A DNA stretch of 64,000 nucleotides, taken from an uncultured Chloroflexia bacterium. Its GTDB lineage: Bacteria > Chloroflexota > Limnocylindria > Limnocylindrales > CSP1-4. The stretch spans positions 538,576 to 602,575 of the forward strand of contig CAVRZS010000004.1 in the NCBI GenBank assembly GCA_963725745.1. The letters are read 5' to 3'. Below, piece after piece: positions 1 through 64,000 of this stretch. The notes under the pieces were generated by a model. It did no database searches. It was not told the origin of the DNA and saw only the letters and a list, made by a program, of their open reading frames with translations. How positions within the stretch are numbered: position 1 is the first letter of the stretch; each line of letters starts with the position of its first letter. Both the position numbers and the translations under genes were made by a program.

Positions 1-2789
1 TCGGGCAGCATCGACGACCCAGAATCCGCCAGGATCGCGATCGCCTCGTCGATCGCGCGCAAGCCTTCCGCCGGTCGCCCGGCACCCGCGCAGGCGATCG
101 CCTGCACAAACAGCAGGAACGGCCAGAAGATCGGCGGCGACCGGAGCTCGCCGTAGAGGCCGATGCCGAACTGCACCTCGGCCATCCCTTCGTCCGCGCG
201 GCCGAGGGCGACGTGGGCTGCGCCGCGCAGGACGTTGCCGACCGCGGTCCAGATCCGGAACTCGTGCTCCTGGGCCAGGTCAACCAGGCTCGTCGCGAGC
301 TCGAGCGTGATCTCCGGCTCTCGTCGCCAGAACCGGAGCAGGCCGGCATGGAACCGGGCATAGGCGGTCGTGAACGGGTGGTCGAGCGCAGCGGCGAGGG
401 CGAGCGCGGCTTCGGCGCGTTCGGCAGCTCGGTCGGGTCTGCCCAGCAACCACAGGGTGAAGGCAGACGTGGTGAGGCAGGACACCCGCGGGTCGTTGCC
501 CACGCGGACCGACTGGGCTGTCGCGGGCCGCTCCGGAAACAGGGCGATCGCCTGCTCGAAGTGTTCGAGCCCGCCTCGCAGGTCGTCGAAGCTCATGAGG
601 GTCGTACCAACGAGCAGGTGGCCGTCGATCTGCATCGCGGCATCGCCCTCGGCCTCGCCCAAGTCGAGGATCACCCTGCCGAGCTCCGCGGACTTGTCGA
701 GCTGGGCGCGGAACAGGTAGAGGCTGGCCAGCCCACGCAGGACCGCGAACTGCTGCCGGACGTCGGCGCCCTGCTCGAACCGCTCGAGCGCGCCGGCAAA
801 GGCCGCCTCGACTTCCGGGGTGAACCCTTTCGTGGTCATCAGCGCCCTGGCCAGCGTGGTCCGGAGCCCGATCTCCTGGTTGATCCGTTCGGGCGACGGG
901 GGAACGGCTTCGACCACGGCCAGCATGTCCGACGCGAGCCTGACCGTATCGAGGTACCAGCCGTGGGCATCGTCGAGCGCGAGGAGGGTCTTCGCCAGCC
1001 CGTCCAGGCGCCCGAGGTCGCGCGCCTCCACCCAGTACGTCCAGGCGATGCGCAGGTTCCCGACGTCGGCGTGGAGCGCCTCCAGGGCAGCCTCACGCCC
1101 GGCGCCCGTCAGCTGGCCGCGCAGGCGACGCGCCAGGTCCGCGTAGTACGTGGCATGAACCTCGCGAGTCCGGGACGCGAGGTCGGGGTGCTGGTCGAGC
1201 CGGTCGGCGGCGAACTCGTGGATCGTCTGGAGCATCGCGACCCGCGGCTCCCGACCCGGCCGGTCCACCCGGCGCAGGAGGCTCTTCTCGACGAGACCGG
1301 CGAGCACGTCGAGCACGTCGACCGCCTCTCCATCGACCGCGCCGACCTCGCCGACCACGGCCTGGATCGCGTCCACCTCCGCGTCCGCGAACACCGCCAG
1401 CAGCTCGAACAAGCGCTGTTCAGCGGGCGAGAGCAGCTCGTAGCTCCAGTCCATCGCCGCCCGCAGCGTCTGCTGGCGCTCCGGGAGGTCGCGCGGTCCG
1501 CTGCGCAAGAGCCCCAGCCGGTCGTCGAGCCGATCGCGAAGCACCTCCGGCGAGAACAGACGGAGCCGGGCGGCCGCGAGCTCGATCGCCAGCGGCAGGC
1601 CATCGAGCCGGCGGCAGATCTCCGCGACCGCGGCCGCGTTGTGGTCGGTGAGCTCGAATTCCGGACGGACGACGCGGGCGCGGTCGACGAACAGCTGCAC
1701 TGCGGCAACGTCGCGGATGTCCGCGGCCGTTACCTGCCCGCGGGCGTCCGGCGGCAGCGCGAGCGGCGGCACGGGGAAGAGCTGTTCTGCCCGGACGTGG
1801 AGCGCCTCGCGACTCGTCGCGAGCACCGTCAGCCCGGGGCAGTCGCTGAGCAGCTGGGCCACCACGGCGGCCGATTGGGTGACCTGCTCGAGGTTGTCGA
1901 GCACGAGCAGCATGCGTTGTTCCCGCAGCCGGTCGACGAGCTCGTCCTGGAGCGGCCGATCGATGATCTCGCCCAGGCCAATCGATCGCGCGATCGCGAC
2001 CAGCACCGCGTTCGTGTCATGGGCGCTGGCCAGGTCCACGAACGAGGCGCCGTCGCGGAACCTCGGCGCCAGGTCCGATGCGACCCGGATCGCGAGTGTC
2101 GTCTTGCCGGTCCCGCCTGGCCCGATGAGCGTCAGCAGGCGGACGGAGCCATCCGCGAGGCGTTCGGTGATCTGGGCGATCTCGTTCTGACGACCGATCA
2201 GGGCCGCGACGCGCGAGGGCAGGTCTGCCCCGGGCTGACGAGCGGTGACCAGCGGCGGGAACTCCGACGGGAGGTCCGGGTGGACGAGCTGGTAGAGGTG
2301 CTCGGGCCGGCCGAGGTCCCGGAGGTGGTGCTCCCCCAGGTCGCGGAGCCCGGCCCCGCCCGGCAGCCGCTCGGTCGCCAGCGCACCCGCCGACGCGGAC
2401 AGCAGTACCTGGCCGCCGTGCCCCGCCGCCATGATGCGGGCGGCGCGGTTGACGGTGGTGCCGAAGTAGTCGCCGTCACGCCGCTCGGCCTGGCCGCAGT
2501 GAATGCCCATGCGGACCCTGAGCGGGCCGGTCTCGCCCCACGACTCGGCGATCAGCCCGCGCTGGGCCTCGAGGCTCGCCGTCGCCGCATCGATCGCCCC
2601 GGCGAACACGGCCATCATCCCGTCGCCGGTGGTCTTGACCACGGTGCCGCGGGCTGCCTCGATCGCGTCACGCAGGATCGCGTCGTGTCGGCCCAGCGCG
2701 GCCTTCATCGCGTCCGGGAACTGCTCCCAGAGCCGCGTGCTGCCCTCGAGGTCGGTGAACAGGAACGTGATGGTTCCAGTCGACGGCAT
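1..2789 (-). CDS. Class III adenylate/guanylate cyclase domain fused to an AAA/NB-ARC-type (STAND) ATPase; the C-terminal part runs off the left edge
   Basis: Absent from the ORF track because it has no stop inside the window. Reverse-strand translation from ATG 2789 (GTG 2795 also possible) reads MPSTGTITFLFTDLEGSTRLWEQFPDAMKAALGRHDAILRDAIEAARGTVVKTTGDGMMAVF...RVRMGIHCGQAERRDGDYFGTTVNRAARIMAAGHGGQVLLS (cyclase homology domain). It continues with LLTLIGPGGTGKTTLA (Walker A) and MLLVLDNLEQV (Walker B-like). All listed minus ORFs from 839 to 2479 are in another frame, consistent with this frame staying open to position 1. Confidence 0.85.
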   Translation of the reverse strand, partial: MPSTGTITFLFTDLEGSTRLWEQFPDAMKAALGRHDAILRDAIEAARGTVVKTTGDGMMAVFAGAIDAATASLEAQRGLIAESWGETGPLRVRMGIHCGQAERRDGDYFGTTVNRAARIMAAGHGGQVLLSASAGALATERLPGGAGLRDLGEHHLRDLGRPEHLYQLVHPDLPSEFPPLVTARQPGADLPSRVAALIGRQNEIAQITERLADGSVRLLTLIGPGGTGKTTLAIRVASDLAPRFRDGASFVDLASAHDTNAVLVAIARSIGLGEIIDRPLQDELVDRLREQRMLLVLDNLEQVTQSAAVVAQLLSDCPGLTVLATSREALHVRAEQLFPVPPLALPPDARGQVTAADIRDVAAVQLFVDRARVVRPEFELTDHNAAAVAEICRRLDGLPLAIELAAARLRLFSPEVLRDRLDDRLGLLRSGPRDLPERQQTLRAAMDWSYELLSPAEQRLFELLAVFADAEVDAIQAVVGEVGAVDGEAVDVLDVLAGLVEKSLLRRVDRPGREPRVAMLQTIHEFAADRLDQHPDLASRTREVHATYYADLARRLRGQLTGAGREAALEALHADVGNLRIAWTYWVEARDLGRLDGLAKTLLALDDAHGWYLDTVRLASDMLAVVEAVPPSPERINQEIGLRTTLARALMTTKGFTPEVEAAFAGALERFEQGADVRQQFAVLRGLASLYLFRAQLDKSAELGRVILDLGEAEGDAAMQIDGHLLVGTTLMSFDDLRGGLEHFEQAIALFPERPATAQSVRVGNDPRVSCLTTSAFTLWLLGRPDRAAERAEAALALAAALDHPFTTAYARFHAGLLRFWRREPEITLELATSLVDLAQEHEFRIWTAVGNVLRGAAHVALGRADEGMAEVQFGIGLYGELRSPPIFWPFLLFVQAIACAGAGRPAEGLRAIDEAIAILADSGSSMLP

Positions 2790-2876
2790 GTCCACGAGCC
2801 CATCATCGGGCTTTCGGGCCACGCGGGGTGTCACGGCGGCGACACAACGCTCGGGCCGGCGACCGTGTGTCGCCAG

Positions 2877-3284
2877 CTACGGGAGCACGATGAACCGACC
2901 GCCATCGAGGGGGCGCACGACCTCGAAGTGCCGACGATCGAGCGTGACGATTGTCTTCGTTCGATACCTGGCCGCGAGGACGACGATCGAGGCGTCGGCC
3001 ACGCCGATCGACTGGTCCCCATAGCGCTCCACCAGGCGGCGCGCGGAGTCCAGATCCGTCGCATCGAACGATGGCAGCTCCCACGCGCCGCCGGCCAGCT
3101 CGGTCAAAGCGGCCAACTCGGCGTCCATGCCGTGTCGCGATGCGGCGAGGTAGTCCGTCTCTGCGACGACGTACGGCGAGACCACCAGCGGCTCGGTGGA
3201 GCCCTCCAGCACCTCGGCGACGGCCGCGTGGTCCGGCTCTCCGCTGTCGAAGTAGGCGAGGAGGGCGCTCGTATCGACGATCAC
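2877..3284 (-). CDS. vapC: PIN-domain toxin (VapC family)
   Basis: GTG at 3284 gives VIVDTSALLAYFDSGEPDHAAVAEVLE...LVVSPYVVAETDYLAASRHG...VVLAARYRTKTIVTLDRRHF, which is the PIN acidic-residue pattern. The start overlaps the upstream antitoxin stop as GTGA (3281-3284). Confidence 0.85.
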   Translation of the reverse strand: MIVDTSALLAYFDSGEPDHAAVAEVLEGSTEPLVVSPYVVAETDYLAASRHGMDAELAALTELAGGAWELPSFDATDLDSARRLVERYGDQSIGVADASIVVLAARYRTKTIVTLDRRHFEVVRPLDGGRFIVLP

Positions 3285-3499
3285 CTGTCGCCGAACCCGC
3301 GCAGGTGTTTGTCCGCGTCCCGAGCGATCGGCGCCTTGCCCGCGTACAGCCCGCCCTTCGGGCGCGGCCGGGCGTCGCCCATGACCGCCTGGCGGATCGA
3401 CTCGCGGATGACCTCGGCCTCCGAGACGCCTCGCTGGAGGGCAGCACGGCGAAGCGCGGTCTTGAGTTCGAGGGGCAGATAGACCGTCGTCTTGTCCAT
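3281..3499 (-). CDS. vapB: Ribbon-helix-helix antitoxin (VapB/CopG type)
   Basis: 72-aa track ORF MDKTTVYLPLELKTALRRAALQRGVSEAEVIRESIRQAV shows a beta-strand/helix/helix RHH pattern. It lies directly upstream of, and is translationally coupled to, the PIN gene. Confidence 0.8.
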   Translation of the reverse strand: MDKTTVYLPLELKTALRRAALQRGVSEAEVIRESIRQAVMGDARPRPKGGLYAGKAPIARDADKHLRGFGDR

Positions 3500-3582
3500 G
3501 GATATATGGTACCACCGGTGGTACCAGCGACGACACGTTCACCGTCCCCGGCGGTCTGGCCTGCCCGACTACGATCGGAGCC

Positions 3583-4155
3583 GTGCTCATCCGCCACGAG
3601 ACCCTCCGCCGTATCGCGTCGGGCGAGGTCGACACCGTGTTCCGCCGCCAGCGCCGGCCAACCGTCAAGGCCGGCGGCACGCTGCGGACGATGATCGGGA
3701 TGCTCGCGATCGACACCGTCGAGCGCATCGAGCCCGGGGACGTCACCGAGTCCGACGCGCGGCGCGCGGGCATGGCCCGGGACGAGATCCTGGCGATGCT
3801 GGCCGCCAAGACCGAGGGCGAGTGCTACCGCGTCCGGCTCCACGTCGCGGGCGACGACCCACGGATCGCGCTCCGTGAGGACGCGGCGCTCGACGAGGCG
3901 ACGGTGACGGCGCTCCGCGCGCGGCTGGACCGGCTGGACGCCGCGAGCTCCTGGGGCCCATGGACGCGGCCGACGCTGCGGTTGATCGCCGAGCGGCCCT
4001 TCGTCCGCGCGCCAGACCTGGCCGCCTCGATGGGTCGCGACACCCCGTCGTTCAAGGATGACGTCCGCAAACTCAAGGCCCTGGGCCTGACGATCAGCCA
4101 CAACCCGGGCTACGAGCTATCTCCACGCGGCCGGGCGCTTCTCGACCGGCTCTGA
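3583..4155 (+). CDS. ASCH (PUA-like) domain protein with a C-terminal winged-helix-like tail
   Basis: 190-aa track ORF (GTG start). The N-terminus LIRHETLRRIASGEVDTVFRRQRRPTVKAGGTL...YRVRLH resembles ASCH beta-barrel proteins. The C-terminus RPFVRAPDLAASMGRDTPSFKDDVRKLKALGLTISHNPGYELSPRGRALL resembles a wHTH. Confidence 0.6.
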   Translation: MLIRHETLRRIASGEVDTVFRRQRRPTVKAGGTLRTMIGMLAIDTVERIEPGDVTESDARRAGMARDEILAMLAAKTEGECYRVRLHVAGDDPRIALREDAALDEATVTALRARLDRLDAASSWGPWTRPTLRLIAERPFVRAPDLAASMGRDTPSFKDDVRKLKALGLTISHNPGYELSPRGRALLDRL

Positions 4156-4305
4156 CCCACGGGCGGAGTGGTCTGGGGTCGCTGCGCATCCGCCGAGACG
4201 AACTCCTACGCGATGGTGTTCCGTCGCGGTCGGTCGATCTCGCCTCACGAAGGGGGGTACGAAGCGACTACCACGGCGGGCTCCGAGCCTTGCTACGTTG
4301 CGGAC

Positions 4306-5121
4306 ATGGGCGAACCGTGGAGGGTCAAGTACGACGGAGTCTGTGCCCGACGCGAGACCCCGCCGCATAAAGGCAGTCCGGCGGTCTGGGATCGTGCCAC
4401 TCGCTCAATCCGATGCGTCACGTGCCCTCTTGAGGCATCGCCTCCGCCGCCCGCGGCGGTGATCGAAACTGGCACGGCTGGTCGCTCGGCCCGCGTTAGG
4501 TACGACCACCCCGCGGCGAAGCGTGACACCGCAAACGCCGACCGATGGGGAACGGGCATCGTCGCGAAGGTGATCCGCGCGGTGTCCGACGAGCCGCAGT
4601 CGACGCGTGCATGGGCGATCGGCGCGGCGGGCGAAGAGAAGCTGGCGGCCGACCTCGATGACGTCCCCGGCATCCGCATGCTTCACGATCGGCGTATCCC
4701 CGGGACTCGCCGTAACATCGACCACATCGTCATCGGCCCGGCCGGCATCTTCGTCGTTGATGCGAAGAACCACAAAGGGCGCCTCGAGATCCGCGATCGA
4801 GGCGGACTGCTCCGCTCTGACCTGCGCCTCACCGTGGGTGGCCGCGACATCTCGAGTGCTGCGGACGGTGTGTTGTCGCAAGCCGACGTCGTGGCGACCG
4901 TGCTCGAGCGGGCAGGTATCGAGTTAGCACCTTCGGTGACGCCCGTCTTGTGCTTCCTCAGGGTCGAGTGGCCGCTGCTCCGGCCGCCGTCGGTGTTCCG
5001 TGGCGTCAGGCTCGAGAACGACCGATCGGTCAGGCGACTTGTGACCACGCGCTCGACACTTGCCGAGGCGCAGGCCGACCATTTGCTATCGACGCTTGCG
5101 GCGGGTCTTCCTCCGAGATAG
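4306..5121 (+). CDS. NERD (nuclease-related domain) protein with a small Cys-containing N-terminal knuckle
   Basis: In-frame ATG 4306 within track ORF 4168..5121. The segment AWAIGAAGEEKLAADLDDVPGIRMLHDRRIPGTRRNIDHIVIGPAGIFVVDAKNHKGRLEI matches the NERD core as I recall it (HDR...NIDH...V.DAK). The N-terminus carries C...CVTC. Confidence 0.75.
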   Translation: MGEPWRVKYDGVCARRETPPHKGSPAVWDRATRSIRCVTCPLEASPPPPAAVIETGTAGRSARVRYDHPAAKRDTANADRWGTGIVAKVIRAVSDEPQSTRAWAIGAAGEEKLAADLDDVPGIRMLHDRRIPGTRRNIDHIVIGPAGIFVVDAKNHKGRLEIRDRGGLLRSDLRLTVGGRDISSAADGVLSQADVVATVLERAGIELAPSVTPVLCFLRVEWPLLRPPSVFRGVRLENDRSVRRLVTTRSTLAEAQADHLLSTLAAGLPPR

Positions 5122-5178
5122 GTCCCAGCTGGGGTTCATACGTCGCCCGCCAGGAGGCAGCCCCGAGGGCGGCGTACG

Positions 5179-6543
5179 ATGCGCCTGGCTACATCATCGG
5201 GAGCTACGACTCGCGGCATGCGCCTCTTCGAGCTCTATCGCTATGCGAAGCCGAGTCCGGGGCCGGAGATCGAGTTCATCGATGGCTACCGGAATATCTT
5301 CAACGTCACGCGTTGGCCCAATTGGCCTGCCCTCGCGGGTGCTGGGCGCGTGCAGCTCGACCACGGCATCGACTCCGTCAAGAAGGTCATGGCGGTCGAC
5401 GGCGAGCGACGTCCCGCGATCCTGATCGCCTCGAAGCCACATCGGGCCGGTTCTGACTGGACGCCCTGGCATGACGAGCTCGACGCCGAGCGCGGGCACG
5501 TGCGCTATTTCGGAGACAACAAGGCCGACCTCGGGTTCGATCCGCTCGGACCACCCGGCAACCGCTCGGTCGTCGAGCAGTTTGGCCTCCATACATCGGC
5601 GAGTCGATCAGACCGACTCCGCGCGGCGCCGCTTCTGTTTTTCGAGAGCCTGGTGCATGAGGGACGAGCGAAAGGATTCTGGCGATTTCTCGGGGTGGGG
5701 CTCATCGAGCGTGCGGAGCTGGTCGCTCAGGTTGACCGAAAGGGACGGCCGTTCGTCAACTACGCCTTCGACTGCCTCTTGGTCGATCTGACCGCGGAGG
5801 GCCTCGGAATGGCATGGGAGTGGATCGCCGCCAGGCGCGACCCCACGAAGTCCGCTGACGAGTGCCTGCAGTTCGCGCCGGTGGCGTGGCGGCGCTGGGT
5901 CGACGGCGGCGCGGCCGTGAGAGACCGGATCCGCCAGCAATTGACCCGGGCGTCGACACTCACTCCAGCCGATCAACGCCCAGATGCTGGAACCCCGGCC
6001 GAAGACGCTCTTCGACATGTGATCGCGCACTACAAGCGACTGGGTGCATATCAGGGTGTCGGCGAACATCGCTTCGAGGGACTTGCGTCCGAGATCACGG
6101 GAAGCGTGTTGGGTGAAAGCGGCCAGTACCGGCCGGGTTGGATCACGAAGCGAGCCGGCGATGGCGGGATCGACTTCGTGAGTCGGCTGGATCTCGGGTC
6201 AGGTGTGGGAGCCCTGAAGCTGGTCGTCCTCGGCCAGGCGAAGTGCATTGCCGGGGTCGCGCCAGTGACGAGCGGACTCGATCTCGCGAGAACTGTTGCC
6301 AGGCTGGACCGCGGATGGGTCGGGTCGTTCGTGACGACGGGCTACTACAGCGAGCAGGCCCAACGCGAAGTCGTCAGCGACCGATTCCCGTTGCTCATGC
6401 TGAATGGTCGACATGTCGGCGAGACCGTGGTCCGAGAGTCAGCCTTGCGAGGCATGACCGTGCCCGAATACATTGCTGGGGTCGACGCTGAATACGACGC
6501 ACGGGTGTCCAACAGGCTGCCCGCGGAAATTCTTGGGGACTGA
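5179..6543 (+). CDS. Two-domain nuclease: N-terminal PUA/SRA-like reader domain plus C-terminal Mrr-type PD-(D/E)xK restriction endonuclease core; candidate type IV (modification-dependent) enzyme
   Basis: Track ORF of 454 aa (an alternative ATG at 5218 gives MRLFELYRY). The C-terminus HRFEGLASEITGSVLG...GWITKRAGDGGIDFVSRLDLGSGVGALKLVVLGQAKC fits the Mrr catalytic pattern (FE...DGGID...Q.K). The N-terminus PAILIASKPHRAGSDWTPWHDELDAERGHVRYFGDNK...APLLFFES...GFWRFLGVGLIERAELV resembles the SRA/YDG pattern (ivvS..Y.D..d.g..l.YtG.G). Confidence 0.6.
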   Translation: MRLATSSGATTRGMRLFELYRYAKPSPGPEIEFIDGYRNIFNVTRWPNWPALAGAGRVQLDHGIDSVKKVMAVDGERRPAILIASKPHRAGSDWTPWHDELDAERGHVRYFGDNKADLGFDPLGPPGNRSVVEQFGLHTSASRSDRLRAAPLLFFESLVHEGRAKGFWRFLGVGLIERAELVAQVDRKGRPFVNYAFDCLLVDLTAEGLGMAWEWIAARRDPTKSADECLQFAPVAWRRWVDGGAAVRDRIRQQLTRASTLTPADQRPDAGTPAEDALRHVIAHYKRLGAYQGVGEHRFEGLASEITGSVLGESGQYRPGWITKRAGDGGIDFVSRLDLGSGVGALKLVVLGQAKCIAGVAPVTSGLDLARTVARLDRGWVGSFVTTGYYSEQAQREVVSDRFPLLMLNGRHVGETVVRESALRGMTVPEYIAGVDAEYDARVSNRLPAEILGD

Positions 6544-6572
6544 CGCCGAGGCGTGTAACGGGACGCACCGGC

Positions 6573-8282
<1,710 letters not shown>

Positions 8283-8718
8283 ACGGCCTCCGCTTCCGGA
8301 GGCCGCCAGGCGCCAGGCGCCGATGCGCGGCGCCGCTCCTTCCTGGGCACGCCCTGCCAGATCTGAAGGTCGCGACCGTTAGCCAGCGAGCGGAGCGAAG
8401 ATCGCCTGCAGACGACTGCCAGCCTGTCGTGCCGGCGCGTTGGTGTCAGGCGCAGAGCACCATGCTTCGCATGTACGACAGTCGGGCCCGCCATCGTCCT
8501 GGCCAACGGTCGGAGGCTTCGGATATGTCAGGAAGCTGGCGCTCGTGAGCTCGTCATCCTGAGGAAGAACGTGGCGAACGCCGACACCGTCGCCATGACG
8601 TGGCGCATCTCGTCGCCGCTCAGGTCGAAGGGCTGCGGTGCGCTTCCAGCCACAATGACCCTTCCGCCGCCGGCTTTCGAAATTCGCGCCAGCGTACCGC
8701 TTGGGCGGCGCGTCCGGA

Positions 8719-9249
8719 TCAGCCGAACATCACCTGCTGGCCGTACCCAGGGGCGCCCTCGAGCTCGAGCATCCGGCGCTTCGTGTCGAGGCCACCCGGC
8801 GCCGAGAAGCCGGTCAGCGCCCCGTTCGCAGCGACGACCCGGTGGCACGGGACGATGATCGGGAATCGGTTCCGGGCCAGGGCCACGCCGACGTCGCGCG
8901 CACCGTCGGGCCGCCCGATCGCCCGGGCGATCTCCCCGTAGCTGCGGGTCGTGCCGGGCGCGATCTCGCGGGTCGCCGCGTACACGGCGCGCCGGAACTC
9001 GTCGATCCCGCGGTCGTCGAGGGGAACATCTCGCAGATCGACCGCCCGCCCGGCCATGACCTCGCGCATGCCCTCGATCGCACGCAGCGCGAACGGGGGA
9101 ACGGGGGCGCCGTCCTCGAATCGCGAGCCGGGGAGTCCCGTGGCCCCCGGGAGCAGCACCCGCGTGATCCCGGCATCGCTCCAGGCGACGCCGCAGCGCC
9201 CGAGCTCGGTGTCGAAGGTGACAGTGTTGGTCGCGGTCATCGGTTCCAT
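8719..9249 (-). CDS. ogt: Methylated-DNA--protein-cysteine methyltransferase
   Basis: ATG 9249 within track ORF 8719..10005. The sequence ends ...YGEIARAIGRPDGARDVGVALARNRFPIIVPCHRVVAANGALTGFSAPGGLDTKRRMLELEG and carries the PCHRV active-site motif. Confidence 0.9.
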   Translation of the reverse strand: MEPMTATNTVTFDTELGRCGVAWSDAGITRVLLPGATGLPGSRFEDGAPVPPFALRAIEGMREVMAGRAVDLRDVPLDDRGIDEFRRAVYAATREIAPGTTRSYGEIARAIGRPDGARDVGVALARNRFPIIVPCHRVVAANGALTGFSAPGGLDTKRRMLELEGAPGYGQQVMFG

Positions 9250-9296
9250 CAGTCTCCAGAACACCGCGACGCGGTCACCCGTTTCACGGTGGCCGG

Positions 9297-9944
9297 TCAG
9301 CGCGCCGCTGCAGCCTCGGTGCTCGCCTGCTGGAGCGCGCTGAGGAACAGCTCGGTGGGTTGCGCGCCGGAGATCCCGTACCGCCGGTCGATCACGAAGA
9401 ACGGGACGCCGTTGATCCCGAGCGCGTGCGCCTCGTCGATGTCGGCCTGGACGTCGGCCGCGTACGCGTCGCCGGCGAGGACGTCGCGGACCTCGTCCGC
9501 GGGAACGCCCACCTCGGACCCGAGCCGCGCCAGCGTCTCGACGTCGTCGAGGACCTCCCCCTCGACGAGCTGGCCCCGCAGCAGCCGCTCCTGGATGGCG
9601 TCCTCGAGCCCGTGCGCCTTGCCGAGATAGGCAACGCGGTGGGCGTCGAGCGTATTGATCACCTGGTAGCGGTCGAAGTCGTAGGCGAGCCCTTCGGCGG
9701 CCGCGAGGTCCACGACGCGCGCGTTCAACTGATGGACCTGCTCCACGGTCGTGCGCAGCTTGGCCGCCAAATACTCGTCGTGGGTCGTGCGCACGCCGCG
9801 CGGCTGCTCGGGGTTCAGCTGGAAGGCTCGCCAATGGACCTCGACGTCCGCAACGCCATCGAAGGCTTCGAGCGCGTGCTCGAACCGGCGCTTGCCGATG
9901 TAGCACCAGGGGCAGACGACGTCGGACCAGATCTCGACCTTCAC
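9297..9944 (-). CDS. DsbA-family (FrnE-like) thiol oxidoreductase
   Basis: GTG 9944 gives VKVEIWSDVVCPWCYIGKRRFEHALEAF..., with a CPWC redox motif at the expected N-terminal position. The C-terminus reads INGVPFFVIDRRYGISGAQP. The upstream part of track ORF 9297..10136 is Arg-rich junk. Confidence 0.85.
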   Translation of the reverse strand: MKVEIWSDVVCPWCYIGKRRFEHALEAFDGVADVEVHWRAFQLNPEQPRGVRTTHDEYLAAKLRTTVEQVHQLNARVVDLAAAEGLAYDFDRYQVINTLDAHRVAYLGKAHGLEDAIQERLLRGQLVEGEVLDDVETLARLGSEVGVPADEVRDVLAGDAYAADVQADIDEAHALGINGVPFFVIDRRYGISGAQPTELFLSALQQASTEAAAAR

Positions 9945-10139
9945 GGCCGATCGTCGATCGGGAGGCACAGGTCGTCGACGCACACGGCGCCGTCGTCGGA
10001 GGCAAGGATCACCAACGGCGGGGGCGTCGGGCGCGGCTCGAAGACGGCGGGAACCGCCGTTTCGTCGTCGATCCGCGTGTCCGCTTGTTCGTTGACCATG
10101 CAACGAGTGTAGCCCAGCCGGCGAGGGCCTTGACAAGTT

Positions 10140-10157
10140 ACTTAGTGCTCGCTAAGT
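10140..10157. promoter_or_regulatory. Candidate TetR operator (ACTTAG-N6-CTAAGT inverted repeat) just upstream of the tetR start
   Basis: The sequence acttagtgctcgctaagt ends 9 nt before ATG 10166. It shares CTTAG...CTAAG half-sites with the palindrome at 10779..10798. Confidence 0.4.
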
Positions 10158-10165
10158 TGCTCGCC

Positions 10166-10753
10166 ATGACGCCCGCCACTGCCCAGCGACTCACCGCCGA
10201 CGAGCGCCGCGACGCCGTGATCGCCGCCGCCACCGTCGAGTTCGCCCGGGGCGGCTACGCAGGGACCTCGACGCAGGCGATCGCCCGGCGAGTCGGCGTC
10301 TCGCAGCCGTACCTGTTCCAGCTGTACGCGACGAAGGAGGACCTGTTCCTCGCCACGATCCGGGCGTGCTTCGAGGCGACGCGCTCGGCGTTCCAGGAAA
10401 GTGGGGGAGCGGCACGCGACGCCGGCGCCGACTCTAGGGGGATCCTCGCGGCGATGGCCCACACCTACATGGCCCTGCTCGCGGATCGCGACCGGCTGCG
10501 GCTCCAGCTCCAGTCCTACGCGGCCTGCGGCGACCCGGCGATCCAGGCCGTCGTCCACGAGGAGTGGACACGCCTGTACCAGACGGTTTCGTCGATCTCG
10601 GGTGCCGACGAGGTGCGGATCCACCAATGGTTCGCCGAAGGGATGCTGCTCAACGTGGCGGCCTCGATCGGCAACCTGGATGAGGCCATCCGGCTCAAGC
10701 TCGCCCTGTTCGCAGAGGACGACATCGAGGGAGGTGACGCCCACCCGCGATGA
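10166..10753 (+). CDS. TetR/AcrR family transcriptional regulator
   Basis: ATG 10166 gives MTPATAQRLTADERRDAVIAAATVEFARGGYAGTSTQAIARRVGVSQPYLFQLYATKEDLF, a typical TetR N-terminal HTH. Confidence 0.85.
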   Translation: MTPATAQRLTADERRDAVIAAATVEFARGGYAGTSTQAIARRVGVSQPYLFQLYATKEDLFLATIRACFEATRSAFQESGGAARDAGADSRGILAAMAHTYMALLADRDRLRLQLQSYAACGDPAIQAVVHEEWTRLYQTVSSISGADEVRIHQWFAEGMLLNVAASIGNLDEAIRLKLALFAEDDIEGGDAHPR

Positions 10754-10778
10754 CCCGGACTTGTTTTTGCGCTGCGAA

Positions 10779-10798
10779 CTTAGCGACTAGTCACTAAG
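10779..10798. promoter_or_regulatory. Candidate TetR operator, a 20-bp near-perfect palindrome upstream of the MFS gene
   Basis: cttagcgactagtcactaag matches its own reverse complement at 18 of 20 positions. It ends 19 nt before ATG 10818. Confidence 0.45.
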
Positions 10799-10817
10799 GA
10801 AGGGAAGAACCCCAGCC

Positions 10818-12254
10818 ATGCCCCGACTCCGTTCTTCGACCGGATGGACGTTCGCGATCAGCGCGATCGGCCTGTTCATGGTCGCCCTCGACAACCTCGT
10901 CGTTACCACCGCGCTGCCCGTGATCCGCAACGATTTGGGCGCCTCGCTCCAGCAGCTCGAATGGATGGTCAACGCCTACACGCTGACGTTCGCGGTGCTG
11001 CTGCTCACCGGCGCCGCGCTCGGGGACCGGTTCGGCCGTCGCCGGATGTTCGTCATCGGGCTCATCGTCTTCACCGCCGGCTCGCTCGGGGCCGCCCTGG
11101 CGCCCAACAGCGACGTGCTTATCCTCGCCCGCGCCATCCAGGGCGTCGGCGGCGCGATCGTCACGCCGCTCAGCCTGACGATCCTGTCCGCCGCCGTGCC
11201 CCCGGAGCGACGCGCCCTCGCGCTCGGCGCGTGGGGTGGGATCGCCGGGCTCGCGATCGCGATCGGCCCGCTCGTGGGCGGCGCCATCGCGCAGGGGCTG
11301 AGCTGGCACTGGATATTCCTGCTCAACGTCCCGGTCGGCATCATCGCCACCGTCTTCGCCTACCTGTGGCTCGACGAGACCTACGGGCCCGAGGGCGGGC
11401 TCGACATCCCGGGTCTCGGCCTCGCGAGTGCGGGCCTGCTGGGCGTGGTGTGGGGCGTGATCAACGGCAACGAGCGTGGCTGGACTGACCCCGCGATCCT
11501 CGCGGCCATCGGCGCCGGCGCCCTGCTCCTGGGCGGCTTCGTGGCCTGGGAGGCGCGCGCCAAGAACCCGATGCTGCCGATGGACATGTTCCGCAGCCGC
11601 GCGTTCGCGGCCGCCAACACCTCGTCGCTGCTGATGTACTTCGGGATGTTCGGCTCGATCTTCCTGCTGTCGCAGTTCTTCCAGGTCGTCCAGGGCTACA
11701 ACCCGTTCGAGTCGGGTCTCCGCGTGCTGCCGTGGACCGCGATGCCGGCCGTAGTGGCGCCGCTCGCGGGCTACTTCAGCGGCCGCATCGGCGCCCGCCC
11801 GATCCTGGTCGTGGGGCTCGCCCTGATGTCGGTCGGGCTCGGCTGGATCGCCGCCATCGCCACGCCGACCGCCCCGTACATCGCGTTCGTGCCCCCGTTC
11901 ATCGTGAGCGGCATCGGCATGGGCATGTTCTTCGCGCCGATCGCGAACCTCGTCCTGTCCGCCGTGCGGCCGGAGGAGGAGGGCAAGGCGTCGGGCGCGA
12001 GCAACGCGATCCGTGAGGTCGGCGGCGTCTTCGGGGTCGCCGTGCTCGCTTCGGTGTTCTCGGCCAACGGCTCCTATGCCAGCCCGCAGGCGTTCGTCGA
12101 CGGGATGGTCCCGGCCGTCTGGCTGGGGGCTGCGGTCGTCGGTGTGGCGGCGGTCGTGGCCCTGGCCATCCCGCGCTGGGTGGCGGCCGGTCAGCCGCGC
12201 ATCGCCGACGCCGCGGCGGCCACGGGACGGCTCGCCGGCAGCGAGGCCGGCTGA
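10818..12254 (+). CDS. MFS drug/H+ antiporter, DHA2 (EmrB/QacA-like, 14-TMS type)
   Basis: 478-aa track ORF. GLFMVALDNLVVTTALPVIRNDLGASLQQLEWMVNAYTLTFAVLLLTGAALGDRFGRRRMF contains the MFS motif A-like GDRFGRRR. The protein is hydrophobic throughout. Confidence 0.9.
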   Translation: MPRLRSSTGWTFAISAIGLFMVALDNLVVTTALPVIRNDLGASLQQLEWMVNAYTLTFAVLLLTGAALGDRFGRRRMFVIGLIVFTAGSLGAALAPNSDVLILARAIQGVGGAIVTPLSLTILSAAVPPERRALALGAWGGIAGLAIAIGPLVGGAIAQGLSWHWIFLLNVPVGIIATVFAYLWLDETYGPEGGLDIPGLGLASAGLLGVVWGVINGNERGWTDPAILAAIGAGALLLGGFVAWEARAKNPMLPMDMFRSRAFAAANTSSLLMYFGMFGSIFLLSQFFQVVQGYNPFESGLRVLPWTAMPAVVAPLAGYFSGRIGARPILVVGLALMSVGLGWIAAIATPTAPYIAFVPPFIVSGIGMGMFFAPIANLVLSAVRPEEEGKASGASNAIREVGGVFGVAVLASVFSANGSYASPQAFVDGMVPAVWLGAAVVGVAAVVALAIPRWVAAGQPRIADAAAATGRLAGSEAG

Positions 12255-12529
12255 ACCACAGCCCATACCGGGCGGCCGGCGGCGCGAACGCCCGCCGGCC
12301 GCTACGACCTTCGACCCATGACACATCGTCGGCTGGCGACCGGTAGCCAGCGTGCGGCAGAAGGGTGTGCCCCCCGCGCATGCCAGACGATCGAGCCCGT
12401 GCACCGCCGACAGGAAGTCGGGCGCGATTCGACCGCTTGGGCGGCCTCCAACGCAGCTCGCCCCCGGCTAACGGCCGTGAGCCGGCGATCTGTCTGGAAC
12501 TGAAGGGCCGCGAGAATTCAGCCACCCGC

Positions 12530-12901
12530 TCAGGCGCCCTGGAGGACCGAGAGGATGTTGCCGGCGGGATCCTTGAACCACGCGATCGACGGGCCGTTGT
12601 CCCGTGCGATCCCGCGCTCGTCCTGGTCCAGGCCCTCGTAGCGCTCGAACCGAACGCCCTTGCCGGCCAGCTCGTCCACGGCGGCGTCGATGTCGTCGAC
12701 CTCGAAGTTGAGCACGGTGAACGTGGCCGGCTCGTGGTTCGGCTTGGGGTAGATGAACACCCGCTGGCCGCCCGCGAGGTCGAGCATCAGCGAGCCGTTG
12801 TCCTCGTGGACGGTGACGCCCAGGGTGTCGGCATAGAAGGCCTTCTCCGCGTCGACGTCGCCCGCCGAGAAGCCGGAGAACGCTGGTCGTGTCCCAATCA
12901 T
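12530..12901 (-). CDS. VOC/glyoxalase-family protein
   Basis: 123-aa track [42 protein letters not shown]...[21 protein letters not shown]...[14 protein letters not shown] is a typical paired beta-alpha-beta-beta-beta VOC pattern. Confidence 0.8.
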
Positions 12902-12986
12902 CGGTGCCTCCTTGTCCTTGCTTCAGCAAAGACGGTACGCCGGGGGAGTGCTCATCGCGTTCACGAACAGCGGCGTCACCAGCCTC

Positions 12987-13015
12987 TTGCATCCTGGCAG
13001 AGTATACGTATACTC
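12987..13015 (+). promoter_or_regulatory. Near-consensus sigma70-type promoter (-35 TTGCAT, 16-nt spacer, -10 TATACT) overlapped by a perfect 16-bp palindrome GAGTATACGTATACTC
   Basis: -35 at 12987..12992, -10 at 13009..13014, palindrome at 13000..13015. This is an AT-rich island in GC-rich DNA, sitting between the divergent VOC gene and the EXLDI operon. Confidence 0.5.
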
Positions 13016-13051
13016 ATGCGTATCCAACTCGCATGGGACGAAGGTTACGAT

Positions 13052-13576
13052 GTGGCCGTGCCGAACAAGACCATCTACGTGTCCGACGGGGACCTCAAGC
13101 TCTACCAGCGCGCCCAGGAGATCGCAGGCGGCAACCTGTCCGCCGCGATCGCGGCCGCGCTCAAGCGCTACGTCAACGTCCAGGAAGGCCTCGCTGAAGG
13201 CTTCGACGACGTGGTCGTCCGGGTTGGGATCGGCTCCGGGCGCAAGGTCCGGTTCACCGGCCTCCTCGTGGGCGACTGGGTCGACGCCAGCACCAAGCGC
13301 GCGGATCACTACCGCGTCTGGCGAGGTCGCACCGGCAAGTTCGTCGTCCACAACGAGCGCAGCGCCGAGTACTGGTCGGTCGATGCCGAGGGCAAGCCGG
13401 CCGGCTGGCGGGGCTGGATGGGCGTCGGGGACGTCCGCTACGGCGGCACGCCCAAGGAATCGACGCTCGATGTCTTCGAGTCGCTCGATGCCCTCCGCGA
13501 GAAGGTCCCGCCCGACCTGTTCGAAATGGTCGCCCGCTCCTCGCGCCTCCCGACCGTGGAGGAGCTCGACATCTAG
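13052..13576 (+). CDS. EXLDI-family protein (N-terminal RHH-like segment, C-terminal ...VEELDI)
   Basis: In-frame GTG 13052 (GTG 13058 and ATG 13016 are also in frame) within track ORF 12365..13576. It reads VAVPNKTIYVSDGDLKLYQRAQEIAGGNLSAAIAAALKRYV... and ends PTVEELDI*. A family named for a C-terminal ExLDI motif and found next to ABC exporter genes exists in TIGRFAMs, as I recall. ABC ATPase and permease genes follow directly. Confidence 0.7.
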   Translation: MAVPNKTIYVSDGDLKLYQRAQEIAGGNLSAAIAAALKRYVNVQEGLAEGFDDVVVRVGIGSGRKVRFTGLLVGDWVDASTKRADHYRVWRGRTGKFVVHNERSAEYWSVDAEGKPAGWRGWMGVGDVRYGGTPKESTLDVFESLDALREKVPPDLFEMVARSSRLPTVEELDI

Positions 13577-13615
13577 CGACGGGCGCCGCCCGGCGACGAT
13601 CTCGGGAGGCGCACG

Positions 13616-14591
13616 ATGACGGCGCACGCGATGACGACGACCTCGGCGATCGAGGTCCGCGGCCTGCGGAAGTCGTACGGCAAGCAGGTCGTGCTCGACG
13701 GAATCGACCTCGATGTCCCGGAAGGCACCGTGTTCGCGCTGCTGGGCCCGAACGGCGCCGGCAAGACGACGGTCATCCACATCCTCTCGACCCTGATCGC
13801 CGCGGACGCGGGCGAGGTCCGCATCGCGGGCTTCGACGTCGCGCGCGAGCCCGACGCCATCCGGGGCGTGATCGGCCTCACGGGCCAGGTGTCCGCTGTC
13901 GACGGCCAGTTCACAGGCGAAGAGAACCTGCGCCTCATGGCCGACCTCGAGCATCTCGGCAAGGAACGGGGACAGCGCCGCGTCGCGGAGCTGCTGGAAC
14001 GGTTCGAGCTCGTCGCGGATGCCGGCAAGCCCGCCGCGACCTACTCGGGCGGCATGCGCCGGCGCCTGGACCTCGCCATGACGCTGGTCGGCGACCCGCG
14101 GATCATCTTCCTCGACGAGCCCACGACCGGCCTCGATCCCCGCAGCCGGCGGGTGATGTGGGACATCGTGCGCGAGCTGGTCGCGGGTGGCGTCACGATC
14201 CTGCTCACCACCCAGTATCTCGAGGAGGCCGATCGGCTCGCGAGCCGGATCGCCCTGCTCGACGCGGGCCGGATCGTCGCGCAGGGCACCCCGGCCGAGC
14301 TCAAGCGGCTGGTGCCGGGCGGCAGCGTGCGGCTCGAGTTCTCCGATGCGGCGATGCTCGACCGGGCGGCCGGGGCGCTGCACGGCGCGATCCCGCGACG
14401 ACCAGAACCTGGCCCTCCAGGTGCCCAACGACGGCGGCGTGCACTCGCTTCGGGCCCTGCTCGACCGGCTGGACGCCGAGGCCATCGAGGTCGAGGGGCT
14501 GGCCATCCGGTCCGCGGATCTCGACGACGTGTTCCTGTCCCTCACCGGCCGCGAGAACGGCCAACTCGACGACAAGAAGGTGCCGGCATGA
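13616..14591 (+). pseudogene. ABC transporter ATP-binding protein (DrrA/ABC-2 type), interrupted by a +1 frameshift near 14388-14400
   Basis: GPNGAGKTT (Walker A), YSGGMRRRL (signature) and IIFLDEPTTGLD (Walker B) are in the frame of 13616. The conserved C-terminus RDDQNLALQVPNDGG...LDDVFLSLTG is in the frame of track ORF 14187..14591. That ORF's TGA overlaps the permease ATG (ATGA at 14588). Confidence 0.8.
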
Positions 14592-15409
14592 CCGCCTACA
14601 TGCTCACGGACTCCACGACCATGCTCCGGCGGAGCCTGCGGCGGATGCGCCGCTACCCGTCGCTGACGTTCTTCATTGCGGTGATCCCGGTCCTGCTCCT
14701 GCTCCTGTTCGTGTACGTGTTCGGTGGGATGCTCGGCGCCGGACTCGGGGGGCCCGGCCAGCCGGCAGGCCCAGCCGGAGCCGCCGTCGGACGCGAGGCA
14801 TACCTCGCGTACATCATCCCGGGCATCCTGCTGATGACCGCCGTCGGCGCCGGGCAGGGGACGGCGATCACCGTCGCGATGGACATGACCGCCGGGATCA
14901 TCGCGCGCTTCCGAACGATGTCGATCGCTCGTGGCGCCGTCCTGGGCGGCCACGTCTTTGGCAGCGTCATCCAGACGGCGATCGCGATGCTGATCGTGAT
15001 CGTGGTCGCCCTCCTGGTCGGGTTCCGGCCGACGACCGAACCGCTGTCCTGGTTGGCTGCGCTGGGGCTCCTCGCCCTGACCTCAATCGCCGTGAGCTGG
15101 CTGTCGGTCGGGATGGGGATGGTCACGGGCAGCGTCGAGACCGCCAGCAACATCCCGATGATCCTGACCCTGCTGGTGTTCCTGAGCTCGGCCTTCGTCC
15201 CGACGGCATCGATGCCCGACCCGCTGCGCTGGTTCGCCGAGCACCAGCCGTTCACGCCGATCGCGGAGACGCTGCGCGGCCTGCTGTTCGGCACGCCGAT
15301 CGGGGACAGCGGCATCGTCGCCGTGGCCTGGTGCGTCGTGATCTCGGTCGGCGGCTACCTCTGGGCGCGCCGTCTCTACGAGCGGGCGCCGATGCGCGTC
15401 GCGGCGTAG
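14588..15409 (+). CDS. ABC-2 type transporter permease
   Basis: ATG 14588 gives MTAYMLTDSTTMLRRSLRRMRRYPSLTFFIAVIPVLLLLLFVYVFG..., with about six hydrophobic segments typical of DrrB-like permeases. It happens to be in the same frame as 13616, which creates the artificial 597-aa track ORF. Confidence 0.85.
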   Translation: MTAYMLTDSTTMLRRSLRRMRRYPSLTFFIAVIPVLLLLLFVYVFGGMLGAGLGGPGQPAGPAGAAVGREAYLAYIIPGILLMTAVGAGQGTAITVAMDMTAGIIARFRTMSIARGAVLGGHVFGSVIQTAIAMLIVIVVALLVGFRPTTEPLSWLAALGLLALTSIAVSWLSVGMGMVTGSVETASNIPMILTLLVFLSSAFVPTASMPDPLRWFAEHQPFTPIAETLRGLLFGTPIGDSGIVAVAWCVVISVGGYLWARRLYERAPMRVAA

Positions 15410-15420
15410 CAGGGGTCAGC

Positions 15421-15448
15421 CGGGTCGCGGCGCCGGGGACGCGACCCG
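15421..15448 (+). terminator. GC-rich hairpin downstream of the ABC permease (no U-tract)
   Basis: CGGGTCGCG-gcgccgggga-CGCGACCCG has a 9-bp perfect stem and starts 12 nt after the stop at 15409. Confidence 0.3.
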
Positions 15449-15460
15449 AACCGGCAATCG

Positions 15461-15695
15461 GTAGCGAGGACGCGGCTCGGGAACCAATGGGCCCTCGACG
15501 GCACCATAGGATTCGAGGTCCGCATCGAACCGGGCTCGGAGGCCACGGCGCTTCCGCGAGGACGGGCGCACCGTGATCGTCAAGAACGGCACCCGGAAGG
15601 AGAGCCGGCTGATCGAGGCGCCCACCGGCGGCGACGGCGAGGTGCTCCCCTGGGCAGCCGACGGCATCACCGGCTGGCAACGGCTGGCACCGTAG
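15461..15695 (+). pseudogene. Relic C-terminal fragment of an anti-sigma/beta-propeller paralogue
   Basis: Hand translation gives ...GNQWALDGTIGFEVRIEPGSEATA, then one base is skipped near 15551, then FREDGRTVIVKNGTRKESRLIEAPTGGDGEVLPWAADGITGWQRLAP* (TAG 15693). This aligns with the C-terminus of the protein at 32473..33747 (...SADGRYVIGILTVPNGDANRLIEIDAETGAETVIAVPGLRAWTQQRLAP*). No plausible start or N-terminal part is present. Confidence 0.4.
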
Positions 15696-15737
15696 AAGCA
15701 CCTGCTGGGGCGCGTCCCTGGCCGCCTTCAGGTGCGC

Positions 15738-16271
15738 TTACGCCAAGACGGCCTCTGGCTCGCGGCGGTGCCGCTCGACCGGTGCCGCCTCGCCCGGCGC
15801 AGGGGCGGCGTCGATCAGCGGGTCGCTGAAGGCGTGCAGGCGGAGATACCGGAACCCGAGCCAGCCGAACAGGGCGCGGACGGGGCGCGCAAGGCCAGGC
15901 ACCTCCGCGGGCGTCTCGAGGACCGGCTCGTCGAGCTCGAGCAGCAAATCGCCGAGCACGAGCCGGCAATGTCCCGCGGCGAGCACGTTGCGCACCCACT
16001 CCGACTGTTCCCCGATCGGGACGATGATCCGGTAACCGTCTTCCGTGGGCATCGGGTGGATCGGCGTCCGCCGCACGATCCCGGATGTCCGGCCGACGTG
16101 CTCGATCAGGCCGAGCTCACCGTGGGACGCGCCGATGAGACCCCGACGTTCCAGCCACGGGTCGACGGTCAGGTTCACGAACTGCGCGCCGGCGCGCCGG
16201 TTCTGGCGCCACCATCGCGCGGCGCCGTAAAGCTCGACGGCGACCACGGCAACCAACAGGTACTTGCGCAT
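15738..16271 (-). CDS. Deazaflavin (F420)-dependent nitroreductase-family / PNPOx-like protein with an N-terminal membrane anchor
   Basis: 177-aa track ORF. LIEHVGRTSGIVRRTPIHPMPTEDGYRIIVPIGEQSEWVRNVLAAGHCRLVL fits the GR.SG..R.TP....W..N..A pattern of that family. Confidence 0.6.
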   Translation of the reverse strand: MRKYLLVAVVAVELYGAARWWRQNRRAGAQFVNLTVDPWLERRGLIGASHGELGLIEHVGRTSGIVRRTPIHPMPTEDGYRIIVPIGEQSEWVRNVLAAGHCRLVLGDLLLELDEPVLETPAEVPGLARPVRALFGWLGFRYLRLHAFSDPLIDAAPAPGEAAPVERHRREPEAVLA

Positions 16272-16367
16272 GCCGATCCCTCTCTAGCACCGCAAGCCTG
16301 CAGATCGCGGCGCCATCGACACAAGGGCCGAAGCGACCGAAGCGGGCAGCCGACGTGCCAAGTCAAA

Positions 16368-16392
16368 GGCCCTCCGGGCGATCCGGAGGGCC
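16368..16392 (-). terminator. Intrinsic-terminator-like hairpin 3' of the small secreted-protein gene (copy 1 of a repeated module)
   Basis: ggccctccgggcgatccggagggcc forms a 9-10 bp GC stem. On the minus strand it is followed by TTTGACTT. It lies 50 nt downstream of the stop at 16442. Confidence 0.5.
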
Positions 16393-16441
16393 TCGTTCGT
16401 GCCGATCGGCCCCGACACGTTTGCCGGTGCCGATCAGGGCG

Positions 16442-16777
16442 TCAGTGCGTTCGATTGGGGTTGGGGGGAAGGGGCGTCCGGTTGGGGTTGCATGCGACGC
16501 CGGGGTTGAACGCGTGCGGATCGGCGAGGCCCAGCTTCACATCCTGCCCGAACGACTGGGAATGACCGCCCGGGCCGTTGGGCCCGGAGCCATCCAACGG
16601 GGCTCCCGGGTCGTCATTGTGTCCCGAGAACGAGCACCAGGACTTCCCCTGGTTGTGATCGGGGTTCTTGCCACTTCCGGTGACTTCCCCGGCCACTGCC
16701 ACACTGGCGGTCAGGGTCAGGACCATAGCGGCGGCAGAGACACCGAGTCCGATTCGTGCCAAGCGTCGGCCAGCCAT
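16442..16777 (-). CDS. Small secreted protein (signal peptide; Gly/Pro/Asn-rich)
   Basis: ATG 16777 is preceded by GGAGG 7 nt upstream. MAGRRLARIGLGVSAAAMVLTLTASVAVAGEVTG is a signal peptide. The remainder of track ORF 16442..17917 is antisense to the P-type ATPase gene. Confidence 0.65.
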   Translation of the reverse strand: MAGRRLARIGLGVSAAAMVLTLTASVAVAGEVTGSGKNPDHNQGKSWCSFSGHNDDPGAPLDGSGPNGPGGHSQSFGQDVKLGLADPHAFNPGVACNPNRTPLPPNPNRTH

Positions 16778-16939
16778 CGGCAAACCTCCCACGGACGAAG
16801 TCGGTCTCGCCATTGGCTTTCGGCACGTGTCGGGCGACCGCTCGATGGGGACCGTGCCGTAGGAACGCCCCCCGATGGCTCCCGCCACCCCTCCGTTCTC
16901 GGGCATGATGGCGAACGCGGTGGCGTTGTGCCAGATCCG

Positions 16940-17175
16940 TGGGGCGATAGGTGGTGCCAGGCCGCACCGCCGCTGCAAGCGAATGCCCGTCCGGGGCGAT
17001 CCGGGGGGAGGGTCAGGCCAGCGCCCGGCGCTCACGTACGGCCTACTCGGATCCTTCGCGGCGATCCATCGGTGGCCCGCTCCGACGTCGTCGGGGCGTC
17101 CTCGGCCAAGGGCTGGAGAGCCTGATTCGGGATGGCCGATGCCACCGATCGGTCCGATCGGCACTTCCGTCGGGC
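16940..17175 (+). promoter_or_regulatory. Candidate structured leader (M-box/Mg2+-riboswitch-like sequence islands) upstream of the P-type ATPase
   Basis: The roughly 480-nt non-coding gap 16778..17255 contains, in order, GAUAGGUGGUGCC, CGCUGC..GCCCGUCC, GGGUCAGGCCAG, GGCUGGAGAGCC and CGAUGCCAC. These recall M-box islands (UAGGUGAGGC, CGCUGC.GCCC...GUC, GGGUCAACAG, GCUGGAUGC, CCUAUGCCAU). The similarity was judged by eye only. Confidence 0.3.
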
Positions 17176-17255
17176 ATGCCGTGGCGGTGACGCTCGGGTG
17201 CGTACCGGCAGAGGTCGCCCCGACCACGCCGGATCGACGAGCTGGAACCAGGAAC

Positions 17256-20031
17256 GTGAGCGCGTTCGCAGACACCGGATCCTCGGGCGTCCAGATCGAG
17301 GACGTCGCCGCGAGGGACCCTGTCCGGGACCCCTGGGCGGCCAATGTCCCGGAGGTCGTTGCCGCGCTCGGCTCCGACGGCGCCCGGGGCCTCGACCCCG
17401 ACGAGGCTCGGCGGCGCCTGTTCGCTGTCGGGCCGAACGAGCTCGCGGAGCGCGCCGCCAAGTCCGCGTGGCGCCTCCTAGCTGAGCAGTTCACGAACGC
17501 GATGATCCTGGTCCTGCTCGGGGCCGCCGCGATCACCGCGGCCATCGGCGACCTGAAGGACACGGCCCTCATCCTGGTCATCGTCGCGCTCAACGGGATC
17601 ATCGGATTCGTCCAGGAATACAGGGCGGAGCAGGCGATGGACGCGCTGAAGCGCATGACCAGTCCGTCAGCGCGGGTCATTCGTTCCGGCGTCACGAGCG
17701 TCCTCCCGGCGGCCGAGCTCGTCCCCGGCGACCTCGTGCGCCTCGACGCGGGGGATGTCGTGACGGCCGACATGCGCCTCGTCGAGGCTCGATCCCTCCG
17801 GATCAACGAGGCAGCCCTCACCGGCGAATCGGAACCGGCCAGCAAGATCACGGCCGAGCTTCCCGATGTCACACCCGCGGTCCTCGCCGACCAGCGGAAC
17901 ATGGCCTTCAGCGGCACCGCGGTGACCTATGGACGCGGCCTGGGCATCGTCGTGGCGACCGGGATGAAGACGGCACTGGGACGGGTCGCCGAACTCCTCG
18001 AGGAGCGCGGCAGCAGCCAGACGCCGCTCCAGCGACGGCTGTCGACCCTCGGCAAGCGACTGGCGGTCGCGGCCTTCCTGGTCTGCATCTTCGTGTTCAT
18101 CAGTGGCGTCGCCCGTGGCGAACCGGCCGACGTGATGTTCCTCGCGGCAGTGAGCCTCGCAGTCGCGGCTATCCCGGAGGGACTGCCGGCCGTCGTCACG
18201 ATCGCCCTGGCGCTGGGCGCCCGACGGATGGCCCGGCGACACGCCCTCGTTCGCAAGCTGCCGGCGGTCGAGACCCTCGGGTCGGTCACCGTGATCTGCA
18301 GCGACAAGACCGGCACCCTGACCCAGAACCGAATGCTCGCCGAACGGGTCTGGACCCCGAACGGCGACTATCGCGTGACCGGCGATGGCTACGCGCCGAC
18401 CGGACAACTCCATCCGGAGCCGGCGGCCGACGCCGCCCTGGGCCGACTCGCGCGCGTGGCCGCCGCCTGCAACGACGCATCGCTCCACGCCCCGGTCGCC
18501 AGCAATGAGCCGTGGACCATCAGCGGGGATCCGACTGAGGCTGCGCTCCTCGCACTCGCCGGAAAGCTCGAGGTGGATCTACAGCTGCTCTCCGCCGAAT
18601 ACCCGCGCGTCGAGGAGCTGACCTTCGATCCTCAGCGACGACGGATGGCGACCATCCACACGGGCGGTGCGAAGGTCTGGGTTGCTGTGAAGGGCGCCCT
18701 GGAGGCAATCGGACCCCTCCTCGATGCGACCGACGCCGGCCTGCTGCGGCAGGCGGAGCGCGTCGCCGAGCGTTACGCAGCCGACGGATACCGCGTGCTG
18801 GCGTTCGCGGAGCGCATGATCGACGACGTCCCCGCCCAGCTCGACGACGCCGAGCATGGTCTCCATCTTCTGGGCATCGTCGCGATGGCGGACCCGCCGC
18901 GTGAGGCCTCCGCCCCGTCAATCGCGGCCTGCCGTCTGGCGGGCATCACGCCGATCATGATCACCGGCGATCACCCCCTGACGGGCAACGCGATCGCGCG
19001 ACGGATCGGCGTCCTGCGCGACGGCAGACGCAGCCTGACCGGCGCCGAGCTCGAGGAGCTCGACGACGCCGCCTTCGAATTCGATCGTGGCCGATGTTGC
19101 CGTGTATGCGCGGACCAACCCCGAACAGAAGCTCCGCATCGTTGATGCCTGGCGACGCCGTGGCGCGATCGTCTCGATGACGGGCGACGGCGTGAACGAT
19201 GCACCAGCCCTGCGACGGGCCGACATCGGCGTCGCGATGGGCGTCACCGGGACCGAGGTGAGCAAGGAGGCGGCGGACATGATCCTCGCCGACGACGATT
19301 TCGCGACGATCGTCGCCGCCGTCGAGGAAGGCCGCCGGATCTACGACAACATCCGGCGCTTCGTGCGCTACCTCCTGACCACCAACTCCGCCGAGATCTG
19401 GGTGATGACGCTCGCCCCGTTCCTGGGCCTCCCGTTCCCACTCCTCGCCGTCCAGATCCTATGGGTCAACCTCATCACCGACGGGCTGCCGGCCCTCGCC
19501 TTGGGCGTGGAGCCGGCGGAGCGCGGGACGATGCGACGGCCGCCGCGGCCGCCGTCTGAATCGATCTTTGCCCGCGGCCTGTGGCAACACACGATCTGGG
19601 TCGGACTGTTGATGGCTTCCGCCGCGCTCGCGGTCCAGGGGTACGCGATCGGCGAGGGCTGGCCGTGGCAGACCATGGTCTTCGCCACCCTGGCCTTCCT
19701 GCAGCTCGGGCATGCCTTGGCCATCCGGTCGGAGACGGACAGCCTCTTCCGGCTCGGCCTCAGGTCGAACCTGCCGCTGACGATCGCCGTCGCTGCCACC
19801 TTCGTCGTGCAGATGGCCCTCATCTACCTGCCGGGCCTGCAGCCGATCTTCGGGACGGTCCCGCTGACCCTTCCCCAGCTGGCCCTCGTTCTGGTCGCCT
19901 CCACCGTTGGCTTCGCGGCGGTCGAGGTCGAGAAATGGGTCGGGCGCCGGAGGTCCGTGACGCGTCACGCGCCAACCGCGAGCGACACGGGAGGTTCAGA
20001 GATCCGGGCGGCGAGTCGCACGCCGTCGTGA
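17256..20031 (+). pseudogene. Cation-transporting P-type ATPase (type II, Ca2+/Mg2+-like), interrupted by a +1 frameshift near 19076-19087
   Basis: Track ORF 16875..19145 carries [20 protein letters not shown] and the N domain, and ends ...ELEELDDAAFEF followed by junk. Track ORF 19087..20031 continues (I)VADVAVYARTNPEQKLRIVDAWRRRGAIVSMTGDGVNDAPALRRADIGVAMG plus the C-terminal TM helices. The start is placed at GTG 17256 (VSAFADTGSS...DPWAANVPEVVAALGSDGARGLDPDEARRRL); the upstream part of the ORF is non-coding-like. Confidence 0.85.
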
Positions 20032-20077
20032 CCTTGCCACCGGTTGATTTCAGAGGCGGGTCCCCGAACGGGGCGGG

Positions 20078-21025
20078 TCAGGAACTAGAGGGTGGGCTCT
20101 GCCGCACCATAAGGACAGAGGCTCCCGAGTGCATGAGCACGTTTCGCGCCACGCTGCCGAGCAGCCATCGATCGAGGCCATGCAGGCAGCGCGAGCCGGT
20201 CACGACGAGGTCCACCTGGCGCTCGACGGCCGCGGCAATGATCGCCTGTGCCGCGTCCCCGGTCCGAACCTCCGCCTGGGCAGGAATTCCCCTGTCCGAG
20301 AGCCGTGCGGCCATCGCCGAGGCGTGCCGCTGATGCCGTTTCCGCAGTTCCTGCCGGTCGGGCTCGAGCGACAGGCTGCCGAGCGTGTACAGCCTCACCA
20401 TCAAATCGAAGGCTGCGGAATCGACCGGTGCGACGCTGAGGGCGATCGCTGATAGCCCGACGAAGGCCCCCCAGGCGGCCAGGGCGTCGGGAATGGACTC
20501 GGCGCACGGGGATCCGTCGGTTGCCACGAGCAGGCGAGACACGCCCGACCCTCGAGCGACCAGGACCGAACAGCTGGCCCGTTCGACGACCTCGGCAGAC
20601 ACGGAACCCAGCAACATCGACAAGATCGGGCCACGCCCGCGGGAGCCGAGCACGATCAGATCGGCAGCCAGGTCTGCCGCTGCCTCGACGATCACGGCCG
20701 CGGCGCGGCCACGGACGACGCGGCGATCGACGGACCAGCCGCGCCCGCCGAGGGGCGCGGCGAGGTCGGCCACGGTGGTGTCCGCGTCAAGGCGCACGCT
20801 TTCTTCGGCCTCGGCCAGCCGTGCCCCCCCAGAGGCCATCGGTTCGCCGAACCACGTGGCGGGAAGGTTGTATGCCGTGAGCAACGTCACGGACGACCCG
20901 ACCGGCAGCGATAGCGACGCGACCAGATCGCGTGCCTGGATCGATGACGACGAGCCATCGATCCCGAGGAGAATCCGCACCGCTCGCCTCCGATGAGATC
21001 GAACCCGGCTCAATGATCCACTCAT
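20078..21025 (-). CDS. Universal stress protein, tandem USP domains
   Basis: 315-aa track ORF. Domain one reads ILLGIDGSSSSIQARD...LIVLGSRGRGPILSMLLGSVSAEVVERASCSVLVAR. Domain two reads LLVATDGSPCAE...LVVTGSRCLHGLDRWLLGSVARNVLMHSGASVLMVR. The start could be GTG 20980. Confidence 0.85.
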   Translation of the reverse strand: MSGSLSRVRSHRRRAVRILLGIDGSSSSIQARDLVASLSLPVGSSVTLLTAYNLPATWFGEPMASGGARLAEAEESVRLDADTTVADLAAPLGGRGWSVDRRVVRGRAAAVIVEAAADLAADLIVLGSRGRGPILSMLLGSVSAEVVERASCSVLVARGSGVSRLLVATDGSPCAESIPDALAAWGAFVGLSAIALSVAPVDSAAFDLMVRLYTLGSLSLEPDRQELRKRHQRHASAMAARLSDRGIPAQAEVRTGDAAQAIIAAAVERQVDLVVTGSRCLHGLDRWLLGSVARNVLMHSGASVLMVRQSPPSSS

Positions 21026-21283
21026 CGACCCGCGCGGCGGCAGGGCTATTCGTCACCTTCGGCGATCGATGCAACCGCTATCAGGGGCCGCGGGACATCA
21101 GTCGCATAGCTCAGCGAGTAGAGCGGCCGCATTCTGACTGACGGTGCTTGTGCGGCGTGCTGCCGAGCGTGGGTGCCCTCCGGGCAAACGTCCATGTCAT
21201 ACCGCCATATTGGGCTCCGCTAGCGGTACGAATAGCGGTTCGGCACAGTAACGCCCCGGTCGCCCGCTGGCCCTCCCTCGAGG

Positions 21284-21580
21284 TCAGGCGCGGTGCGGAG
21301 CTGGGACCGAGACTGTTGTCACCGCGCGCATCGACTCGAGGTCGCGGAGGTCGGCCTCGTTGAGGGTGATGCGTTGCTCGAGGGTCCGGTCGAAAGCTTC
21401 CCGATCGAACGCCAGCGCCGGGTGGAGCCGCACCAACGTCGAGGCGAGCCATTCGAAGTGCTCATAGAGCCCCGGATTGACGTCGTCGGCCCGCACCCGG
21501 TCGACCCACTGGGCAAGCACGCCCCACCAGTTGTCGGCCCCGCCGAGGCCCTCCGCGACCAGCCGAGGGGCGGCGGTCAT
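21284..21580 (-). CDS. Hypothetical protein, translationally coupled to the upstream lipoprotein gene
   Basis: ATG 21580 overlaps the lipoprotein TGA (ATGA at 21577-21580). MTAAPRLVAEGLGGADNWWGVLAQWVDRVRADDVNPGLYEHFEWLASTLVRLHP shows protein-like composition. I recognise no family. Confidence 0.5.
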   Translation of the reverse strand: MTAAPRLVAEGLGGADNWWGVLAQWVDRVRADDVNPGLYEHFEWLASTLVRLHPALAFDREAFDRTLEQRITLNEADLRDLESMRAVTTVSVPAPHRA

Positions 21581-22152
21581 GGACACCCTGCACGGCAAAG
21601 GGCAGGCAGGTGGAGGTCGGACCGCACTCGATCCACCGCATCCGCCATCCTGCTCGTGGCGTCACGCCGATGCCTCGCCGCGATGTAGTAATCGGCCATT
21701 GACCCGGCGGCGAGAAGTGCCGACGCCTTGCGATTCCACGCTTGGAGCCGCATGACCTTCCGGATCAGACTATGCAGATCCGCCGCCGTGTCGGCAGGGA
21801 CGGCGACCTTCTTCAGGTCAGCTGCGAACTGGCCCCAGATCTCCGCTGCCGGCTTCGGGGATGACGCATCGAAAGCCTGGACATTGGCATCGGATGCTGC
21901 CAGGTACCCGGCCGCGGCTGCCGTCCGGAGCGCTTCAGGGTCGGGCGTGGGTGTCGGTTGTGGCGCGGCGGAAGCGGACGGCTCCGGGTCACCGGAGCTG
22001 GGTGGAGCCTCGACGCCGTTTGCGGCAGGCGCCGAGGCATCCACGTGCGCCACCGTACTGCTCGCGGGCGACGCCGGCGGCGAGGTGGGCGTCGTGCTCC
22101 CGCAGCCGGCGAGTAGACACGCGACGACGAACGCGATTGACGCCAGCTTCAT
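21577..22152 (-). CDS. Lipoprotein with a Pro/Ser/Thr-rich linker and a helical C-domain
   Basis: ATG 22152 is preceded by GAGGAG. MKLASIAFVVACLLAGCGS carries a lipobox (LAGC). Only the last 191 codons of track ORF 21577..23097 are used; the rest runs through the tRNA gene. Confidence 0.7.
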   Translation of the reverse strand: MKLASIAFVVACLLAGCGSTTPTSPPASPASSTVAHVDASAPAANGVEAPPSSGDPEPSASAAPQPTPTPDPEALRTAAAAGYLAASDANVQAFDASSPKPAAEIWGQFAADLKKVAVPADTAADLHSLIRKVMRLQAWNRKASALLAAGSMADYYIAARHRRDATSRMADAVDRVRSDLHLPALCRAGCP

Positions 22153-22335
22153 GTCGGACGGCTCCTCTCGTGACGGATGGGTCACCAGGTATGAGGGGGG
22201 AATCCGTCGAAACCGTTCATGCCGTGCGCGACCACCTGACGCTCGCCATGGAGGGGCGCGCGGCGGCGCGTATGGATCGGATCCTCGGCCGCGCCGCCGG
22301 ATCACGGCACGAACGGCGGTACGGCCCCAAAGCGA

Positions 22336-22362
22336 AGCCCCTCCGGGCGATCCGGAGGGGCT
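22336..22362 (-). terminator. Terminator-like hairpin 3' of tRNA-Gln (copy 2 of the repeated module)
   Basis: agcccctccgggcgatccggaggggct lies 18 nt downstream of the tRNA 3' end. On the minus strand it is followed by TCGCTTTGGGG. It shares the core and flank (ctcRttcgtgc) with 16368..16403. Confidence 0.5.
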
Positions 22363-22379
22363 CATTCGTGCGGGGAAAT

Positions 22380-22454
22380 TGGCTGGCGCGCCAGGATTCG
22401 AACCTGGAACCCCCTGATCCAGAGTCAGGTGCTCTACCGTTGAGCCACGCGCCA
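22380..22454 (-). tRNA. tRNA-Gln (anticodon CUG), CCA encoded
   Basis: The reverse complement folds by hand as TGGCGCG-TG-GCTC-AACGGTA-GAGC-A-CCTGA-CTCTGGA-TCAGG-GGGTT-CCAGG-TTCGAAT-CCTGG-CGCGCCA-G-CCA (75 nt). All four stems are perfectly paired, the T-loop is TTCGAAT, and the anticodon loop is CU-CUG-GA. Confidence 0.9.
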
Positions 22455-22537
22455 GCGGCCGGGCGGCATGATACCCCAAGGGGTCCAGACCCCGGGTACG
22501 CAAGGGCCATTGCGTCGATCGGGGATGTCGGCGAACG

Positions 22538-23200
22538 TTGCGTGGCCGTTCGACCGGCGGCGGGGGCAAACAGGGGACATATTTGGCCCGGCGATCCTTC
22601 GTTCTCTCCATGTTGATCGGCATGCTCGCGGCCGCCTGCGCGACCAGCGGGCCGCAGGCGACGAGCTCGAATATCCCGGCTCCCGTGGCCGTCACGTCAC
22701 CGCCGACCGCGGCACTGACGGCGACGGCCCAGCCGACCGACGCTCCGGCGACCAAGAAGCCGCGCAAGACGAAGAAGCCCAAGCCCACGCCCACGCCGGA
22801 GACCTGGACCCCGGCGTATCTCGCGCACGTCTGCGCCGCGATCGGGTACCTCTCGGATACGCAGCCGCACCTCGACGAGGCGGCGGCTCGAGTGAGCTCG
22901 CGCGAGTTCCCGAAGGCGCGGGCTGAGGCGTACGAGATCGTCTCCCTGTCCGTGCAGGCGACGGGCGAGATCAATGCCGCGCCGGCCTGGGCCCCTGGCA
23001 GCGATCTCAAGACCCTGCTCGCGACCTCGGCCAGCACGTTCGGCCACGGCGCGAGCCACCTGATCGACGGCATGGCCGCGATAGATTTCGACATCATCGG
23101 GGCGGCGCAAGCCGAGATGAGCGCCGGTCGAGACCAGCTGGCCCAGGCGCGGGCCGCCGTCGCCGGGCTCGCAGCGACCTACGGGCCCGCCGGCTGCTAG
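22538..23200 (+). CDS. Lipoprotein with a Pro/Thr/Lys-rich linker and a helical C-domain
   Basis: Track ORF of 220 aa. ARRSFVLSMLIGMLAAACATS is a lipoprotein signal (LAAAC). The true start is probably TTG 22583 or ATG 22610. The architecture parallels the divergent lipoprotein at 21577..22152. Confidence 0.65.
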   Translation: MRGRSTGGGGKQGTYLARRSFVLSMLIGMLAAACATSGPQATSSNIPAPVAVTSPPTAALTATAQPTDAPATKKPRKTKKPKPTPTPETWTPAYLAHVCAAIGYLSDTQPHLDEAAARVSSREFPKARAEAYEIVSLSVQATGEINAAPAWAPGSDLKTLLATSASTFGHGASHLIDGMAAIDFDIIGAAQAEMSAGRDQLAQARAAVAGLAATYGPAGC

Positions 23201-23223
23201 GACCTCCGTCGACGAGGACAACC

Positions 23224-23421
23224 ATGCGACACGGACCGGCCATCTTCGCGGCCATGTGGACGCTCGCCCTGATCGCGTTCGGCGGCTTCTTCGCAATCAT
23301 CGGGTTGGCGGTCACCGTGCTCGGAGGACCCGACACCTTTGCGATGTGGCTGCCCTTTGGCCTGCTCGTGATGGCCGTCGGCGTCGTCGCGCTCGCCGTC
23401 ATCTGGCGCAAGGCCCGCTGA
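23224..23421 (+). CDS. Small membrane protein (two predicted TM helices)
   Basis: 65-aa track ORF with GAGGA 5 nt upstream of the ATG. The sequences IFAAMWTLALIAFGGFFAIIGLAVTVLG and LPFGLLVMAVGVVALAVIW are hydrophobic. Confidence 0.5.
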   Translation: MRHGPAIFAAMWTLALIAFGGFFAIIGLAVTVLGGPDTFAMWLPFGLLVMAVGVVALAVIWRKAR

Positions 23422-23431
23422 GACGCAAACG

Positions 23432-23461
23432 AGCCGGGCGATCCCGAGGGACCGCCCGGCT
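23432..23461. terminator. Hairpin between convergent genes (possible bidirectional terminator)
   Basis: AGCCGGGCG-atcccgagggac-CGCCCGGCT has a 9-bp stem. It lies between the stop at 23421 (+) and the stop at 23476 (-). Confidence 0.4.
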
Positions 23462-23475
23462 GAGATGGACGAGGT

Positions 23476-24357
23476 TCAGGCGGCGACGGCCACCTCCTTG
23501 CCGATGACCACCGGCCGCGGGTCGGCCGGCAGGCCCAGCCGACCGCGGGTCGCCACCAGGACGACGATCGCGAGGGCCGCGAAGCCCGCGTAGACCATGA
23601 CCGGATCGACGCTCGGCGCGATGAGCGGCAGGAAGCCGGCACCGGCGGCGACGCCCAGGCCCGCGTGGTAGAGGCCGGCGATCGGCACGCTGCGGCCGCT
23701 CGCGTTGTAGATCCAGGTCAGCGTCATGCGGACCGGGATCGGCAGGACGAACAGCGCGACCAGGTAGAACGGGATGTTCTCGGGCGCGACGCGACCGGTC
23801 GTGACGCCGTCCGCGATGAACACGAGGGGCAGGTGGAGCGCGGCCTGCATCCAGGTCGTGACGACGCTGGCGCGGACCGGGCCGATGCGGCCCTGCAGGC
23901 GATGGAGCGCGAAGCCGGTCCAGGCGGCCTCCTCCCACCAGTTGATGAGCGCGAACGCGATAACCGCGCCGAGGACGGCGCTGATGGCGATGGACGGGTC
24001 GGAGACCAGGGCGACCACCGGGGCGGCGCCGGCCAGGACGAACGCTGCACCAAGCGCCGCTCCGGGCAGGGCGACGAAGGCGATGACGTACCAGCGCGGG
24101 CTGACGCGGAACCGGAACACCCGGCTCCGGAGCTCGCGCACGCCACTGCGGCCGTCGGCGAGGGCCGTGGTGACGAAGGCCGCGCCCACCAGTGACATGG
24201 CGGACAGGAGGATGAACGGGGCGGCGCCGGGGAGGTCGAGGTCGATGACCCCGATGCCCGCGGACGACAGGAGGGGGATGGCGAAGATGGCCGCGGTCGC
24301 CGTGTAGACGATCGCGAGGAAGGTGCGGATGGGATGACGTCGGGCGAAGGAGCGCAT
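23476..24357 (-). CDS. CPBP family intramembrane glutamic endopeptidase (CAAX protease/Abi-like)
   Basis: ATG 24357 gives MRSFARRHPIRTFLAIVY.... The protein is multi-TM and carries INWWEEAAWTGFALHRL (EExxxR-type motif 1) and a later YHAGLG (His motif). Confidence 0.8.
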   Translation of the reverse strand: MRSFARRHPIRTFLAIVYTATAAIFAIPLLSSAGIGVIDLDLPGAAPFILLSAMSLVGAAFVTTALADGRSGVRELRSRVFRFRVSPRWYVIAFVALPGAALGAAFVLAGAAPVVALVSDPSIAISAVLGAVIAFALINWWEEAAWTGFALHRLQGRIGPVRASVVTTWMQAALHLPLVFIADGVTTGRVAPENIPFYLVALFVLPIPVRMTLTWIYNASGRSVPIAGLYHAGLGVAAGAGFLPLIAPSVDPVMVYAGFAALAIVVLVATRGRLGLPADPRPVVIGKEVAVAA

Positions 24358-24564
24358 GGCGGATGGTGTTCCTTGACTTGTGCGGCTCGGGTGAGTCGCG
24401 ATGGCCACACTGTCCTTCGGCGACCCTTGCCACGTCGTCCACCACGCGTCTCGATCGGTCCGAGCGTTTTGACCTACCCGAAGGTGGCCACGCAATACCC
24501 GGGTATCGGTCCGGACCATCCCTGAGACGGATGCGAGCGCCGGCCCCGGCCGCTAGGGTTCGCG

Positions 24565-25752
24565 ATGACCATGGAATTCCTGTCGCGCGCCCGCGCCGCC
24601 CTGTCCGAGAACCCGCTGATTGTCGATACCGCGATCGCCGTGTTCCTTGCCGTGCTCTCGCTCCTGACGTACGCGAGCGCCTCGCCGGACGTCGGTCCGA
24701 CGAGCGCGGTCATCGTGGCCCTGCTGCTGCTCGAGAGCCTCCCGCTGATCGTGCGCCGCCGCTATCCCCTCGCGGTCATGGGGGTCATCTCGGGCGCCAC
24801 GATGGTGCACCTCGCGATCAACCCGCCCGGCGAGGCTGTCCAGGCAGGGCTGGGCATCCTCGTCGCGGTCTATACGGTTGGAGCGCGGCTCGACCGGCGC
24901 ACGTCGCTGACGGCCACGGCGTTGACCGGCGCCCTGATCGCCGTCGTCTTCATCGGTCGCGCGGGCATCGCCGTCGTATTCGCGTCGCTCGTGCAGACCG
25001 AGCTGATCTTCGTCCTTGCCTGGTTGCTCGGCGACGCGGCGCGGATCCGCGGCCTGTACGCGGGCACGCTCGAGGAGCGGGCACGGCTGCTGGAGCGCGA
25101 GCGTGACGAGCAGACCGAGCGTGCCGTCCGCGACGAGCGGGAGCGGATCGCGCGCGAGCTCCACGACGTCGTCACGCACCACGTGAGCGTGATGGTGATC
25201 CAGGCAGGCGGGGCGCGGCGGGTCATCGACAGGCGGCCCGACGAGGCGCGGTCGGCGCTCGACGCGATCGCGACCACCGGGCGGCTCGCGCTGACGGACA
25301 TGCGCCGGATGCTCGGCATCCTGGGCGAGCAGGAGGCCGCGGACCCGACGCCCGGGCTCGACCGCCTCGACGAGCTGCTCGACCAGCTCCGCTCGGCAGG
25401 CCTGGCGGTGGAGCTGGTGATCGAGGGCGAGCCGCGTGCCCTCGATCCGGGACTCGCCGTGTCGGCCTACCGGATCATCCAGGAGGCGCTGACGAACTCG
25501 CTCAAGCACGCGGGTGGGGGAACGGCCCGCGTCGTCGTCCGGTATGCCACGGATGCGCTCGAGATCACGGTCGAGGACGAGCGAGGCCCGGGTGCACCCA
25601 GCGTCGTCGAGCCACCGCACGAGGGCCGCGGACTGATCGGCATGCGGGAGCGGGCATTGATGCTCCGGGGGACGCTGGTCGCGCATCCGACGGCCGCCGG
25701 GTTCCTGGTCACGGCGCGCCTGCCCCTCAACGCGGCGGGATCCCCCGCATGA
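24565..25752 (+). CDS. Sensor histidine kinase, NarL-partner type (HisKA_3)
   Basis: 395-aa track ORF with N-terminal TM helices. ERERIARELHDVVTHHVSVMVIQAGGARR is the H-box, followed by the ATPase domain (AYRIIQEALTNSLKHAG...GRGLIGMRERA). The stop overlaps the RR start (ATGA at 25749). Confidence 0.9.
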   Translation: MTMEFLSRARAALSENPLIVDTAIAVFLAVLSLLTYASASPDVGPTSAVIVALLLLESLPLIVRRRYPLAVMGVISGATMVHLAINPPGEAVQAGLGILVAVYTVGARLDRRTSLTATALTGALIAVVFIGRAGIAVVFASLVQTELIFVLAWLLGDAARIRGLYAGTLEERARLLERERDEQTERAVRDERERIARELHDVVTHHVSVMVIQAGGARRVIDRRPDEARSALDAIATTGRLALTDMRRMLGILGEQEAADPTPGLDRLDELLDQLRSAGLAVELVIEGEPRALDPGLAVSAYRIIQEALTNSLKHAGGGTARVVVRYATDALEITVEDERGPGAPSVVEPPHEGRGLIGMRERALMLRGTLVAHPTAAGFLVTARLPLNAAGSPA

Positions 25753-26433
25753 GCATCCGGATCCTGCTGGTCGACGATCAGGAGCTCGTGCGGACGGGCT
25801 TCCGCGATGATTCTCGCCGACGAAGAGGGGATCGAGGTGGTGGGGGAGGCCGCGAACGGGCGCGAGGCGATCGACGCCGCGGCCCGGCACCGCCCCGACG
25901 TGGTCGTGATGGACATCCGGATGCCGGTCATGGACGGCGTCGAGGCGACCCGTCGGCTCACCGCGCCGGGTTCGGTGGACTCGCCGCGGGTCCTGGTGCT
26001 CACGACGTTTGACACCGACGAGCACGTCATCGAGGCGCTGCGCGCCGGCGCGAGCGGGTTCCTGCTCAAGGACGTGACGCCGGCCGACTTCGTCGCCGCG
26101 ATCCGGATCGTCGCCTCGGGCGAGGCGCTGATCGCCCCCTCGGTGACCCGCCGCCTGCTCGAGCGGTTCGTGCAGCTCGCCCCCTCCACCGACGCCCAGC
26201 GCGACCGCCAGCTCGGGCAGCTCACTGAGCGGGAGCGCGAGGTCCTGACGCTCGTCGCCCAGGGCCTGTCCAATCGCGAGATCGCCGACCGTCTGGTGCT
26301 CGCCGAGCCGACGGTCAAGACCCACGTGTCCCACCTGCTGCTCAAGCTCGATCTGCGCGATCGCGCCCAGCTCGTCGTGCTCGCATACGAAGCGGGGATC
26401 GTCCAGCCGGGGTCGGCCAGACCCGGGGCCTAG
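25749..26433 (+). pseudogene. NarL/LuxR-family response regulator, interrupted by a +1 frameshift near 25803-25807
   Basis: MSIRILLVDDQELVRTGFR (frame of 25749) continues as MILADEEGIEVVGEAANGREAIDAAARHRPDVVVMDIRMPVMDG...LTEREREVLTLVAQGLSNREIADRLVLAEPTVKTHVSHLLLKL in the frame of track ORF 25807..26433. The junction reads ttc cgc g atg att. Confidence 0.85.
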
Positions 26434-27356
26434 CCCAGTGAGAGCGGCAGCTGGCCCGGCGCGGGCACGAAAGCGCCGATCGGGATCGTCGCGTCCGGTC
26501 GCAGGCGAACTGGCCGCCGGTCCTCGATCCCGTGGCGTTCGCGCAGGCCCGCGACGCGCGCCTTGACCGGGCCCGCGACGTCCTTGCTGAGATAGGCGCT
26601 CGTCGCGTACAGCCGCTCATAGGTCGGGATGAGCGCCGGCCAGTCGCGCGCCAGGTGGTCGAGGAAGTGCTCGCGCGTGCCGGGCTTGAGATACAGCAGG
26701 TTCGCCCAGACGCCCGTCGCGCCGGCGTCGCGGGCGGCCCTCACGACGTCATCGAGGAGCTCCGGCCGGTCCGAGAGCCCGGGCAGGATCGGCGCCATCC
26801 CGACGCTGGCATTGATGCCGTGGTCGACCAGCTCCCGCAACGCCCGCAGCCGCTGGCGCGGCGGCGCGGTCCCGGGCTCGGTCAGGCGCCAGATCTCGTG
26901 GTCGAGCGTCGGCACCGAGAACGTGACCGACACGTCGGTCATTCGGGCGGCCTCGGTCAGCACGTCGAGGTCGCGCACGATCAGCGGGCCGCGGGTGATG
27001 ATCCCGAACGGCGTCGCGAACTCGTCGAACGCCTGGATCGCGCGGCGCGTCAGGCGCCAGCGTCCCTCGGCGGGCTGGTACGGATCGGTCGCCGTCCCGA
27101 CCGCCACCTGCTCGCGTCGCCAGCCCTTCCGAACCAGTTCGCGGCGGAGCACCTCGACCAGGTTGGTCTTGACCCGGATCGACGTGCCGTAGCGGTCGTC
27201 CGCGGGCCGGTCGGCGAGCGACTCGAACGCCCGGACGAAGCAGAACGTGCACCGGTGGGCGCAACCCATGTACGGATTGAGCGACCAGCGGAAGGACATG
27301 CCCTTCACGCGGTTGAGCGCGATCTTGCAGGGCTCCTCGCGATAGTCCGGCCGCAT
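26430..27356 (-). CDS. Radical SAM protein (SplB/DNA-photolyase-like, Rv2578c-type)
   Basis: 308-aa track ORF. NPYMGCAHRCTFCFVR is a CxxxCxxC cluster near the N-terminus, followed by TIM-barrel-like length and composition. Confidence 0.85.
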   Translation of the reverse strand: MRPDYREEPCKIALNRVKGMSFRWSLNPYMGCAHRCTFCFVRAFESLADRPADDRYGTSIRVKTNLVEVLRRELVRKGWRREQVAVGTATDPYQPAEGRWRLTRRAIQAFDEFATPFGIITRGPLIVRDLDVLTEAARMTDVSVTFSVPTLDHEIWRLTEPGTAPPRQRLRALRELVDHGINASVGMAPILPGLSDRPELLDDVVRAARDAGATGVWANLLYLKPGTREHFLDHLARDWPALIPTYERLYATSAYLSKDVAGPVKARVAGLRERHGIEDRRPVRLRPDATIPIGAFVPAPGQLPLSLG

Positions 27357-27421
27357 GGTTGGCGTAGATTAGAACATCCGTTCGAATCCCGCCACCCCCT
27401 GGCCGTCGTGCTCGATCGGAC

Positions 27422-28231
27422 CTAGGGCGACGCGGCCGCCAGCTCATCGAGGAATGCGCGCGTCGCGGTCACGATCCGGTCCTGTTGCGCCGTGCGGCTG
27501 ATCGTCGCCGGCGGATCGTTCGGCTGACCGGTGTACCAGCCCATCTGCTCGTGGTTGCCGCCCGCGATGGGATCGAACGTGATGGCCTCGGCGCCACCCA
27601 GCTTGGCGATCGCGTCCGAGCTGGTGTACGACGGCACGCCCTGGTCGAGCGTCCCGTAGCTCGAGAGGACGCGAAGGCCATCGCCGGACAGGTCGGCCGC
27701 CGAGTACGAGGCCCACAGCACGAGGCCACCCACGACGCCAGGATGGCCGTCGATGAACTGGGCGGCCATCGAGCCGCCGAGGGAATGGCCGCCGACGGCC
27801 CAGTGCTCGATCTCGGGATGTGCGTCGATCACGCGCTGCGCCGCGTTGATGTCGAACACGGCGAGGTTGAACGGCACGTCGACGATCGTGACGAGGTAGC
27901 CCGCCTCGGCGATCGCCTGGGCCGCCGGCGCATACGCCGCCGGAGGCACCTTGCCGCCGGGATACAGCACCAGCCCGGTGGTTGGCTCGCTTGCACGCGG
28001 CGCGAAGACCAGGTTTCCATCGCCATCGACCGAGTAGTCGACCGCGTCCGTGGAAGCGAGCGCGGCGGTCGCTTCCGGCAGCAGGGGGACAGGTTGGGCG
28101 TACCACAGGAACGCGGCCGTGCCGACGACCAGCAGGACCAAGACGACGCCGATGGCGACCGCGGCGATCCGGCGTGGGCGAAGCCGGGACCGGGTGGGCT
28201 CAGTGGTCGTGGGTTGCCGCCGGACGGTCAT
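27422..28231 (-). CDS. Membrane-anchored alpha/beta hydrolase
   Basis: ATG 28231 gives MTVRRQPTTTEPTRSRLRPRRIAAVAIGVVLVLLVVG (anchor). Later come GLVLYPGG and the nucleophile elbow WAVGGHSLGGSMAA. The start overlaps the Fur-family gene by about 30 nt, so the exact start is uncertain. Confidence 0.75.
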   Translation of the reverse strand: MTVRRQPTTTEPTRSRLRPRRIAAVAIGVVLVLLVVGTAAFLWYAQPVPLLPEATAALASTDAVDYSVDGDGNLVFAPRASEPTTGLVLYPGGKVPPAAYAPAAQAIAEAGYLVTIVDVPFNLAVFDINAAQRVIDAHPEIEHWAVGGHSLGGSMAAQFIDGHPGVVGGLVLWASYSAADLSGDGLRVLSSYGTLDQGVPSYTSSDAIAKLGGAEAITFDPIAGGNHEQMGWYTGQPNDPPATISRTAQQDRIVTATRAFLDELAAASP

Positions 28232-28724
28232 TGCCTTTGGCCGCCTCGGCGCACGCGGCGCACAGGCCGGTGATGGTGAGGTGTCCCACGTCGGCCGTGA
28301 ACGAGAAGCGGCGTTCGATCGGCCGGACGATCGCGGCGGTGACGTCGGCCCCGAGCTCCCAGGTCTGGAGGCACGAGCGGCACTGCAGGTGGCCGTGATC
28401 GGCCGCGGGCAGGACGTGGAACTCCTCGCGACCCGCCGCCGAGTGGCTGTGGCGGATGTAGCCCAGCTCCTCGAGCACATCGAGCGTCCGGTACACGGTC
28501 GAGGGCGTGGTGTCTGGATCGCGGGCGCGACATCGCTCGACCAGCTCGCTGCCGGTGATGTGCCCATTGGTCGCCTCGAGGACGTCCAGGATCAGGCGTC
28601 GCTGCGGCGTCCAGCGCAGGCCGTGTGCGCGGAGATCGTCCCGGATCCGGCTCCACAGCTGCGGATCGGCATCGGCCGCGCTGCCGCCAAGGGGAGCGGG
28701 TGCGGGTGATCCGATTCTGGCCAT
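28200..28724 (-). CDS. Fur-family metalloregulator (Zur/Nur-like)
   Basis: ATG 28724. It contains LRWTPQRRLILDVLEATNGHITGSELVERCRARDPDTTPSTVYRTLDVLEELGYIRHSH...HGHLQCRSC...LCAAC, giving a wHTH plus two CxxC pairs. It is divergent from the cbiM operon. Confidence 0.85.
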   Translation of the reverse strand: MARIGSPAPAPLGGSAADADPQLWSRIRDDLRAHGLRWTPQRRLILDVLEATNGHITGSELVERCRARDPDTTPSTVYRTLDVLEELGYIRHSHSAAGREEFHVLPAADHGHLQCRSCLQTWELGADVTAAIVRPIERRFSFTADVGHLTITGLCAACAEAAKGNDRPAATHDH

Positions 28725-28762
28725 CGGCCGAAGTATAGGTGTGCGTTGATCGCTCCGCTCGT

Positions 28763-28782
28763 TGTTGCTCATCGTTGCAACA
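28763..28782. promoter_or_regulatory. Inverted repeat TGTTGC-N8-GCAACA (contains the GTTGCAAC palindrome) in the fur-family/cbiM intergenic region
   Basis: tgttgctcatcgttgcaaca lies about 50 nt upstream of the cbiM start. The TTGC/GCAA half-sites recall Nur-type boxes (TTGCAA repeats) as I remember them. Confidence 0.35.
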
Positions 28783-28831
28783 GATACAGGCAGCGATTAC
28801 CATCGACAGCCACGCAACCCAGGAGGAACGG

Positions 28832-29566
28832 ATGATCGCCGCGCTGGTCGCATCGGGGCTCGAAACGACTCCCGCGCCGCCCCAGATGCACGCGCCGGAC
28901 GGCTTCCTCTCGCTGCCGATCGCGGCCGTGATGTGGCTGATCACGATCGTCGTCCTGGCCTTCGCGGTGCGCAAGACCAACGAGACGCTCGACGAGCGAG
29001 CCATTCCGTTGATGGGCGTGACCGCGGCGTTCATCTTCGCGGCCCAGATGTTCAACTTCCAGGTCCTGGGCGGGACCTCTGGACACCTGCTGGGCGGCGT
29101 CCTGGCGGCCGTCCTGCTGGGTCCGTGGGCGGCCACGCTCGTGATGGCCTGCGTGATCGCGGTCCAGGCGCTGGTGTTCCAGGACGGCGGGCTGGTCGTC
29201 ATGGGCGCCAACATCTTCAACATGGGCATCATCGGCACGCTGGGCGGCTACTACATCTATCGCGCCGTGGCGGCGCTCCTCGGCGGCGAGGACCGAGCGC
29301 GAATCCCGGCGGCGGGCATCGCCTCCTGGGCCGCCGTCGTCGCCGGCGCAACCTGCATGGCGTTCGAGCTCGCGCTGAGCGGGACGACGACGCTCGCGAT
29401 CGCCCTGCCGGCGATGCTGATCACGCACGTGTTCATCGGCATCGGCGAAGCGCTGATCACGATGGGCGCCCTGGCGTTCATCGCGGCGACCCGCGCGGAC
29501 CTGTTCAAGCTGCGCGACGCCCGGTTGAGCGAGCCACGGCTCACGGTGGGTCCGGCGAGTGGCTGA
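28832..29566 (+). CDS. cbiM: Cobalt/nickel ECF transporter substrate-capture subunit CbiM/NikM
   Basis: ATG 28832 is preceded by AGGAGG (28821-28826). MIAALVASGLETTPAPPQ-MHAPDGFLS...AAFIFAAQMFNFQVLGGTSGHLLGG...QALVFQDGG. The MH.PDG metal-binding N-terminus would be exposed after removal of an 18-residue leader. Confidence 0.9.
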   Translation: MIAALVASGLETTPAPPQMHAPDGFLSLPIAAVMWLITIVVLAFAVRKTNETLDERAIPLMGVTAAFIFAAQMFNFQVLGGTSGHLLGGVLAAVLLGPWAATLVMACVIAVQALVFQDGGLVVMGANIFNMGIIGTLGGYYIYRAVAALLGGEDRARIPAAGIASWAAVVAGATCMAFELALSGTTTLAIALPAMLITHVFIGIGEALITMGALAFIAATRADLFKLRDARLSEPRLTVGPASG

Positions 29567-29927
29567 GGCGTCCGAGGGCCCCGACCCCGACGAGGCCACC
29601 GACCCGGCACCGGACGCCCCCGGCGAGGCCACGGAGCCGCGCGGCATCCGGCGCTACTGGTGGGTGGCAGGCCTCGCCATCGTCGCCCTCGTCGTCATCG
29701 TCCTCGTCCCGTTCGCCTCGGGCGACCCGGATGGCCTCCAGCGCGTGGCCCAGGACAACGGCTTCCTCGGTTCGGCGCAGGGCCCCGCGTATTCGGTGAT
29801 CCCGGGCTACACGATCCCGGGGCTCAGCGGCGGCCTGTCCAAGGTCGTCGCCGGCCTGATCGGTGTGGCCGTGATCTTCGGGCTGATCGTCGTGGTGGGT
29901 CGCGTCCTCGCCCGTCGCCGGCGCTAG
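29559..29927 (+). CDS. PDGLE-domain protein (CbiN-like accessory component)
   Basis: 122-aa track ORF. It has two TM segments flanking PFASGDPDGLQRVAQDNGF (PDGLE-type motif). It sits between cbiM and cbiQ. Confidence 0.75.
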   Translation: MAEASEGPDPDEATDPAPDAPGEATEPRGIRRYWWVAGLAIVALVVIVLVPFASGDPDGLQRVAQDNGFLGSAQGPAYSVIPGYTIPGLSGGLSKVVAGLIGVAVIFGLIVVVGRVLARRRR

Positions 29928-29937
29928 CGGCACCGCC

Positions 29938-30729
29938 ATGAACCTCGATCGCTACGTCGACCGCGAGAGCCCCGTCCACCGCGCCGACGCGCGGGTGAAG
30001 TTCATCGCCACGATCGCGTTCATCGTCACGGTGAGCCTGCTGCCGATCGGCTCGTTCGTCGCCCTCGTGATCGCGGAGCTCGCGGTCATCGGTGTCTCGG
30101 TCGTCGCCCGCCTGGGGCCCCTTCGGCCCGCGCGGCGGGCGTTCCTGGCGGCGCCGTTCCTGCTCGCGGCGGTGCCGTTGATCTTCACCAAGTCCGGCGA
30201 TCCGCTGGGCACGATCGACCTGGGGCCGCTCACCCTGACCATCAGCGGCGAGGGGCTCGTGCAGTTCGCGACCATCGCGCTCAAGAGCTGGATCAGCGTC
30301 CAGGCGGCGCTGCTGCTCGCGTTCACGACGCCGTTCCACGACCTCGTCGACGGGCTCCGCCAGCTCCACCTGCCGCGGATCATGGTCGCGATCATCAGCT
30401 TCATGTACCGCTACCTCGCCGTGCTGTCCGAGGAGGCGACGCGGATGTCGCGGGCGCGCGCGTCCCGCTCCGCCCAGCCCGACGGCAAGGGCGGCGGCTC
30501 GATCGCGTGGCGGGCGAGGGTGACCGGATCGATGGTCGGCTCGCTGTTCCTCCGCTCGTACGAGCGCAGCGAGCGGATCTACGCGGCCATGCAGGCGCGC
30601 GGCTTCGAGGGCGAGTTCCGCCACCTCCACAGCCGGGCGCTGCGACCCGTCGAGTACGCCTGGCTCGCGGTGATCCTGCTGCTGTGCACGGCGTTCACGA
30701 TCGTCGGTCCGCCTGTGGGTGCCGGTGGC
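29938..30729 (+). CDS. cbiQ: ECF transporter transmembrane (T) component CbiQ
   Basis: MNLDRYVDRESPVHRADARVKFIATIAFIV...SRARASRS...RSERIYAAMQARGFEG matches typical CbiQ/EcfT motifs. No stop codon separates it from the cbiO coding sequence, which is in the same frame; the end is placed at the ATG of cbiO. Confidence 0.75.
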
Positions 30730-31555
30730 ATGAGCGCGGTCGAGCAGCCGGGACACGTGCACGAGCACGTCCACGCCCACGAGCACGCGGTCGGCCACAC
30801 GCACGACCACGACGAGCCGGCCCACCCGCACGCCGGCGTCGCCTCGACGGCCGTCGTGATCGAGCACCTTCATTACCGCTATCCCGACGGCTTCGAGGCG
30901 CTCAAGGGGCTCGATCTCGTCGATCGGGGCAGGCGAGAAGGTCGCCCTCGTCGGGCCCAACGGGGCCGGCAAGAGCACGTTGATGCTCCATCTCAACGGG
31001 ATCTACGAGCCGAGCCACGGCAGCGTGCGCATCGGCGACATGGTCGTCGACCGGTCGACCGTGCGCCGGATCCGGGCGAAGGTGGGCCTCGTGTTCCAGG
31101 ATCCCGACGACCAGCTGTTCAGCCCGACGGTGTTCGAGGACGTGGCCTTCGGGCCGCTGCACATGGGCGTTGCCGAGGCCGAGATCCACGACCGGGTCGA
31201 GCGTGCCCTGGCGGCCGTGGGCATGGCCGGCAGCGAACGGCGCATGCCGCACCGCCTGAGCCTCGGCCAGCGCAAGCGGGTGGCGCTCGCCACCGTGCTG
31301 TCGATGGACCCGGAGGTGCTGGTGTTCGACGAGCCGTCGGCGGGGCTGGATCCACGGGGCCGCCGCGAGCTGATCGGGGTGCTCGAGGGCCTGCGTCAGA
31401 CGCTGCTCGTCTCGACCCACGACATGCGTCTCGTGGACGAGGTCTTCGCACGCACGGTCGTCATGGACGACGGCCGGATCGTGGGCGACGGGCCGACCGG
31501 CTCGATCCTGGGCGATGAGCGGTTCCTGCACGACCACGGGCTCGAGCGACCGTAG
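30730..31555 (+). pseudogene. cbiO: ECF transporter ATPase CbiO with a His-rich N-terminal tract, interrupted by a +1 frameshift near 30918-30923
   Basis: MSAVEQPGHVHEHVHAHEHAVGHTHDHDEPAHPHAGVASTAVVIEHLHYRYPDGFEALKGLDLV is in the frame of 29938. The next segment IGAGEKVALVGPNGAGKSTLMLHLNGIYEP...LSLGQRKRVALA...VLVFDEPSAGLD is in the frame of track ORF 30980..31555. The junction reads ctc gtc g atc ggg. Confidence 0.8.
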
Positions 31556-31561
31556 GTCCGG

Positions 31562-32470
31562 TCAGCGCTCGACCGCGTCACCGGCGTAGAACGGCTGATG
31601 CAGCGAGCCGCGCACGCCGGTGACCGGATCGCGCCACGCGAGGTGGAGCACGAGCTGGCCGACGACCCGACGGCGGACGGGGATGGTGCCCGAGACCGTG
31701 CCGAGACCCAGCGCCCGCCCGGCAGCCGACCCCACTCGCCAGATGTCGACGAAACTTCCGCCGGCCGTCTGCCCGATCCTGCCATTGGCCGCATCGGTGA
31801 GCCAGGCCGAGACGTGGGCGAAGCGGAGCGGCGCGGACGCGCTGAACTCGACGTCCGGCCGATGACCATCGCTGCTGACCAGTGAAACGTTCCACAGCAC
31901 CACCGCGCCGCCGCCGTTCAGGCTGATCGTCTGCGTCACCTCGACCGCTCCCTGCGGGAGGACGACCACGGCGCGGACCGTGGCCGGGAGGGTGACGCTC
32001 GGCGCGAACACCTCGACATACCCTGCCCAGGTGCCGTCTGGTCCGGTCGTGACGCCGCGCCAGCCGAGCACCGCGCCGCCGACCAGGACAGACACGTGGA
32101 CCCTCTGGTGAGCGGCTGTTCGCAAGGTGACCGCGACCTGCCCACCTGTCACCGCCGCCCCCTCGACGGGCTGCACCAGCTCGATCGCCGGCGCCACCGA
32201 CGGTTCCCATGGGTGAGCGTCCTTCGTGGGCATGGATCGAGCTTCCTGCGGTTCCGCGGCCCGGTCGAACCCGGGCGCCGGACGCGGCAGACTTGGTGGC
32301 GCCATCGCATTGCTCACGAACCCGAAGCAGACGACGGCAGCGATCGCGGCGAGGGCGAGCAACCAGCGCCGATCCGTTGCGCCGACCGGCCGCGCAGTCG
32401 AAAGGTCCTCGAGCACCACCCGCTCCTCGTCGCGCGAGCGTCCGACCGTGGAGAGGTCCATCGTCGGCAT
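31562..32470 (-). CDS. Membrane-anchored extracytoplasmic protein of unknown function (third gene of the ECF sigma operon)
   Basis: 302-aa track ORF. It has a single TM (RRWLLALAAIAAVVCFGFVSNA) followed by a beta-rich region (VAVTLRTAAHQRVHVSVLVGGAVLGWRGVTTGPDGTWAGYVEVF). It starts 3 nt after the anti-sigma stop. Confidence 0.55.
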   Translation of the reverse strand: MPTMDLSTVGRSRDEERVVLEDLSTARPVGATDRRWLLALAAIAAVVCFGFVSNAMAPPSLPRPAPGFDRAAEPQEARSMPTKDAHPWEPSVAPAIELVQPVEGAAVTGGQVAVTLRTAAHQRVHVSVLVGGAVLGWRGVTTGPDGTWAGYVEVFAPSVTLPATVRAVVVLPQGAVEVTQTISLNGGGAVVLWNVSLVSSDGHRPDVEFSASAPLRFAHVSAWLTDAANGRIGQTAGGSFVDIWRVGSAAGRALGLGTVSGTIPVRRRVVGQLVLHLAWRDPVTGVRGSLHQPFYAGDAVER

Positions 32471-32472
32471 CC

Positions 32473-33747
32473 CTACGGCGCCAGCCGCTGCTGCGTCCAG
32501 GCCCGCAGACCCGGAACGGCAATCACCGTCTCAGCGCCGGTCTCCGCGTCGATCTCGATCAGGCGATTGGCGTCCCCGTTGGGGACCGTGAGGATCCCGA
32601 TCACGTACCTGCCGTCCGCAGACCATCCGACGGCCGGCGCATTGCCGTCGTAGTCGATCGCCATGCGAGGCACGCCCTCGTGTGCATATCGCCGGACGTT
32701 GGATCCGTCCGCGTCGGCGACGTCGACCTCGGGGGGGAGGCTCGGGTCTGCCGATGCGTGGAGCCACGCGATCCGTTTGCCGTCCGGCGACCAGGACTGC
32801 GAACCCACGAAGGCTCCTCGATCGACCAGGTGCTCGTTCGCACCATCGACATCGACCATCCACACCGTGGTGGAGCCGTCACCGCCCGAAAACATCAGCC
32901 GCCGACCATCGGGCGACCAGACCGGCGCGAACGCCCCGGCATTGCCCGAGACCGTCGAGATGCGACGCGCTCCACTGCCGTCCGCTCGCATGACATAGAG
33001 ACCTCTGCTCTGATCGGAGGCCCCGCCACTGAAGGCGATCAGGCTCCCGTCAGGCGACCAGGCGGGGAGCTGGGCCATGAGTGCTGGGTCGCCGAGTTGC
33101 GTCACGCCGGCACCGTCGGCGCGCGCAACGAACATCTGTGACTGGCTCGCCGTGTCAGCCCAGTAGGCGATCGATTGCCCGTCCGGGGACCACGCCAACG
33201 AGCCATCGTGGTGAGTGCTAGCGCCAACCTCGGCGAGTTCCGCGCGGGCGACGGCGTGCCGCCCCGACCCGTCGGCGTTCATCACCACCAGATCCGACAA
33301 AGCCTGGAGGATCCCCGTCGACCAGAACGCGACCCTGGTCCCGTCGCGTGAGAACACGGGGTTGGAGTCCCAGTCGACGCCGGAGGTGAGCGCGTGCTGG
33401 CGCGTGCCGTCGGGCGCCATAGAAACGATATCGCCGTAGAGGTTCAGGACGAAGATGCCCGGCCGTGCCGGCCCGAATGGCGGCGGGACGCGCGGCCGCG
33501 AGCCGATTGCGAGGATCGCGGTGATCGCGATCAGCAACACGAGCGCCGCCACGGCGGCGTAGCGCAGCACCGTCATGGACTGGCTCGGCCGCGGCAGCCA
33601 CCGATCCGGAGTCAGCCATCCCGGCCGTCGCCTCGTCCTCGCCGTCTCGGCGGCGATGGCATCGACGAGATCCGACGGCGCCAGGGCGGGTGCGTCCGCC
33701 CGGAACCAAGCCTCGAGGACGCGGTCGAAGTCGTTCGCGGCTGTCAT
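32473..33747 (-). CDS. Anti-sigma factor-like N-domain + TM + TolB-like (PD40/WD40-like) beta-propeller
   Basis: 424-aa track ORF. MTAANDFDRVLEAWFRADAP... (cytoplasmic), LRYAAVAALVLLIAITAILAI (TM), then repeated blades with ..SPDG...AF... and LYVMRADGSG motifs. The start overlaps the sigma-gene stop by 4 nt. Confidence 0.75.
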   Translation of the reverse strand: MTAANDFDRVLEAWFRADAPALAPSDLVDAIAAETARTRRRPGWLTPDRWLPRPSQSMTVLRYAAVAALVLLIAITAILAIGSRPRVPPPFGPARPGIFVLNLYGDIVSMAPDGTRQHALTSGVDWDSNPVFSRDGTRVAFWSTGILQALSDLVVMNADGSGRHAVARAELAEVGASTHHDGSLAWSPDGQSIAYWADTASQSQMFVARADGAGVTQLGDPALMAQLPAWSPDGSLIAFSGGASDQSRGLYVMRADGSGARRISTVSGNAGAFAPVWSPDGRRLMFSGGDGSTTVWMVDVDGANEHLVDRGAFVGSQSWSPDGKRIAWLHASADPSLPPEVDVADADGSNVRRYAHEGVPRMAIDYDGNAPAVGWSADGRYVIGILTVPNGDANRLIEIDAETGAETVIAVPGLRAWTQQRLAP

Positions 33748-34304
33748 CCCAGGGGTCCCTCCGGCAGCAGCGACGACCGCGCATCGGCGTCGAGGTTGGC
33801 GCGCATGGCGGCGGCGGCCCGGTTGAGGCGCGACTTGGCGGTCCCGAGCCTGACGCCCATCGTGTCCGCGACCTCCGCGAGCGAAAGGCCTTCGTAGAAG
33901 CGAAGCACGAGGGCCGCGCGCAGGTCGGGGTCGAGTCGCCGGAACCCTCGCTCGAGCTCGTCGCGCTGGGCGAGCTGGGCCGACGAATCGGGGACCGCGC
34001 CGACGCCTGAGAGCGGGATCTGATCGATGTCGACGTGCCTACGCTTGCGCTCCCGGCCGGCCTCGCGATAGCAGCTGCGAACGACGAGCCGCCGGACCCA
34101 GGCGTCGAATCGATCGGGATCCCGGAGCGACGAAAGGTCGCGCCAGGCGGCGACGTACGCCTCCTGCGTCGCGTCGCGGGCCAACTCAGGGTCGCGCAGG
34201 ATCAGGGTCGCGAGCGCATGGGAGCGGTCGATCGTCTGCCTGACCAGCTCCGTGTACGCGTCTCGATCGCCCGAGATCGCCCGTTCGACGAGGTCCCGGT
34301 CCAC
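33744..34304 (-). CDS. ECF (group 4) RNA polymerase sigma factor
   Basis: 186-aa track ORF. Region 2 reads DATQEAYVAAWRDLSSLRDPDRFDAWVRRLVVRSCYRE. Region 4 reads ALVLRFYEGLSLAEVADTMGVRLGTAKSRLNRA. Confidence 0.9.
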   Translation of the reverse strand: MDRDLVERAISGDRDAYTELVRQTIDRSHALATLILRDPELARDATQEAYVAAWRDLSSLRDPDRFDAWVRRLVVRSCYREAGRERKRRHVDIDQIPLSGVGAVPDSSAQLAQRDELERGFRRLDPDLRAALVLRFYEGLSLAEVADTMGVRLGTAKSRLNRAAAAMRANLDADARSSLLPEGPLG

Positions 34305-34385
34305 CGGTCCTCCCCAGGTGGGCGGGCCCCGTGCCCGCCGTCACAGCCTAAGGGGCGACCTGATGCCCAAAGGTTCCCGAAACGC

Positions 34386-35507
34386 TCAGGCCGCGCCCGC
34401 GACGACATCCTCGTCGCCCTCGCTCGCGGTGCCCCGGCGGGCCCGCCGCACCCGGGCGTCCGCCAGCGCGTCGCCCAGGATCCGCGTCAGCTGGTCCCAC
34501 TCGATCAGGAACGCGTCGTGGCCCTTGGTCGAGGCGAGCTCGCGGTACGTCGCATCGACGCCGGCCGCGCGCGCCGACGCGACCAGCGCCCGGACCTGGG
34601 CGGGCCCATACAGGATGTCGCCCTCGATGCCCAGGCCGGTGAGGCCGGTGCCGGCGTCCCCGAGGGCCCCGAACGCGGCCTCGATTCCGCCCCGGTCGCG
34701 GCCGACGTCGTGGCCGTCCATCACGCCGACGAGCGTCCGGTACGTGTTGCGGTCGAACCGGTCGACCAGCTTGTCGCCCTGGTGGTCGAGGTAGGAGTTG
34801 ATCGAGAACCGCCCGTCCGCCTCGCGCTCGCGCCCGAACCGGCCGTTGAAGTCGCTCTCCGATCGATACGTGGTCATGGCCAGCTGGCGGGCGAGCGCCA
34901 GGCCCTCGTCGCCGAGCCGGTCCACGAGCTCGAGCTGGATGTGGTTCCAGGCAATGGCCATCGCCTCGGTGGCGGCCGGTGCCGCGATCGGGACGACGTG
35001 GTCGACCCGCTCCGGTCGCTCGAGCGCAACCTCGAGCGCGATCATGCCGCCCAGCGAGCCGCCGGTGACGACGGCCCAGTGGTCGATCCCGAGGTGATCC
35101 GCCAGGGACCACAGGGCACGGGCCTCGTCGCGGGCTGAGACCTGGGGAAAGGCGTCGCCCCAGGCCTCGCCGGTCGACGGATCGACGAATGCCGGACCCG
35201 TCGAGCCGTAGTTGCCGCCGAGCAGGTTCGCGCACAGCACGCCGACGGTGTCGGTGTCGATGGCGAGGCCGGGGCCGATCAGGGGCGCCCACCAGTCGCC
35301 GGCCGCGTCGGCCGAGCCGGTGAGCGCGTGGATCACGAGGACCTGCGGCGCGTCGGGGCCCGGGCCGTCGTGGCGATAGGCGAGCGTGAGGGGCAGGGGA
35401 GGTCCGCCGGCCTCGAGCGCGAATGGCCCGAGGTCGGCGTGGGCGACCCGCCCGGCCCCGAACGGAGACCGGGCGGCGTCGGGCCGGGATTGGGGCGTTG
35501 GCGCCAT
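34386..35507 (-). CDS. metX: Homoserine O-acetyltransferase
   Basis: ATG 35507. Contains VLVIHALTGSADAAGDWWAPLIGPG...LLGGNYGSTGP...AVVTGGSLGGMIALE...STKGHDAFLIE. Confidence 0.9.
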   Translation of the reverse strand: MAPTPQSRPDAARSPFGAGRVAHADLGPFALEAGGPPLPLTLAYRHDGPGPDAPQVLVIHALTGSADAAGDWWAPLIGPGLAIDTDTVGVLCANLLGGNYGSTGPAFVDPSTGEAWGDAFPQVSARDEARALWSLADHLGIDHWAVVTGGSLGGMIALEVALERPERVDHVVPIAAPAATEAMAIAWNHIQLELVDRLGDEGLALARQLAMTTYRSESDFNGRFGREREADGRFSINSYLDHQGDKLVDRFDRNTYRTLVGVMDGHDVGRDRGGIEAAFGALGDAGTGLTGLGIEGDILYGPAQVRALVASARAAGVDATYRELASTKGHDAFLIEWDQLTRILGDALADARVRRARRGTASEGDEDVVAGAA

Positions 35508-35517
35508 GGCCGGCGCC

Positions 35518-37110
<1,593 letters not shown>

Positions 37111-37242
37111 CGGAGGATGCCGGAGGTGGGACGGATGCGTCAACCCCTGGTTGCGTGTGCAACCGAAACACAATCCTTGTGGCAGGTGACCCGCCGCTGC
37201 CGACGGGTCACAGGTGCTCGCGAAGATCAGCGGTGTGAGCTG

Positions 37243-37824
37243 TCAGCTGCCCGCGCTGGGCGAGGGGGAGGCACCGGGTGCGGTGCCGTCCTTGCCGAAG
37301 CCGTGGCCGAAGCCGAAGCCGGGGCCGCGACCGCCGAAGCCGCCGAACATGCCCCGGCCGATCGACTGCAGCTCATCGGTCGTGATCTTGCCGTCGTCCA
37401 TCAGGTTGGTGAGCTGGCGGAGCGGGCTGTCGGCCGGGAGCTGGTTCAGCTCGTCCTGGGTGATCTGCCCATCGGCGAGGAAGTCCTTGACCTTGGCGGC
37501 CTGCGCGCGGAGCGCCTCCATGCGCGCCTTCATATCGGCGGCGCGCTGCGCTCGTTCCGCCTGGAGGCCGTCGAGGATGGCCTGCTTCTGGGCCGCACTG
37601 ATGGTGCCCTTGGTGACCAGGTCATCGAGGACCGAGGCGAGCGCCGGGTCCTCGAATACGCGCTTCGGCGCCCCCGAGGCGGCGGGCGAGGGCGATTCGG
37701 CAGCCGGGGCGACGGCGGCACCGGCGGCCGCCGGCGAATTGCCGGTGCTCGCGAGCGCCGCGCCGGCGCCCAGGATGACGAGCAGGAGCGAGACCGGGAT
37801 GACGAGCGACTTGCTGAGCTTCAC
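37243..37824 (-). CDS. Secreted helical protein with DG.IT.DEL / IS..Q repeats and a Gly/Phe-rich C-terminus (possible Spy/CpxP/ZraP-like accessory of the upstream two-component system)
   Basis: GTG 37824 is preceded by GGGGAG. VKLSKSLVIPVSLLLVILGAGAALAS is a signal peptide. Repeats include LVTKGTISAAQKQAILDGL, FLADGQITQDELNQL and LMDDGKITTDELQSI. The tail reads GMFGGFGGRGPGFGFGHGFG. Confidence 0.6.
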   Translation of the reverse strand: MKLSKSLVIPVSLLLVILGAGAALASTGNSPAAAGAAVAPAAESPSPAASGAPKRVFEDPALASVLDDLVTKGTISAAQKQAILDGLQAERAQRAADMKARMEALRAQAAKVKDFLADGQITQDELNQLPADSPLRQLTNLMDDGKITTDELQSIGRGMFGGFGGRGPGFGFGHGFGKDGTAPGASPSPSAGS

Positions 37825-37871
37825 GTGAACTCCCCGATTGGACGCCGTGACGGGCGTGACGCTGGACTTGA

Positions 37872-39323
37872 TCACATCGTGGTTTCGTCGGCTGAAGGCA
37901 GCCCGTGGGCCTGCTGTGAGTTTGCTGTGAGCGGCAGGCGGACGACAAACGTCGCCCCGCCGCCAGGCGTGGCCTCGTGCCACACCCGGCCGTCATGCGC
38001 CGCAACCAGCGAGGCGACGATCGACAAACCGAGCCCCGTCCCGCCGTTGTCGCGCGACCGGCCGGGGTCCGCGCGGTAGAAGCGGTCGAAGACGGTCGAC
38101 CCGACCGCCGGGTCGATGCCCGGGCCGTGGTCGACGACGCGCAGCTCCGCCTCCCCGCCGTCGGCGCGTCCGAGGACCTCGATCGGGCTCTCCGGAGGGG
38201 TGTGGATGCGCACGTTGGCGAGCAGGTTGCCAACGACCTGGCGCAGCCGGTCCTCGTCGCCGGTGACGAGGACGCCCGGCTCGACGACGTCGACGATGCG
38301 CCGCCCTGGCTCCAGCGCACGCGCGTCCGCGACCGCGTCCTCGGCGACCCGCGACAGGTCCACCCGGTCGCGGCGCACCGGCCGGCCCTGGTCCAGGCGC
38401 GCGAGGAGCAACAGGTCGTCGACCAGGGCGCCCATGCGGCGGCTCTCGGTCCCGATCCGGGCCATCGCCGTTGCCAGCTCGTCGGGATCGGACAGTCCGC
38501 CGGCTCGGTACAGGTCGGCATAGCCGCGAACCGCCGTCAGCGGCGTGCGCAGCTCGTGGGAGGCGTCGGCGACGAAGCGGCGGAGCCGTTCCTCGCTCGC
38601 GGCCCTGGCGTCGAGCGCCGACTGCTGTTCCGCGAAGCTCGTCTCGATCCGGTCGAGCATCGTGTCGAACGCCATCCCGAGGCGGCCGACCTCGGTGTCG
38701 TCGTGGCGCACGCCGGCTCGATGGGTGAGGTCGCCTGCGGCGATCTGTTCGGCCGACCGCGCCATGCGCTCGAGCGGCAGCAGGTCGTGGCGCACGACGA
38801 CCCACGCGACGGCCAGCAGCCCGACCAGGGCCAGCGTGCCGGTGAGGATCAGCGTCCGCACGAGGGTCGCCACCGCCGCGTCGACACCGGCGAGAGGCGC
38901 CGCGATCGCGATCGACCCGTTCGGGCGCACCCGCTGGGTGAGCACGCGGTAGGTCGTCGACCCGTCCGCGGACGCACGGTCGTCGATGCGACCGTAGGCA
39001 TCGGCGGGGATACCCGACGCATACACCGGCAGGGCGGGCAGCGGGTCGGGATCGCCCGCGAAGCCCGAGGGGTAGGAGCGCACGACGTTGCCCTGGCGGT
39101 CGAGGCGCAGGACGGCGAGCCGTCGACCGGCCTCGCTGTCGCCCGCCGCCAGCTCGCCCAGCCGCTGGAGCTGGCCGCCGGGGCCGTTCAGCGACTGCAG
39201 CTCGCGATCGACACGGTCCACGAGGCTCGCCCTCGTCAGCTCCACCAGCAGGAAGCCGGCGGCGACGAGCGCGACGGTCAGCATGACCGCGAGCGACGCG
39301 AGCAGCCGGGCGCGGAGGCTCAT
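37872..39323 (-). CDS. Sensor histidine kinase (two TM, HAMP, HisKA, HATPase_c)
   Basis: 483-aa track ORF. FVADASHELRTPLTAVRGYADL is the H-box. LRQVVGNLLANVRIHTP and DHGPGIDP...GTGLGLSIV are the N and G boxes. Confidence 0.9.
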   Translation of the reverse strand: MSLRARLLASLAVMLTVALVAAGFLLVELTRASLVDRVDRELQSLNGPGGQLQRLGELAAGDSEAGRRLAVLRLDRQGNVVRSYPSGFAGDPDPLPALPVYASGIPADAYGRIDDRASADGSTTYRVLTQRVRPNGSIAIAAPLAGVDAAVATLVRTLILTGTLALVGLLAVAWVVVRHDLLPLERMARSAEQIAAGDLTHRAGVRHDDTEVGRLGMAFDTMLDRIETSFAEQQSALDARAASEERLRRFVADASHELRTPLTAVRGYADLYRAGGLSDPDELATAMARIGTESRRMGALVDDLLLLARLDQGRPVRRDRVDLSRVAEDAVADARALEPGRRIVDVVEPGVLVTGDEDRLRQVVGNLLANVRIHTPPESPIEVLGRADGGEAELRVVDHGPGIDPAVGSTVFDRFYRADPGRSRDNGGTGLGLSIVASLVAAHDGRVWHEATPGGGATFVVRLPLTANSQQAHGLPSADETTM

Positions 39324-39329
39324 CGGCCG

Positions 39330-40067
39330 TCAGGCGGCGTTGGACTGGCCGTCGGAGCGGCGGTCGCGGCCGTCGGCCCGCAGCACGTAGCCGAACCCGC
39401 GAACGGTCCGCAGCAGCCGGGGCTCGACGGCATCGACCTTGCGTCGCAGGTAGCTGACGTAGGTCTCCACGACGTTGTCCTCGCCGTTGAAGTCGTACTG
39501 CCAGACGTGATCGAGGATCTGCTGCTTCGACAGCACCCGCTCGGGGTTGAGCAGGAAGTAGCGCAGCAGGCGGAACTCGGTCGGCGACAGCTCCACCTCG
39601 TCGCCGCCGCGCCAGACCTGGTGCCGGTCCTCGTCCATCTCGAGGTCGCGGTAACGCAACCGGGCGTCCCCGGAATCGCCGCCACGGACGCGGCGCAGGA
39701 GGGCCCCGATCCGGAGCGTCAGCTCCTCCAGGGAGAACGGCTTGGTGACGTAGTCGTCCCCGCCGCGGACGAAGCCCGTGACGCGGTCATCCTCGGAGTC
39801 GCGCGCCGAGAGGAAGATCACGGGCACGAAGTCGCGGGCGTCGCGTAGCCGGCGACACACCTCGAAGCCGTCGATGTCGGGCAGCATGACGTCCAGCACG
39901 ACGAGGTCCGGCGCCGCCGATGCCGCGGCCTCGAGCGCCGCGTGACCCGACGCCGCGGTCGACACCCGGTAGCCCATGTAGCGCAGCGCCGTGGCGAGGA
40001 GGTCGGTGATCGCGGGCTCGTCGTCGACCACGAGGATGTGGGCCGGGCCCGCGGGTGCGGCATGCAT
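39330..40067 (-). CDS. OmpR/PhoB-family response regulator
   Basis: 245-aa track ORF. The receiver domain reads ILVVDDEPAITDLLATAL...DLVVLDVMLPDIDGFEV. The winged-helix DNA-binding domain reads LSPTEFRLLRYFLLNPERVLSKQQILDHVW...VETYVSYLRRKV...TVRGFGYVL. Confidence 0.9.
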   Translation of the reverse strand: MHAAPAGPAHILVVDDEPAITDLLATALRYMGYRVSTAASGHAALEAAASAAPDLVVLDVMLPDIDGFEVCRRLRDARDFVPVIFLSARDSEDDRVTGFVRGGDDYVTKPFSLEELTLRIGALLRRVRGGDSGDARLRYRDLEMDEDRHQVWRGGDEVELSPTEFRLLRYFLLNPERVLSKQQILDHVWQYDFNGEDNVVETYVSYLRRKVDAVEPRLLRTVRGFGYVLRADGRDRRSDGQSNAA

Positions 40068-40162
40068 GGGCGAATCTCACGCTCTGGACCTGAGAGGTTC
40101 CTGTGAGCCTGCCGTGAGTTGCGGCCACCGGCAACGCCTCGAAACTCCATGACGAGCACCCT

Positions 40163-41191
40163 ATGATCCGGCCCATGCCCCACCATCCCGCCGCCGTGCC
40201 GGCCTCGTTCCCCGCCTACGTCGTCGACCGGCCCGACGGCGGCGCGTTCTCGCGCGGGCTGCGGGAGCTCGCCCAGGACGACCTGCCGGCGGGCGAGGTC
40301 ATCGTCCGGGTCACCTGGTCGGGCGTGAACTTCAAGGACGGCCTCGCGGCTCGCGAGGATGGGCGGGTGGCGCGCTCGTACCCGCTGGTGCCGGGGATCG
40401 ACCTCGCCGGCGTCGTCGCCGCCTCGACGGACCCGGCGTATGCGGTCGGGTCGCCGGTGCTGGCGAACGGCTACGACATCGGTACCGCGCGCCACGGCGG
40501 GTTCGCCGCCTACGCCCGCATCCCTGGAGCCTGGGTCGTGCCGATGCCCGTCGGTCTCACCGCCCGCGACGCGATGGCGATCGGCACGGCAGGCTTCACC
40601 GCCGCGATGAGCGTCGCCGCCCTCGAGGACCGCGGGCTGCGACCGGGTGACGGGCCGGTGCTCGTGACCGGCGCGTCGGGCGGCGTCGGATCGGCCGCGG
40701 TGTCGATCCTCGCGGCACGCGGTCACGAGGTCTGGGCGGCGACCGGCAAGCCCGACGAGCGCGAGCGGCTGAGCGACCTGGGGGCGGCGGGCTTCCTCAC
40801 ACGGGACGAGGTCACGGCGCCCGGACGGCCGCTCGAGTCGGCACGGTGGGCGGGCGCGGTGGACACGGTCGGCACGGCCACCCTCCCGTACGTGTTGCGG
40901 ACGCTCCGCCTCGGCGCGGCGGTCGCGTCGTCGGGGAACGCCAGCGGCGCCGAGCTCAGCACGACGGTCTTCCCGTTCATCCTGCGCGGCGTCGCGCTGC
41001 TGGGCATGGACTCGGCCAACATGCCCATCGAGACGCGCCGGACCCTGTGGCAGCGACTCGCGACCGACCTGCTGCCGAGGGGAATCGACGACGGGATCCG
41101 CGAGGTGACCCTCGAGACGCTCGAGCCGGCGCTCGACGGGATCGTCGCGGGCGAGGCTCGCGGGCGTTGGATCGTCCGCGTCGGCGAGTAG
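40163..41191 (+). CDS. YhdH/AcuI-type NADPH-dependent MDR oxidoreductase (acrylyl-CoA reductase-like)
   Basis: 342-aa track ORF. Contains VRVTWSGVNFKDGLAAREDGRVARSYPLVPGIDLAGVV...GPVLVTGASGGVGSAAVSILAARGHEV...GEARGRWIVRV. Confidence 0.85.
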   Translation: MIRPMPHHPAAVPASFPAYVVDRPDGGAFSRGLRELAQDDLPAGEVIVRVTWSGVNFKDGLAAREDGRVARSYPLVPGIDLAGVVAASTDPAYAVGSPVLANGYDIGTARHGGFAAYARIPGAWVVPMPVGLTARDAMAIGTAGFTAAMSVAALEDRGLRPGDGPVLVTGASGGVGSAAVSILAARGHEVWAATGKPDERERLSDLGAAGFLTRDEVTAPGRPLESARWAGAVDTVGTATLPYVLRTLRLGAAVASSGNASGAELSTTVFPFILRGVALLGMDSANMPIETRRTLWQRLATDLLPRGIDDGIREVTLETLEPALDGIVAGEARGRWIVRVGE

Positions 41192-41197
41192 CGGCCC

Positions 41198-42016
41198 TCA
41201 GGCGTCCAGCTCGCCACGTAGCTGGGCGACGGCCCGCTCCAGCGCCTGCCGAGCGGGCGCGGCCGAATATGGCGCGCCCTCGATCGCATCCTCGAGCGAG
41301 ACCTCGCCTGCCGCCACCTGCGCGCCGAGCTCGGCGATCGTCCGGATCCCGTCGAGCGTCGCTTCCACGAACGGTCGATCCGCATGGTCGCCGTGGCCGG
41401 GCACCACGACCGTGCGCTCGCCGACACGTTCCAGGACCGCCTCGAGCGTCGCCGGCCAGTCCATCGGGAAGCCGTCGCCGAAGGACGGGGGAGCGCCGTT
41501 CTCGACCAGATCGCCGGCGCACACAACGTCGGCGTCCGGAATCCGGATCACGATGTCGTTGTCCGTGTGGCCGCGCCCGAGGTAGGCAAGCTCGATCGCG
41601 CGCCCGTCGAGGTCGATCGTGGCGCGGTCGGCGAACGTGACGTCCGGGGGATCGAGCACGACGTCTGCGAGCTCCGCAGCCAGCTCCGGCATCGCGTCGC
41701 TGACCCTCGAACGCTGCAGCTCGCCCGTGAGCCGGACCATCGCCGCGCATCGCTCGTGACCCCAGATCACCGCCGGCCGGAACACGGAGTTGCCGAACGC
41801 GTGGTCGAAGTGGCCGTGGGTGTTGATGACGATGCCCACCGTCGGCGATCCCAGGTCCCGGAGGTCGTCGACGATCTCTCGGGCCTGCGCCCGCGTGGAC
41901 CGCGTGTCGACGATCACCGCCGCGTCGCCACCCAGGATCGCGACGATGTCCTGGTCGAAGAAGTCATACCGGCGGACGAACACGCGCTCGCCGACCTCGG
42001 TCCATCGAAGGCTCAC
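41198..42016 (-). CDS. MBL-fold metallo-hydrolase
   Basis: GTG 42016 gives VSLRWTEVGERVFVRRY.... INTHGHFDHAFGN is the HxHxDH motif, followed later by VVPGHGD. The upstream part of track ORF 41198..42589 is antisense to ykoE and the riboswitch. Confidence 0.8.
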   Translation of the reverse strand: MSLRWTEVGERVFVRRYDFFDQDIVAILGGDAAVIVDTRSTRAQAREIVDDLRDLGSPTVGIVINTHGHFDHAFGNSVFRPAVIWGHERCAAMVRLTGELQRSRVSDAMPELAAELADVVLDPPDVTFADRATIDLDGRAIELAYLGRGHTDNDIVIRIPDADVVCAGDLVENGAPPSFGDGFPMDWPATLEAVLERVGERTVVVPGHGDHADRPFVEATLDGIRTIAELGAQVAAGEVSLEDAIEGAPYSAAPARQALERAVAQLRGELDA

Positions 42017-42065
42017 CCCGGCATCGTACTCACGGGGCGGGTGTAAACTCGGCCGACAATCGAAG

Positions 42066-42160
42066 ATCCGCCTCCGGGGAGCGCGCGAGCGCTGAGAGTG
42101 TGGTGCAGACCACAGACCCGCGGAACCTGATCCGGTTCGTACCGGTGTAGGAAGCAGGCC
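42066..42160 (+). promoter_or_regulatory. TPP (THI-box) riboswitch
   Basis: GGGGAGC..GCGCUGAGA..(hairpin GUGGUGCAGACCAC)..ACCC..GCGGAACCUGAUCCGGUUCGUACCGGUGUAGGAAGC contains the hallmark CUGAGA, ACCC and ACCUGAUC.GG.U...ACC.G.G.AGGnA elements in the right order. It is followed by an 11-bp GC hairpin (42174..42199) plus TTCGTGCTT, and by GGAGG 12 nt before the ykoE ATG. Confidence 0.85.
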
Positions 42161-42227
42161 CGCAGCCACAGCACGCCGTCCCCGGCATCGGGGGCGGCGT
42201 TCGTGCTTGACGGAGGTCCAGGGATCG

Positions 42228-42824
42228 ATGGCGACGACCGTTTCGAGCCCCAACGCGGCGGCGCCCGCCTCGAACGCGTGGCGGACTCGCGACATCGTGG
42301 TGACCGCCATCATCGGCGTCGTCTTCGGCGTGGTCTTCTGGGCCTGGAACCTGGCCTGGGGTGCGTTCGACGCCGTGTTCGTGGTCGCGCCCCCCGCGAA
42401 GGACCTCCTGTACGCGGTGTGGCTCGTGCCGGCCGTCCTGGCGCCGTACATCGTCCGCAAGCCCGGCGCGGCCGTGTTCGCGGAGCTCGTGGCCGCCGGC
42501 GTGTCGGTGATCGGCAGCCCGTGGGGACCCGACACCCTGCTGTCTGGGTTCGTCCAGGGCGCGGCTGCGGAGCTCGTGTTCGCGTTCACGCTGTACAGGC
42601 TGTGGACGTTCCCGGTCCTCGCCGCGGCGGCGGTCGCGTCAGCGGCCGGAGCCTGGATCCACGACTGGGCGATCTATTACCCGGATGCATCGCTCGAGGT
42701 CCAGCTCGTCCGCGGCCTGATGATGGCGATCTCGGCCGTCGTCATCGTCGCCGGCGGCTCCGTGGTGCTGGTACGTGCCCTGCGCCAGGCGGGCGCCCTG
42801 GAGGGGTTCCCAGCTGACCGCTGA
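42228..42824 (+). CDS. ykoE: ECF transporter S component, YkoE-like (thiamine-precursor/HMP uptake)
   Basis: ATG 42228 (the track ORF begins at TTG 42207) follows the SD GGAGG. The protein has about six TM helices. Its position directly behind a TPP riboswitch and ahead of a duplicated ECF ATPase matches the ykoEDC arrangement. Confidence 0.75.
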   Translation: MATTVSSPNAAAPASNAWRTRDIVVTAIIGVVFGVVFWAWNLAWGAFDAVFVVAPPAKDLLYAVWLVPAVLAPYIVRKPGAAVFAELVAAGVSVIGSPWGPDTLLSGFVQGAAAELVFAFTLYRLWTFPVLAAAAVASAAGAWIHDWAIYYPDASLEVQLVRGLMMAISAVVIVAGGSVVLVRALRQAGALEGFPADR

Positions 42825-44322
42825 GCCGGCGGTTGGCCGCCCCGGCGCGATTCGTGCCCACGGGCTGGCCTTCCGGTTCGCGAGCCGCCCGGTCTTCGCC
42901 TTCGAGGACGTCTCGTTCGAGGTTGAGCCGGGCGAGTGCCTGCTCATCGTCGGACCGTCCGGCTCGGGCAAGAGCACCCTCGCGCTCGCGCTCGCGGGCC
43001 TCGTCCCGCGTGAGTTCCCCGGGGAGTGGCGTGGGCGGCTGACGGTCGACGGCCTCGATCCGGCCACCGCGTCCGGGGTCGAAGTGGCCGCGAGGGTCGG
43101 CCTCGTGTTCCAGGACCCGGAGAGCCAGCTGGTGATGGACCGGGTCGAGGACGACGTGGCGTTCGGGCTCGAGAGCCGGGGCTGGGACCGGGCGGCGATG
43201 CACGCGCGGGTCCCCGAAGCGCTGGGCGAGGTCGGCCTGGCCGGGTTCGAGCGGCGACGCACCACGAGGCTCTCCGGCGGGCAGCAGCAGCGGCTCGCGC
43301 TGGCGGGCGCGCTGGCGCCGCGACCGGGCATCCTCGTGCTCGACGAACCAACTGCCAACCTCGACCCGCCGGCGGCGCGGGCGTTCGCGGCGAGGCTCGC
43401 CGCACTGCGGGCGGCGCGGGCGGTCACGATCGTCCTCGTGGAGCACCGGGTCGACGTTGCGTGGCCCATCGCGGACCGGGTGCTCGCGCTCGGTCCCGAG
43501 GGCCGGCCGATCGACGTGGGCCGGCCGGCGGACGTCCTGGCGCGGTCGCGCTCGAAGCTGGTTGCCGCCGGGGCGTGGCTGCCCGATGAGGATGTGGCGC
43601 AGCCTCCGGCGGTCGCGCACTCGGCCCTGGCCTCGGGGCCCGTCGTCCTCGCCGCCCACGACCTCGCGTTCGCCTACGACGGCGGGGCCGACGTCGTGCG
43701 CGGCGTCGACTTCGCCCTGACGCCGGGGGAGCGGGTCGCCCTCGTTGGCACCAACGGCTCGGGCAAGTCGACGCTGGCGAAGCTGCTGGTCGGGCTCCTC
43801 CGCCCGCGCGATGGCGAGGTTCGCCTGGCCGGCGACGCTCCGGCCGACCTGGCGCCGGCCGAGCTGGCGCGGCGGGCGGCCTACGTGTTCCAGGACCCGG
43901 AGCAGCAATTCGCGCGGCTGCGCGTGGACGAGGAGGTGATGCTGGGCCTCGACGACGCCGGGCGGCGCCAGGCCGCGGCCCTGATGGACCACATCGGGCT
44001 GCCGCTCGGCCTGTTCGGGCCGCGTAGCCCGTACACGCTCTCGGGCGGCGAGCAGCGGCGCCTGTCGCTGGCGACGGCGCTCGTGCGCAGCCCGTCGGTC
44101 ATCGTGCTTGACGAGCCCACGTTCGGCCAGGATCGCCGGGGCCACGACGCACTGCTCGACATCCTCCGTGCCCATGTCGACGCCGGGGCGGCAGTGCTCG
44201 CGGCGACCCACGACGAGCGGTTCATCGAGGCGTTCGCGAGCCGCATCGCTCGCTTGGAGCAGGGCCGGATCGTGCACGTGGAGACGGCCGACGGGCGGGC
44301 TCACCACCGCGGAGATCGTCGC
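42775..44322 (+). CDS. ykoD: Duplicated ECF/ABC ATPase (YkoD-like, two nucleotide-binding domains)
   Basis: NBD1 carries GPSGSGKSTLA, LSGGQQQRLALA and ILVLDEPTANLD. NBD2 carries GTNGSGKSTLA, LSGGEQRRLSLA and VIVLDEPTFGQD. In this assembly it reads through, in frame, into the T component (track ORF 42775..45090, 771 aa). Confidence 0.85.
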
Positions 44323-45090
44323 GTGACGGCGATCATCGATCGCTACGAGCCGTCCGAACGACAGCTGGCCAGCGTCCTCGGCCGGACGAGCCCGCTGGTC
44401 AAGCTGGCCGTCGCCCTGGTCTGGCTCGTCGGCCTCGCGTTCACGCTGGACCTGCTGCCGCCGGTGTTCATCACGATCGTCGTCCTCGGGGCCGGCCACG
44501 TCCTGGGCGGGATCCCGGGCGCGCGCCTCGCGACTGGCGTCGGGCCGCTGTGGATCGCGGCCCTCGGCATCGGCCTGTTCAACGCCCTGTTCTCGGGCTC
44601 GAACTCGGACCCGACCCTGCCGGTGGCGTTCGTGATCGGCCCGTTCACCGTCACCTGGGCGGCCCTGGCCGCGGGCGTTGGCCTCGCGGCACGGGTCATC
44701 GCGATCGCGTCGGTCGGCGTGGTGTTCGGCCAGACGACGGACTCGACCCATCTCGTCGACGCGCTCGTGCAGCAGGCCCGGGCGCCCGAGCGGTTCGCCT
44801 ACGGCGCGCTGGCGGCGTACCAGGCGATCCCGAGGCTCGCCGAGCAACTCACGACGCTGCGCCAGGCGCGCCGCATGCGCGGGCTGCGCTGGAGCTGGCA
44901 CCCGCGACTCCTGGTGGGACTGCTGGTGCTCGCGATCCGCCACGGGGATCGGCTTGCCCTGGCGATGGACGCGCGCGCGTTCGGTTCGGGGCCTCGGTCG
45001 CGGTACCGCGTGGTGCACTGGACGTGGCTCGATGCGGCGATCGCGGTTGGGGCTGCCGTGGTGCTCGCGATCGCGCTGCGGCTGGGCTGA
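44323..45090 (+). CDS. ykoC: ECF transporter T component (YkoC/EcfT-like), in frame with ykoD
   Basis: From GTG 44323: VTAIIDRYEPSERQLASVLGRTSPLVKLAVALVWLVGLAFTL...ARAPERFAYGALAAYQAIPRL...RQARRMRG (EcfT-type coupling-helix region). The start forms GTGA with a TGA in the +1 frame (see findings). Confidence 0.7.
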   Translation: MTAIIDRYEPSERQLASVLGRTSPLVKLAVALVWLVGLAFTLDLLPPVFITIVVLGAGHVLGGIPGARLATGVGPLWIAALGIGLFNALFSGSNSDPTLPVAFVIGPFTVTWAALAAGVGLAARVIAIASVGVVFGQTTDSTHLVDALVQQARAPERFAYGALAAYQAIPRLAEQLTTLRQARRMRGLRWSWHPRLLVGLLVLAIRHGDRLALAMDARAFGSGPRSRYRVVHWTWLDAAIAVGAAVVLAIALRLG

Positions 45091-45179
45091 GTCCGGTCGG
45101 GTTGGTTCCGCCGCGGCGCCCGCCCTACACCGCTCCGCTGCGCTCCGGTCCGCGCCGCTGCGCGCCCGTGCGGGCCGGC

Positions 45180-45382
45180 TGGTCGCCCGGCGTTCACTCG
45201 AGCGGTTGGTCCGGCGGATTGGTCGCCCGGCGTTCAGGTCAGCGGTTTGCGGCCCCGTTTCCGGCGGATTGGTCGCGTGGCGTGCAGAACGATCCCGTTA
45301 TCCGCCGCAGTGAACGCCCGGCGATCAGGCACGAGAGGCGCAGCGACCAACCACGAGAGGCGCAACGAACGCCCGGCGACCA
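45180..45382. repeat. Array of five copies of a 17-bp imperfect palindrome TGnnCGCCnGGCGnnCA embedded in longer direct and inverted repeats
   Basis: The copies are tggtcgcccggcgttca (45180), tggtcgcccggcgttca (45220), tggtcgcgtggcgtgca (45270), tgaacgcccggcgatca (45311) and cgaacgcccggcgacca (45366). Start-to-start spacings are 40, 50, 41 and 55 bp. Extra repeats are ccggcggatt x2, cacgagaggcgca x2 and gaccaggcgcc x2. Confidence 0.8.
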
Positions 45383-45473
45383 GGCGCCGACCAGGCGCCA
45401 AACCAGGCGCGACGGATCGGGTCACCAGACGCGAGCCGTGCCATGATCGAAGCAACGACCGACTGAGCGACGG

Positions 45474-46805
45474 ATGAGGTGGAGCGTGGCCGACGGCCGG
45501 ACGATCGTGTTCTTTCCCGAGGGCGCCTACGGGCCGACCAACAACTGCGTCGGCATCGGGGACGTCCTGCGCCGACGGGGCCACCGGGTAGTGTTCATCG
45601 TCGAGGAGTCGTTCGCGGGCAACCTCGAGGCCAAGGGGTTCGAGGAGCGGCTGATGCGCCTCGGGCCGCCACCCGCCGAGCCGGAGGTCCCGGGCCAGTT
45701 CTGGATCGACTTCATCCGCGACACGGCGCCGGTCTTCCGCAAGTCGACGCTCGAGCAGATCGCCGAGTTCATGCAGCCGACCTGGCAGGCGCTGATCGAC
45801 GGGTCCAAGTACGTGAACCCGCGACTTGCGGAGATCATCGGGGAGCTCGAGCCCGACGTCGTCGTCGAGGACAACGTCGTGTCGTTTCCCGCGGTCATCG
45901 CCAGCGGCCGGCCGTGGGTGCGGATCGTGTCCTGCAACCCGGCCGAGGTCCGCGACCCGATCATCGCGCCGTTCTCGTCGGGCTATCCGGCCGCCGACCC
46001 GAGCCGATGGGCGATCTTCCGCGCCGAGTACAACCGCGTGCACGCCGACGCCTGGCACGACTTCGACGCCTTCTGTCGCGACCACGGCGCCCCGGGCCTC
46101 GCCAACACGCCGTTGGGCGCCGAGTTCATGCACGAGTCGCCGTTCCTGAACCTGTACGCCTACCCGGCGGAGGCCGACTATCGCCGCGCCGAACCCCTGG
46201 GCCCGACCTGGCATCGGCTCGATTCCACGATCCGGGCGACGGACGGGACCTGGTCGCTGCCGGAGCATCTGGCAAGCCGCTCGGGCGCCCTCGTCTACCT
46301 GTCGCTGGGCTCGCTTGGCTCGGCGGACGTCGAGCTGATGCAGCGTTTGGTCGACGTCCTCGGGCGGACCGACCACCGGGTCATCGTGTCCAAGGGGCCG
46401 CTGGCCGACCAGATCCGCCTGCACGACAACATGGCCGGCGAATCGTTCCTGCCCCAGCCGGCGGTGCTGCCGCAGGTCGACCTCGTGATCACGCACGGCG
46501 GCAACAACACGGTGGTCGAGAGCTTCCACAACGGCAAGCCGATGGTCGTCCTGCCGCTGTTCTGGGACCAGGTCGACAACGCGCAGCGCGTCCACGAGAC
46601 GGGCTTCGGGCGACGCCTCCCGGCGTACGCCTTCCGCGACGAAGAGCTGACCGGAGCGATCGACGCGCTGCTGACCGACGAGGCCCTGAAGGCTCGCATG
46701 ACCGCAATCGCCAACCGGATGCAGGCCGCTCGCGGCACCGAGCGCGCCGCCGACCTGATCGAGCGCGTCGCGACCACCCAGGCGCCGATCCTCGACGGGC
46801 GATGA
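45474..46805 (+). CDS. GT1-family (MGT/UDP-glycosyltransferase-like) glycosyltransferase
   Basis: 443-aa track ORF. The N-terminus reads IVFFPEGAYGPTNNCVGIGDVLRRRGHRVVF. The C-terminal nucleotide-sugar motif reads LPQVDLVITHGGNNTVVESFHNGKPMVVLPLFWDQVDNAQRV. Confidence 0.85.
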   Translation: MRWSVADGRTIVFFPEGAYGPTNNCVGIGDVLRRRGHRVVFIVEESFAGNLEAKGFEERLMRLGPPPAEPEVPGQFWIDFIRDTAPVFRKSTLEQIAEFMQPTWQALIDGSKYVNPRLAEIIGELEPDVVVEDNVVSFPAVIASGRPWVRIVSCNPAEVRDPIIAPFSSGYPAADPSRWAIFRAEYNRVHADAWHDFDAFCRDHGAPGLANTPLGAEFMHESPFLNLYAYPAEADYRRAEPLGPTWHRLDSTIRATDGTWSLPEHLASRSGALVYLSLGSLGSADVELMQRLVDVLGRTDHRVIVSKGPLADQIRLHDNMAGESFLPQPAVLPQVDLVITHGGNNTVVESFHNGKPMVVLPLFWDQVDNAQRVHETGFGRRLPAYAFRDEELTGAIDALLTDEALKARMTAIANRMQAARGTERAADLIERVATTQAPILDGR

Positions 46806-46964
46806 CCCTGCCTGTCGTCATTCGACGAGCCGTCGATTAAGGCAGGTGGCGGGCACCGAATCCGGCAATCGCCGGATGGCGCGCCGTGTGCTGACACCTA
46901 TGGTCGAAGCATCCCCGGACGGAGAGCCGGGGCCGGATCCGCCCCCACAGCGAGCGGACAGAGG

Positions 46965-47177
46965 ATGCGACCGATGACGGCACGAGAACGCACAACATTC
47001 TTCGATCGGCTGGTTGGGATGCGCGAGGCCTACCGCTCCCTCGATGCCCTCGACCGCGCCGGGATCACATCGATTACCGAGGCGATCGCGGACGCCGAGC
47101 GGGAGCTGGCGGCCACCGACACGGAAGCCGACGCCGTGTCGACCGACCCTGCGCCGACCGCCCACCACCCCGTCTGA
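46965..47177 (+). CDS. Small hypothetical protein
   Basis: 70-aa track ORF (a second ATG at 46974 gives MTARERTTFFDRLVGMREAYRSLDALDRAGITSITEAIADAERELAATD). The composition is helical and protein-like. I recognise no family. Confidence 0.35.
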   Translation: MRPMTARERTTFFDRLVGMREAYRSLDALDRAGITSITEAIADAERELAATDTEADAVSTDPAPTAHHPV

Positions 47178-47194
47178 ACCGGATCGGTCCGTCG

Positions 47195-48408
47195 TCAGCC
47201 CGTCGCTTCGAGCTCCGTCCAGGTTCGGACCGGCATCCGCGGGTCGAAATACGCGAAGGTGCCCTTGCCCAGGGCCTTGGCCGCATACATTGCCGCGTCG
47301 GCGCGGACCAGCAGGTCCTTGGCCACAGCGCTTCCCTCGTGGCCGGGCCCGTGGCGCACAGCGACGGCGATGCCGATCGACCCATCGACGACGATCGAAC
47401 GCCCGCCGAGCTGGATCGGTCGCCGCAGCTCGCCGAGGATCCGCTGGGCGGCCGCGGAGGCCTCCTCCTCGGCGACGACGTTGACGAGCAGGATCGCGAA
47501 CTCGTCGCCGCTCTGGCGGCCGACGACGTCGCCCTCCCGAACCGCGCGCGCCAGGCGCTCCGCGACGCGACACAGGATGTCGTCCCCGGCCGCATGGCCG
47601 AACGTGTCGTTGACCCGCTTGAAGTCGTCGAGGTCGACGAACAGGAGCGCCACGCGACCGAGCTCGCGTCCCTGCCGCGCGAGGGCTCGCTCCAGGTGAT
47701 CGCGCAGCAGCACGCGATTGGCCAGGCCGGTCAGCGGATCGTGCAGCGCATCGTGGATGAGCTGCGACTCCAGCCGCTTGCGGTCCGTCGTGTCGACCAG
47801 CAGGCCCTGCGAGACTCGCCGCCCGCTCCGGGTATCGTCCGCCATCGCGAAGGCCTCGTCGCGGACCCAGACCTCCGAGCCGTCTCGGGCCAGCATCCGG
47901 TACTCCGCGCGGAGCGGCTCGCCGGTGCGCCAGTGCGCGTCGTACGCCGCGATCGCCGCCGATCGGTCCTCGGGATGGATGCGACTGGGCCACAGCTCGG
48001 GGTCGTCGACGAGCTCGTCGGGCCCGTAGCCGAGGATGCCGGTGATCTGCGGGCTCATGTAGGCGAGGCGGCCGCCGTCGGAGACGTCGGGGTCGGCCAT
48101 GTCGATGTAGACCGCCGCGGGCACGTGCTCGACGAGCACCCTGAGGCGCGTTGCCGAATTCGCGCCTCCCGCGTCGAACGCTCCAGGCCGGCCGCCGCGG
48201 CACGCAGACGCACGAGCAGGATCGCCCCGCAGCCGAGCACGAGGGCCAGCGCACAGACGGCGATCACAATCCGCGCGGACGTCGAGCCGATCACCGTCGC
48301 GCCGAGGATCGACGCGATGCCCAGCACCCCGAGAACGATGGCGCCGCCGAACAAGCCGACCACGTGAACGCCGTCGGGCACGCCGAACCGTTGCGTGGGC
48401 TGATCCAC
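47195..48408 (-). pseudogene. Membrane-anchored PAS-GGDEF diguanylate cyclase, interrupted by a frameshift (-1 / +2 type) near 48160-48175
   Basis: The N-terminal TM part MDQPTQRFGVPDGVHVVGLFGGAIVLGVLGIASILGATVIGSTSARIVIAVCALALVLGCGAILLVRLRAAAAGLERSTREA is in track ORF 48055..48408. The body is in the frame of track ORF 47195..48538: NSATRLRVLVEHVPAAVYIDMADP... (PAS), HDPLTGLANR, and RQSGDEFAIL (GGDEF variant SGDEF). Confidence 0.8.
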
Positions 48409-48552
48409 GCCGCGACGCTACGCTCGCCCCTTGGGGCCGACCACCACGCAATGGGACCAGTACCTCGGTCGCGCACGGGAACGATTCGGCGACGAGGCAC
48501 GCCCTAGCATTCGAGCGCGTCCTCCAGTGTCGCGCCAACCGAAGGGGCGTCC

Positions 48553-49116
48553 GTGGACCAGCGAGGTCTCGTCGAGCGAGCGCAGCGGGGCGATCATGAC
48601 GCCTTCGCGGTGCTGGCCGGCGCGTCCATCGCGCGGCTGGACTCGGCCGCCCGCCTCATCGTCCGGGACCAGGACCTCGCGCGGGACGCGGTCCAGGACA
48701 CGCTCGTCCGCTGCTGGCGCGACCTGCCCACGTTGCGCGACCCGGTCGCCTTCGACGGCTGGCTGCACCGGCTCCTCGTCCATGCCTGTCTCGACCTCGT
48801 TCGCCGTCGACGCCGACGGGTGATGGAGGTCGAGCTCACCTCGCTGCACTCGCCGGCGATCGGCGACTTCAGCGGCCAGGTGATCGACCGCGACCTCCTT
48901 GATCGCGCGCTGTCCGGGCTCGCCCCGGACTGGCGCGCGATCGTCGTCCTGCACTACTTCCTCGAGGTGCCGCTGCCGGAGGTGGCGGCAAGCCTCGGGA
49001 TCCCGCTCGGGACCGCGAAGTCGCGGCTGCACCGGGCGATCGGCGTCCTCCGCACGGCCGCCGGCAACGACGCCGTCCAGACCGGCATCGCGATCGCGGA
49101 ACGGAGGCCGGCATGA
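48553..49116 (+). CDS. ECF (group 4) RNA polymerase sigma factor (second copy)
   Basis: 187-aa track ORF. Region 2 reads DAVQDTLVRCWRDLPTLRDPVAFDGWLHRLLVHACLDLVRRR. Region 4 reads IVVLHYFLEVPLPEVAASLGIPLGTAKSRLHRA. The stop overlaps the next gene start (ATGA at 49113). Confidence 0.9.
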   Translation: MDQRGLVERAQRGDHDAFAVLAGASIARLDSAARLIVRDQDLARDAVQDTLVRCWRDLPTLRDPVAFDGWLHRLLVHACLDLVRRRRRRVMEVELTSLHSPAIGDFSGQVIDRDLLDRALSGLAPDWRAIVVLHYFLEVPLPEVAASLGIPLGTAKSRLHRAIGVLRTAAGNDAVQTGIAIAERRPA

Positions 49117-50426
49117 CCCAGTTCGACCGCTTCGAGCGCGAGCTCCCCGTGGCGCTGGGCGACGTGGCCGGCACCGGGGCGCCCGACTACCTCACCGACA
49201 TCCTCGGGCGGACCGCCCGCACCCGGCAGCGACCCGCCTGGGCCTCCCTCGAAAGGTGGCTCCCCATGGACCTCGCAACCCCGCGGGCGGCGACCGCCCG
49301 TGTCCCGTGGCGCGCGGTGGCCGCGCTCGCCCTGATTGCCTTCCTGCTCGTTGCCCTGGTGGCCATCTACGCCGGTGGCCAACGCCATGTCCCGCCGCCA
49401 TTCGGCCCGGCCGCCAACGGCCTGATCCCGTACGACGTCGACGGCGACATCTTCGTCGCCGACCCGATCGACCGGCGCTAGTCGCCTCCTCTCCGGCGGG
49501 CCCGCAAACGACTACATCCCGACGCTTCTCTCCCGATGGCACCCACGTCTCCTTCCTCCGGGCGTCGTCCGACTGCCCCACCCCCGGCGACGTGTGCCCG
49601 GGGGGCGAGGAGATCATGGTCGTGGCCGCTGACGGCAGCGGCGCGCACGCGATCAGCGGCCAGCCGCTCGTCGGCCTGCGGGTCGCGAACTGGGTCCCCG
49701 ACAGCCGCAACGTCCTCGTCGGCTACGTCGACGACGGCGTGTTCCGGCTGGTGGAGTTGCCGATCGACACCGGAACGCCTCGCCATGGTCGCCGAGGGTT
49801 TCGAAGTCGATTGCGGCCGTGTTCCGACCCGCCGGCCGGCGACGAGCTCCTCGTGCGTGGCCTCGTGGACGGCAACGTCGGGCCTGTATCGCATGAACGC
49901 GGACGGCTCGGACCTGCGGCTGCTCGCGAACGCCGCCACGCCCGGCGAGACGCTCGGCGACAACCAGGACCTCAACTTCCCGGCCTATGCGCCCGACGGC
50001 AGCCGGATCTTCTTCAACCGCTACGTCCCGGCGGCCCAGACGATCCAGGCCTGGGTCATGAACCCCGATGGCTCCAACCCGCACCGGTTCAACCAGGCGG
50101 GACCCGTCTGCTGCTGGTGGGAGGGCGAGATGGCGCCGTCGCCTGACGGCAAGTCGGTGCTGATGTGGCGCGTGTCACCCGACAGCGAGGACGGTGGCGG
50201 CATCACCGTGTATCCGGCGGACGGGACCGGCCCGGGACGGTTGATCGGCCCCGACCTGGCGGATACCGGCCACTGGGCCTGGGCACCCGACTCGACCCGC
50301 GTCCTCGTGAACCACAACGACGCCGCGCAGGGCGGCCAGGTGCTGATCGACCCTGCCACCGGCACCTGGGAACCGGCACCGTGGCATGACAACGCCGAGC
50401 CCGACTGGCAGCGCACCGCGCGCTGA
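49113..50426 (+). pseudogene. Anti-sigma / TolB-like beta-propeller paralogue carrying multiple +1 frameshifts
   Basis: The N-domain plus TM is in track ORF 49113..49481 (...VPPPFGPAANGLIPYDVDGDIFVADP). TGASRLLSGGPANDYIPT is in the +1 frame. FSPDGTHVSFLR...VELPIDTGTP is in the frame of ORF 48899..50146. LYRMNADGSDLRLL...SPDGKSVLMW...DWQRTAR* is in ORF 49536..50426. The blades align with the intact paralogue at 32473..33747. Confidence 0.75.
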
Positions 50427-50451
50427 GTCGCATCCAGGCAGCCACTGATGG

Positions 50452-50477
50452 GAGCCCCGGCCCCGCGGCCGGGGCTC
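50452..50477 (+). terminator. Perfect 11-bp GC hairpin downstream of the anti-sigma pseudogene (no U-tract)
   Basis: GAGCCCCGGCC-ccgc-GGCCGGGGCTC lies 26 nt after the stop at 50426. Confidence 0.35.
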
Positions 50478-50581
50478 GATCGCGTCCCGCTTGACGGGCG
50501 TCGCTGGTCGGCGGACGCGGGGAGGGGCACAATCCGGGCATCACCAACCGGATCCGCGGCAAGCGCGCTCGTCGGCGCGCC

Positions 50582-52048
50582 ATGGAGGCCCCTGTGACCG
50601 ACACCCTCATCCCCGCCAAGGCGTACCAGCAGTTCATCGGCGGCCACTGGGTTGACGCGGCGTCCGGGGAGACGCTCGATGTCGAGAACCCGGCCACGGG
50701 CGAGGTCGTCGCCACCGTTCCCGCATCCGCGGCGACGGACGTCGACCGGGCGGTGAACGCCGCGGCAGACGCCTTCGACACCTGGTCGCTGACCACGCCC
50801 CAGACCCGCAGCCTGGCGCTGCTCAAGATCGCCGACATCATCGACGAGAACGCGGTCGAGCTCGGGCGCCTCGAGTCGAGCCAGACGGGCAAGCCCACCG
50901 GCGCCGCCATCGACGAGATGACGACCTCGTCCGACCTGTTCCGCTTCTTCGCCGGCGCCTGCCGCGTGATGGAGGGGCTCGCGGTCACCGAGTACCTCGA
51001 GGGCCACACCTCGATGGTCCGCCGCGATCCCGTCGGCGTCGTGGCCTCGATCGCTCCCTGGAACTACCCGCTGTACATGGCCGCCTGGAAGCTCGGGCCG
51101 GCCCTCGCGACCGGCAACACGGTCGTGCTCAAGCCGTCCGCGCGCACGCCGCTCTCGGCCCTCCGCTTCGCCGAGCTCGTGGCGGGCGAGCTGCCCGATG
51201 GCGTGCTCAACGTGCTCTCGGGCACCGGCGGCGCGATCGGCGACCTCCTCGTCGGGCATCCGAAGGTGCGGATGGTCTCGATCACCGGCGACACCGTCAC
51301 CGGCAAGCACATCGCCGAGCTCGCCGCGGGCACCGTCAAGCGCCTCCACCTCGAGCTCGGTGGCAAGGCCCCGGTGATCGTGTTCGACGATGCCGATGTC
51401 GAGCTGGCGGCCGAGATCATCAAGTCGGCCGGCTACTGGAACAGTGGCCAGGACTGCACGGCGGCGTGTCGCGTGATCGCCGGCCCGGCGGTCTACGACA
51501 GCTTCATCGCCGCCCTGACCGACCAGGTGAAGTCGATCAAGTGGGGCAACCCGGCGGACGCCGACGACCTGGACATGGGCTCGCTCATCGCGCAGGCCCA
51601 GGCCGACAAGGTCGAAGGCATGGTCGACCGAGCCCTCGAGGCGAAGGCCGAGCTCGTCGTGGGCGGTCACCGGCCCGACCGGCCCGGCGCCTATTTCGAG
51701 CCGACGATCATCGCCAACCCGAACCAGGACAGCGAGATCATCCAGGACGAGGTCTTCGGTCCCGTCGTCACCGTCCAGCGCTTCTCGGACGAGGAGCAGG
51801 CGGTCCAGTGGGCCAACGACGTCAAGTTCGGGCTCGCGTCCTCCGTGTTCACGGGATCGATCGGGAAGGCCATGCGGACCGCGCGCCGGCTGCAGTTCGG
51901 CACCGTGTGGATCAACGAGCACTTCACGCTGGCGTCCGAGACGCCGCACGGCGGCGTGAAGGAGTCGGGCTACGGCAAGGACGGCAGCAAGTACGCCCTC
52001 GAGGACTACACGACGGTCAAGCACATCACGATCAACACCGGGATCTGA
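50582..52048 (+). CDS. NAD(P)-dependent aldehyde dehydrogenase (aminobutyraldehyde/PatD-like)
   Basis: 488-aa track ORF. Contains VVASIAPWNYPLYMAAWKLGPALATGNTVVLKPS, LHLELGGKAPVIVF, and SGQDCTAACRV (catalytic Cys region). Confidence 0.9.
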   Translation: MEAPVTDTLIPAKAYQQFIGGHWVDAASGETLDVENPATGEVVATVPASAATDVDRAVNAAADAFDTWSLTTPQTRSLALLKIADIIDENAVELGRLESSQTGKPTGAAIDEMTTSSDLFRFFAGACRVMEGLAVTEYLEGHTSMVRRDPVGVVASIAPWNYPLYMAAWKLGPALATGNTVVLKPSARTPLSALRFAELVAGELPDGVLNVLSGTGGAIGDLLVGHPKVRMVSITGDTVTGKHIAELAAGTVKRLHLELGGKAPVIVFDDADVELAAEIIKSAGYWNSGQDCTAACRVIAGPAVYDSFIAALTDQVKSIKWGNPADADDLDMGSLIAQAQADKVEGMVDRALEAKAELVVGGHRPDRPGAYFEPTIIANPNQDSEIIQDEVFGPVVTVQRFSDEEQAVQWANDVKFGLASSVFTGSIGKAMRTARRLQFGTVWINEHFTLASETPHGGVKESGYGKDGSKYALEDYTTVKHITINTGI

Positions 52049-53503
52049 CCGTCGACCGCGACGCCGTCGAGGCGGCGGTTCGCGACCTCGACCTCGAGGA
52101 GCTCGCCGGGCGCCGCTGGTTCGCGTCCAAGGGCCTCGTCCCATCGTCCGCGCGGCTCGCGCACGCGTTCGTCGTCACCGGCGGTTCCGTGTTCGCGCTC
52201 GTCGACCTGCGCATCGGCGAGCGTTGGGACCGCTACGCCCTCGCGTTCACAGCGGCCGATGACGAGCTGCGCGAGGCCGCCGACGACGACGGCGCCTGGC
52301 GGGCGCTTGCCGCTGCGATCGCGCACGGGCGGACCATCGGCGCGCTGCAGCGCGAGGGCGAGGCGTCGCCGAGCGCCGCCCTGGTGTGCCGGCCCGCGCC
52401 GGCCTTCGCGGACCTGTGGGCGGAGCGTTGACGGCTCCCTCGGCGATCTTGCCGATGCCGACGCGCGGCCGCTCGGCCGCGACCAGTCGAACACGTCCGT
52501 GGTGCTCGGCGACCGGCTGCTGCTCAAGGCCTATCGCCGTATCCAGCCGGGCCTCAACCCCGACCTCGAGCTGACGGCCTTCCTGTCCGAGGAGGCCGCG
52601 CTCGAGGCCGTGCCGCGGCTCGCGGGCTGGGCGGAGGTCGTCACCCGCGAGGATGGGGCGTCGACGGTCGCGATGCTGCAGCAGTTCGTTGCGAACGGGT
52701 CGGACGCGTACGAGGCGACGGCCGAGCGGCTGGCGTCGCTCGTCGCCGACCCGGGCCGAGCGGACCTCGAGGCGGCCTCGGACATCGCCGAGGACCTCGG
52801 CCTCATGGTCGCCGATCTGCACGCGGCTCTCGCCGCGGCGCCCGGCGACGTGCCCGATCTCGCGCCGCGCCCCGCGACCCACGACGAGCTCCGGGCGTGG
52901 CGCATGGATGCGGTCCGCCAGCTGCATGCATCGATCGCGGCGCTCGCCGCCACCGACCCGAAGGCCGCGGACACGTTGCGCGGCTGGGCTCCTGAGATCA
53001 CCGCCACGGTCTCGCGGTTCGAGGCGGTCGCGACCACCCCGTTGGTGATGCGCATCCATGCCGACCTGCACCTGGGCCAGGTCCTGGTCGCGCCCGAGGG
53101 CTATCGCGTGATCGACTTCGAGGGCGAGCCCCTGCGCCCGATCGAGGAACGACGGCGCCTCGACTCGCCGCTGCGCGACGTGGCCTCGATGCTGCGGTCG
53201 CTGGACCACGTCGCGCGGAGCGCACGCCGCCGCGCGACGGACCGCGCGGGCGGGCGCATCGAGCGCCCCGGGCTCGACGTCGAGGCGTGGATCGATCGTG
53301 CCCGAGACCGGTTCATCGCGGCCTATGCCGGACGGCTCGCCCGGGCCGGTGCCCCGATCGTCGTCGACCTCGACCTGCTCGACGCCTTCGAGGTCGCCAA
53401 GGAGTCCTACGAGTTCGAATATGCGGCGACGGTGCTACCGTCGTGGCTCTGGGCACCGCGCGACGGGATGCGCTGGTTGCTGTCGCGCAGGGAGGCGTCA
53501 TGA
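52045..53503 (+). pseudogene. mak: Maltokinase (Mak/Pep2-like), interrupted by a +1 frameshift near 52426-52430; start codon unclear
   Basis: The N-terminal cap ...LEELAGRRWFASKGLVPSSARLAHAFVV...PAFADLWAER* is in the tail of track ORF 51466..52431. The kinase body is in track ORF 52259..53503: DGSLGDLADADARPLGRDQSNTSVVLGDRLLLKAYRRIQPGLNPDLELTAFL...RIHADLHLGQVLV...VIDFEGEP. The junction reads gag cgt t gac ggc. Confidence 0.8.
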
Positions 53504-54549
53504 CCGAGGCTGTTCGCCCCGAAGAGTCCCCGCAGCCGACGGTCGACGAGGCGCCGGATCGCTCGGCGGACCTGCTCGCGGACATCCTCGCGAGCCCCGA
53601 TGAGCTAGCGGCGGTCCTCGACCTGCATGCGCGGGCCATCGCCGGTTTCGACGAGGCGCTGTTCGACCATCCGCGGTGGCGCTTTCTCGGCATGGGCAGC
53701 TCGCGGCTCGCGGCCCTCGACGCGGCGTCGCGGTTGCGCGCCGTCGGCGTGGATGCGGCGGCCGAGGTCGCCTCGGGCGCCTCCCCGAGCGAGGCCCGGG
53801 CCGACACCGTTGCGGTCGTGATCTCGAACTCGGGGCGGACGCCCGAGGTCGTCGCGGCTGCCGACCGCCATCGCGACGGGTCGCATGTGATCGCCCTGAC
53901 CGGGGATCCGAAGTCACCCTTGGCGGGCCGCGCCGACGCCGTGCTGCAGCTCGTTGCCCAGCGTGGCGAGTCGGCCGGCATCGCCAACCTGTCGTTCCGG
54001 TCGACGGTCGCCGCGCTCTCGATGATCGTCGACCGCATCGAGGGACTGACGGCCGGCGCCGGGCTCGCCGCCGCCATTCCCGTGCTCGAGGCCCTGCTCG
54101 CCGGTCGTACGGACTGGCTGGGCTCGGCCGCCGACGTCCTCGGCGAGGGCCGCGAGGTGCACGTCCTCGCCGACGCGTCGCGGATCGGCATCGCCGAGCA
54201 GGCGGCCCTCGTGCTCCGCGAGGGACCGCGGATCTCGGCGCACGCGTTCGACACCGGAGACTGGCTCCACGTCGGCCTGTACACCCTGCTCCCCGGCGAC
54301 CCCGTCCTGCTGCTCACGGGCGCGGCCGCGGACGAGGCGGCCGTGGCGACCACGGTCGCCCGCGGCGGTCGGATCGTCGCGGTCGGCGGCAAGGTGAAGG
54401 ACGCGGTCGCCTCGATCCCGCTCCCGGACTCGGTCCTGGCCGACGATCGACTGCGCGCGCTCGTGGAACCCGCGGTGACGGAGCTGATCGCCGCGGAGCT
54501 GTGGCACCGGGCGAGCGCGACGACGCTGAGCGAGCATTCGCCGGCCTGA
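53500..54549 (+). CDS. SIS-domain sugar isomerase/aminotransferase-like protein
   Basis: ATG 53500 overlaps the mak stop (ATGA). Contains RWRFLGMGSSRLAALDAASRLRAVG...VAVVISNSGRTPEVV...VIALTGDPKSPLA, which is the SIS pattern. Confidence 0.8.
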   Translation: MTEAVRPEESPQPTVDEAPDRSADLLADILASPDELAAVLDLHARAIAGFDEALFDHPRWRFLGMGSSRLAALDAASRLRAVGVDAAAEVASGASPSEARADTVAVVISNSGRTPEVVAAADRHRDGSHVIALTGDPKSPLAGRADAVLQLVAQRGESAGIANLSFRSTVAALSMIVDRIEGLTAGAGLAAAIPVLEALLAGRTDWLGSAADVLGEGREVHVLADASRIGIAEQAALVLREGPRISAHAFDTGDWLHVGLYTLLPGDPVLLLTGAAADEAAVATTVARGGRIVAVGGKVKDAVASIPLPDSVLADDRLRALVEPAVTELIAAELWHRASATTLSEHSPA

Positions 54550-54573
54550 TCCACGTCCGGCCGGGCGGAGGGA

Positions 54574-55497
54574 TCAGCCGTCGAGCTCGGCCCGCAGGTC
54601 GGCCACGCGGTCCATCGTCTCTAGGTCGAACGGGCTGCGGAAGACGAAGATCACGTGCTCGAAGCCCACGGCCCGGTAGGCGCGGAGGGCCTCCGCGACC
54701 TCGGCGGGTGAGCCTCCGACGCTGAGCTCGTCGCGCGGGGGGCTGTGGATCTCCCGCCAGCCCGCCCAGGCCTCGTCCGCCTCGGACCGGTCCCGCCGGA
54801 CGACGACGTTGAGGTTGGTCGTGCGCTCGATCGTGCGCTCGTCGCGGCCCGCCGCGGCGCACGCGTCGCGCAGGATCGCGTCGGCGGCCGCCAGCGTCTC
54901 GGGCGAACCGTAGGCGTTCCAGATGTCCGCGTAGCGGGCCACGAGGGGGAGCGTCTTGCGCGGCCCCGAGCCGCCGATCAGGATCGGCAGCCGAGCCTGG
55001 ATCGGGCGAGGCTCGCACACCGCGTCGGTCATCACGTAGTGGCGCCCTTCGTGGGTGACCCGCTCGCCGTCGAGCAGGCGCCGGATCAGCGGGACCGCCT
55101 CGCCCAGTCGGTCGAGTCGCTCGCCGACGCCATCGCCGAAGTCGAGCCCGAACGCCTCGTGCTCGCGCTCGAACCAGCCGGCGCCGAGGCCCACGATCGA
55201 GCGACCCTCGCTCATGTGGTCCAGGGTCGTGGCGATCTTGGCGGTGAGGCCGGGATGGCGGAACGTGTTGGCGGCCACGAGCAGGCCCAGCGTCGCCCGG
55301 CTCGTCGCGGCGGCCACCGCCGCCAGCGAGGTCCAGCCCTCGAGCTTGGGATCGCGCCAGTCGCCCTCGTCCGACAGGAGGTGGTCGTCCAGCCAGATCG
55401 AGTCGAAGCCCGCGGCGTCGGCGTGGCGGACCGCGTCGCGCAGCCCCGGCCACCCCGTCCGCTGGATCCAGAACGCCGCGCCGAAGCGCATCGCCAT
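54574..55497 (-). CDS. LLM-class (luciferase-like) F420-dependent oxidoreductase
   Basis: ATG 55497 gives MAMRFGAAFWIQRTGWPGLRDAVRHADAAGFDSIWLDDHLL...GRSIVGLGAGWFEREHEAFG...LIGGSGPRKTL. Only the last 307 codons of track ORF 54574..57156 are used. Confidence 0.85.
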   Translation of the reverse strand: MAMRFGAAFWIQRTGWPGLRDAVRHADAAGFDSIWLDDHLLSDEGDWRDPKLEGWTSLAAVAAATSRATLGLLVAANTFRHPGLTAKIATTLDHMSEGRSIVGLGAGWFEREHEAFGLDFGDGVGERLDRLGEAVPLIRRLLDGERVTHEGRHYVMTDAVCEPRPIQARLPILIGGSGPRKTLPLVARYADIWNAYGSPETLAAADAILRDACAAAGRDERTIERTTNLNVVVRRDRSEADEAWAGWREIHSPPRDELSVGGSPAEVAEALRAYRAVGFEHVIFVFRSPFDLETMDRVADLRAELDG

Positions 55498-55527
55498 CGG
55501 TCGCCTCCTCGACCGTATCGTAGGGGG

Positions 55528-56445
55528 GTGGGAGACCCGCTCGACCCCGGCGTCACCGTCCCGCCCGTGCTGCGGGACGCCGTTCTCGGCTGGTACCGGG
55601 GCCACGGGCGCGCGCTCGCGTTCCGGGCGACGCGGGATCCGTACGCGATCCTGGTGTCGGAGCTGATGGCCCAGCAGACGCAGGCGGAACGGGCGGCGAT
55701 CGCCTGGACGGCATGGATGGCGCGCTTCCCGACGGTCGACGCACTCGCGGAAGCCCCGGTGGCGGACGCGGTCAGGGCATGGGCGGGCCTCGGTTACAAC
55801 CGTCGTGCGATCAACCTGCACCGGGCGGCGCGCGCGATCGTCGCCGAGCACGGCGGGCGGGTACCGGACACGGTCGAGGGATTGATGGCGCTGCCCGGCG
55901 TCGGCCCGTACACCGCCCGAGCCGTGGCCGCGATCGCGTTCGGACGGTCCGTCGGGGCCGTCGACACCAACGTCCGGCGCGTGCTGGGCAGGGTCGCCGC
56001 CGGGGGCGCGGACGGGCTGGCCGCGGCCGACGTACAGGCGCTCGCCGACGCGGTCGTGCCGGACGGGATGGCGAGCGACTGGACGCACGCGCTGATGGAC
56101 ATCGGGGCCCTGCGCTGCCGCCCTCGGGCGCCGCTGTGCGCCGACTGCCCGGCCGCCACGTGGTGCCGGTACGCCGCCGGTGCACGGCCGTCGGCCTCCG
56201 TGCCCGCGAGGTCGTCGGCCGCCCGGAACCGCGAGCCCGCCTTTCCCAGCACGACCCGTTGGCTGCGCGGCCGGATCGTCGACCGCGCCCGTGACGCGGA
56301 CGGCGGGGCCTGGGTGTCGTTCGGCGACCCGATTGGCGACCACGACCGCCCGGCCGTTCGCGAGGCCGTGTCGGCGCTCGCGTCGGACGGCTTGCTCGAG
56401 GTCCGCGAGACGCTCGACGGTCTCGAGGCCAGGCTGCCCGGCTAG
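55528..56445 (+). CDS. mutY: A/G-specific adenine DNA glycosylase (MutY-like, HhH-GPD with 4Fe-4S loop)
   Basis: GTG 55528 (GTG 55567 is an alternative). Contains DPYAILVSELMAQQTQ, GLGYNRRAINLHRAA, LPGVGPYTARAV, and CRPRAPLCADCPAATWC (Cx6Cx2Cx5C). Confidence 0.85.
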   Translation: MGDPLDPGVTVPPVLRDAVLGWYRGHGRALAFRATRDPYAILVSELMAQQTQAERAAIAWTAWMARFPTVDALAEAPVADAVRAWAGLGYNRRAINLHRAARAIVAEHGGRVPDTVEGLMALPGVGPYTARAVAAIAFGRSVGAVDTNVRRVLGRVAAGGADGLAAADVQALADAVVPDGMASDWTHALMDIGALRCRPRAPLCADCPAATWCRYAAGARPSASVPARSSAARNREPAFPSTTRWLRGRIVDRARDADGGAWVSFGDPIGDHDRPAVREAVSALASDGLLEVRETLDGLEARLPG

Positions 56446-56485
56446 GCCGACGATCGGGCGGCCGCCGCGGGGTACCCTCTCACCC

Positions 56486-57268
56486 GTGCCGACCGAGACG
56501 GTTCCCCTGCCCGCGGACGACCCGGAGCTGCGATCGTTCACGCTCGACGAGCTCGAGCGGCGCTGGGCCGATGCCGCCGCCCGCGGCGCGATCACGGGCG
56601 AGACGATGACCGGCCTCGATCGCAAGGCCCAGGCGACCGGCACGCCGGGCGAGACGCTGATGGAGCACGCGGGCACCGCGGTCGCGGCCGCGGCCCACGC
56701 CCTCGCGCTGCACAACGGCCGCCAGGACCGCCCCGTGCTGATCCTCGCGGGACCGGGGAACAACGGCGGCGACGGGTTCGTCGCGGCGCGGCGCCTCGCC
56801 GCCTGGGGCGTCGCATCGATCGTCGTGCTCGTGGCCGCCGAGGAGAAGCCCGGCACCCGCGACGCCGCGCTCAACTGGAAGCGGCTGGACGGGCTCGCGG
56901 GCGTCACCCGCGCCCACGCCCCTGTCGCTCGTGACGTCGCGATCCTGGGGCAGGGGATCGAGAAGGCGGGCGTCGTCGTCGACGCGCTGCTCGGATCCGG
57001 CGTCCAAGGCCGGCTGCGCGAACCGGTGACGTCGGCCGTGGGCCTGATCGGCCGGGCGCATGCCGCCGGGGTTCCGGTGCTCGCCGTGGATACGCCGACG
57101 GCCGTCGACCTGACGTCGGGCGATCCGTCGGACCCCGTCGTCCGGGCCGATCTCACCGTGACCTTTCACCGGCCGAAGACCGGGCTGCGAACGAAGATGG
57201 GGCGAGCGCTGGCCGGGCGGGTGCTGGTCGCACCGATCGGGATCACCGCGGAGGTCGACCGTGCCTGA
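56486..57268 (+). CDS. NAD(P)H-hydrate epimerase (YjeF N-terminal domain)
   Basis: GTG 56486 lies within track ORF 56180..57268. Contains LMEHAGTAVAAAA...VLILAGPGNNGGDGFVAARRLA...VVVDALLGSGVQGRLREP...AVDTPT. Confidence 0.8.
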   Translation: MPTETVPLPADDPELRSFTLDELERRWADAAARGAITGETMTGLDRKAQATGTPGETLMEHAGTAVAAAAHALALHNGRQDRPVLILAGPGNNGGDGFVAARRLAAWGVASIVVLVAAEEKPGTRDAALNWKRLDGLAGVTRAHAPVARDVAILGQGIEKAGVVVDALLGSGVQGRLREPVTSAVGLIGRAHAAGVPVLAVDTPTAVDLTSGDPSDPVVRADLTVTFHRPKTGLRTKMGRALAGRVLVAPIGITAEVDRA

Positions 57269-57467
57269 CGTCCGCCAGCCCGGCGTCCGCGACGTGCTGC
57301 TGGTGGCCGCGGTGGCCGTCGGCGTCGTGCTGCTCGCGGCCGCCGTCACCGCGCTCCTGCCGCGGGAAGGGCAGGGGATCGTGTTCCACACGCCCCTGCT
57401 GCCCCTCGTGCTCGTGGTGGGCACGGTGTTCGTCCTGTGGCGCATCCTCCGGGCGCCCAGGGCCTGA
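57261..57467 (+). CDS. Small membrane protein (two TM helices)
   Basis: 68-aa track ORF. The sequences VLLVAAVAVGVVLLAAAVTALL and LLPLVLVVGTVFVLW are hydrophobic. It overlaps the preceding stop by 8 nt. Confidence 0.45.
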   Translation: MPDVRQPGVRDVLLVAAVAVGVVLLAAAVTALLPREGQGIVFHTPLLPLVLVVGTVFVLWRILRAPRA

Positions 57468-57476
57468 CCGCCCTCC

Positions 57477-59144
57477 ATGACCGACGCCCAGCCTCAACCG
57501 GGACCGCCGTCGCCGCTGGAACGGCGCTCGCAGGACCTGCGGCGCCTCGCCGACGAGCCCTGGGACCTGCTGATCGTCGGCGGCGGGATCGTCGGCGCGG
57601 GCGCGCTGCTCGACGCGGCATCCCGGGGGCTGCGGGTCGCCCTCGTGGAGCAGGACGACATCGCCTCGGGCACGTCGTCCCGGTCGAGCCGGCTGATCCA
57701 CGGCGGGTTGCGCTACCTCCAGCAGTTCCACGTCGGCCTCGTGCGCGAGGCCCTCGCCGAACGCGCCCGCTTGCTCCGGCTGGCGCCGCACTTGGTGCAG
57801 CTCGAGGAATTCCTGTTTCCGCTGTACGGCCTGCCGATCGCCACGCGCGTGTTCTACGAGACGGGCATGTCGATGTACGACGTGCTGGGGTCGGCGAAAT
57901 CCGGCGGGCGGCATCGGCACCTGTCCACCCCGGCGACCCTCGAGTACGCGCCGAACCTTCGGCGGGCAGGCCTGCGCGGCGCGCTTCTCTACCACGACGC
58001 GATGGAGGACGATGCGCGCTACACGCTGGCCGTCGCCCGGACCGCGCTCGCGCACGGCCGCGGATCGGCGATCGCGGTCACGCGGGTTCGGGCGACCGCG
58101 CCGCTGCGGGAGGGCAACCGGGTCACGGGGGCGGTGCTGACGGACATGCTCTCGGGCGCCACGATCGATGCGCACGCCACGGCGGTCCTCGACGCGACCG
58201 GGGTGTGGGCCTCGCTGCCCGAGCGCCCCTTCGGCGCGGGGTCGATCAGCGTGCTGCCGTCGCGGGGCAGCCACCTCGTCGTCGCGCGCGACCGCATCCC
58301 CGCGCGGGGCGGCATGACGCTGCGGATCCCCGGCCGGGTCGCGTTCCTGGTCCCCTGGCCGCGCCACTGGCTGATCGGGACGACCGACACGCCGGATCAC
58401 GGCGCCGTCGATCGGCCGGCGGCGAGCGCGGAGGACGTCGACGAGCTGCTCGGCACGGTGAACGGGGCCCTCGACATCGAGCTGTCGCGCGAAGACGTGG
58501 TCGGCACCTACGCCGGGCTGCGGCCGTTGATCGCCCCGTCGGACTCGACATCGACCGTGAAGGTGTCCCGTGAGCACCGGGTGAGCGTCGAGGGCGAGGG
58601 GCTCGTCCGCGTCAGCGGCGGCAAGTACACGACCTACCGGGTGATGGCGGCCGATGCCGTGGACGCCGTCCTTGGCCCCGCCGGTGCGAGGCGCCGGCCC
58701 AGCGCGACGGCCGAGCTCCCGATCATCGGTGAGGCGGCGCGCCCGGATCTCGAGTCGCTCGTCCAGCGCCTGGCCGGCCGCCATGGGCTGGGGCCCGAGA
58801 TCTTCCGGTCGCTCGTGGACCGCCACGGGACGGAGGCGGAGGCGCTGCTCGAGGCAGGGGCGGCATGCGATCTCAACGGGCCGCTCGCCGACGACGTTCC
58901 CTACCTCGAGAGCGAGGTGACCTGGGCCGTCGAGCACGAGCTGGCGCAGACGCTCGATGACGTCCTGGTCCGCCGCATCCGGCTGGCGCCCGAGCGGCGC
59001 GACCGCGGCGCGTCGATCGCGCCGCGGGTCGCCGAGATCATGGGGCAGCCGCTGGGCTGGGACGAGGCCCGCCGGGCGTTCGAGATCGAGACCTACCTCG
59101 ACTTCGCTCATCGCCAGTTCGACGTGCCCGGGCCGGCGGCATGA
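57477..59144 (+). CDS. glpD: FAD-dependent glycerol-3-phosphate dehydrogenase
   Basis: 555-aa track [55 protein letters not shown] carries the GxGxxG motif with the GlpD context. Confidence 0.9.
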
Positions 59145-60640
59145 ACGACGGTCGCGTGATCCTCGCGCTCGACCAGGGCACCACGTCGTCGCGGGCGATC
59201 GCCTTCGACCGCTCGGGCTCGCCGGTCGCGTCTGCCCAGCGCGAGTTCCCGCAGGGGTTTCCGTCCCCCGGCCACGTGACGCATGACCCGGAGGACATCT
59301 GGTCGAGCCAGATCCGCGTCGCCCGCGAGGTCGTCGAGGCGGTCGGCGGCCCGGACAGCGTCACGGCAATCGGCATCACGAACCAGCGCGAGACCGCCGT
59401 CGTGTGGGAGCGGGCGACCGGTCGCGCGGTCGCACCCGCGATCGTGTGGCAGAGCCGGATCACCGCCCCGTTCTGCGACCGGCTGCGCGCCGAGGGCCAC
59501 GAGCCGTTCGTCCGCGAGCGCACCGGCCTGCCGCTGGACGCCTACTTCTCCGGCCCCAAGGTCCGGCACATCCTCGATGAGGGCGACCTGCGTGGCCGGG
59601 CCGAGCGTGGCGAGCTCGCCTTCGGCACGGTCGATGCCTGGCTCGCGTGGCGGCTGACCGGTGGCCGGATCCACGCCACCGACGTGTCGAATGCGTCCCG
59701 GACGCTGCTGTTCGACATCCGGGCGCTCGACTGGGACGACGACCTGCTGCGCCTGATGGAGGTGCCGCGCTCGGTCCTGCCGGACGTCCGCCCGTCGTCG
59801 GTCGCCTGGGGCGGCACCGAGCCCGCGATCTTCGGGCGGCCTATCCCGATCGCCGGCGTCGCCGGCGACCAGCAGGCGGCGATGTTCGGCCAGGCCTGCT
59901 TTGCGCCAGGGGACGCGAAGAACACCTACGGGACCGGCGCGTTCCTGCTCGCGAACGTGGGCGACGCGCCCGTTGCGTCGGAACACGGCCTGCTCTCGAC
60001 GGTGCTGTGGCAGCTGGGCGAGGGCGGTCCGGCCGCCTACGCGCTCGAGGGCTCGGTGTTCATCGCCGGGGCGGCCGTGCAGTGGCTGCGCGACGGGCTC
60101 CGGGCCGTCTCCTCCGCCGCGGAGGTCGAGGAGCTGATGCGGGGCGTCGAGGACACGGGTGGCGTCTACCTCGTCCCGGCGTTCGTCGGCCTTGGCGCTC
60201 CGTACTGGGACCCGGACGCGCGGGGGCTGCTCATCGGCCTCACCCGCGGCACCGGCCTGCCCGAGATCGCACGGGCCACGATCGAGTCGATCGCCTACCA
60301 GCTGCACGACGTCGTCGAGGCGATGACCGCCGACCGAGGCGGGCCGCTGACCGAGCTGCGGGTGGACGGTGGGGCCGCCCGCAACGACGACCTGCTGCAG
60401 TTCCAGGCGGACATCCTCGGCATCGCGGTCGAGCGGCCGGTGGTCACCGAGACGACCGCCTGGGGCGCGGCGGCGCTGGCCGGCCTTGCGGTCGGGTACT
60501 GGTCGTCGCTCGAGGAGCTGGCCGCGATCCGCGCCGTCGACCGCCGCTTCGAGCCCGCGATGGCCGACGAGCGTCGGCGGACGCTCCTGCACGGCTGGGC
60601 TCGCGCGGTCGACCGATCCAGGGGCTGGGCGACCGGCTAG
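59141..60640 (+). CDS. glpK: Glycerol kinase
   Basis: 499-aa track ORF. Contains [43 protein letters not shown], and [22 protein letters not shown]-like segments. ATGA overlaps the glpD stop. Confidence 0.95.
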
Positions 60641-60877
60641 CCTGCACGGCGATCGCCGGCTGGGCAGGCGCGTCCACGCACCACGCTAGGCCGATCGTCC
60701 CGATCAGGACGCTCGAAAATAGGGACTCGCCACCCTCGAGGTTTGCCCGTAGACTGCGCGTGGCGCGGAACGCCGCGCCTGCACACACACGTTCGCACGT
60801 TCGACACTTGGTCTCCTCCGGCACAGACACTCGAGGATCCCGGGCAAAGGGCGGCGACTTACGGAGGAGATCGGCAA

Positions 60878-61285
60878 GTGGCCGACAAGACCCTGACCTG
60901 TTCCGACTGCGGAATGGAGTTCGCATTCACGGAGCGCGAACAGGCCTTCTACGCCGAGAAGGGATTCTCGGAGCCCCGCCGGTGCCCCTCGTGCCGCGCC
61001 AGCCGCAAGGCAGCGCGCTCGGGCGGCGACAGCGGGTATGGCGGCGGCAGCGGCTCGTATTCGAGCGGTGGCGGCAGCTATGACTCCGGGTACGGCGGTG
61101 GCGGCGGCTATTCCGCCGGTGGCTATGGCGGCGGTGGCTACGGCAACCGCAGCAGCAGCGGGCCGCGTGAGATGTTCACGGCGACCTGCTCGAGCTGCGG
61201 CAAGGAAGCCCGCGTTCCGTTCCGGCCGACCAATGGCAAGCCGGTCTATTGCTCGGACTGCTTCCGCACGATGCGCGGCGGCTGA
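60878..61285 (+). CDS. Zinc-ribbon protein: N-terminal CxxC...CxxC ribbon, Gly/Ser/Tyr-rich linker, C-terminal CxxC-x17-CxxC domain
   Basis: GTG 60878 is preceded by GGAGGA 9 nt upstream. VADKTLTCSDCGMEFAFTEREQAFYAEKGFSEPRRCPSCR, then GGDSGYGGGSGSYSSGGGSYDSGYGGGGGYSAGGYGGGGYGN, then TCSSCGKEARVPFRPTNGKPVYCSDCF (exactly 17 residues between the Cys pairs). Confidence 0.75.
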   Translation: MADKTLTCSDCGMEFAFTEREQAFYAEKGFSEPRRCPSCRASRKAARSGGDSGYGGGSGSYSSGGGSYDSGYGGGGGYSAGGYGGGGYGNRSSSGPREMFTATCSSCGKEARVPFRPTNGKPVYCSDCFRTMRGG

Positions 61286-61300
61286 CCAGCACCTCGCTCG

Positions 61301-61337
61301 GACCGGGTCGCGGCGACGCGGCCCGGTCTTCGCGTTT
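61301..61337 (+). terminator. Intrinsic terminator after the zinc-ribbon gene
   Basis: GACCGGGTCGCG-gcga-CGCGGCCCGGTC forms a 12-bp stem with a GCGA loop and is followed by TTCGCGTTT. It starts 16 nt after the stop. Confidence 0.6.
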
Positions 61338-61541
61338 AACCGGTCTTCGCGTTCAGCAGGCCCGGGGGCCCGGGCGGGCCCATCTGGCTCCAACCCGGCC
61401 GGTGAGTCAGCGGCGCCTCGGCGCCGCACGGACGTGACACGTCCAGGCATCCAGCGGCCGCATCCGTGCGGGTAACCGGACGATTTGACTCTGAGCGTGA
61501 GTTCAGGGGCGCGGATCGGTGGCGGCGAGACGGGGCGCGAG

Positions 61542-62180
61542 CTAGTCCCGGCCCAAGAGGCCCAGGTCGAAGCGCCGTTCCGTGCCGTGCAGGAGCCGCT
61601 CGACGTTGTCGGCGTGGGCCAGCCAGACCAACGCCGTTCCGAGCGTCGCGTACACGGGATACGCGAACGGCACCGTCCCATTGGCTGCCAGCCACCAGAT
61701 CCCCACCAGGATTGCGCCGGCGGTGATCGCGAGCAGCGATCCCAGCGACACGTAGCGCGTGACCAGAATCACCCCGATGAACACCGGCGCCCCAACCAGG
61801 ACCGCCGGCGGGAAGATGACCAGCATCGTGCCCACGCTCGTGGCGACGCCCCGCCCGCCCTTGAAGCCGACGAACATCGAGCGGGTCGAGCCGAGGATCG
61901 CGGCGATCGCGCACAGGACCTCGATGGCGGCGCTCCCGGTCAGGTATCGGGCGACGACCACGGGGATCACGCCCTTGAGGACGTCGCCCGTGACCACCAG
62001 CAACGCCCGCTTGCGACCCATCGCCCGCAAGGCGTTGGTGCCGCCGGTCCGGCCGCTGCCCAGCGTCCGCGGATCGGGGGCGTGGGTGAGTCGCGCCACG
62101 ACGATGCCGAACGGGATCGACCCCGCGACGTACGACAGCCCGACGAGCACGATGGCGACGAGGATCTGCTCCGTGGTCAC
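61542..62180 (-). CDS. plsY: Glycerol-3-phosphate acyltransferase PlsY
   Basis: 212-aa track ORF. Contains YVAGSIPFGIVVARL...DPRTLGSGRTGGTNALR...GDVLKG...FKGGRGVATS. Confidence 0.9.
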   Translation of the reverse strand: MTTEQILVAIVLVGLSYVAGSIPFGIVVARLTHAPDPRTLGSGRTGGTNALRAMGRKRALLVVTGDVLKGVIPVVVARYLTGSAAIEVLCAIAAILGSTRSMFVGFKGGRGVATSVGTMLVIFPPAVLVGAPVFIGVILVTRYVSLGSLLAITAGAILVGIWWLAANGTVPFAYPVYATLGTALVWLAHADNVERLLHGTERRFDLGLLGRD

Positions 62181-62572
62181 GCCGCGCGCTGCCTCCGGGA
62201 CGCCGGCGACGCCGGCTGCTGTCGGCGGGAATTTAGCACCGCGCCGATCCGGGCAAACTGCTCATCGGCCCGCTCAGCACTCCCATGACTCATGCGCCGG
62301 CTATCGACCCGGCCTGACGCTCAGCTGGCCCCGCCAACAGCACGCTGAGCAGTCGGGCGACTCAAACGGGCCGTGGAGCGCGTCGGGCGCGGCGACAGGC
62401 GAGCGAATGCCTGCGGATGAGCAATGGGAGTGCTGGGCCGGCGCCTGGCGGCGGGACGGCGAACGGCGGGACAGCGGGCGGGAGGGCGGCCAGCGCCCGG
62501 TGTACGATCGACCCGATGCCCCGAACCTCCCACGCCGGTGCGCGCGTGACCCCAGCGGAGACCCCCTGACCG

Positions 62573-64000
62573 ATGGCCGTCGGCTCTTCCAACGACTTTG
62601 ACCTCGTCGTCCTCGGCGCCGGCACCGGCGGCTACGCGGCGGCGTTCCGCGCCTCGCAGCTGGGGCTCAAGGTGGCCCTCGTTGACGAGGACAAGCTCGG
62701 CGGCACGTGCCTTCACCGCGGCTGCATCCCCACCAAGGCGTTGCTCGAGTCCGCGGCCTTCGCCGAGCGCCTCCGCCACGCGGCCGACTTCGGGCTCAAC
62801 CTGCCCGGCGAGGTGACGATCGACTACGCCCAGATGGCCAAGCGCCGTGACCAGGTCGTGACCCGCATGTGGAAGGGCGTCCAGACGCTCGTCAAGAAGT
62901 ACGACGTGACCTGGATCCAGGGTCGCGGCAAGCTCGACGGCGCGCACAAGGTCCGGGTCCAGATGGCGGGCGACGACGGCACCCCCGGCGCCAAGGGCGA
63001 GCGCGTCCTCAACGCGACTGACGTCATCCTGGCCACCGGATCGCGGGTGAAGTCGCTGCCCGGCATCGAGCCCGACGGCAAGCGGATCGTGACCTCCGAC
63101 GACGTCCTCAAGATGGGCACCCTGCCCGCCAGCGTCATCGTGATCGGGGCGGGCGCGGTCGGTGTCGAGTTCGCGTCGATGTACCACGACCTGGGCTCGA
63201 CCGTGACGGTGCTCGAGTACCTGCCGGCGATCGTGCCGCTCGAGGACCGCGACGTCAGCAAGGAGCTGGAGCGAAGCTTCAGCCGGCGCGGGATCAAGGT
63301 CATGACCAACGCCCGCTTCGACGCCAAGTCGGTCAAGGTCGAGGACGACTGCGTCAAGCTCACCGTCGGGCCCGAGGGCAAGGACACGAGCGAGATCGAG
63401 GCCGAGATCCTGCTGGTCGCGGCCGGCCGCGCCACGAACGTCGAGGACGTCGGCCTCGAGACCACGAGCGCCGAGGTCGACCGGGGCATCGTCAAGGTCG
63501 ACGGCCACATGCGGACGAAGGAAGCCCACCTGTACGCGATCGGCGACATCGTCGGCGGCCTGATGCTCGCCCACACGGCGGCGCACGAGGGGATCACCGC
63601 GGCCCACACGATCGCCGGCGACCCCGACGTCCACCCGATGGACTACGTGATGCAGCCGCGGGCCACGTACTGCCGGCCCGAGATCGCATCGGTCGGGCTC
63701 ACCGAGCAGCAGTGCGAAGAACGGGGCCTGCCGATCAAGGTCGCCAAGGTCCCGTTCCAGGCGATCGCCAAGGCGATCATCGGCGGCGAGTACGAGGGCT
63801 TCGCCAAGGTCATCGGCAACAAGGAGACCGAGGACACGCTCGGCATCCACATCATCGGCCCCCACGCGACCGACCTCATCGCCGAGGCGTCGCTCGCCCT
63901 GTACCTCGACGCGACGCCGTGGGAGATCGGCGCCTCGACCCACGCGCACCCGACGTTCAGCGAGATTCTCGGCGAGACCTCGATGGCGGTCGACGGACGG
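62573..64000 (+). CDS. lpdA: Dihydrolipoyl dehydrogenase (E3), partial; runs off the right edge
   Basis: Not in the track because it has no stop in the window. ATG 62573 gives MAVGSSNDFDLVVLGAGTGGYAAAFRASQLGLKVALVDEDKLGGTCLHRGCIPTKALLES, carrying the FAD GxGxxG motif and the redox-active CLHRGC disulfide. The frame is open to 64000. Confidence 0.9.
   Translation, partial: MAVGSSNDFDLVVLGAGTGGYAAAFRASQLGLKVALVDEDKLGGTCLHRGCIPTKALLESAAFAERLRHAADFGLNLPGEVTIDYAQMAKRRDQVVTRMWKGVQTLVKKYDVTWIQGRGKLDGAHKVRVQMAGDDGTPGAKGERVLNATDVILATGSRVKSLPGIEPDGKRIVTSDDVLKMGTLPASVIVIGAGAVGVEFASMYHDLGSTVTVLEYLPAIVPLEDRDVSKELERSFSRRGIKVMTNARFDAKSVKVEDDCVKLTVGPEGKDTSEIEAEILLVAAGRATNVEDVGLETTSAEVDRGIVKVDGHMRTKEAHLYAIGDIVGGLMLAHTAAHEGITAAHTIAGDPDVHPMDYVMQPRATYCRPEIASVGLTEQQCEERGLPIKVAKVPFQAIAKAIIGGEYEGFAKVIGNKETEDTLGIHIIGPHATDLIAEASLALYLDATPWEIGASTHAHPTFSEILGETSMAVDGR

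Follow-up and report, generated by a model that had tools for sequence, protein, structure and literature searches.

Restriction endonucleases of the MspJI family (with AspBHI, LpnPI, FspEI, RlaI and SgrTI; Type IIM/IV) are encoded by single genes without a methylase, and MspJI and AspBHI are homotetramers that are active alone in vitro, free of any partner (PMC3479186, PMC4231741). A gene predicted to belong to this family lies within positions 2877-6543 of the window (the whole stretch of 64,000 nucleotides analysed). There, the first-pass annotation had seen an ASCH domain fused to a winged helix-turn-helix (ASCH-wHTH), a NERD protein and a modification reader joined to an Mrr nuclease as possible parts of one unnamed modification-sensing system. 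We consider it very probable instead that the region belongs to a part of a Chloroflexia-type chromosome, flanked by a STAND cyclase gene and glnS, whose content varies, and that its genes make up four units independent of one another, with the MspJI-family enzyme standing alone. Read in this way, the arrangement is an ordinary one and no new immune system.

Gene content between the cyclase gene and glnS

All five small genes of the region proved real where they had been placed, with refined starts, and nearly all of the domain and fold calls were borne out by profile searches, a structure model and Foldseek. The features are:

3..2792, minus strand: cyclase flank, class III nucleotide cyclase with STAND NTPase and TPR repeats (Pfam)
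2877..3284, minus strand: vapC, PIN-domain toxin, 135 aa (Pfam PIN, 69.5 bits)
3281..3499, minus strand: vapB, ribbon-helix-helix (RHH) antitoxin, 72 aa (Pfam RHH_1, 26.1 bits)
3507..3526, no strand: palindrome, probable VapB operator (repeat search)
3583..4155, plus strand: ASCH-wHTH gene, 190 aa (AF2 model and Foldseek)
4306..5121, plus strand: NERD gene, 271 aa (Pfam NERD, 53 bits)
5138..5217, plus strand: 5' region of the MspJI-like gene, probably with its own promoter (alignments of relatives)
5218..6543, plus strand: predicted MspJI-family endonuclease gene, 441 aa (PADLOC mREase_II, Pfam RE_AspBHI_N, PDB MspJI)
6573..8282, minus strand: glnS flank, glutaminyl-tRNA synthetase (ORF and translation; tRNA-synt_1c in the syntenic genes of relatives)

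The cyclase gene is truncated by the window start. Its product matches Pfam Guanylate_cyc (51.6 bits) and NB-ARC (39.9 bits), with AAA_16 (28.2 bits) and TPR_2 (24.2 bits) each under the curated cut-off, and its PADLOC matches, to PycC, are all weak. At the other end, glnS and the MspJI-like gene converge, with 29 nt between them.

The GTG start of vapC and the TGA stop of vapB share GTGA at 3281-3284, an overlap of 4 nt that, together with the Pfam matches, confirms the coupled PIN toxin and RHH antitoxin. The acidic residues D4, E42, D97 and D116 can be read from the VapC translation; its TIGR00028 score lies under the cut-off of that model, which identifies VapC as a divergent member judged by this profile. 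A perfect 20-bp palindrome (TGGTACCACC/GGTGGTACCA, with 100% complementary arms and a 0 nt spacer) lies 8 nt 5' of the vapB start and is the probable VapB operator. The pair is a self-contained type II toxin-antitoxin system in which VapB probably autoregulates through this upstream palindrome. In the relative L003, vapC is 87% identical and lies 4.8 kb away from the ASCH gene.

The ASCH-wHTH protein gave no sequence match in Pfam, NCBIfam or PDB. Its AF2 model (pLDDT 91.9) displays an ASCH-like domain (about residues 1-95) that a helical linker joins to a winged helix-turn-helix at the C-terminus. The N-terminal part of about 95 residues resembles E. coli YqfB (Foldseek E=2e-4, TM 0.70 on target, rmsd 2.5 A, 94 columns) and, as a further Foldseek match, the Zymomonas ASCH protein (ZmASCH), while the C-terminus matches the winged helices of MarR, MexR and CggR. 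The original call of an ASCH domain with a winged-helix tail is thus upheld by structure, without Pfam support. Its homologues (n=5672, in 2017 clusters at 50% identity) have the family motif G14..D17-T18..F20-R21-R22, and distant ones adjoin metabolic genes (esterase, TauD, cupin). PADLOC has no model for the protein, the sole match being a weak one of the wHTH region to CARF3 (E=0.001). Because of its fusion to a MarR-like wHTH, a regulatory role is likelier for the protein than an enzymatic one.

The NERD assignment also stands (start set at 4306 from homologues). In the family alignment D139 and D152-A-K154 are invariant, and four Cys form an N-terminal zinc ribbon of the type CxxC...CxxC; the window copy has CxxR...CxxC, and this C16R replacement of the second Cys by Arg occurs in the window copy alone among 46 sequences. 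The protein has no PADLOC match and at most weak Foldseek matches to PD-(D/E)xK folds; the MADS6 model gave a marginal 18 bits against a cut-off of 460 bits.

A predicted MspJI-family endonuclease

The two-domain nuclease that had been read as SRA-like plus Mrr matches PADLOC mREase_II over its full length (E=4e-128), Pfam RE_AspBHI_N (73 bits) and, slightly below the 21-bit cut-off, Mrr_cat (19.7 bits). In PDB it matches MspJI (4f0p/4r28, E=2e-78; 41% identity across 418 columns) and AspBHI (4oc8, E=1e-13). The predicted product is a modification-dependent (Type IIM/IV) restriction endonuclease in which an SRA-like, 5mC-flipping domain at the N-terminus is followed by a D-X20-QAK nuclease at the C-terminus. 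The gene thereby falls in a named stand-alone family that has been characterised both biochemically and structurally, which speaks against its proposed place in an unnamed system. Aligned with MspJI, whose residue roles follow PMC3479186 and PMC4231741, the window protein keeps the 5mC-pocket residues W101, D103, Y114, F115, D117 and K119, the specificity residue K173, the catalytic D334/Q355/K357 and the tetramer residues R376/E398/D402.

From this homology we infer that the enzyme would assemble as a homotetramer whose SRA-like domain would flip 5-methyl- or 5-hydroxymethyl-cytosine into a pocket formed by W84, D86, Y97, F98, D100 and K102 (441-aa numbering); K152 would recognise a purine located three bases downstream (mCNNR-like), and the D319-X20-Q340-A-K342 site would then cleave both strands at a fixed distance. 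Incoming cytosine-modified DNA would be restricted without a cognate methylase and without a partner. The enzyme is the sole component of the region with a clear defence mechanism.

The gene probably has its own promoter within 5138..5217. A TACGAT hexamer about 40 nt 5' of its start is kept, in the alignments, in relatives regardless of the gene upstream; a sigma-70 consensus scan of this 5' region found nothing. Since consensus scans detected no promoter or terminator between the three plus-strand genes, these may nevertheless be co-transcribed.

Variable content and independence of the genes

The description of the interval as a variable islet is a fair one. At the same site, related Chloroflexia MAGs have MspJI alone, NERD and MspJI without ASCH, ASCH and MspJI without NERD, or ASCH without either, although many of these contigs are frameshifted, which blurs the presence or absence of intact genes. 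The gene order is cyclase, MspJI, metalloprotease, glnS in L005; ASCH, MspJI, TetR-MFS, glnS in L025; ASCH, cyclase, MspJI, glnS in L031; cyclase, NERD, MspJI, MGMT in L006; cyclase, glyoxalase, ASCH, NERD, MspJI, glnS in L166; and vapCB, 4.8 kb, ASCH, cupin, PLD-helicase-DUF3427, glnS in L003. The supposed lack of metabolic context therefore holds in the window genome but not in relatives, where the same interval contains cupin, glyoxalase, TetR-MFS and large metalloprotease genes. Within the lineage, each of the ASCH, NERD and MspJI-like genes can be there or missing at this one chromosomal site independently of the others, and outside this narrow lineage no co-occurrence was seen among the 79 genomic and 80 metagenomic loci.

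The reduced third-position G/C reported for 4.3-6.5 kb was reproduced, with a GC3 of 0.77 in the NERD gene and 0.74 in the MspJI-like gene against about 0.9 in the flanks (glnS 0.92, cyclase 0.90; ASCH 0.93, vapBC 0.88; window mean 0.86, sd 0.07). The dip begins at NERD and leaves the ASCH gene outside. Its reading as horizontal acquisition is weakened: the MspJI-like gene occupies the same site in several relatives and shows the same deficit in GC in each of them, and low GC3 is thus a standing property of this gene and no sign of recent arrival in the window genome. The ASCH gene, 92-95% identical in relatives whether or not the nucleases are there, is a conserved lineage gene bordering the variable slot, outside the variable insert, and would be a one-gene regulator or a ligand-binding protein, inherited vertically and unconnected with defence.

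We regard it as improbable that NERD and the MspJI-like gene constitute a two-gene unit specific to the lineage, with NERD as accessory (second nuclease, processing factor or regulator), in a cassette since broken in some genomes. NERD does lie directly upstream of the MspJI-like gene, in the same strand and order, in the window, L166, L006 and L167, the 2.25-kb block aligns with L006 in one piece, both genes have reduced GC3, and in the non-syntenic L011 NERD lies 4.4 kb upstream. The four adjacent cases are, however, syntenic and so amount to about one evolutionary event. The window NERD subfamily occurs at only two of the 79 MspJI-like loci (68 of which have an upstream flank longer than 1.5 kb), adjacent in L006 and at a distance in L011; same-site MspJI-like genes lack NERD in L005, L025 and L031, as do at least 60 other loci. 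Conversely, neither the MspJI-like nor the ASCH gene was found at any of the 80 metagenomic loci with this NERD subfamily, including the 46 informative ones with at least 1 kb downstream, and no neighbour family recurred at more than four of the 80. NERD is 64-73% identical between relatives in which the MspJI-like protein is 88-92% identical; judged by these identities, the divergence of the two is uncoupled and NERD is the faster. The lost zinc ligand and the partner-free activity of MspJI and AspBHI in vitro also weigh against a unit. A lineage-specific functional link may exist, since adjacency in four related genomes (the window included), with proximity in L011, exceeds that of a random gene pair; NERD would otherwise be a solitary, fast-evolving, zinc-ribbon nuclease-like gene with one zinc ligand lost in the window copy.

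Slightly less probable still is that both genes are functionless, decaying remnants in the debris of a recombination hotspot, as the loss of a near-invariant Cys in NERD, the low GC3 and the fragmented MspJI-like or NERD frames of several relatives might suggest. Both window ORFs are full length and intact, the MspJI-like protein conserves every catalytic, pocket and tetramer residue, and 45 homologues, with a mean column identity of 76% and many invariant positions, point to purifying selection; the frameshifts are probably sequencing errors, because they occur in long-read MAG assemblies in which glnS is affected too.

The proposed three-gene immunity module, with ASCH-wHTH as modified-base reader and regulator, is rejected as very improbable: the three plus-strand genes follow one another directly in the window and L166, and the ASCH fold (supported by Foldseek) shares the PUA-like superfamily with the SRA-like fold, but ASCH-wHTH occurs without either nuclease at 92-95% identity (L002, L003, L004), both nucleases occur without ASCH (L006, L167), ASCH and MspJI-like occur without NERD (L025, L031), the ASCH gene accompanies only one of the 79 MspJI-like loci (L031), and its native composition, distant metabolic neighbours and want of a PADLOC model point the same way.

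Comparison with described systems

The VapBC pair resembles known type II systems in its PIN toxin with four acidic residues, upstream RHH antitoxin, 4-nt GTGA overlap and promoter-region palindrome, and shows nothing notable beyond the divergent VapC. The window NERD protein has the PD-(D/E)xK-like core and invariant D...D-x-K of NERD proteins (Pfam PF08378) such as the Nhi nuclease-helicase and the MADS6 kinase; unlike these, it is small and stand-alone, has a 4-Cys zinc ribbon at its N-terminus and lacks a helicase or kinase domain, any PADLOC match and any conserved neighbour. With ASCH proteins (the E. coli N4-acetylcytidine amidohydrolase YqfB; ZmASCH) the ASCH-wHTH protein has the N-terminal beta-barrel fold in common, whereas identity is about 15%, a Pfam ASCH match is lacking, the canonical Lys of the GxKTxExR-type motif is apparently replaced and a MarR-like wHTH is fused.

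In the sister contigs L003 and L002, the slot beside glnS holds a PLD-helicase-DUF3427 Type IV enzyme (PADLOC mREase_IV), absent from the window, which is likewise a predicted modification-dependent nuclease but unrelated in architecture to the MspJI-like protein. The latter, predicted in a Chloroflexia-type MAG lineage, has the two-domain architecture of MspJI from the actinobacterium Mycobacterium sp. JLS (441 vs 456 aa; PDB 4F0P/4F0Q/4R28) and, as in the rest of that family, is encoded by a single gene without a methylase. It conserves the 5mC pocket, the Lys173 equivalent, the D-X20-QAK site and the tetramer interface. Among the residues that contact DNA, some are substituted (Q33->K, E65->D, W92->H, S90->K), and its preference for flanking sequence may therefore depart from that of MspJI.

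The five genes and their products

Five genes lie between a minus-strand cyclase-STAND gene and the minus-strand glnS gene, as the first-pass annotation had described and as the ORF listing and domain searches bear out:

2877–3284, minus strand: vapC, PIN domain (69.5 bits)
3281–3499, minus strand: vapB, RHH_1 domain (26.1 bits)
3583–4155, plus strand: ASCH-wHTH gene
4306–5121, plus strand: NERD gene
5218–6543, plus strand: MspJI-like gene

The starts of the NERD and MspJI-like genes were set by homologue alignments. For glnS, an exact look-up of the GlnRS sequence returned no record, probably owing to the choice of start codon. A scan of 2700–6800 for promoters (sigma-70 consensus) and terminators found none. 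Elsewhere, the window has a TPP riboswitch (42065–42171, plus strand), whose 61 bits exceed its gathering score, as well as a tRNA-Gln(CTG) gene at 22380–22454 on the minus strand.

The product of the last gene, initially described as an unnamed fusion of an SRA-like domain and an Mrr nuclease, is assigned from its sequence to the MspJI family. Its similarity to MspJI (PDB 4F0P/4R28) is full-length, with the two domains in the same order (E = 2.2e-78, query residues 8–439 on chain residues 30–454; 41% identity over 418 columns), and it also matches AspBHI (4OC8; E = 1.2e-13) and the Pfam model RE_AspBHI_N (73 bits). The PADLOC check proposed in the first-pass annotation gave a result for this gene, which covers model positions 5–432 of 434 of mREase_II (Type II methyl-directed restriction enzymes; E = 4e-128), but not for the NERD gene or vapBC, neither of which matched any model. 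No multi-gene system was returned; besides a weak match in the wHTH region of the ASCH-wHTH protein, the single-gene mREase_II was the sole model matched. About 35–45 nt upstream of the MspJI-like start lies a TACGAT hexamer, present in the window (within 5138–5217) and in the related loci L005, L006, L008, L025 and L031. Because it is kept whether the NERD, the ASCH or the cyclase gene is upstream, it suggests that the MspJI-like gene has its own promoter, with TACGAT as a candidate −10 element, even though the sigma-70 scan was empty.

The two minus-strand genes have the predicted hallmarks of a VapBC type II toxin–antitoxin pair: a PIN toxin with its acidic residues (D4/E42/D97/D116, read from the translation), a small DNA-binding antitoxin encoded directly upstream and translational coupling through the GTGA at 3281–3284 (minus strand), which is common to the GTG start of vapC and the TGA stop of vapB. 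A perfect 20-bp palindrome (TGGTACCACC/GGTGGTACCA, 3507–3526) sits 8 nt ahead of the vapB start, in the 83 nt that separate vapB from the divergently oriented ASCH-wHTH gene, and is probably the operator of the RHH protein VapB.

For the ASCH-wHTH protein, the fold search was the sole informative one. Pfam, NCBIfam and PDB profile searches gave no match of use; the window protein had no Pfam match to the ASCH sequence model (PF04266) at E ≤ 0.1, and one of ten distant homologues came up to E = 0.2 on it. At the level of fold the original call holds: in the AF2 model (pLDDT 91.9), the N-terminal half is a beta-barrel like that of YqfB (Foldseek E = 1.9e-4, TM 0.70 on target) and ZmASCH (E = 2e-3), with EF3133 (DUF984) as a further, weak match (E = 0.038), and the C-terminal half resembles the winged helices of MarR, MexR and CggR. 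A CARF identity was dropped because the weak PADLOC CARF3 match (E = 0.001) falls mostly on the linker and wHTH region and the model has no CARF-like N-terminal fold. Clustering divides this very large family, which includes homologues P0001–P0120 and P0361–P0509, into more than 5600 groups at 90% identity and into 2017 at 50%; neither Pfam nor NCBIfam has a model for it.

The NERD protein scores 53 bits on Pfam NERD (PF08378), against a cut-off of 22.1 bits, and keeps the family motif D...(D/E)xK, with D139 and D152-A-K154 invariant in the homologue alignment. The family also carries an N-terminal CxxC...CxxC zinc ribbon, of which the second cysteine is replaced in the window copy by arginine (CGC; codons 13–16 are at 4342–4353). 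This change was found in one of 46 NERD sequences, that of the window, and the base is identical in an independent Logan assembly; it may reflect early decay or a site of three cysteines and a histidine. The AF2 model (pLDDT 88) gave weak Foldseek matches to PD-(D/E)xK nucleases (best E = 8e-3), and no mechanistic lead came from the structure searches by PDB profile and Foldseek, the nitroreductase matches in the former being spurious. A MADS6 identity was rejected, since the NCBIfam score of 18 bits against a cut-off of 460 reflects only generic NERD similarity.

Composition and gene content of the glnS slot

The drop in third-position GC that had been noticed by eye is real and is confined to the NERD and MspJI-like genes (GC3 0.77 and 0.74), against values of 0.93 (ASCH-wHTH gene), 0.92 (glnS) and 0.90 (cyclase gene); the window as a whole has a mean GC3 of 0.86 (sd 0.07) and a GC content of 71%. 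The horizontal acquisition that this drop had been taken to hint at did not hold in the form of a recent arrival. In the Chloroflexia relatives examined (L005, L007–L009, L011, L013, L019, L030, L034 and L166), the GC of the MspJI-like gene is 0.62–0.66 against 0.68–0.73 for the locus, i.e. 5–9 GC points lower, and in several Chloroflexia relatives the gene is at the same site. Since it is both syntenic and GC-poor in relatives, its low GC3 is a long-standing trait, and recent transfer into the window genome is rejected.

The nearest loci come from MAGs recorded as uncultured Chloroflexia or Candidatus Limnocylindrales, and the chromosomal neighbourhood of the window recurs in several of them.

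Gene orders in the window and in related genomic loci (L numbers)
Window: cyclase, vapCB, ASCH, NERD, MspJI, glnS
L166: cyclase, glyoxalase, ASCH, NERD, MspJI, glnS
L006: cyclase, NERD, MspJI, MGMT; without ASCH, vapBC and glnS
L167: cyclase, NERD, MspJI (fragmented), 1148-aa metalloprotease, glnS
L005: cyclase, MspJI, 1176-aa metalloprotease, glnS
L025: ASCH, MspJI, TetR-MFS, glnS
L031: ASCH, cyclase, MspJI, glnS
L003: vapCB, 4.8 kb, ASCH, cupin, PLD-helicase-DUF3427, glnS

The glnS slot clearly turns over. All pairwise presence/absence combinations are seen at the syntenic site, which is the look of independent genes in a variable region, and the divergence of the three plus-strand genes is uncoupled: amino acid identity to the window among relatives is 64–73% for NERD, 88–92% for the MspJI-like protein and 92–95% for ASCH. 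Two unrelated Type IV enzymes alternate at this slot, together with non-defence cargo, because two sister contigs hold a PLD, DEAD/ResIII helicase and DUF3427 gene next to glnS (L003 11059–14085 and L002 ~10619–11665, both on the minus strand) where the window has the NERD and MspJI-like genes; this helicase matches PADLOC mREase_IV (E = 5e-123 and 3e-37 for the two fragments, the first value being that of L003). The 1148–1176-aa protein encoded between the MspJI-like gene and glnS (L005 9342–12869 and L167 7345–10791, both minus strand; 92% identical between the MAGs) was considered as defence cargo and rejected as an M6-like metalloprotease; Pfam and PADLOC gave nothing for it, and all that it matches, below threshold, is an HELGH region of M6 metalloprotease/snapalysin type.

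Co-occurrence of the three plus-strand genes

The first-pass annotation had further proposed that the ASCH-wHTH, NERD and reader-nuclease genes act as one modification-sensing immunity module. Conserved co-occurrence of the three across unrelated genomes was not found from the MspJI, the NERD or the ASCH side. For the first, one genome per species was scanned, giving 172 relatives, and the 79 MspJI-like loci kept were searched using HMMs of the three families. Members of the NERD subfamily were detected in two of the 79 (adjacent in L006, 4.4 kb upstream in L011) and the ASCH gene in one (L031); two Streptomyces loci gave weak, unrelated NERD matches. In L011, the 4.4 kb between the NERD and MspJI-like genes contains an HNH_2 endonuclease gene (3583–4710, minus strand; PADLOC HNH, E = 3e-22). 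For the second, 80 metagenomic loci of the NERD subfamily were retrieved, and in 46 the downstream flank was 1 kb or longer; none of these 46 informative loci, and none among the 80, had an MspJI-like or ASCH gene, and when the flanking ORFs of all 80 were clustered, no family recurred beyond four loci. As for the ASCH gene, L002, L003 and L004 carry relatives of it at 83–95% identity and neither nuclease, and homologues at 64–72% identity sit amid esterase, TauD, cupin and luciferase-like genes. The gene next to ASCH-wHTH encodes an Esterase_PHB-like hydrolase in two distant genomes. With these counts (2/79, 1/79 and 0/46) and all partial combinations at the syntenic site, the module reading is not supported; the stretch holds a defence gene and ordinary neighbours.

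A narrower proposal is that, in this Chloroflexia lineage, the MspJI-like enzyme has the zinc-ribbon NERD protein as a functional accessory, which would make the pair a two-gene variant of an otherwise single-gene Type IV system. Such a role would explain why the two genes are neighbours on the same strand in four syntenic genomes and also lie near each other in a fifth that is not syntenic; together these cases are above chance for an arbitrary pair. However, the four syntenic cases come down to roughly a single event, and three relatives have the MspJI-like gene without NERD at the same site. We regard any functional link between the two genes as very unlikely, and the accessory role as improbable to much the same degree.

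Comparison with known restriction enzymes

Beyond annotation, the finding that the five-gene stretch contains an MspJI-like enzyme matters little. This identity predicts that the host lacks mCNNR-type cytosine methylation and that it restricts phage or plasmid DNA bearing modified cytosines. Modest interest attaches to two side results, namely the alternation of Type IV enzymes next to glnS and the very large ASCH-wHTH family that still lacks a domain model.

The window protein (441 aa) resembles MspJI closely at the residues to which functions have been assigned. The six residues with roles in the 5mC pocket of MspJI, W101, D103, Y114, F115, D117 and K119 (PMC4231741), are all identical in the pairwise alignment, in which the purine-reading K173 is also kept. 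The catalytic D-X20-Q-A-K motif of MspJI, comprising D334, Q355 and K357 (PMC3479186), corresponds to D319-X20-Q340-A341-K342, and the positions of D319, Q340, A341 and K342 are invariant among 45 homologues. The two proteins differ at W92, which is histidine in the window protein, and at S90, which is lysine; in MspJI, S90 touches the base via its main chain (PMC4231741). MspJI and AspBHI need no partner protein and act as homotetramers (PMC3479186, PMC4231741), and the tetramer interface residues R376, E398 and D402 of MspJI are kept as R362, E384 and D388. Judged by these likenesses, the gene is confidently assigned to the well-known single-gene MspJI family as a new member, encoding a predicted 5mC/5hmC-dependent restriction endonuclease.

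Follow-up and report, generated by a model that had tools for sequence, protein, structure and literature searches.

The window analysed here is a stretch of 64,000 nucleotides from the metagenome-assembled genome (MAG) of an uncultured bacterium of the Chloroflexota (order Limnocylindrales). The gene under study occupies positions 5179-6543 of the forward strand, where a single open frame of 454 codons runs without interruption, and the opposite strand is rich in stops over this interval. The GC content across the region of this gene is 64-66%, in comparison with approximately 70% in the flanks. The features of the locus and of the predicted enzyme are given below, with the residues numbered, here and throughout the text, according to the 454-amino acid form (the open reading frame from 5179).

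3-2834, minus strand: STAND-type adenylate/guanylate cyclase-NB-ARC(AAA)-TPR protein
about 2877-3401, minus strand: PIN (VapC-like) gene
3583-4155, plus strand: orf3583, 190 aa, no Pfam match
4168-5121, plus strand: NERD-domain protein (PF08378, E 5.7e-14), part of the context, no conserved partner
5218..6543, plus strand: probable coding region for the enzyme of the MspJI family, 441 codons followed by a stop (an ATG at 5179 begins the longest open reading frame, of 454 aa)
5218..5931, plus strand: N-terminal SRA-like 5mC-recognition domain, residues ~14-251 (PF18062, alignment with the MspJI N-domain, Foldseek)
5467..5523, plus strand: predicted flipped-base pocket, W97, D99, Y110, F111, D113, and K115
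5671..5673, plus strand: K165 of loop 7-8, likely determinant of the downstream base
5932..5958, plus strand: inter-domain linker, residues ~252-260 (alignment with the MspJI linker, dip in pLDDT)
5959..6540, plus strand: C-terminal Mrr-like PD-(D/E)XK nuclease domain, residues ~261-454 (marginal PF04471, alignment with the MspJI C-domain, fold match)
6172..6243, plus strand: predicted catalytic motif D332-X20-Q353-A354-K355
6573-8282, minus strand: glnS, convergent with the enzyme gene

The true start of the gene is probably the ATG at 5218, which would yield a protein of 441 amino acids, given that most of the 634 homologues found have this same length (covering 97% of the 454-aa query), and that the first Met aligns with M14 in all four of the intact orthologues from the same genus, which are found in the genomes denoted here as G010, G020, G023, and G006. 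In G006, a stop codon is also present just upstream of the Met equivalent to M14. This TAA might suggest a pseudogene, a reading that was rejected, since the stop precedes the true initiation codon and all 441 codons of the gene are intact. A GGGAG motif is found 14 nt upstream of the ATG at 5218, and a GAGGG motif upstream of that at 5179. Two of the homologues, P0022 (731 aa) and P0096 (530 aa), have N-terminal extensions that are rich in Arg, Pro, and Gly and of low complexity; these proteins were rejected as domain fusions, as the extensions resemble the over-extended gene calls that are typical of high-GC DNA.

Kinship of the enzyme with MspJI

A phmmer search of the PDB sequences returned MspJI (4F0P, 4F0Q, and 4R28) as the best match, with an E-value of 1.6e-78, and the alignment pairs residues 20-452 of the query with residues 29-454 of MspJI, with an identity of 40.8% over 419 aligned pairs. 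The second match in this search was AspBHI (4OC8, E 1.2e-13), while the N-domain of LpnPI reached only E 0.76. The PADLOC model PDLC03206 (mREase_II, described as a "Type II methyl-directed restriction enzyme") covers residues 14-452 of the 454, with an E-value of 4.2e-128. In Pfam, the model RE_AspBHI_N (PF18062) matches residues 63-244 above its cut-off (E 3e-20), and Mrr_cat (PF04471) falls on the C-terminal domain with 19.7 bits against a cut-off of 21 bits (E 1e-3). These were the only two models returned by the Pfam scan at E-values of up to 1, in which neither the Mrr_N winged helix nor an HNH nuclease domain was found, and the NCBIfam search of the protein gave no match. Judged by these sequence scores, the similarity to both the reader and the nuclease domains is far beyond chance. 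Membership of the MspJI family is defined by significant similarity over the whole length of the protein, rather than in the nuclease domain alone (Zheng et al. 2010), and the similarity found here, both to 4F0P by phmmer and to PDLC03206, extends over the whole length.

The same relationship emerged from the structural comparison, in which a monomer model was built with AlphaFold2 from 37 homologues (mean pLDDT 74.8) and searched against the PDB with Foldseek. The chains of MspJI were the best solved structures (E 1.6e-39, TM 0.68-0.70), followed by AspBHI (E 4.7e-18) and the N-terminal recognition domain of LpnPI (E 4.9e-7), with weaker matches to the SRA-containing ScoMcrA and TagI. Confidence in the model is low in the pocket loop 87-97, and the pLDDT falls to 59 in residues 251-260. 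This interval aligns with the inter-domain linker of MspJI, which is formed by residues 260-268 (PMC3479186).

An earlier note on this DNA had proposed a candidate type IV restriction enzyme with an SRA-like reader of 5-methylcytosine in place of the Mrr_N domain, together with an Mrr-type core in the C-terminal portion. The peptides that it quoted (HRFEGLASEITGSVLG, KRAGDGGIDFVSRL, LVVLGQAKC, AILIASKPH, GSDWTPWHDELDAERGHVRYFGDNK, PLLFFES, GFWRFLGVGLIERAELV, AWEWIAARRDP, and RHVIAHYKRLG) are all present in the translation. Homology with MspJI bears out a modification-dependent (type IV or type IIM) restriction enzyme, PF18062 and the Foldseek matches to MspJI, AspBHI, and LpnPI agree with an SRA-like reader that lacks Mrr_N, and the C-terminal domain does carry an Mrr-like D...QxK nuclease, the D332-X20-Q353-A354-K355 motif of which aligns with the catalytic positions of MspJI. 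The same note described the architecture as unusual and the protein as functionally analogous to MspJI, with a different nuclease module, and on these points it was mistaken, since the two modules, their order, and the catalytic and pocket residues are the same as those of MspJI, which has been termed "Mrr-like" since its first description and combines an N-domain of the SRA-like type with a DX20QAK nuclease (PMC2938202, PMC3479186). The structural comparison thus upholds the SRA-like N-domain and replaces the mere analogue with a full-length homologue. Far from being a new architecture, an SRA-like reader joined to an Mrr-like nuclease is how enzymes of the MspJI family are normally built. 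The linker of roughly 90 residues that had been proposed (~211-300) is, in reality, a linker of some nine residues flanked by the C-terminal helices of the reader on one side and the N-terminal helices of the nuclease on the other.

The roles of individual residues were taken from the papers on the MspJI-DNA co-crystal and on mutagenesis (PMC4231741, PMC3479186, PMC2938202) and mapped onto the enzyme through the MspJI alignment. The roles of the pocket residues and of K173 are those described in the co-crystal paper (PMC4231741), and the correspondences are as follows:

MspJI Trp101 (stacking latch): W97
MspJI Asp103 (hydrogen bonds to N3/N4): D99
MspJI Tyr114 (stacking): Y110
MspJI Phe115 (main-chain contact): F111
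MspJI Asp117 (contact with the 5-methyl group): D113
MspJI Lys119 (pocket): K115
MspJI Lys173 (loop 7-8, purine reader, essential): K165
MspJI Asp334-X20-Gln355-Ala356-Lys357 (catalysis): D332-X20-Q353-A354-K355, with exact spacing

The pocket residues, K165, and the catalytic motif are invariant in all 37 homologues (65-90% identity), except for position 111, which is either F or Y. In MspJI itself, the substitutions D334A and Q355A abolish activity (PMC2938202).

MspJI, from Mycobacterium sp. JLS, is also the closest of the known systems in its size (456 aa, in comparison with 441/454) and in the order of its two domains, and the two enzymes have in common the residues of the 5mC pocket (W, D, Y, F, D, K), the Lys of loop 7-8 that reads the purine, and the DX20QAK motif. 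On the other hand, 59% of the aligned residues differ between the two enzymes, the host of MspJI is an actinobacterium rather than a member of the Chloroflexota, and MspJI has an inactive neighbour, M.MspJI (PMC2938202), whereas no methyltransferase gene is adjacent to the enzyme of the window. AspBHI, LpnPI, and other shorter enzymes of the family (4OC8, 4RZL) combine the same SRA-like N-domain (RE_AspBHI_N) with an Mrr-like nuclease and are 5mC-dependent, tetrameric, and cut N12/N16 downstream, but they are much more distant and lack insertions that are present in both MspJI and the enzyme described here. The E. coli Mrr belongs to the same superfamily as the C-terminal D...(Q/E)xK nuclease (PMC2938202), but its reader is Mrr_N, which was undetected in this enzyme, whose own reader is SRA-like. 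The base-flipping SRA/PUA-like fold is also shared by TagI, ScoMcrA/ScoA3IV (SRA-HNH), and the SRA domains of the eukaryotic UHRF1 and SUVH5, in which the nuclease is either of the HNH type or absent, rather than PD-(D/E)XK, and the sequence similarity is not significant.

Given the homology over the whole length and the predicted fold, the gene very probably encodes an intact, stand-alone modification-dependent restriction endonuclease (type IIM / type IV) of the MspJI family.

Proposed mode of action and the recognition loops

By homology with MspJI, the SRA-like domain would flip a 5mC or a 5hmC into the acidic, aromatic pocket formed by W97, D99, Y110, and D113, where W97 and Y110 would stack the base, D99 would form hydrogen bonds with N3 and N4, and D113 would touch the 5-methyl group. 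The loops 2-B, B-3, and 7-8 (the latter through K165) may read a short flanking sequence, and the C-terminal Mrr-like domain, with D332, Q353, K355, and Mg2+, would then cleave the DNA on both strands, 3' of the modified base and at a constant distance from it (N12/N16 in MspJI). For this cleavage, two nuclease domains would be brought together, probably within a homotetramer of back-to-back dimers like those of MspJI and AspBHI. The enzyme would act in defence against phages or plasmids with 5mC or 5hmC in their DNA, and the host may tolerate it because the host apparently makes no 5mC.

The loops that surround the pocket differ from those of MspJI. Four residues are missing from loop 7-8 and five are added in loop 2-B; W92 of MspJI is replaced by H88, with an invariant W94 close by that is missing from MspJI, and S90, at a main-chain contact, is replaced by K86. 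In addition, Q33 of MspJI, which is dispensable according to the mutagenesis literature on this enzyme, corresponds to K24, and E65 corresponds to D61. Loops 7-8 and 2-B vary across the family and probably set the specificity for the flanking sequence (PMC3479186), as can be seen in the different contexts recognised by MspJI (mCNNR) and AspBHI (YSmCNS), and MspJI loses its activity when deletions are engineered into loop 7-8 (PMC4231741).

Since the identity to MspJI is 41%, and the loops and the positions H88 and K86 have changed, the enzyme could differ from MspJI in the sequence context that it recognises, and perhaps also in the modification that it prefers. A member of the MspJI family whose specificity is substantially altered, i.e., for a new flanking motif or for another modification of the cytosine, through clade-specific recognition loops, is a serious possibility, albeit one to which we give somewhat less than an even chance. 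The shorter loop 7-8, the longer loop 2-B, the change from W92 to H88, and the invariant W94 are all consistent with it. However, the residues that contact the base and the 5-methyl group (W97, D99, Y110, and D113), together with K165, are identical to those of MspJI, so the modified base is very likely still 5mC or 5hmC, which leaves the context alone in play. This reading refines the assignment to the MspJI family and does not compete with it. More specifically, it is tentatively suggested from the alignments that the Limnocylindrales clade, defined by the invariant H88 and W94 and the altered loops 7-8 and 2-B, may recognise 5mC/5hmC in a context outside those of the characterised members.

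Since 2010, members of the MspJI family have been crystallised, subjected to mutagenesis, and marketed as commercial products. As an uncharacterised orthologue within this well-studied family, the enzyme carries little weight for basic biology. It adds to the family, nevertheless, a high-GC Chloroflexota clade, with hundreds of metagenomic homologues and distinct recognition loops, and if the 5mC context proves to be different, this would represent a new specificity, useful for reagents for the mapping of methylomes and epigenomes.

Distribution, neighbourhood, and competing explanations

The family is represented by a single copy in the genome from which the window comes (3.5 Mb, seven contigs). 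The gene is present in six of the 25 genomes of the same genus and in none of the 16 genomes of another family of the same order. Pairwise dN/dS values among the gene of the window and its intact orthologues in G010, G020, G023, and G006 range from 0.03 to 0.09, with dS near saturation and the ratios correspondingly rough, and clearly point to strong purifying selection on the enzyme gene. The genomic contexts differ among these genomes. In G010, for example, the locus contains, besides a NERD homologue, three other features (L013:3454-4443, 7124-7888, 10288-12018): a gene for an HNH_2 endonuclease, a truncated N-terminal fragment of a UvrD helicase that abuts the start of the orthologue, and a DDE transposase approximately 1 kb downstream. 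This part of the genome appears to be variable or mobile. Patchy presence and differing contexts would be expected of a defence gene that acts alone and moves horizontally, which agrees with the remark of the authors of the MspJI study that homologues with no methyltransferase are often located in transposase islands (PMC2938202).

Approximately half of the members of the MspJI subfamily have an adjacent methyltransferase (PMC2938202). Here, none was found among the genes that flank the enzyme gene, nor was any C5-cytosine methyltransferase (PF00145) found in the assembly of the host, which is estimated to be ~75% complete, so that one could be missed. An adjacent partner methyltransferase was rejected on these grounds. 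The genome does encode several N6/N4 methyltransferases (PF01555), located outside the window (e.g., G000:C4:853142-853864 and C5:252210-253070), and these fit with self-tolerance, because MspJI does not act on DNA with m6A or N4mC. The enzyme also suggests that the host makes no 5mC itself and that phages or plasmids modified with 5mC/5hmC may be a selective pressure in its habitat.

The gene immediately upstream raises a further possibility, in which the enzyme and the NERD protein (4168-5121, plus strand) would work together as a two-gene system, an arrangement that we consider very unlikely. The genes for the two proteins are direct neighbours with the same orientation, and in the gap of 57-96 nt between them no promoter-like or terminator-like site is predicted; the scan of the whole interval 3400-6700 returned nothing, and its sigma-70 consensus is probably unsuited to Chloroflexota of 70% GC. 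Genes of the NERD type also lie within a few kilobases of the orthologue in G010, where a homologue 63% identical to that of the window is found 4.4 kb upstream of the MspJI-like gene, and in G023, where a NERD-AAA-UvrD_C fusion is encoded on the other strand, 0.5 kb downstream of the gene. Neither of these positions reproduces the arrangement of the window, however, and in G020, G006, and G015, a further genome of the genus, no NERD gene is adjacent; downstream of the MspJI-like gene in G006 there is a UvrD-PDDEXK helicase-nuclease. Both MspJI and AspBHI, moreover, act alone in vitro (PMC2938202, PMC3946040), and no PADLOC model matches the NERD protein. A conserved two-gene system was rejected because the neighbourhood is not conserved, and the presence of NERD genes near MspJI-like genes may reflect simple clustering in defence islands. 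The PIN gene and orf3583 also gave no match in PADLOC.

The site next to glnS is shared with G015, the closest of the syntenic relatives, in which the flanks are syntenic with those of the window (glnS, ogt, dsbA, tetR, MFS, and orf3583, with amino-acid identities of ~80-95%), the NERD gene is missing, and approximately 4.2 kb of other DNA is found in its place; orf3583 is 95% identical between the two genomes. The enzyme gene of G015 (L016:7709-9050; G015:C6 ~96.7-98.0 kb) occupies the same glnS-adjacent site, syntenic with positions 5210-6541 of the window, with a DNA identity of 78%, in comparison with 89-92% in the flanks, 26 gap positions, and a reading frame that is split over several frames. 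This copy looks like a decaying pseudogene, although glnS is also frame-broken there, so assembly indels are possible. A broken copy at the same locus, and the lack of the gene from most of the genus, would be consistent with a relic in the window as well, that is, a DNA-binding protein with no nuclease activity, or a gene in the process of being lost. On the other hand, the copy in the window is intact, its dN/dS relative to the four other intact orthologues is low, and the catalytic and pocket residues are conserved across the 37 homologues, with F/Y at 111 as the only variation, all of which makes such a relic very unlikely.

Finally, a new reader-nuclease fusion that has converged on an MspJI-like function with a different (Mrr) nuclease module, which might be read into the touch of Mrr_cat on the C-terminal domain (E 1e-3) and an N-domain other than Mrr_N, is scarcely credible, and is refuted by the end-to-end alignment with 4F0P, the nuclease domain included, and by the Mrr-like DX20QAK nuclease of MspJI, the motif and spacing of which are identical here.

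At the opposite side of the neighbourhood from glnS, the cyclase domain of the STAND protein (3-2834) has weak matches to the PycC models of Pycsar in PADLOC, with E-values of 8e-6 to 5e-4. In G020, a STAND cyclase 44% identical to this protein is located directly upstream of the MspJI-like gene.

Follow-up and report, generated by a model that had tools for sequence, protein, structure and literature searches.

Local repressors of DrrAB-type ABC-2 exporters are usually of the TetR family, as in the case of RaaS with Rv1218c/Rv1217c of M. tuberculosis, in which a small regulator gene adjoins a two-gene exporter and derepression is presumed to be drug-induced. A different class of compact repressors is formed by the ribbon-helix-helix (RHH) proteins of plasmids and phages, CopG, Arc, and Mnt, which are 45–83 aa long, lack a large folded C-terminal domain, and repress their own operons from short palindromic subsites about one helical turn apart that overlap the promoter; in NikR and MetJ an N-terminal RHH is combined with a signal-sensing part to control a transporter or pathway operon. 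At the level of translation, ambiguous AUGUG/GUGUG starts give two reading frames in E. coli (Kohl et al., 2022, PMC9841429), and leader ORFs can be coupled to the next gene through overlapping stop and start codons. The locus described here lies in a 64-kb stretch of DNA, the window, to which all coordinates refer. It is likely, with a probability of roughly 0.72, that its EXLDI protein is an RHH autorepressor of its own DrrAB-like efflux operon and that translation of the operon is split between two starts, although DNA binding, repression, and the inducing signal are inferred.

The operon and its palindromic promoter motif

The EXLDI gene (13058–13576, + strand) is followed on the same strand by a DrrA-like ABC ATPase gene (13616–14591; TIGR01188 drrA, E = 5e-90) and a DrrB-like ABC-2 permease gene (14588–15409; PF01061 ABC2_membrane, E = 5.8e-23), whose ATG overlaps the ATPase stop codon as ATGA. 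The Shine-Dalgarno sequence of the ATPase gene, GGGAGG, is located at 13604–13609 (+ strand), and a G-rich Shine-Dalgarno lies ∼6–8 nt before the ATGA in nearly all EXLDI-drrA spacers. Alignment by tblastn with intact homologs splits over two frames in the ATPase gene, indicating a frameshift near 14386–14391, because of which the stretch 13616–15409 reads as a single fused ORF and the drrA score (301.8 bits) falls just under its cutoff of 312.45; this copy may therefore be non-functional. The permease, a conserved neighbor in 31 loci, does not reach the cutoffs of the drrB subfamilies. Genes upstream of EXLDI vary among loci and drrA and drrB are conserved, three homologs (L085, L086, and L097) having no neighboring ABC gene, and no other regulator was found to be conserved next to the EXLDI module.

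The sequence GAGTATACGTATACTC at 13000–13015 is a perfect 16-bp palindrome within the longest AT-rich island of the window (12997–13024), the GC content of which is 71.1%. Length alone does not make the palindrome rare, as four perfect palindromes of at least 16 bp are observed in the window and ∼5 in dinucleotide shuffles, but none with a GC content of 40% or less occurs in 300 shuffles. The palindrome overlaps the −10 element TATACT (13009–13014, + strand), which is invariant in most loci and separated by a 16-nt spacer from the −35 element TTGCAT (12987–12992, + strand). TATACT fits the actinobacterial −10 pattern TANNNT. TTGCAT agrees with the consensus TTGACA at three of six positions, its TTG being kept 16–17 nt from the −10 in 69 distinct loci; a promoter scan made no call at this site. 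The transcription start site, for which there is no experimental evidence, is predicted from sequence alone at ∼13020–13022. The 5′ leader has no RNA family in Rfam and no conserved structure in RNAalifold, and a riboswitch or attenuator was therefore rejected for the main clade.

Footprinting across metagenome loci and contigs encoding EXLDI homologs shows that the conserved element is not the palindrome as such. Only its core TATACGTATACT (13003–13014) is conserved, and 53 of the 69 distinct related loci carry it without a mismatch; the outer G-A-G and C-T-C arms of the 16-mer in the window vary. The consensus over the 69 loci, cTTGnnn-N13-TATACGTATACT-NN-TACGTATA, contains two putative operator boxes, neither assigned to a strand. 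Box 1, TATACGTATA (13003–13012), has its dyad at C13007/G13008 and near-maximal information content. Box 2, TGCGTATCC (13017–13025; consensus TACGTATA[CG]), has its dyad at C13019/G13020 and is conserved in the main clade. The dyads are thus 12 bp apart, centre to centre, a layout found also in Nocardia farcinica and in four other loci (L085, L087, L089, and L097). Conservation extends to distant homologs, as a TATACGTA-type motif lies 5′ of the EXLDI gene in 12/12 of them (33–55% identity, genome GC 0.41–0.72, including Nocardia farcinica), with the exact 8-mer kept in 11. In the window TATACGTATA has one copy even with two mismatches allowed, and each related locus has a single exact 10-mer, invariably 5′ of EXLDI, with none elsewhere in the fetched loci. 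In L088, a second copy of the motif lies upstream of a separately transcribed ABC gene.

The objection may be raised that the AT-rich motif is the operator of an unlinked regulator or a specialized promoter element and that EXLDI does not bind DNA at all. In its favor, there are no binding data, motif and −10 overlap in the main clade, and the RHH profile matches of EXLDI described below are sub-threshold. Against it, the motif tracks EXLDI genes over 33–100% identity, 41–72% GC, and any set of neighbors, is absent elsewhere in the 64 kb and the fetched loci, and accompanies a conserved module with no other candidate DNA-binding protein. Moreover, its position relative to the putative −35 and −10 differs by lineage, being within the spacer, over the −10, or 3′ of it, and the motif is therefore not simply a promoter element, nor a fixed part of one. 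This alternative is considered very unlikely.

Several of these features had been proposed in a first-pass annotation of the window. The perfect palindrome in 13000–13015 as an AT island in ∼70% GC DNA held, as did the two hexamers, their 16-nt spacing, and the overlap with the palindrome; the description of the promoter as near-consensus was overstated for the −35, though its TTG and spacing are conserved. Identification of the palindrome as an operator is supported for its core, the outer arms not being conserved, with binding itself inferred. Conservation of the motif upstream of orthologous EXLDI operons, named there as a check, is found in the 69 distinct close and all 12 distant loci.

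The EXLDI protein

The EXLDI product matches TIGR04342 (E = 7.9e-21, 74.7 bits against a cutoff of 32) and ends in VEELDI followed directly by a TAG stop codon; E168, L170, D171, and I172 are each conserved at 90% or more. The family comprises at least 1656 sequences in public data, no relevant paper on it was found in the literature searched, and its annotation rests only on this C-terminal motif, the model spanning aa 51–174 alone. The start common to the family is GTG 13058, which gives a protein of 172 aa beginning MPNKTIYV; most homologs start at MPNK, and every locus has [GA]TG as its start codon. A second GTG in the same frame, at 13052, would give 174 aa and is present in only about half of the loci. 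The annotated start at ATG 13016 (186 aa) was rejected, as it lies upstream of the predicted transcription start site and is not conserved; contrary to such a start, 26 loci have a stop in frame 0 no more than 45 nt from the GTG. Gene callers often stretch EXLDI genes to upstream starts, as in the 186-aa call for the window compared with 172 aa family-wide.

The N-terminal 46 aa (13058–13195, + strand) are the best-conserved part of the family, with P2, K4, T5, I6, and Y7 each conserved at 90% or more and S28 invariant. In the AlphaFold2 (AF2) model (pLDDT 89–93) the RHH elements are present in order, a KTIYVSD strand segment of alternating polar and hydrophobic residues being followed by helix 10–22, a GGNLS turn of the G-x-S type, and helix 27–46, although the strand is modeled as extended coil in the monomer, which is the only prediction made. 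A Foldseek search with the isolated 52-aa domain returned RHH proteins as seven of ten matches (including CopG, ParD2, NikA, VapB, AmrZ, and NikR), the top match being the CopG-DNA complex 1ea4_B (TM 0.59/0.71, rmsd 1.7 Å); E-values of 2 or more are not significant for so short a query. Among 38 family members scanned, recurrent Pfam matches fall below family thresholds and comprise only RHH-type families, CcdA (16/38), VapB (7/38), PSK_trans_fac (4/38), and RHH_1 (2/38, best E = 1.9e-4), and the full-length protein has no Pfam match above threshold. The best single-stretch sequence match in the PDB, the CopG-family RHH protein 9kkd_A, is likewise weak (E = 0.017). Direct alignment with CopG by hhalign gives a probability of 70% and E = 4e-5 over 40 collinear columns. 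These computations, in which the individual sequence-profile and Foldseek matches are weak, support a ribbon-helix-helix type of fold for the N-terminus. DNA binding by this domain is inferred, and N3, T5, and Y7 are predicted to be the base-reading strand residues, a choice inferred from the CopG alignment.

The remainder of the protein (aa 50–172; 13205–13573, + strand) is a beta-rich domain (AF2 pLDDT 93) that includes the VEELDI tail. The full-length model has no significant Foldseek match in the PDB or among viral structures (BFVD), and the C-terminal domain therefore matches no known fold. It is a putative sensor or partner-binding domain, the function being inferred. The second possibility can be developed into a rival account, in which EXLDI is an antitoxin-like or partner-switching RHH protein whose C-terminal domain and ExLDI tail bind not a small molecule but a protein, such as the DrrA ATPase at its own C-terminal domain, so that the activity of the transporter and not free drug would control repression. 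Consistent with this account, the commonest weak Pfam matches are the antitoxin families CcdA and VapB, the motif at the extreme C-terminus is invariant, as is typical of docking tails, and the link to DrrA-type ATPases is tight. Weighing against it, there is no toxin-like gene nearby, the three homologs noted above lack an adjoining ABC gene, and the 120-aa C-terminal domain, unlike the disordered tail of an antitoxin, is folded and modeled with high pLDDT. On balance partner switching appears unlikely.

The first-pass annotation was thus correct as to the VEELDI ending and family membership and the beta-rich C-terminal two thirds; the RHH-like N-terminus that it proposed is supported by fold prediction and by the RHH matches, weak as these are, and its protein length of 174 aa is corrected to 172 aa.

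The overlapping +1 frame

A second ORF overlaps the entire EXLDI gene in the +1 frame (13050–13619, + strand; 189 codons). It starts at ATG 13050, 8 nt before GTG 13058, and its stop codon TGA (13617–13619) overlaps the ATG of drrA at 13616. The ATG is invariant in 81/81 loci. The Shine-Dalgarno GAAGG (13040–13044, + strand) precedes ATG 13050 by 5 nt and the EXLDI GTG by 13 nt; its core is recognizable in 68/74 loci, with the 5-nt spacing to the +1 ATG in 54. An AUGUG start site is present in 36/75 loci. No stop codon interrupts the +1 frame across the whole EXLDI gene in 75/75 distinct genes (L082 and L095 were left out of the frame statistics owing to indel errors), and in 71/72 loci the ORF ends as ATGA or GTGA on the drrA start codon. 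The length of the EXLDI-drrA spacer is always a multiple of 3, and within it the +1 frame is open and frame 0 sometimes closed.

Long alternative-frame ORFs are common in 71% GC DNA, and from the amino-acid sequence of EXLDI and the local codon usage no more than 0.6–0.8 +1 stops would be expected in each gene, so that the open frame might be a functionless by-product of GC-rich codon usage and shared ancestry. Five observations all but exclude this explanation. The 75 stop-free genes form 42 clusters at 85% nucleotide identity and their synonymous sites are near saturation. At the critical junctions, Leu and Val codons preceding an A-starting codon end in C in 117/117 cases in EXLDI, compared with ∼50% G in drrA, and Met followed by an A-starting codon occurs in 0/152 cases compared with 93/260 in drrA. 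The adjacent drrA gene is never as open, 0/6008 of its windows of 172 codons being without +1 stops. EXLDI homologs without the upstream ATG carry one to eight +1 stops in 8/10 loci. Finally, spacer length is divisible by 3 in every case, with the stop always on the drrA start.

Conservation of the ATG, of a well-placed Shine-Dalgarno, and of a full-length open frame would also be expected of a functional overprinted protein of 189 aa. However, frame-0 synonymous sites, which are second codon positions in the +1 frame, diverge as fast as those of drrA (0.43 compared with 0.46 at four-fold sites), the spacer part of the ORF is conserved in neither sequence nor length, and the product is of low complexity, rich in Ser, Arg, Pro, and Ala, with no PHROG or PADLOC family match. 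The test for purifying selection on the +1 amino-acid sequence is thus not met, and an overprinted protein is regarded as a remote possibility. Together these computations show that the openness of the +1 frame is under selection and that its sequence is not. There is no experimental evidence for translation of either frame, and how much each start is used, and what the +1 frame is for, are inferred.

Two other arrangements were considered and rejected. A programmed shift of ribosomes from the frame of ATG 13050 to that of EXLDI lacks a conserved slippery site, and the frame-0 start is kept as [GA]TG; an early frameshift from the same ATG would in addition leave the 189-codon open frame unexplained. 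Readthrough fusing EXLDI to DrrA, which are always in the same frame, is contradicted by stops in the frame-0 spacer of L027, L038, and L044, where the +1 frame never has any. The overlapping frame is not essential to the system, since distant EXLDI clades, whose genes start at an ordinary ATG and contain +1 stops, do without it; and because drrA has its own Shine-Dalgarno, there is no obvious need for coupling.

Proposed regulation and relation to known systems

In the preferred reading, EXLDI would be a two-domain repressor in which the N-terminal 46 aa form an RHH that would dimerize, and the beta-rich C-terminal domain with its ExLDI tail takes up the inducing signal, either a substrate of the pump or a protein partner. 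Two dimers would occupy the two palindromic TAyACGTATA-type boxes, whose spacing is shown by computation. With box 1 lying across the −10 and box 2 across the predicted start site, RNA polymerase is proposed to be occluded, and release of the repressor would allow transcription of EXLDI-drrA-drrB. In this clade (62% identity or more) one Shine-Dalgarno would serve two starts, ATG 13050 of the +1 frame at optimal spacing and GTG 13058 of EXLDI at poor spacing. Ribosomes initiating at the ATG would read 189 codons, make an unconserved product, and terminate on the ATGA of drrA; this translation may cover the mRNA, couple translation of the pump to a strong start, and keep synthesis of the repressor low. 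Computation, though not experiment, therefore supports the RHH autorepressor of a DrrAB-like pump that the first-pass annotation suggested, with three computational checks, on the footprint, the fold, and the absence of another conserved regulator, all passed; DNA binding, the transcription start site, and any ligand are inferred. That annotation did not notice box 2, the start codon with the better support, or the ORF that overlaps EXLDI. This ORF is a new finding, its openness shown by computation and its purpose inferred.

A bolder reading, for which the evidence falls a little short of making it the better bet, is that the +1 frame is a ribosome conduit, held open by selection for translation and not for a product. 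The weak GTG would then make little repressor while the strong out-of-frame ATG hands ribosomes to the pump genes at the ATGA, an arrangement that would set the ratio of repressor to pump and shield the pump genes from polarity. More speculatively still, CpG steps flanked by A/T are preferred intercalation sites of anthracycline-type drugs; the operator contains such steps, and it is therefore conceivable that a drug induces the operon by binding the operator DNA itself.

The autorepressor reading gives the EXLDI family a testable function as RHH repressors with a defined operator, whose targets would be ABC-2 efflux pumps of Actinomycetota and relatives, and the system offers a ready-made promoter-operator pair. 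The C-terminal domain, an orphan, may represent a new fold for the sensing of pump substrates. The overlapping frame would be a clean natural case of selection on translation itself and not on its product, and bears on how operons set protein ratios and on the reading of alternative-frame ORFs from ribosome profiling.

The translational arrangement resembles the AUGUG/GUGUG sites and coupled leader ORFs in that one Shine-Dalgarno would serve two close starts in different frames and an ATGA overlap would feed the next gene. Unlike the AUGUG/GUGUG cases, the +1 frame here runs for 189 codons over a complete functional gene and has an unconserved product, and selection at synonymous sites has preserved its openness in dozens of diverged lineages; no described case of a long selected-open frame over a whole gene with an unconserved product was found in the literature searched. 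Among repressors, EXLDI shares with CopG, Arc, and Mnt the strand, helices A and B, and the G-x-S/T turn, together with the predicted mode of autorepression from paired promoter subsites, and is closest to CopG, with which it aligns collinearly and whose DNA complex is its top structural match. It differs from these proteins in its additional 120-aa beta-rich domain and conserved tail, and the operator TATACGTATA is not shared with them. The combination of an N-terminal RHH with a putative signal-sensing part at a transporter operon recalls NikR and MetJ, and NikR is among the structural matches, but no resemblance of the C-terminal domain to the ACT-like nickel domain of NikR, or to any structure solved so far, could be detected. 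Like RaaS-type regulators, EXLDI is encoded by a small gene adjoining a two-gene ABC-2 exporter that is presumed to be derepressed by drug, and it differs from them in its predicted RHH rather than helix-turn-helix fold and in being the first cistron of the pump operon instead of being divergently transcribed.

A conserved motif over the EXLDI promoter

The sequence GAGTATACGTATACTC at 13000–13015 is a perfect 16-bp palindrome, as the first-pass annotation had reported, and lies within the longest AT-rich island (12997–13024) of the window, whose GC content is 71.1%. Perfect palindromes of at least 16 bp occur at chance level (4 observed, ∼5 in dinucleotide shuffles of the window), and one with a GC content of at most 40% appeared in 0 of 300 shuffles. 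The −35 element TTGCAT (12987–12992, plus strand), the 16-nt spacer and the −10 element TATACT (13009–13014, plus strand) are likewise where that annotation placed them; its description of the promoter as near-consensus holds only partly, since the −35 element agrees with the consensus in TTG only and the site was not called by a consensus promoter scan of the window. Another perfect palindrome, the 20-bp TGGTACCACCGGTGGTACCA at 3507–3526, lies in a locally AT-richer stretch downstream of a TTG...ATATGG promoter-like region and ∼57 nt 5′ of an ORF starting at 3583, and is likely the operator of another regulator.

The comparison comprised 80 metagenome loci (62–79% identity), one Chloroflexota MAG and 12 loci of distant homologues; the related loci are mostly short metagenome contigs, and taxa are named only for the MAG locus and for a locus of Nocardia farcinica. 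The consensus across 69 distinct close loci is cTTGnnn-N13-TATACGTATACT-NN-TACGTATA, with the operator 12-mer perfect in 53 and lying a nearly constant 42–44 nt from the GTG start. Box 1, the 10-mer core at 13003–13012, overlaps the −10 element, and box 2 (13017–13025) covers the predicted transcription start; CG dyads at 13007/8 and 13019/20 are 12 bp apart. The 64-kb window holds a single copy of the exact 10-mer, also when two mismatches are tolerated, and each fetched locus likewise has one, always 5′ of the EXLDI gene. The proposal that the palindrome is the EXLDI operator was followed by seeking the motif upstream of orthologues, where it was found in close loci and in all 12 distant ones; only the core is conserved, and the outer arms of the 16-mer are not retained in close loci.

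Among the distant loci the motif reads TATACGTACACTTATACG in L085 (34% identity) and ACGTATACGTAT in L087 (40%), there 3′ of a TTGACA-17-TATAGT promoter; it is also present in L089 (48%), L090 (47%), L096 (51%), L091 and L092 (both 44%, genome GC only 41–43%) and, as a two-box operator, L097 (49%). In L083 (33%, GC 0.48) it lies between −35 and −10, ∼200 nt before the start codon of EXLDI. In L094, from N. farcinica NCTC11134 (42%), the arrangement is TTGCGT-CTACGTATACATCTACA-TATAGT and the −10 element ends 6 nt before the ATG, so that this gene is apparently leaderless. Locus L088 (55%) has one copy ahead of EXLDI and another ahead of a separately transcribed ABC ATPase gene, whose promoter (700–790, TTGCGC-17-CATACT) bears GTATACGCATACT-CA-TACCTGTAC; in the absence of binding data, this second copy suggests direct control of the pump genes also where they are transcribed separately. 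Across lineages the motif sequence and the two-box ∼12-bp layout are kept while the position relative to −35 and −10 shifts, from which we infer, from sequence alone, that the motif is an operator and not part of the promoter. No paper on EXLDI proteins, on TIGR04342 or on the operator sequence in bacteria was found in the literature searched.

Gene neighbourhood

The first ORF downstream of the promoter encodes the EXLDI protein (TIGR04342, E 7.9e-21), followed by a DrrA-subfamily ABC ATPase and an ABC-2 permease, with a divergent VOC/glyoxalase gene upstream. The upstream neighbours are not conserved across loci (the VOC gene recurs in one locus, and neither the TetR nor the MFS gene recurs at all); drrB is kept in 31 loci, and an ABC ATPase gene is also next in most distant loci. 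Of the module's conserved proteins, EXLDI is the only candidate for binding DNA.

The window's ATPase gene is frameshifted at ∼14386–14391, intact homologues aligning in one frame to 14386 and in the next from 14391, which turns ORF 13616–15409 into an apparent 597-aa ATPase-permease fusion without the ATPase C-terminal domain; this could reflect a sequencing indel in the CCC run or a real pseudogene. The L083 leader (150–400) is long and contains several inverted repeats (e.g., TGGTTCA...TGAACCA), with gene order EXLDI-TetR-ABC. In L097 (2501–5160) EXLDI and its operator lie 5′ of genes for Ada/AlkA-like and Ogt-like DNA-alkylation repair proteins with no ABC pump there, which hints at a possible response of the family to agents that target DNA. 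The N. farcinica homologue (NZ_LN868939.1, 885334–885831) is unannotated in the record of the collection searched. Unrelated to EXLDI, the window also carries, on the minus strand, a tRNA-Gln (CTG) at 22380–22454 and, on the plus strand, a TPP riboswitch at 42065–42171 (61 bits).

Predicted fold of EXLDI

Conservation in the family peaks in the N-terminal 46 residues, which the TIGR04342 model omits: P2, K4, T5, I6, Y7, A19, Q20, L27 and L35 are each conserved at 90% or more, and S28 and A34 are invariant. The AlphaFold2 model (45 diverse sequences, pLDDT 93.4) has residues 1–9 extended, helices at 10–22 and 27–46, and then a beta-rich domain. Searches with the whole chain gave nothing significant in PDB or BFVD; the top Foldseek match to the full-length model, the unnamed 156-aa viral protein A0A6G6XIE7 of BFVD (E 2.7e-3, probability 1.00, 169 columns, TM ∼0.4), is possibly a phage-borne relative. 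The isolated N-terminal model (pLDDT 89) matched almost only ribbon-helix-helix (RHH) proteins, namely the CopG-DNA complex (TM 0.59/0.71, rmsd 1.7 Å), ParD2, NikA, VapB, AmrZ and NikR, with weak E-values, as the query is very short. Among PDB sequences, the best single-stretch match was 9kkd_A, a CopG-family RHH protein that aligned collinearly (E 0.017), and 2k6l_A, which we take to be an RHH protein, was also matched; Pfam matches (CcdA, VapB, PSK_trans_fac, RHH_1) were all weak. Alignment with CopG in hhalign, using a CopG sequence entered by hand, gave a probability of 70% over 40 collinear columns and placed N3, T5 and Y7 at CopG base-contacting positions. The RHH-like N-terminus read earlier from the sequence as strand-helix-helix agrees with the model, in which the strand segment is an extended coil, and with the weak profile and structure matches; the beta-rich remainder held in the model. 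The N-terminus is likely an RHH domain, a well-supported assignment resting on prediction; dimerisation and DNA binding are inferred.

An overlapping +1 frame and the proposed mechanism

The residue encoded by GTG 13058 (MPNKTIYV) is the near-universal first residue of full-length homologues (441 representatives at 50% identity), and all loci have [GA]TG at that codon. A stop codon lies in frame 0 no more than 45 nt upstream in 26 loci, and in 19 loci that stretch offers no alternative in-frame start. The start first annotated, GTG 13052, is present in only about half of the loci. A 186-aa gene call from ATG 13016 was rejected as unconserved and upstream of the predicted transcription start.

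A new observation, absent from the earlier annotation, is an ATG 8 nt 5′ of the GTG in every locus (window 13050), +1 relative to EXLDI. In 54 of 74 loci the spacing between the Shine-Dalgarno (SD) sequence and this ATG is 5 nt, which puts the SD ∼13 nt from the GTG. The frame is open for 187–193 codons across the whole EXLDI gene and intergenic spacer, and ends on the ATPase start codon (ATGA in 63 loci, GTGA in 8); the drrA-drrB junction too is ATGA, so that a chain of stop-start overlaps runs along the operon from the +1 frame. No +1 stop occurs within EXLDI in 75 of 75 distinct genes; in adjacent ATPase genes the rate of such stops is 2.86 per 100 codons, and none of 6008 windows, each 172 codons long, is free of them. 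Leu and Val codons before an A-starting codon end in C at all 117 junctions, distributed across 23 codon positions, in EXLDI; in drrA ∼50% end in G. Met is followed by an A-starting codon in 0/152 cases in EXLDI versus 93/260 in drrA. The EXLDI-drrA spacer, highly variable in sequence, is always a multiple of 3 (15, 30, 33, 36, 39 or 42 nt) and has no +1 stops; three loci have frame-0 stops there. At 85% nucleotide identity the EXLDI genes separate into 42 clusters, and their four-fold sites have nearly saturated; with respect to synonymous sites, the loci are therefore largely independent. Four-fold-site divergence is similar (0.43 in EXLDI versus 0.46 in drrA), and there is therefore no purifying selection on the +1 amino-acid sequence; by sequence comparison, only the openness, start and end of the frame are under selection. 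Homologues outside the clade have a normal SD-ATG start without the upstream ATG, and 8 of 10 contain 1–8 +1 stops. The sequence TA[CG]GATG (TTACGATG or CTAGGATG) at 13045–13052, which includes the +1 start codon and looks like half an operator box (TACG), is almost invariant at the equivalent positions of L001–L081, the rest of the leader being variable; SD spacing alone does not explain its conservation.

The whole case rests on sequence comparison and prediction. In the proposed mechanism, EXLDI dimers would sit on both boxes and block the promoter until the C-terminal domain takes a putative signal and the dimers are released. On the mRNA, the majority of ribosomes would begin at ATG 13050, cross the repressor gene in a frame without a conserved product and re-initiate on drrA, and a minority would use GTG 13058 and so produce the repressor. 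If true, such an arrangement would yield little repressor and much pump, and would spare the pump genes from polarity. The literature searched contained no account of a gene-length frame maintained for its openness only. The start site reads AUGUG in 36 of 75 loci, and AUGUG can start translation in two frames in E. coli, as Kohl et al. showed (PMC9841429).

Follow-up and report, generated by a model that had tools for sequence, protein, structure and literature searches.

Does the high density of apparently frameshifted genes in this stretch of DNA reflect the biology of an organism or the quality of a deposited sequence? The stretch analyzed here, referred to as the window, covers 64 kb of the genome of an uncultured Limnocylindria-like Chloroflexota bacterium (G000). 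The original prediction held that roughly one gene in eight is interrupted here, nearly always in a way that requires one base to be skipped, and offered as causes either assembly or basecalling insertions or ongoing gene decay. The breaks were examined using the coordinates of protein profile matches, intact orthologues and a DNA alignment with the syntenic sister genome G023. This analysis revealed seven genes with a frame change and nine change points (Table 1). The correct frame is restored by skipping one base at eight of the nine points and by adding one base at the remaining point in the PAS-GGDEF gene, which had correctly been named as the only -1 case. For the six genes with a single site the frame changes are genuine in the deposited sequence and lie within a few bases of the predicted positions, and the estimate of one broken gene in eight proved accurate for the window.

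Table 1. Genes of the window with a change of reading frame. Bases in square brackets are the extra bases.
Gene	Position	Strand	Frame change
DrrA-like ABC ATPase	13616..14591	+	break ~14386-14389; extra base in GGCG[C]GATCC
P-type cation ATPase	16875..20031	+	break 19078-19083; extra base within GAATTCG
NarL/FixJ-type response regulator	25749..26433	+	extra base ~25805, TTCCG[C]GATG
CbiO/EcfA-type ABC ATPase	30802..31555 (start approximate)	+	extra base 30919, GATCTC[G]TCGATC
Two-TM PAS-GGDEF diguanylate cyclase	47195..48408	-	1 base missing ~48157-48165
Anti-sigma/beta-propeller (PD40)	49113..50426	+	3 extra bases ~49470, 49523, 49877
Maltokinase (Mak/Pep2-like)	52102..53503	+	net +1 at ~52425-52430

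In the DrrA-like ABC ATPase gene, positions 1-137 of the Pfam profile ABC_tran are matched in frame A. The orthologues of G022, G010 and G026 form a single open frame over residues 4-316, and a DNA alignment of five genomes contained a single extra column, located in the window sequence. As postulated, the stop codon (14589-14591) and the start codon of the permease (ATG at 14588) overlap as ATGA at 14588-14591. The break in the P-type ATPase gene splits the HAD domain: Pfam Hydrolase is matched from 2 to 137 in one frame and from 149 to 191 in the next, with Cation_ATPase_C downstream. The orthologues of G005 and G006 are continuous across this junction, and the window contains exactly one base more. 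Using the G006 protein as tblastn query, the frame switched at residue 770 with zero residues lost, and the optimal single-base removal was at 19078/19079. This was the only gene recovered when synteny around it was sought in G005 and G006; a search of the initial 1.2 Mb of G006 gave no orthologue for the remaining window genes.

The Response_reg match (Pfam) of the NarL-type regulator begins only at profile position 19, and the recorded gene call is a truncated product of 208 amino acids without the first 19 residues. The alignment with the DNA of G023 showed an isolated 1-nt gap, and the junction VRTGFR/MILADEEG is identical in a full-length homologue of 91% identity. This was also the top match when an intact copy of at least 95% identity was sought in public data; none was found. 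Likewise, the ABC_tran match of the CbiO-type protein begins at profile position 9, and the gene differs from that of G023 by an isolated 1-nt gap, with a shift of the codon-position GC phase in the window and not in G023. In the PAS-GGDEF gene PAS_3 and GGDEF (Pfam) are both encoded in frame B. The phase of GC at the third codon position (GC3) switches at ~48200-48170 in the window only; the G023 counterpart is an intact open reading frame of 404 amino acids with the TM segment, PAS and GGDEF, and the TM N-terminus is the same. For the maltokinase, Mak_N_cap was found in frame A and TIGR02457 (putative maltokinase, positions 169-528) in frame B. The protein is whole over residues 1-464 in about ten relatives of the genus, with intact genes in G025, G026, G011, G006, G004, G022, G003 and G002, and split at residues 107-110 in the window. 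The comparison with G023 again confined the change of GC phase to the window.

The anti-sigma gene, which follows an ECF sigma factor gene (48553-49116), was confirmed to be frameshifted. The assumed number of up to six shifts was an over-count, since GC phase and the G023 alignment together locate three single extra bases. The GC3 phase runs from 0 to 2 and back to 0, phase changes occur in the window only, and the gaps relative to G023 are isolated 1-nt gaps. The orthologue in G023 is encoded in one frame (residues 1-432), and that in G000 is in three pieces. A further 'relic' had been proposed at 15461..15695. This region gave no Pfam match at E ≤ 1 in five frames and no Rfam match. The sister genome lacks the segment 15406-22318, at whose left edge the proposed relic is located; the alignment with G023 ends at 15406 and restarts at 22318. 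Two additional candidate breaks were rejected: the one at 59090 marks the boundary between glpD and glpK, and the one at 54560 the end of a convergent gene. The frame changes of Table 1 were confirmed by the profile matches, the intact orthologues and the alignment with G023.

A frameshift-aware search beyond the window had been suggested and was performed by tblastn, using 1.2 Mb of the intact relative G006 against the genome. Breaks were found genome-wide. The conserved coding DNA covered amounted to ~583 kb and contained 54-60 frame breaks on several contigs. This corresponds to ~0.10-0.13 per kb of such DNA and to ~350-450 in 3.5 Mb. GC3 exceeded 0.8 on either side of all accepted events. 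In the reverse control, in which G006 was tested for breaks, at most 8 were obtained. A first reverse count of 20 G006 frameshifts had consisted mostly of mirror images of G000 breaks caused by off-frame conservation, which the GC3 filter removed. The predicted directional bias holds both in the window (8 versus 1) and genome-wide, where 42 insertion-type events compare with 12 deletion-type events (two-sided p ~5e-5, normal approximation). The genome scores 75.4% completeness despite only 7 contigs.

Real frameshifts, present in the organism and independently in its sister species as a result of reductive evolution or in a mutator lineage, would also appear in the deposited sequence. Some features of the breaks are compatible with such decay. 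A few affected genes are dispensable paralogues, and breaks cluster beyond the Poisson expectation: the anti-sigma gene (1.3 kb) contains three of them and a paralogous ATPase gene (contig C4, 8506-10515) three or more. However, single-copy essential genes are broken as well, namely those encoding PyrG, the principal sigma factor, ThyX, NuoH (two breaks) and MrdA. The first two are interrupted on contig C5, at 1371587-95 (pyrG) and 1721089 (sigma factor gene). No second copy of these genes was found, save for a sigma paralogue of 52% identity. The pieces past the breaks are 82-99% identical to the orthologue (up to 98.6%) and, as stated, retain the GC3 signal. In-frame stops were then counted in sense-strand matches. 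The raw tally was swamped by antisense open reading frames, which share the third codon position; a sense filter (GC1 > GC2) was used and the matches were judged by eye. This gave 44 HSPs with such stops versus 29 in the control genome, nearly all of them at ORF ends or adjacent to frameshifts, and no excess of clean nonsense codons over the control genome was seen in the sense-strand matches inspected. Neither this result nor the uniform type of lesion matches decay, and the sister genome G023 shares none of the breaks of the window. Gene decay, the second of the two options offered initially, is thus unsupported, with essential genes broken, no nonsense excess and the coding signal kept past the breaks; we regard it as highly improbable.

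The sister assembly itself contains extra bases, in a different set. G023 (30 contigs, 71% complete) exhibited 43 private insertions versus 19 in G000 over 309 kb of aligned DNA, at different positions, and thus about twice the extra-base rate of G000. In the ABC ATPase gene the extra bases of the two genomes are located 27 nt apart. The polarisation of 1-nt gaps by GC3 phase misassigns events close to gene starts and ends. By this method the NarL gap was at first misclassified as a deletion in G023, and the count of 14 'deletions' in G000 is inflated for the same reason. A survey of the genus for Mfd, MetH, PyrG, Mak and the ABC gene, in part with a poly-protein query of 2963 amino acids, revealed mid-contig splits in 9 of 20 assemblies with at most 40 contigs. 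Among the 11 assemblies with at least 80 contigs, at most one had such splits in these genes, and the positions differed each time. This dependence on contig number across the genus also argues against decay.

The frame breaks are very probably uncorrected single-base errors in the consensus of the deposited assembly, and the organism itself would not carry them. Strong support for the assembly or basecalling option comes from the tests across the genome and between genomes. The artefactual nature of the breaks is inferred from these sequence comparisons. The consensus of this highly contiguous metagenome-assembled genome (MAG) from soil would then carry about one indel per 8-10 kb, mostly spurious insertions. 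An indel within a gene shifts the frame, so that about one gene in eight appears broken and completeness based on marker genes is under-estimated. The likely cause would be noisy long reads with insufficient coverage or polishing, possibly aggravated by strain heterogeneity. In long-read MAGs, frameshift correction lifted CheckM completeness from 85% to 94-95% (PMC8103633), and bins under ~40x coverage require polishing (PMC9262707). A minority of the breaks could be genuine lesions, because the errors cluster beyond Poisson.

The sequence context of the insertions was analyzed for the 62 base-resolved events of G000 and G023. The inserted bases track the genome composition (26 C, 18 G, 9 T and 9 A). 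In the genome-wide tblastn data of G000, insertions are about 3.5 times as frequent as deletions. Homopolymers were not enriched: 34% of the events lie in runs of at least 2 versus 40% of the background, and none of the 62 in runs of at least 4. Protein-localised events gave the same picture (71% versus 83% for runs of at least 2). Homopolymers are the sites of real slippage, and the position of the insertions outside of them is a further argument against decay. A mild excess of CpG was observed (30/62 versus a background of 34%, p = 0.02). The contexts were otherwise diverse, and no shared shift-site motif was present among the 62 events.

The latter result bears on programmed +1 ribosomal frameshifting or transcriptional slippage, by which the proteins would be restored in vivo. 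The strong +1 bias is what such a mechanism would produce. However, besides the missing common motif, the zero-frame stop is mostly located far downstream, orthologues elsewhere do without a shift, and the sites are unconserved even between the sister genomes. The probability of this explanation is vanishingly small.

A second proposal concerned a CGATC or GATC context of the shift sites, and indeed 4 of the 9 breaks of the window lie within 3 nt of GATC. If the motif were methylated, basecalling errors at this site could be the main cause of the insertions. In the 309 kb of the two genomes, however, GATC was found within 3 nt of only 11 of 62 insertions (18% versus a background of 10.5%, p = 0.09). 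This small excess is not significant, and more than 80% of the events are located away from GATC. The proximity is more pronounced in G000 (5/19 versus 10.5%) than in G023 (6/43), and the window sample itself had prompted the idea. At 38 protein-localised events the frequency was 13% versus a background of 11%, and GATC is missing from the top 4-mers at insertions. A search for Dam-family methyltransferases, limited to PF02086, gave no match in G000 or G023, with positive control genomes. Thus, the methylated motif as insertion site is not supported, and we consider it very unlikely to be the main cause.

Within the explanation by consensus errors, a sub-mechanism based on strain heterogeneity may be considered, in which both alleles of a substitution between co-assembled strains, often C/G at a third codon position, are retained next to each other and a 1-base insertion results. 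This would account for the insertion bias, the non-homopolymer sites, the composition-like bases, the CpG excess and the clustering in variable genes. In the three cleanest cases of the window the extra base is located at or just past a third codon position with a C/G neighbour, namely NarL (CG[C]G), CbiO (CTC[G]) and the anti-sigma gene (ATC[G]); however, three out of three is compatible with chance, (2/3)^3 = 0.3. Retention of both alleles is therefore a possible but rather doubtful source of the insertions. More tentatively still, the insertion-dominant, non-homopolymer signature might represent an undescribed consensus failure of this type. That would be likelier than the extra bases being real, with a Limnocylindria-like clade that tolerates hundreds of +1 insertions outside homopolymers, even in pyrG and the principal sigma factor gene, by rescue at the level of decoding or RNA, or with a mutator in mid-collapse, which we find scarcely credible.

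Since the breaks are almost certainly consensus errors, their relevance is limited to a quality-control warning for this genome and does not extend to its biology. Split genes, fusions, pseudogenes, missing pathway steps and odd short open reading frames of G000 are suspect until a frameshift-aware check has been made, and the completeness of 75% is probably an under-estimate. The same caution applies to several other assemblies of the genus with few contigs (G001, G008, G022, G023, G024, G026, G029 and G034). Protein databases already contain truncated G000 products, for example the response regulator of 208 amino acids. For developers of polishing tools, the insertion-dominant and homopolymer-free signature may be of interest.

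Pseudogene-rich genomes such as that of Mycobacterium leprae contain nonsense codons, deletions, IS elements and eroded coding signal, and their essential genes are intact. The many frameshift-interrupted genes are a shared feature; unlike in M. leprae-type decay, only 1-nt indels were found here, with an intact coding signal and broken essential genes. Programmed +1 frameshifting, as known from prfB and widespread in Euplotes, depends on a specific shift site that orthologues share and that includes a stop codon of the zero frame or a hungry codon. The breaks described here have the same direction, but neither a conserved site nor the stop or hungry codon was seen. Methylation-linked nanopore errors (Dam at GATC, Dcm) are typically substitutions at the motif and not insertions. 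Some sites of the window adjoin GATC, but a significant genome-wide enrichment and a Dam-family gene are lacking. In nanopore and high-coverage PacBio assemblies homopolymer-linked deletions are reported to predominate (PMC12007338, PMC8574707, PMC9262707), whereas in this assembly insertions prevail by ~3.5:1 independently of homopolymers; its signature is in this respect unusual. In other respects the genome resembles the long-read indel errors of the Watson & Warr type ('ideel'; PMC8103633, PMC9262707, PMC12007338): scattered 1-base indels fragment the genes, pseudogenes are inflated and marker completeness is lowered in very contiguous assemblies, the errors depend on coverage, and short-read assemblies of relatives are free of the breaks.

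Nine frame breaks, i.e. single-base indels, were located in seven genes of the window (C4:538576-602575), and eight of the nine are insertions of one base. The names carried by close homologues point to a soil member of the Chloroflexota, in or near the class Limnocylindria. Three-frame translation revealed that the conserved proteins run on in an adjacent frame at exactly the points named in the original prediction, which had also correctly singled out PAS-GGDEF as the sole case with a missing base. Two additional candidates at 54560 and 59090 proved to be ordinary gene boundaries.

A break between profile positions 137 and 149 divides the HAD domain (Pfam) of the P-type ATPase. The orthologue of the intact relative G006 changes subject frame at residue 770 with zero residues lost. 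Against the relative G005, 22 residues are matched by 67 nt; thus, exactly one extra base is present, with an optimal single-base removal at 19078/19079. The receiver domain of the NarL regulator starts only at profile position 19, and a full-length homologue (91% identical) is uninterrupted across VRTGFR/MILADEEG. A public protein collection lists the response regulator of this genome as a truncated product of 208 aa that lacks residues 1-19 and with them the conserved acidic pair, an example of assembly errors spreading into protein databases. The ABC_tran match of CbiO starts at profile position 9. The DrrA-like ABC ATPase is a single open frame in the relatives G022, G010 and G026, a five-genome DNA alignment contains one extra column, in the window sequence, and the stop overlaps the permease start in ATGA, as described. 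Residues 1-464 of the maltokinase are unbroken in about ten relatives; the window copy is split at residues 107-110. The PAS-GGDEF counterpart in the syntenic sister genome G023 is an uninterrupted ORF of 404 aa that shares the two-TM N-terminus, and of the two genomes only the window sequence shows a shift of the codon-position GC phase, at about 48200-48170. The anti-sigma/PD40 gene is indeed frameshifted, but by three extra bases (about 49470, 49523 and 49877) rather than by up to six shifts; its G023 orthologue keeps one frame over residues 1-432. Together with its ECF sigma factor it belongs to a multi-copy family (at least four copies in the studied genome, at least eight in G023).

A segment of roughly 6.9 kb that contains the P-type ATPase and the genes next to it has no counterpart in the G023 contig, which is otherwise syntenic, and looks like a variable, island-like insertion. 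It ends beside a tRNA gene, and the relic at its left edge gave neither a Pfam nor an Rfam match.

Coordinates of features (window positions unless a genome and contig are given)
Feature	Position	Strand	Remark
Segment absent from G023	15406-22318		
Relic	15461-15695		
tRNA gene	22383-22454	-	
Truncated response regulator	25807-26433	+	
ECF sigma/anti-sigma-PD40 paralogue	~32701-33747	-	
TPP riboswitch	42065-42171	+	Rfam, 61 bits, exceeds gathering threshold
ECF sigma/anti-sigma-PD40 propeller pair	48553-50426	+	
ECF sigma/anti-sigma-PD40 paralogue	G000:C5:1429035-1430306		
P-type ATPase paralogue	G000:C4:8506-10515	-	outside window
G023 private breaks, aldehyde dehydrogenase gene	50783 and 51731		window-equivalent
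G023 private break, Mak	52762		window-equivalent
Other G023 private breaks (examples)	31775, 31905, 34551, 54231, 59345		window-equivalent

The genome-wide rate was determined by tblastn of ORFs against the whole genome studied here (G000); the ORFs came from 1.2 Mb of the relative G006, whose assembly is one contig with a 92% completeness score. This search revealed 74 raw frame-switch clusters within the 583 kb that matched (0.127 per kb). Sixty were kept after a high-GC3 filter on both sides and in both genomes, and 54 (42 insertion-type, 12 deletion-type) after a sense-strand filter. The reverse test gave at most eight frame breaks in G006, and many of its apparent breaks were mirror images of breaks in G000. 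Off-frame translations are still similar enough, when DNA identity is about 80%, to be matched by tblastn, and therefore a frameshift in the query genome appears as a 'frameshift' of opposite sign in an intact subject. Such mirror events were eliminated by a GC3 check of both query segments. Extrapolation from 0.10-0.13 breaks per kb yields about 350-450 breaks in the whole genome, roughly one gene in eight, in agreement with the fraction proposed for the window.

Gene decay, one of two explanations offered originally, is not supported, given the kind of genes hit and the state of their coding signal. The single-copy essentials CTP synthase, principal sigma factor, ThyX, NuoH (two breaks) and PBP2/MrdA, identified by NCBIfam, are broken, and the parts downstream of the breaks are 82-99% identical to the orthologue. 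Every accepted event is flanked on either side by sequence with GC3 above 0.8. Among the in-frame stops inspected in the sense-strand alignments, essentially none was a clean nonsense codon, and there was no excess relative to the control genome.

The sister genome G023 (about 80% DNA identity to G000, 30 contigs, completeness score 71%) has its own private set of breaks. In a 309 kb alignment of the two genomes, polarisation assigned 43 insertions to G023 and another 19, at differing positions, to G000; the ABC gene carries one extra base in each, 27 nt apart. The G023 contig syntenic with window 64-64000 (C6, loci L092-L099) bears 12-15 breaks of its own over the corresponding stretch of roughly 50 kb, and errors in the sister assembly are about twice as frequent as in G000. 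Thirty-one genomes of the genus were scored for genes split in mid-contig, namely Mfd, MetH, PyrG, Mak or the ABC gene. Such splits occurred in 9/20 assemblies with at most 40 contigs versus at most 1/11 with at least 80, their positions differed every time, and G022, the nearest genome to intact G006, also has split genes. Consequently, the breaks track assembly type, not phylogeny. G022 has 3-4 splits in Mfd alone and G026 three over Mfd and MetH; the few-contig assemblies G001, G008, G024, G029 and G034 also contain mid-gene splits.

The essential genes hit, the retained coding signal, the private set of the sister, the tracking of assembly type and the contiguity/completeness signature all support the other original explanation: the frame breaks are very probably assembly errors. 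They are not a biological feature and serve as a warning flag for G000 and several sibling assemblies. Completeness scores of 71-77% in several split-bearing few-contig assemblies are probably under-estimates.

The suggested role of GATC methylation was not supported. Four window sites adjoin GATC, the same sample that prompted the motif idea. At base level in the G000/G023 alignment, a GATC is no more than 3 nt away from 11/62 insertions versus a 10.5% background (p=0.09), and from 6/43 in G023 alone. GATC is not among the 4-mers enriched at insertions, 38 protein-localised events were GATC-adjacent in 13% versus 11%, and no Dam-family gene (PF02086) was found in either G000 or G023. A small excess at GATC is possible, but GATC is unlikely to be the driver of the insertions.

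The inserted bases mirror genome composition (C 26, G 18, T 9, A 9), and CpG is mildly over-represented (48% versus 34%, p=0.02). The clearest insertions in the window have the form CG[C]G, CTC[G] and ATC[G], with the extra base at or after the third codon position. Possibly, both alleles of a strain polymorphism were retained adjacently in the consensus; error clustering would suit variable, heterogeneous regions. Examples of clustering are the anti-sigma gene with three breaks and an ATPase paralogue with at least three. This paralogue (77-91% identical to the P-type ATPase) lies in four frame pieces within 2 kb; thus, errors are locally clustered.

For nanopore and high-coverage PacBio consensus, homopolymer-linked deletions are usually described (PMC12007338, PMC8574707, PMC9262707). 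In contrast, insertions outside homopolymers prevail here: runs of at least two bases were found at 34% versus a 40% background and runs of at least four at 0/62. This mismatch is the main loose end of the artefact reading. In the literature, long-read MAGs laden with frameshifts are marked by high contiguity and low marker completeness (PMC8103633, PMC9262707); CheckM completeness rose from 85% to 94-95% once frameshifts were corrected (PMC8103633), and polishing is required for bins with less than about 40x coverage (PMC9262707). G000 resembles these MAGs, being very contiguous (3.52 Mb in 7 contigs, 71% G+C) yet reaching a completeness score of just 75.4%.
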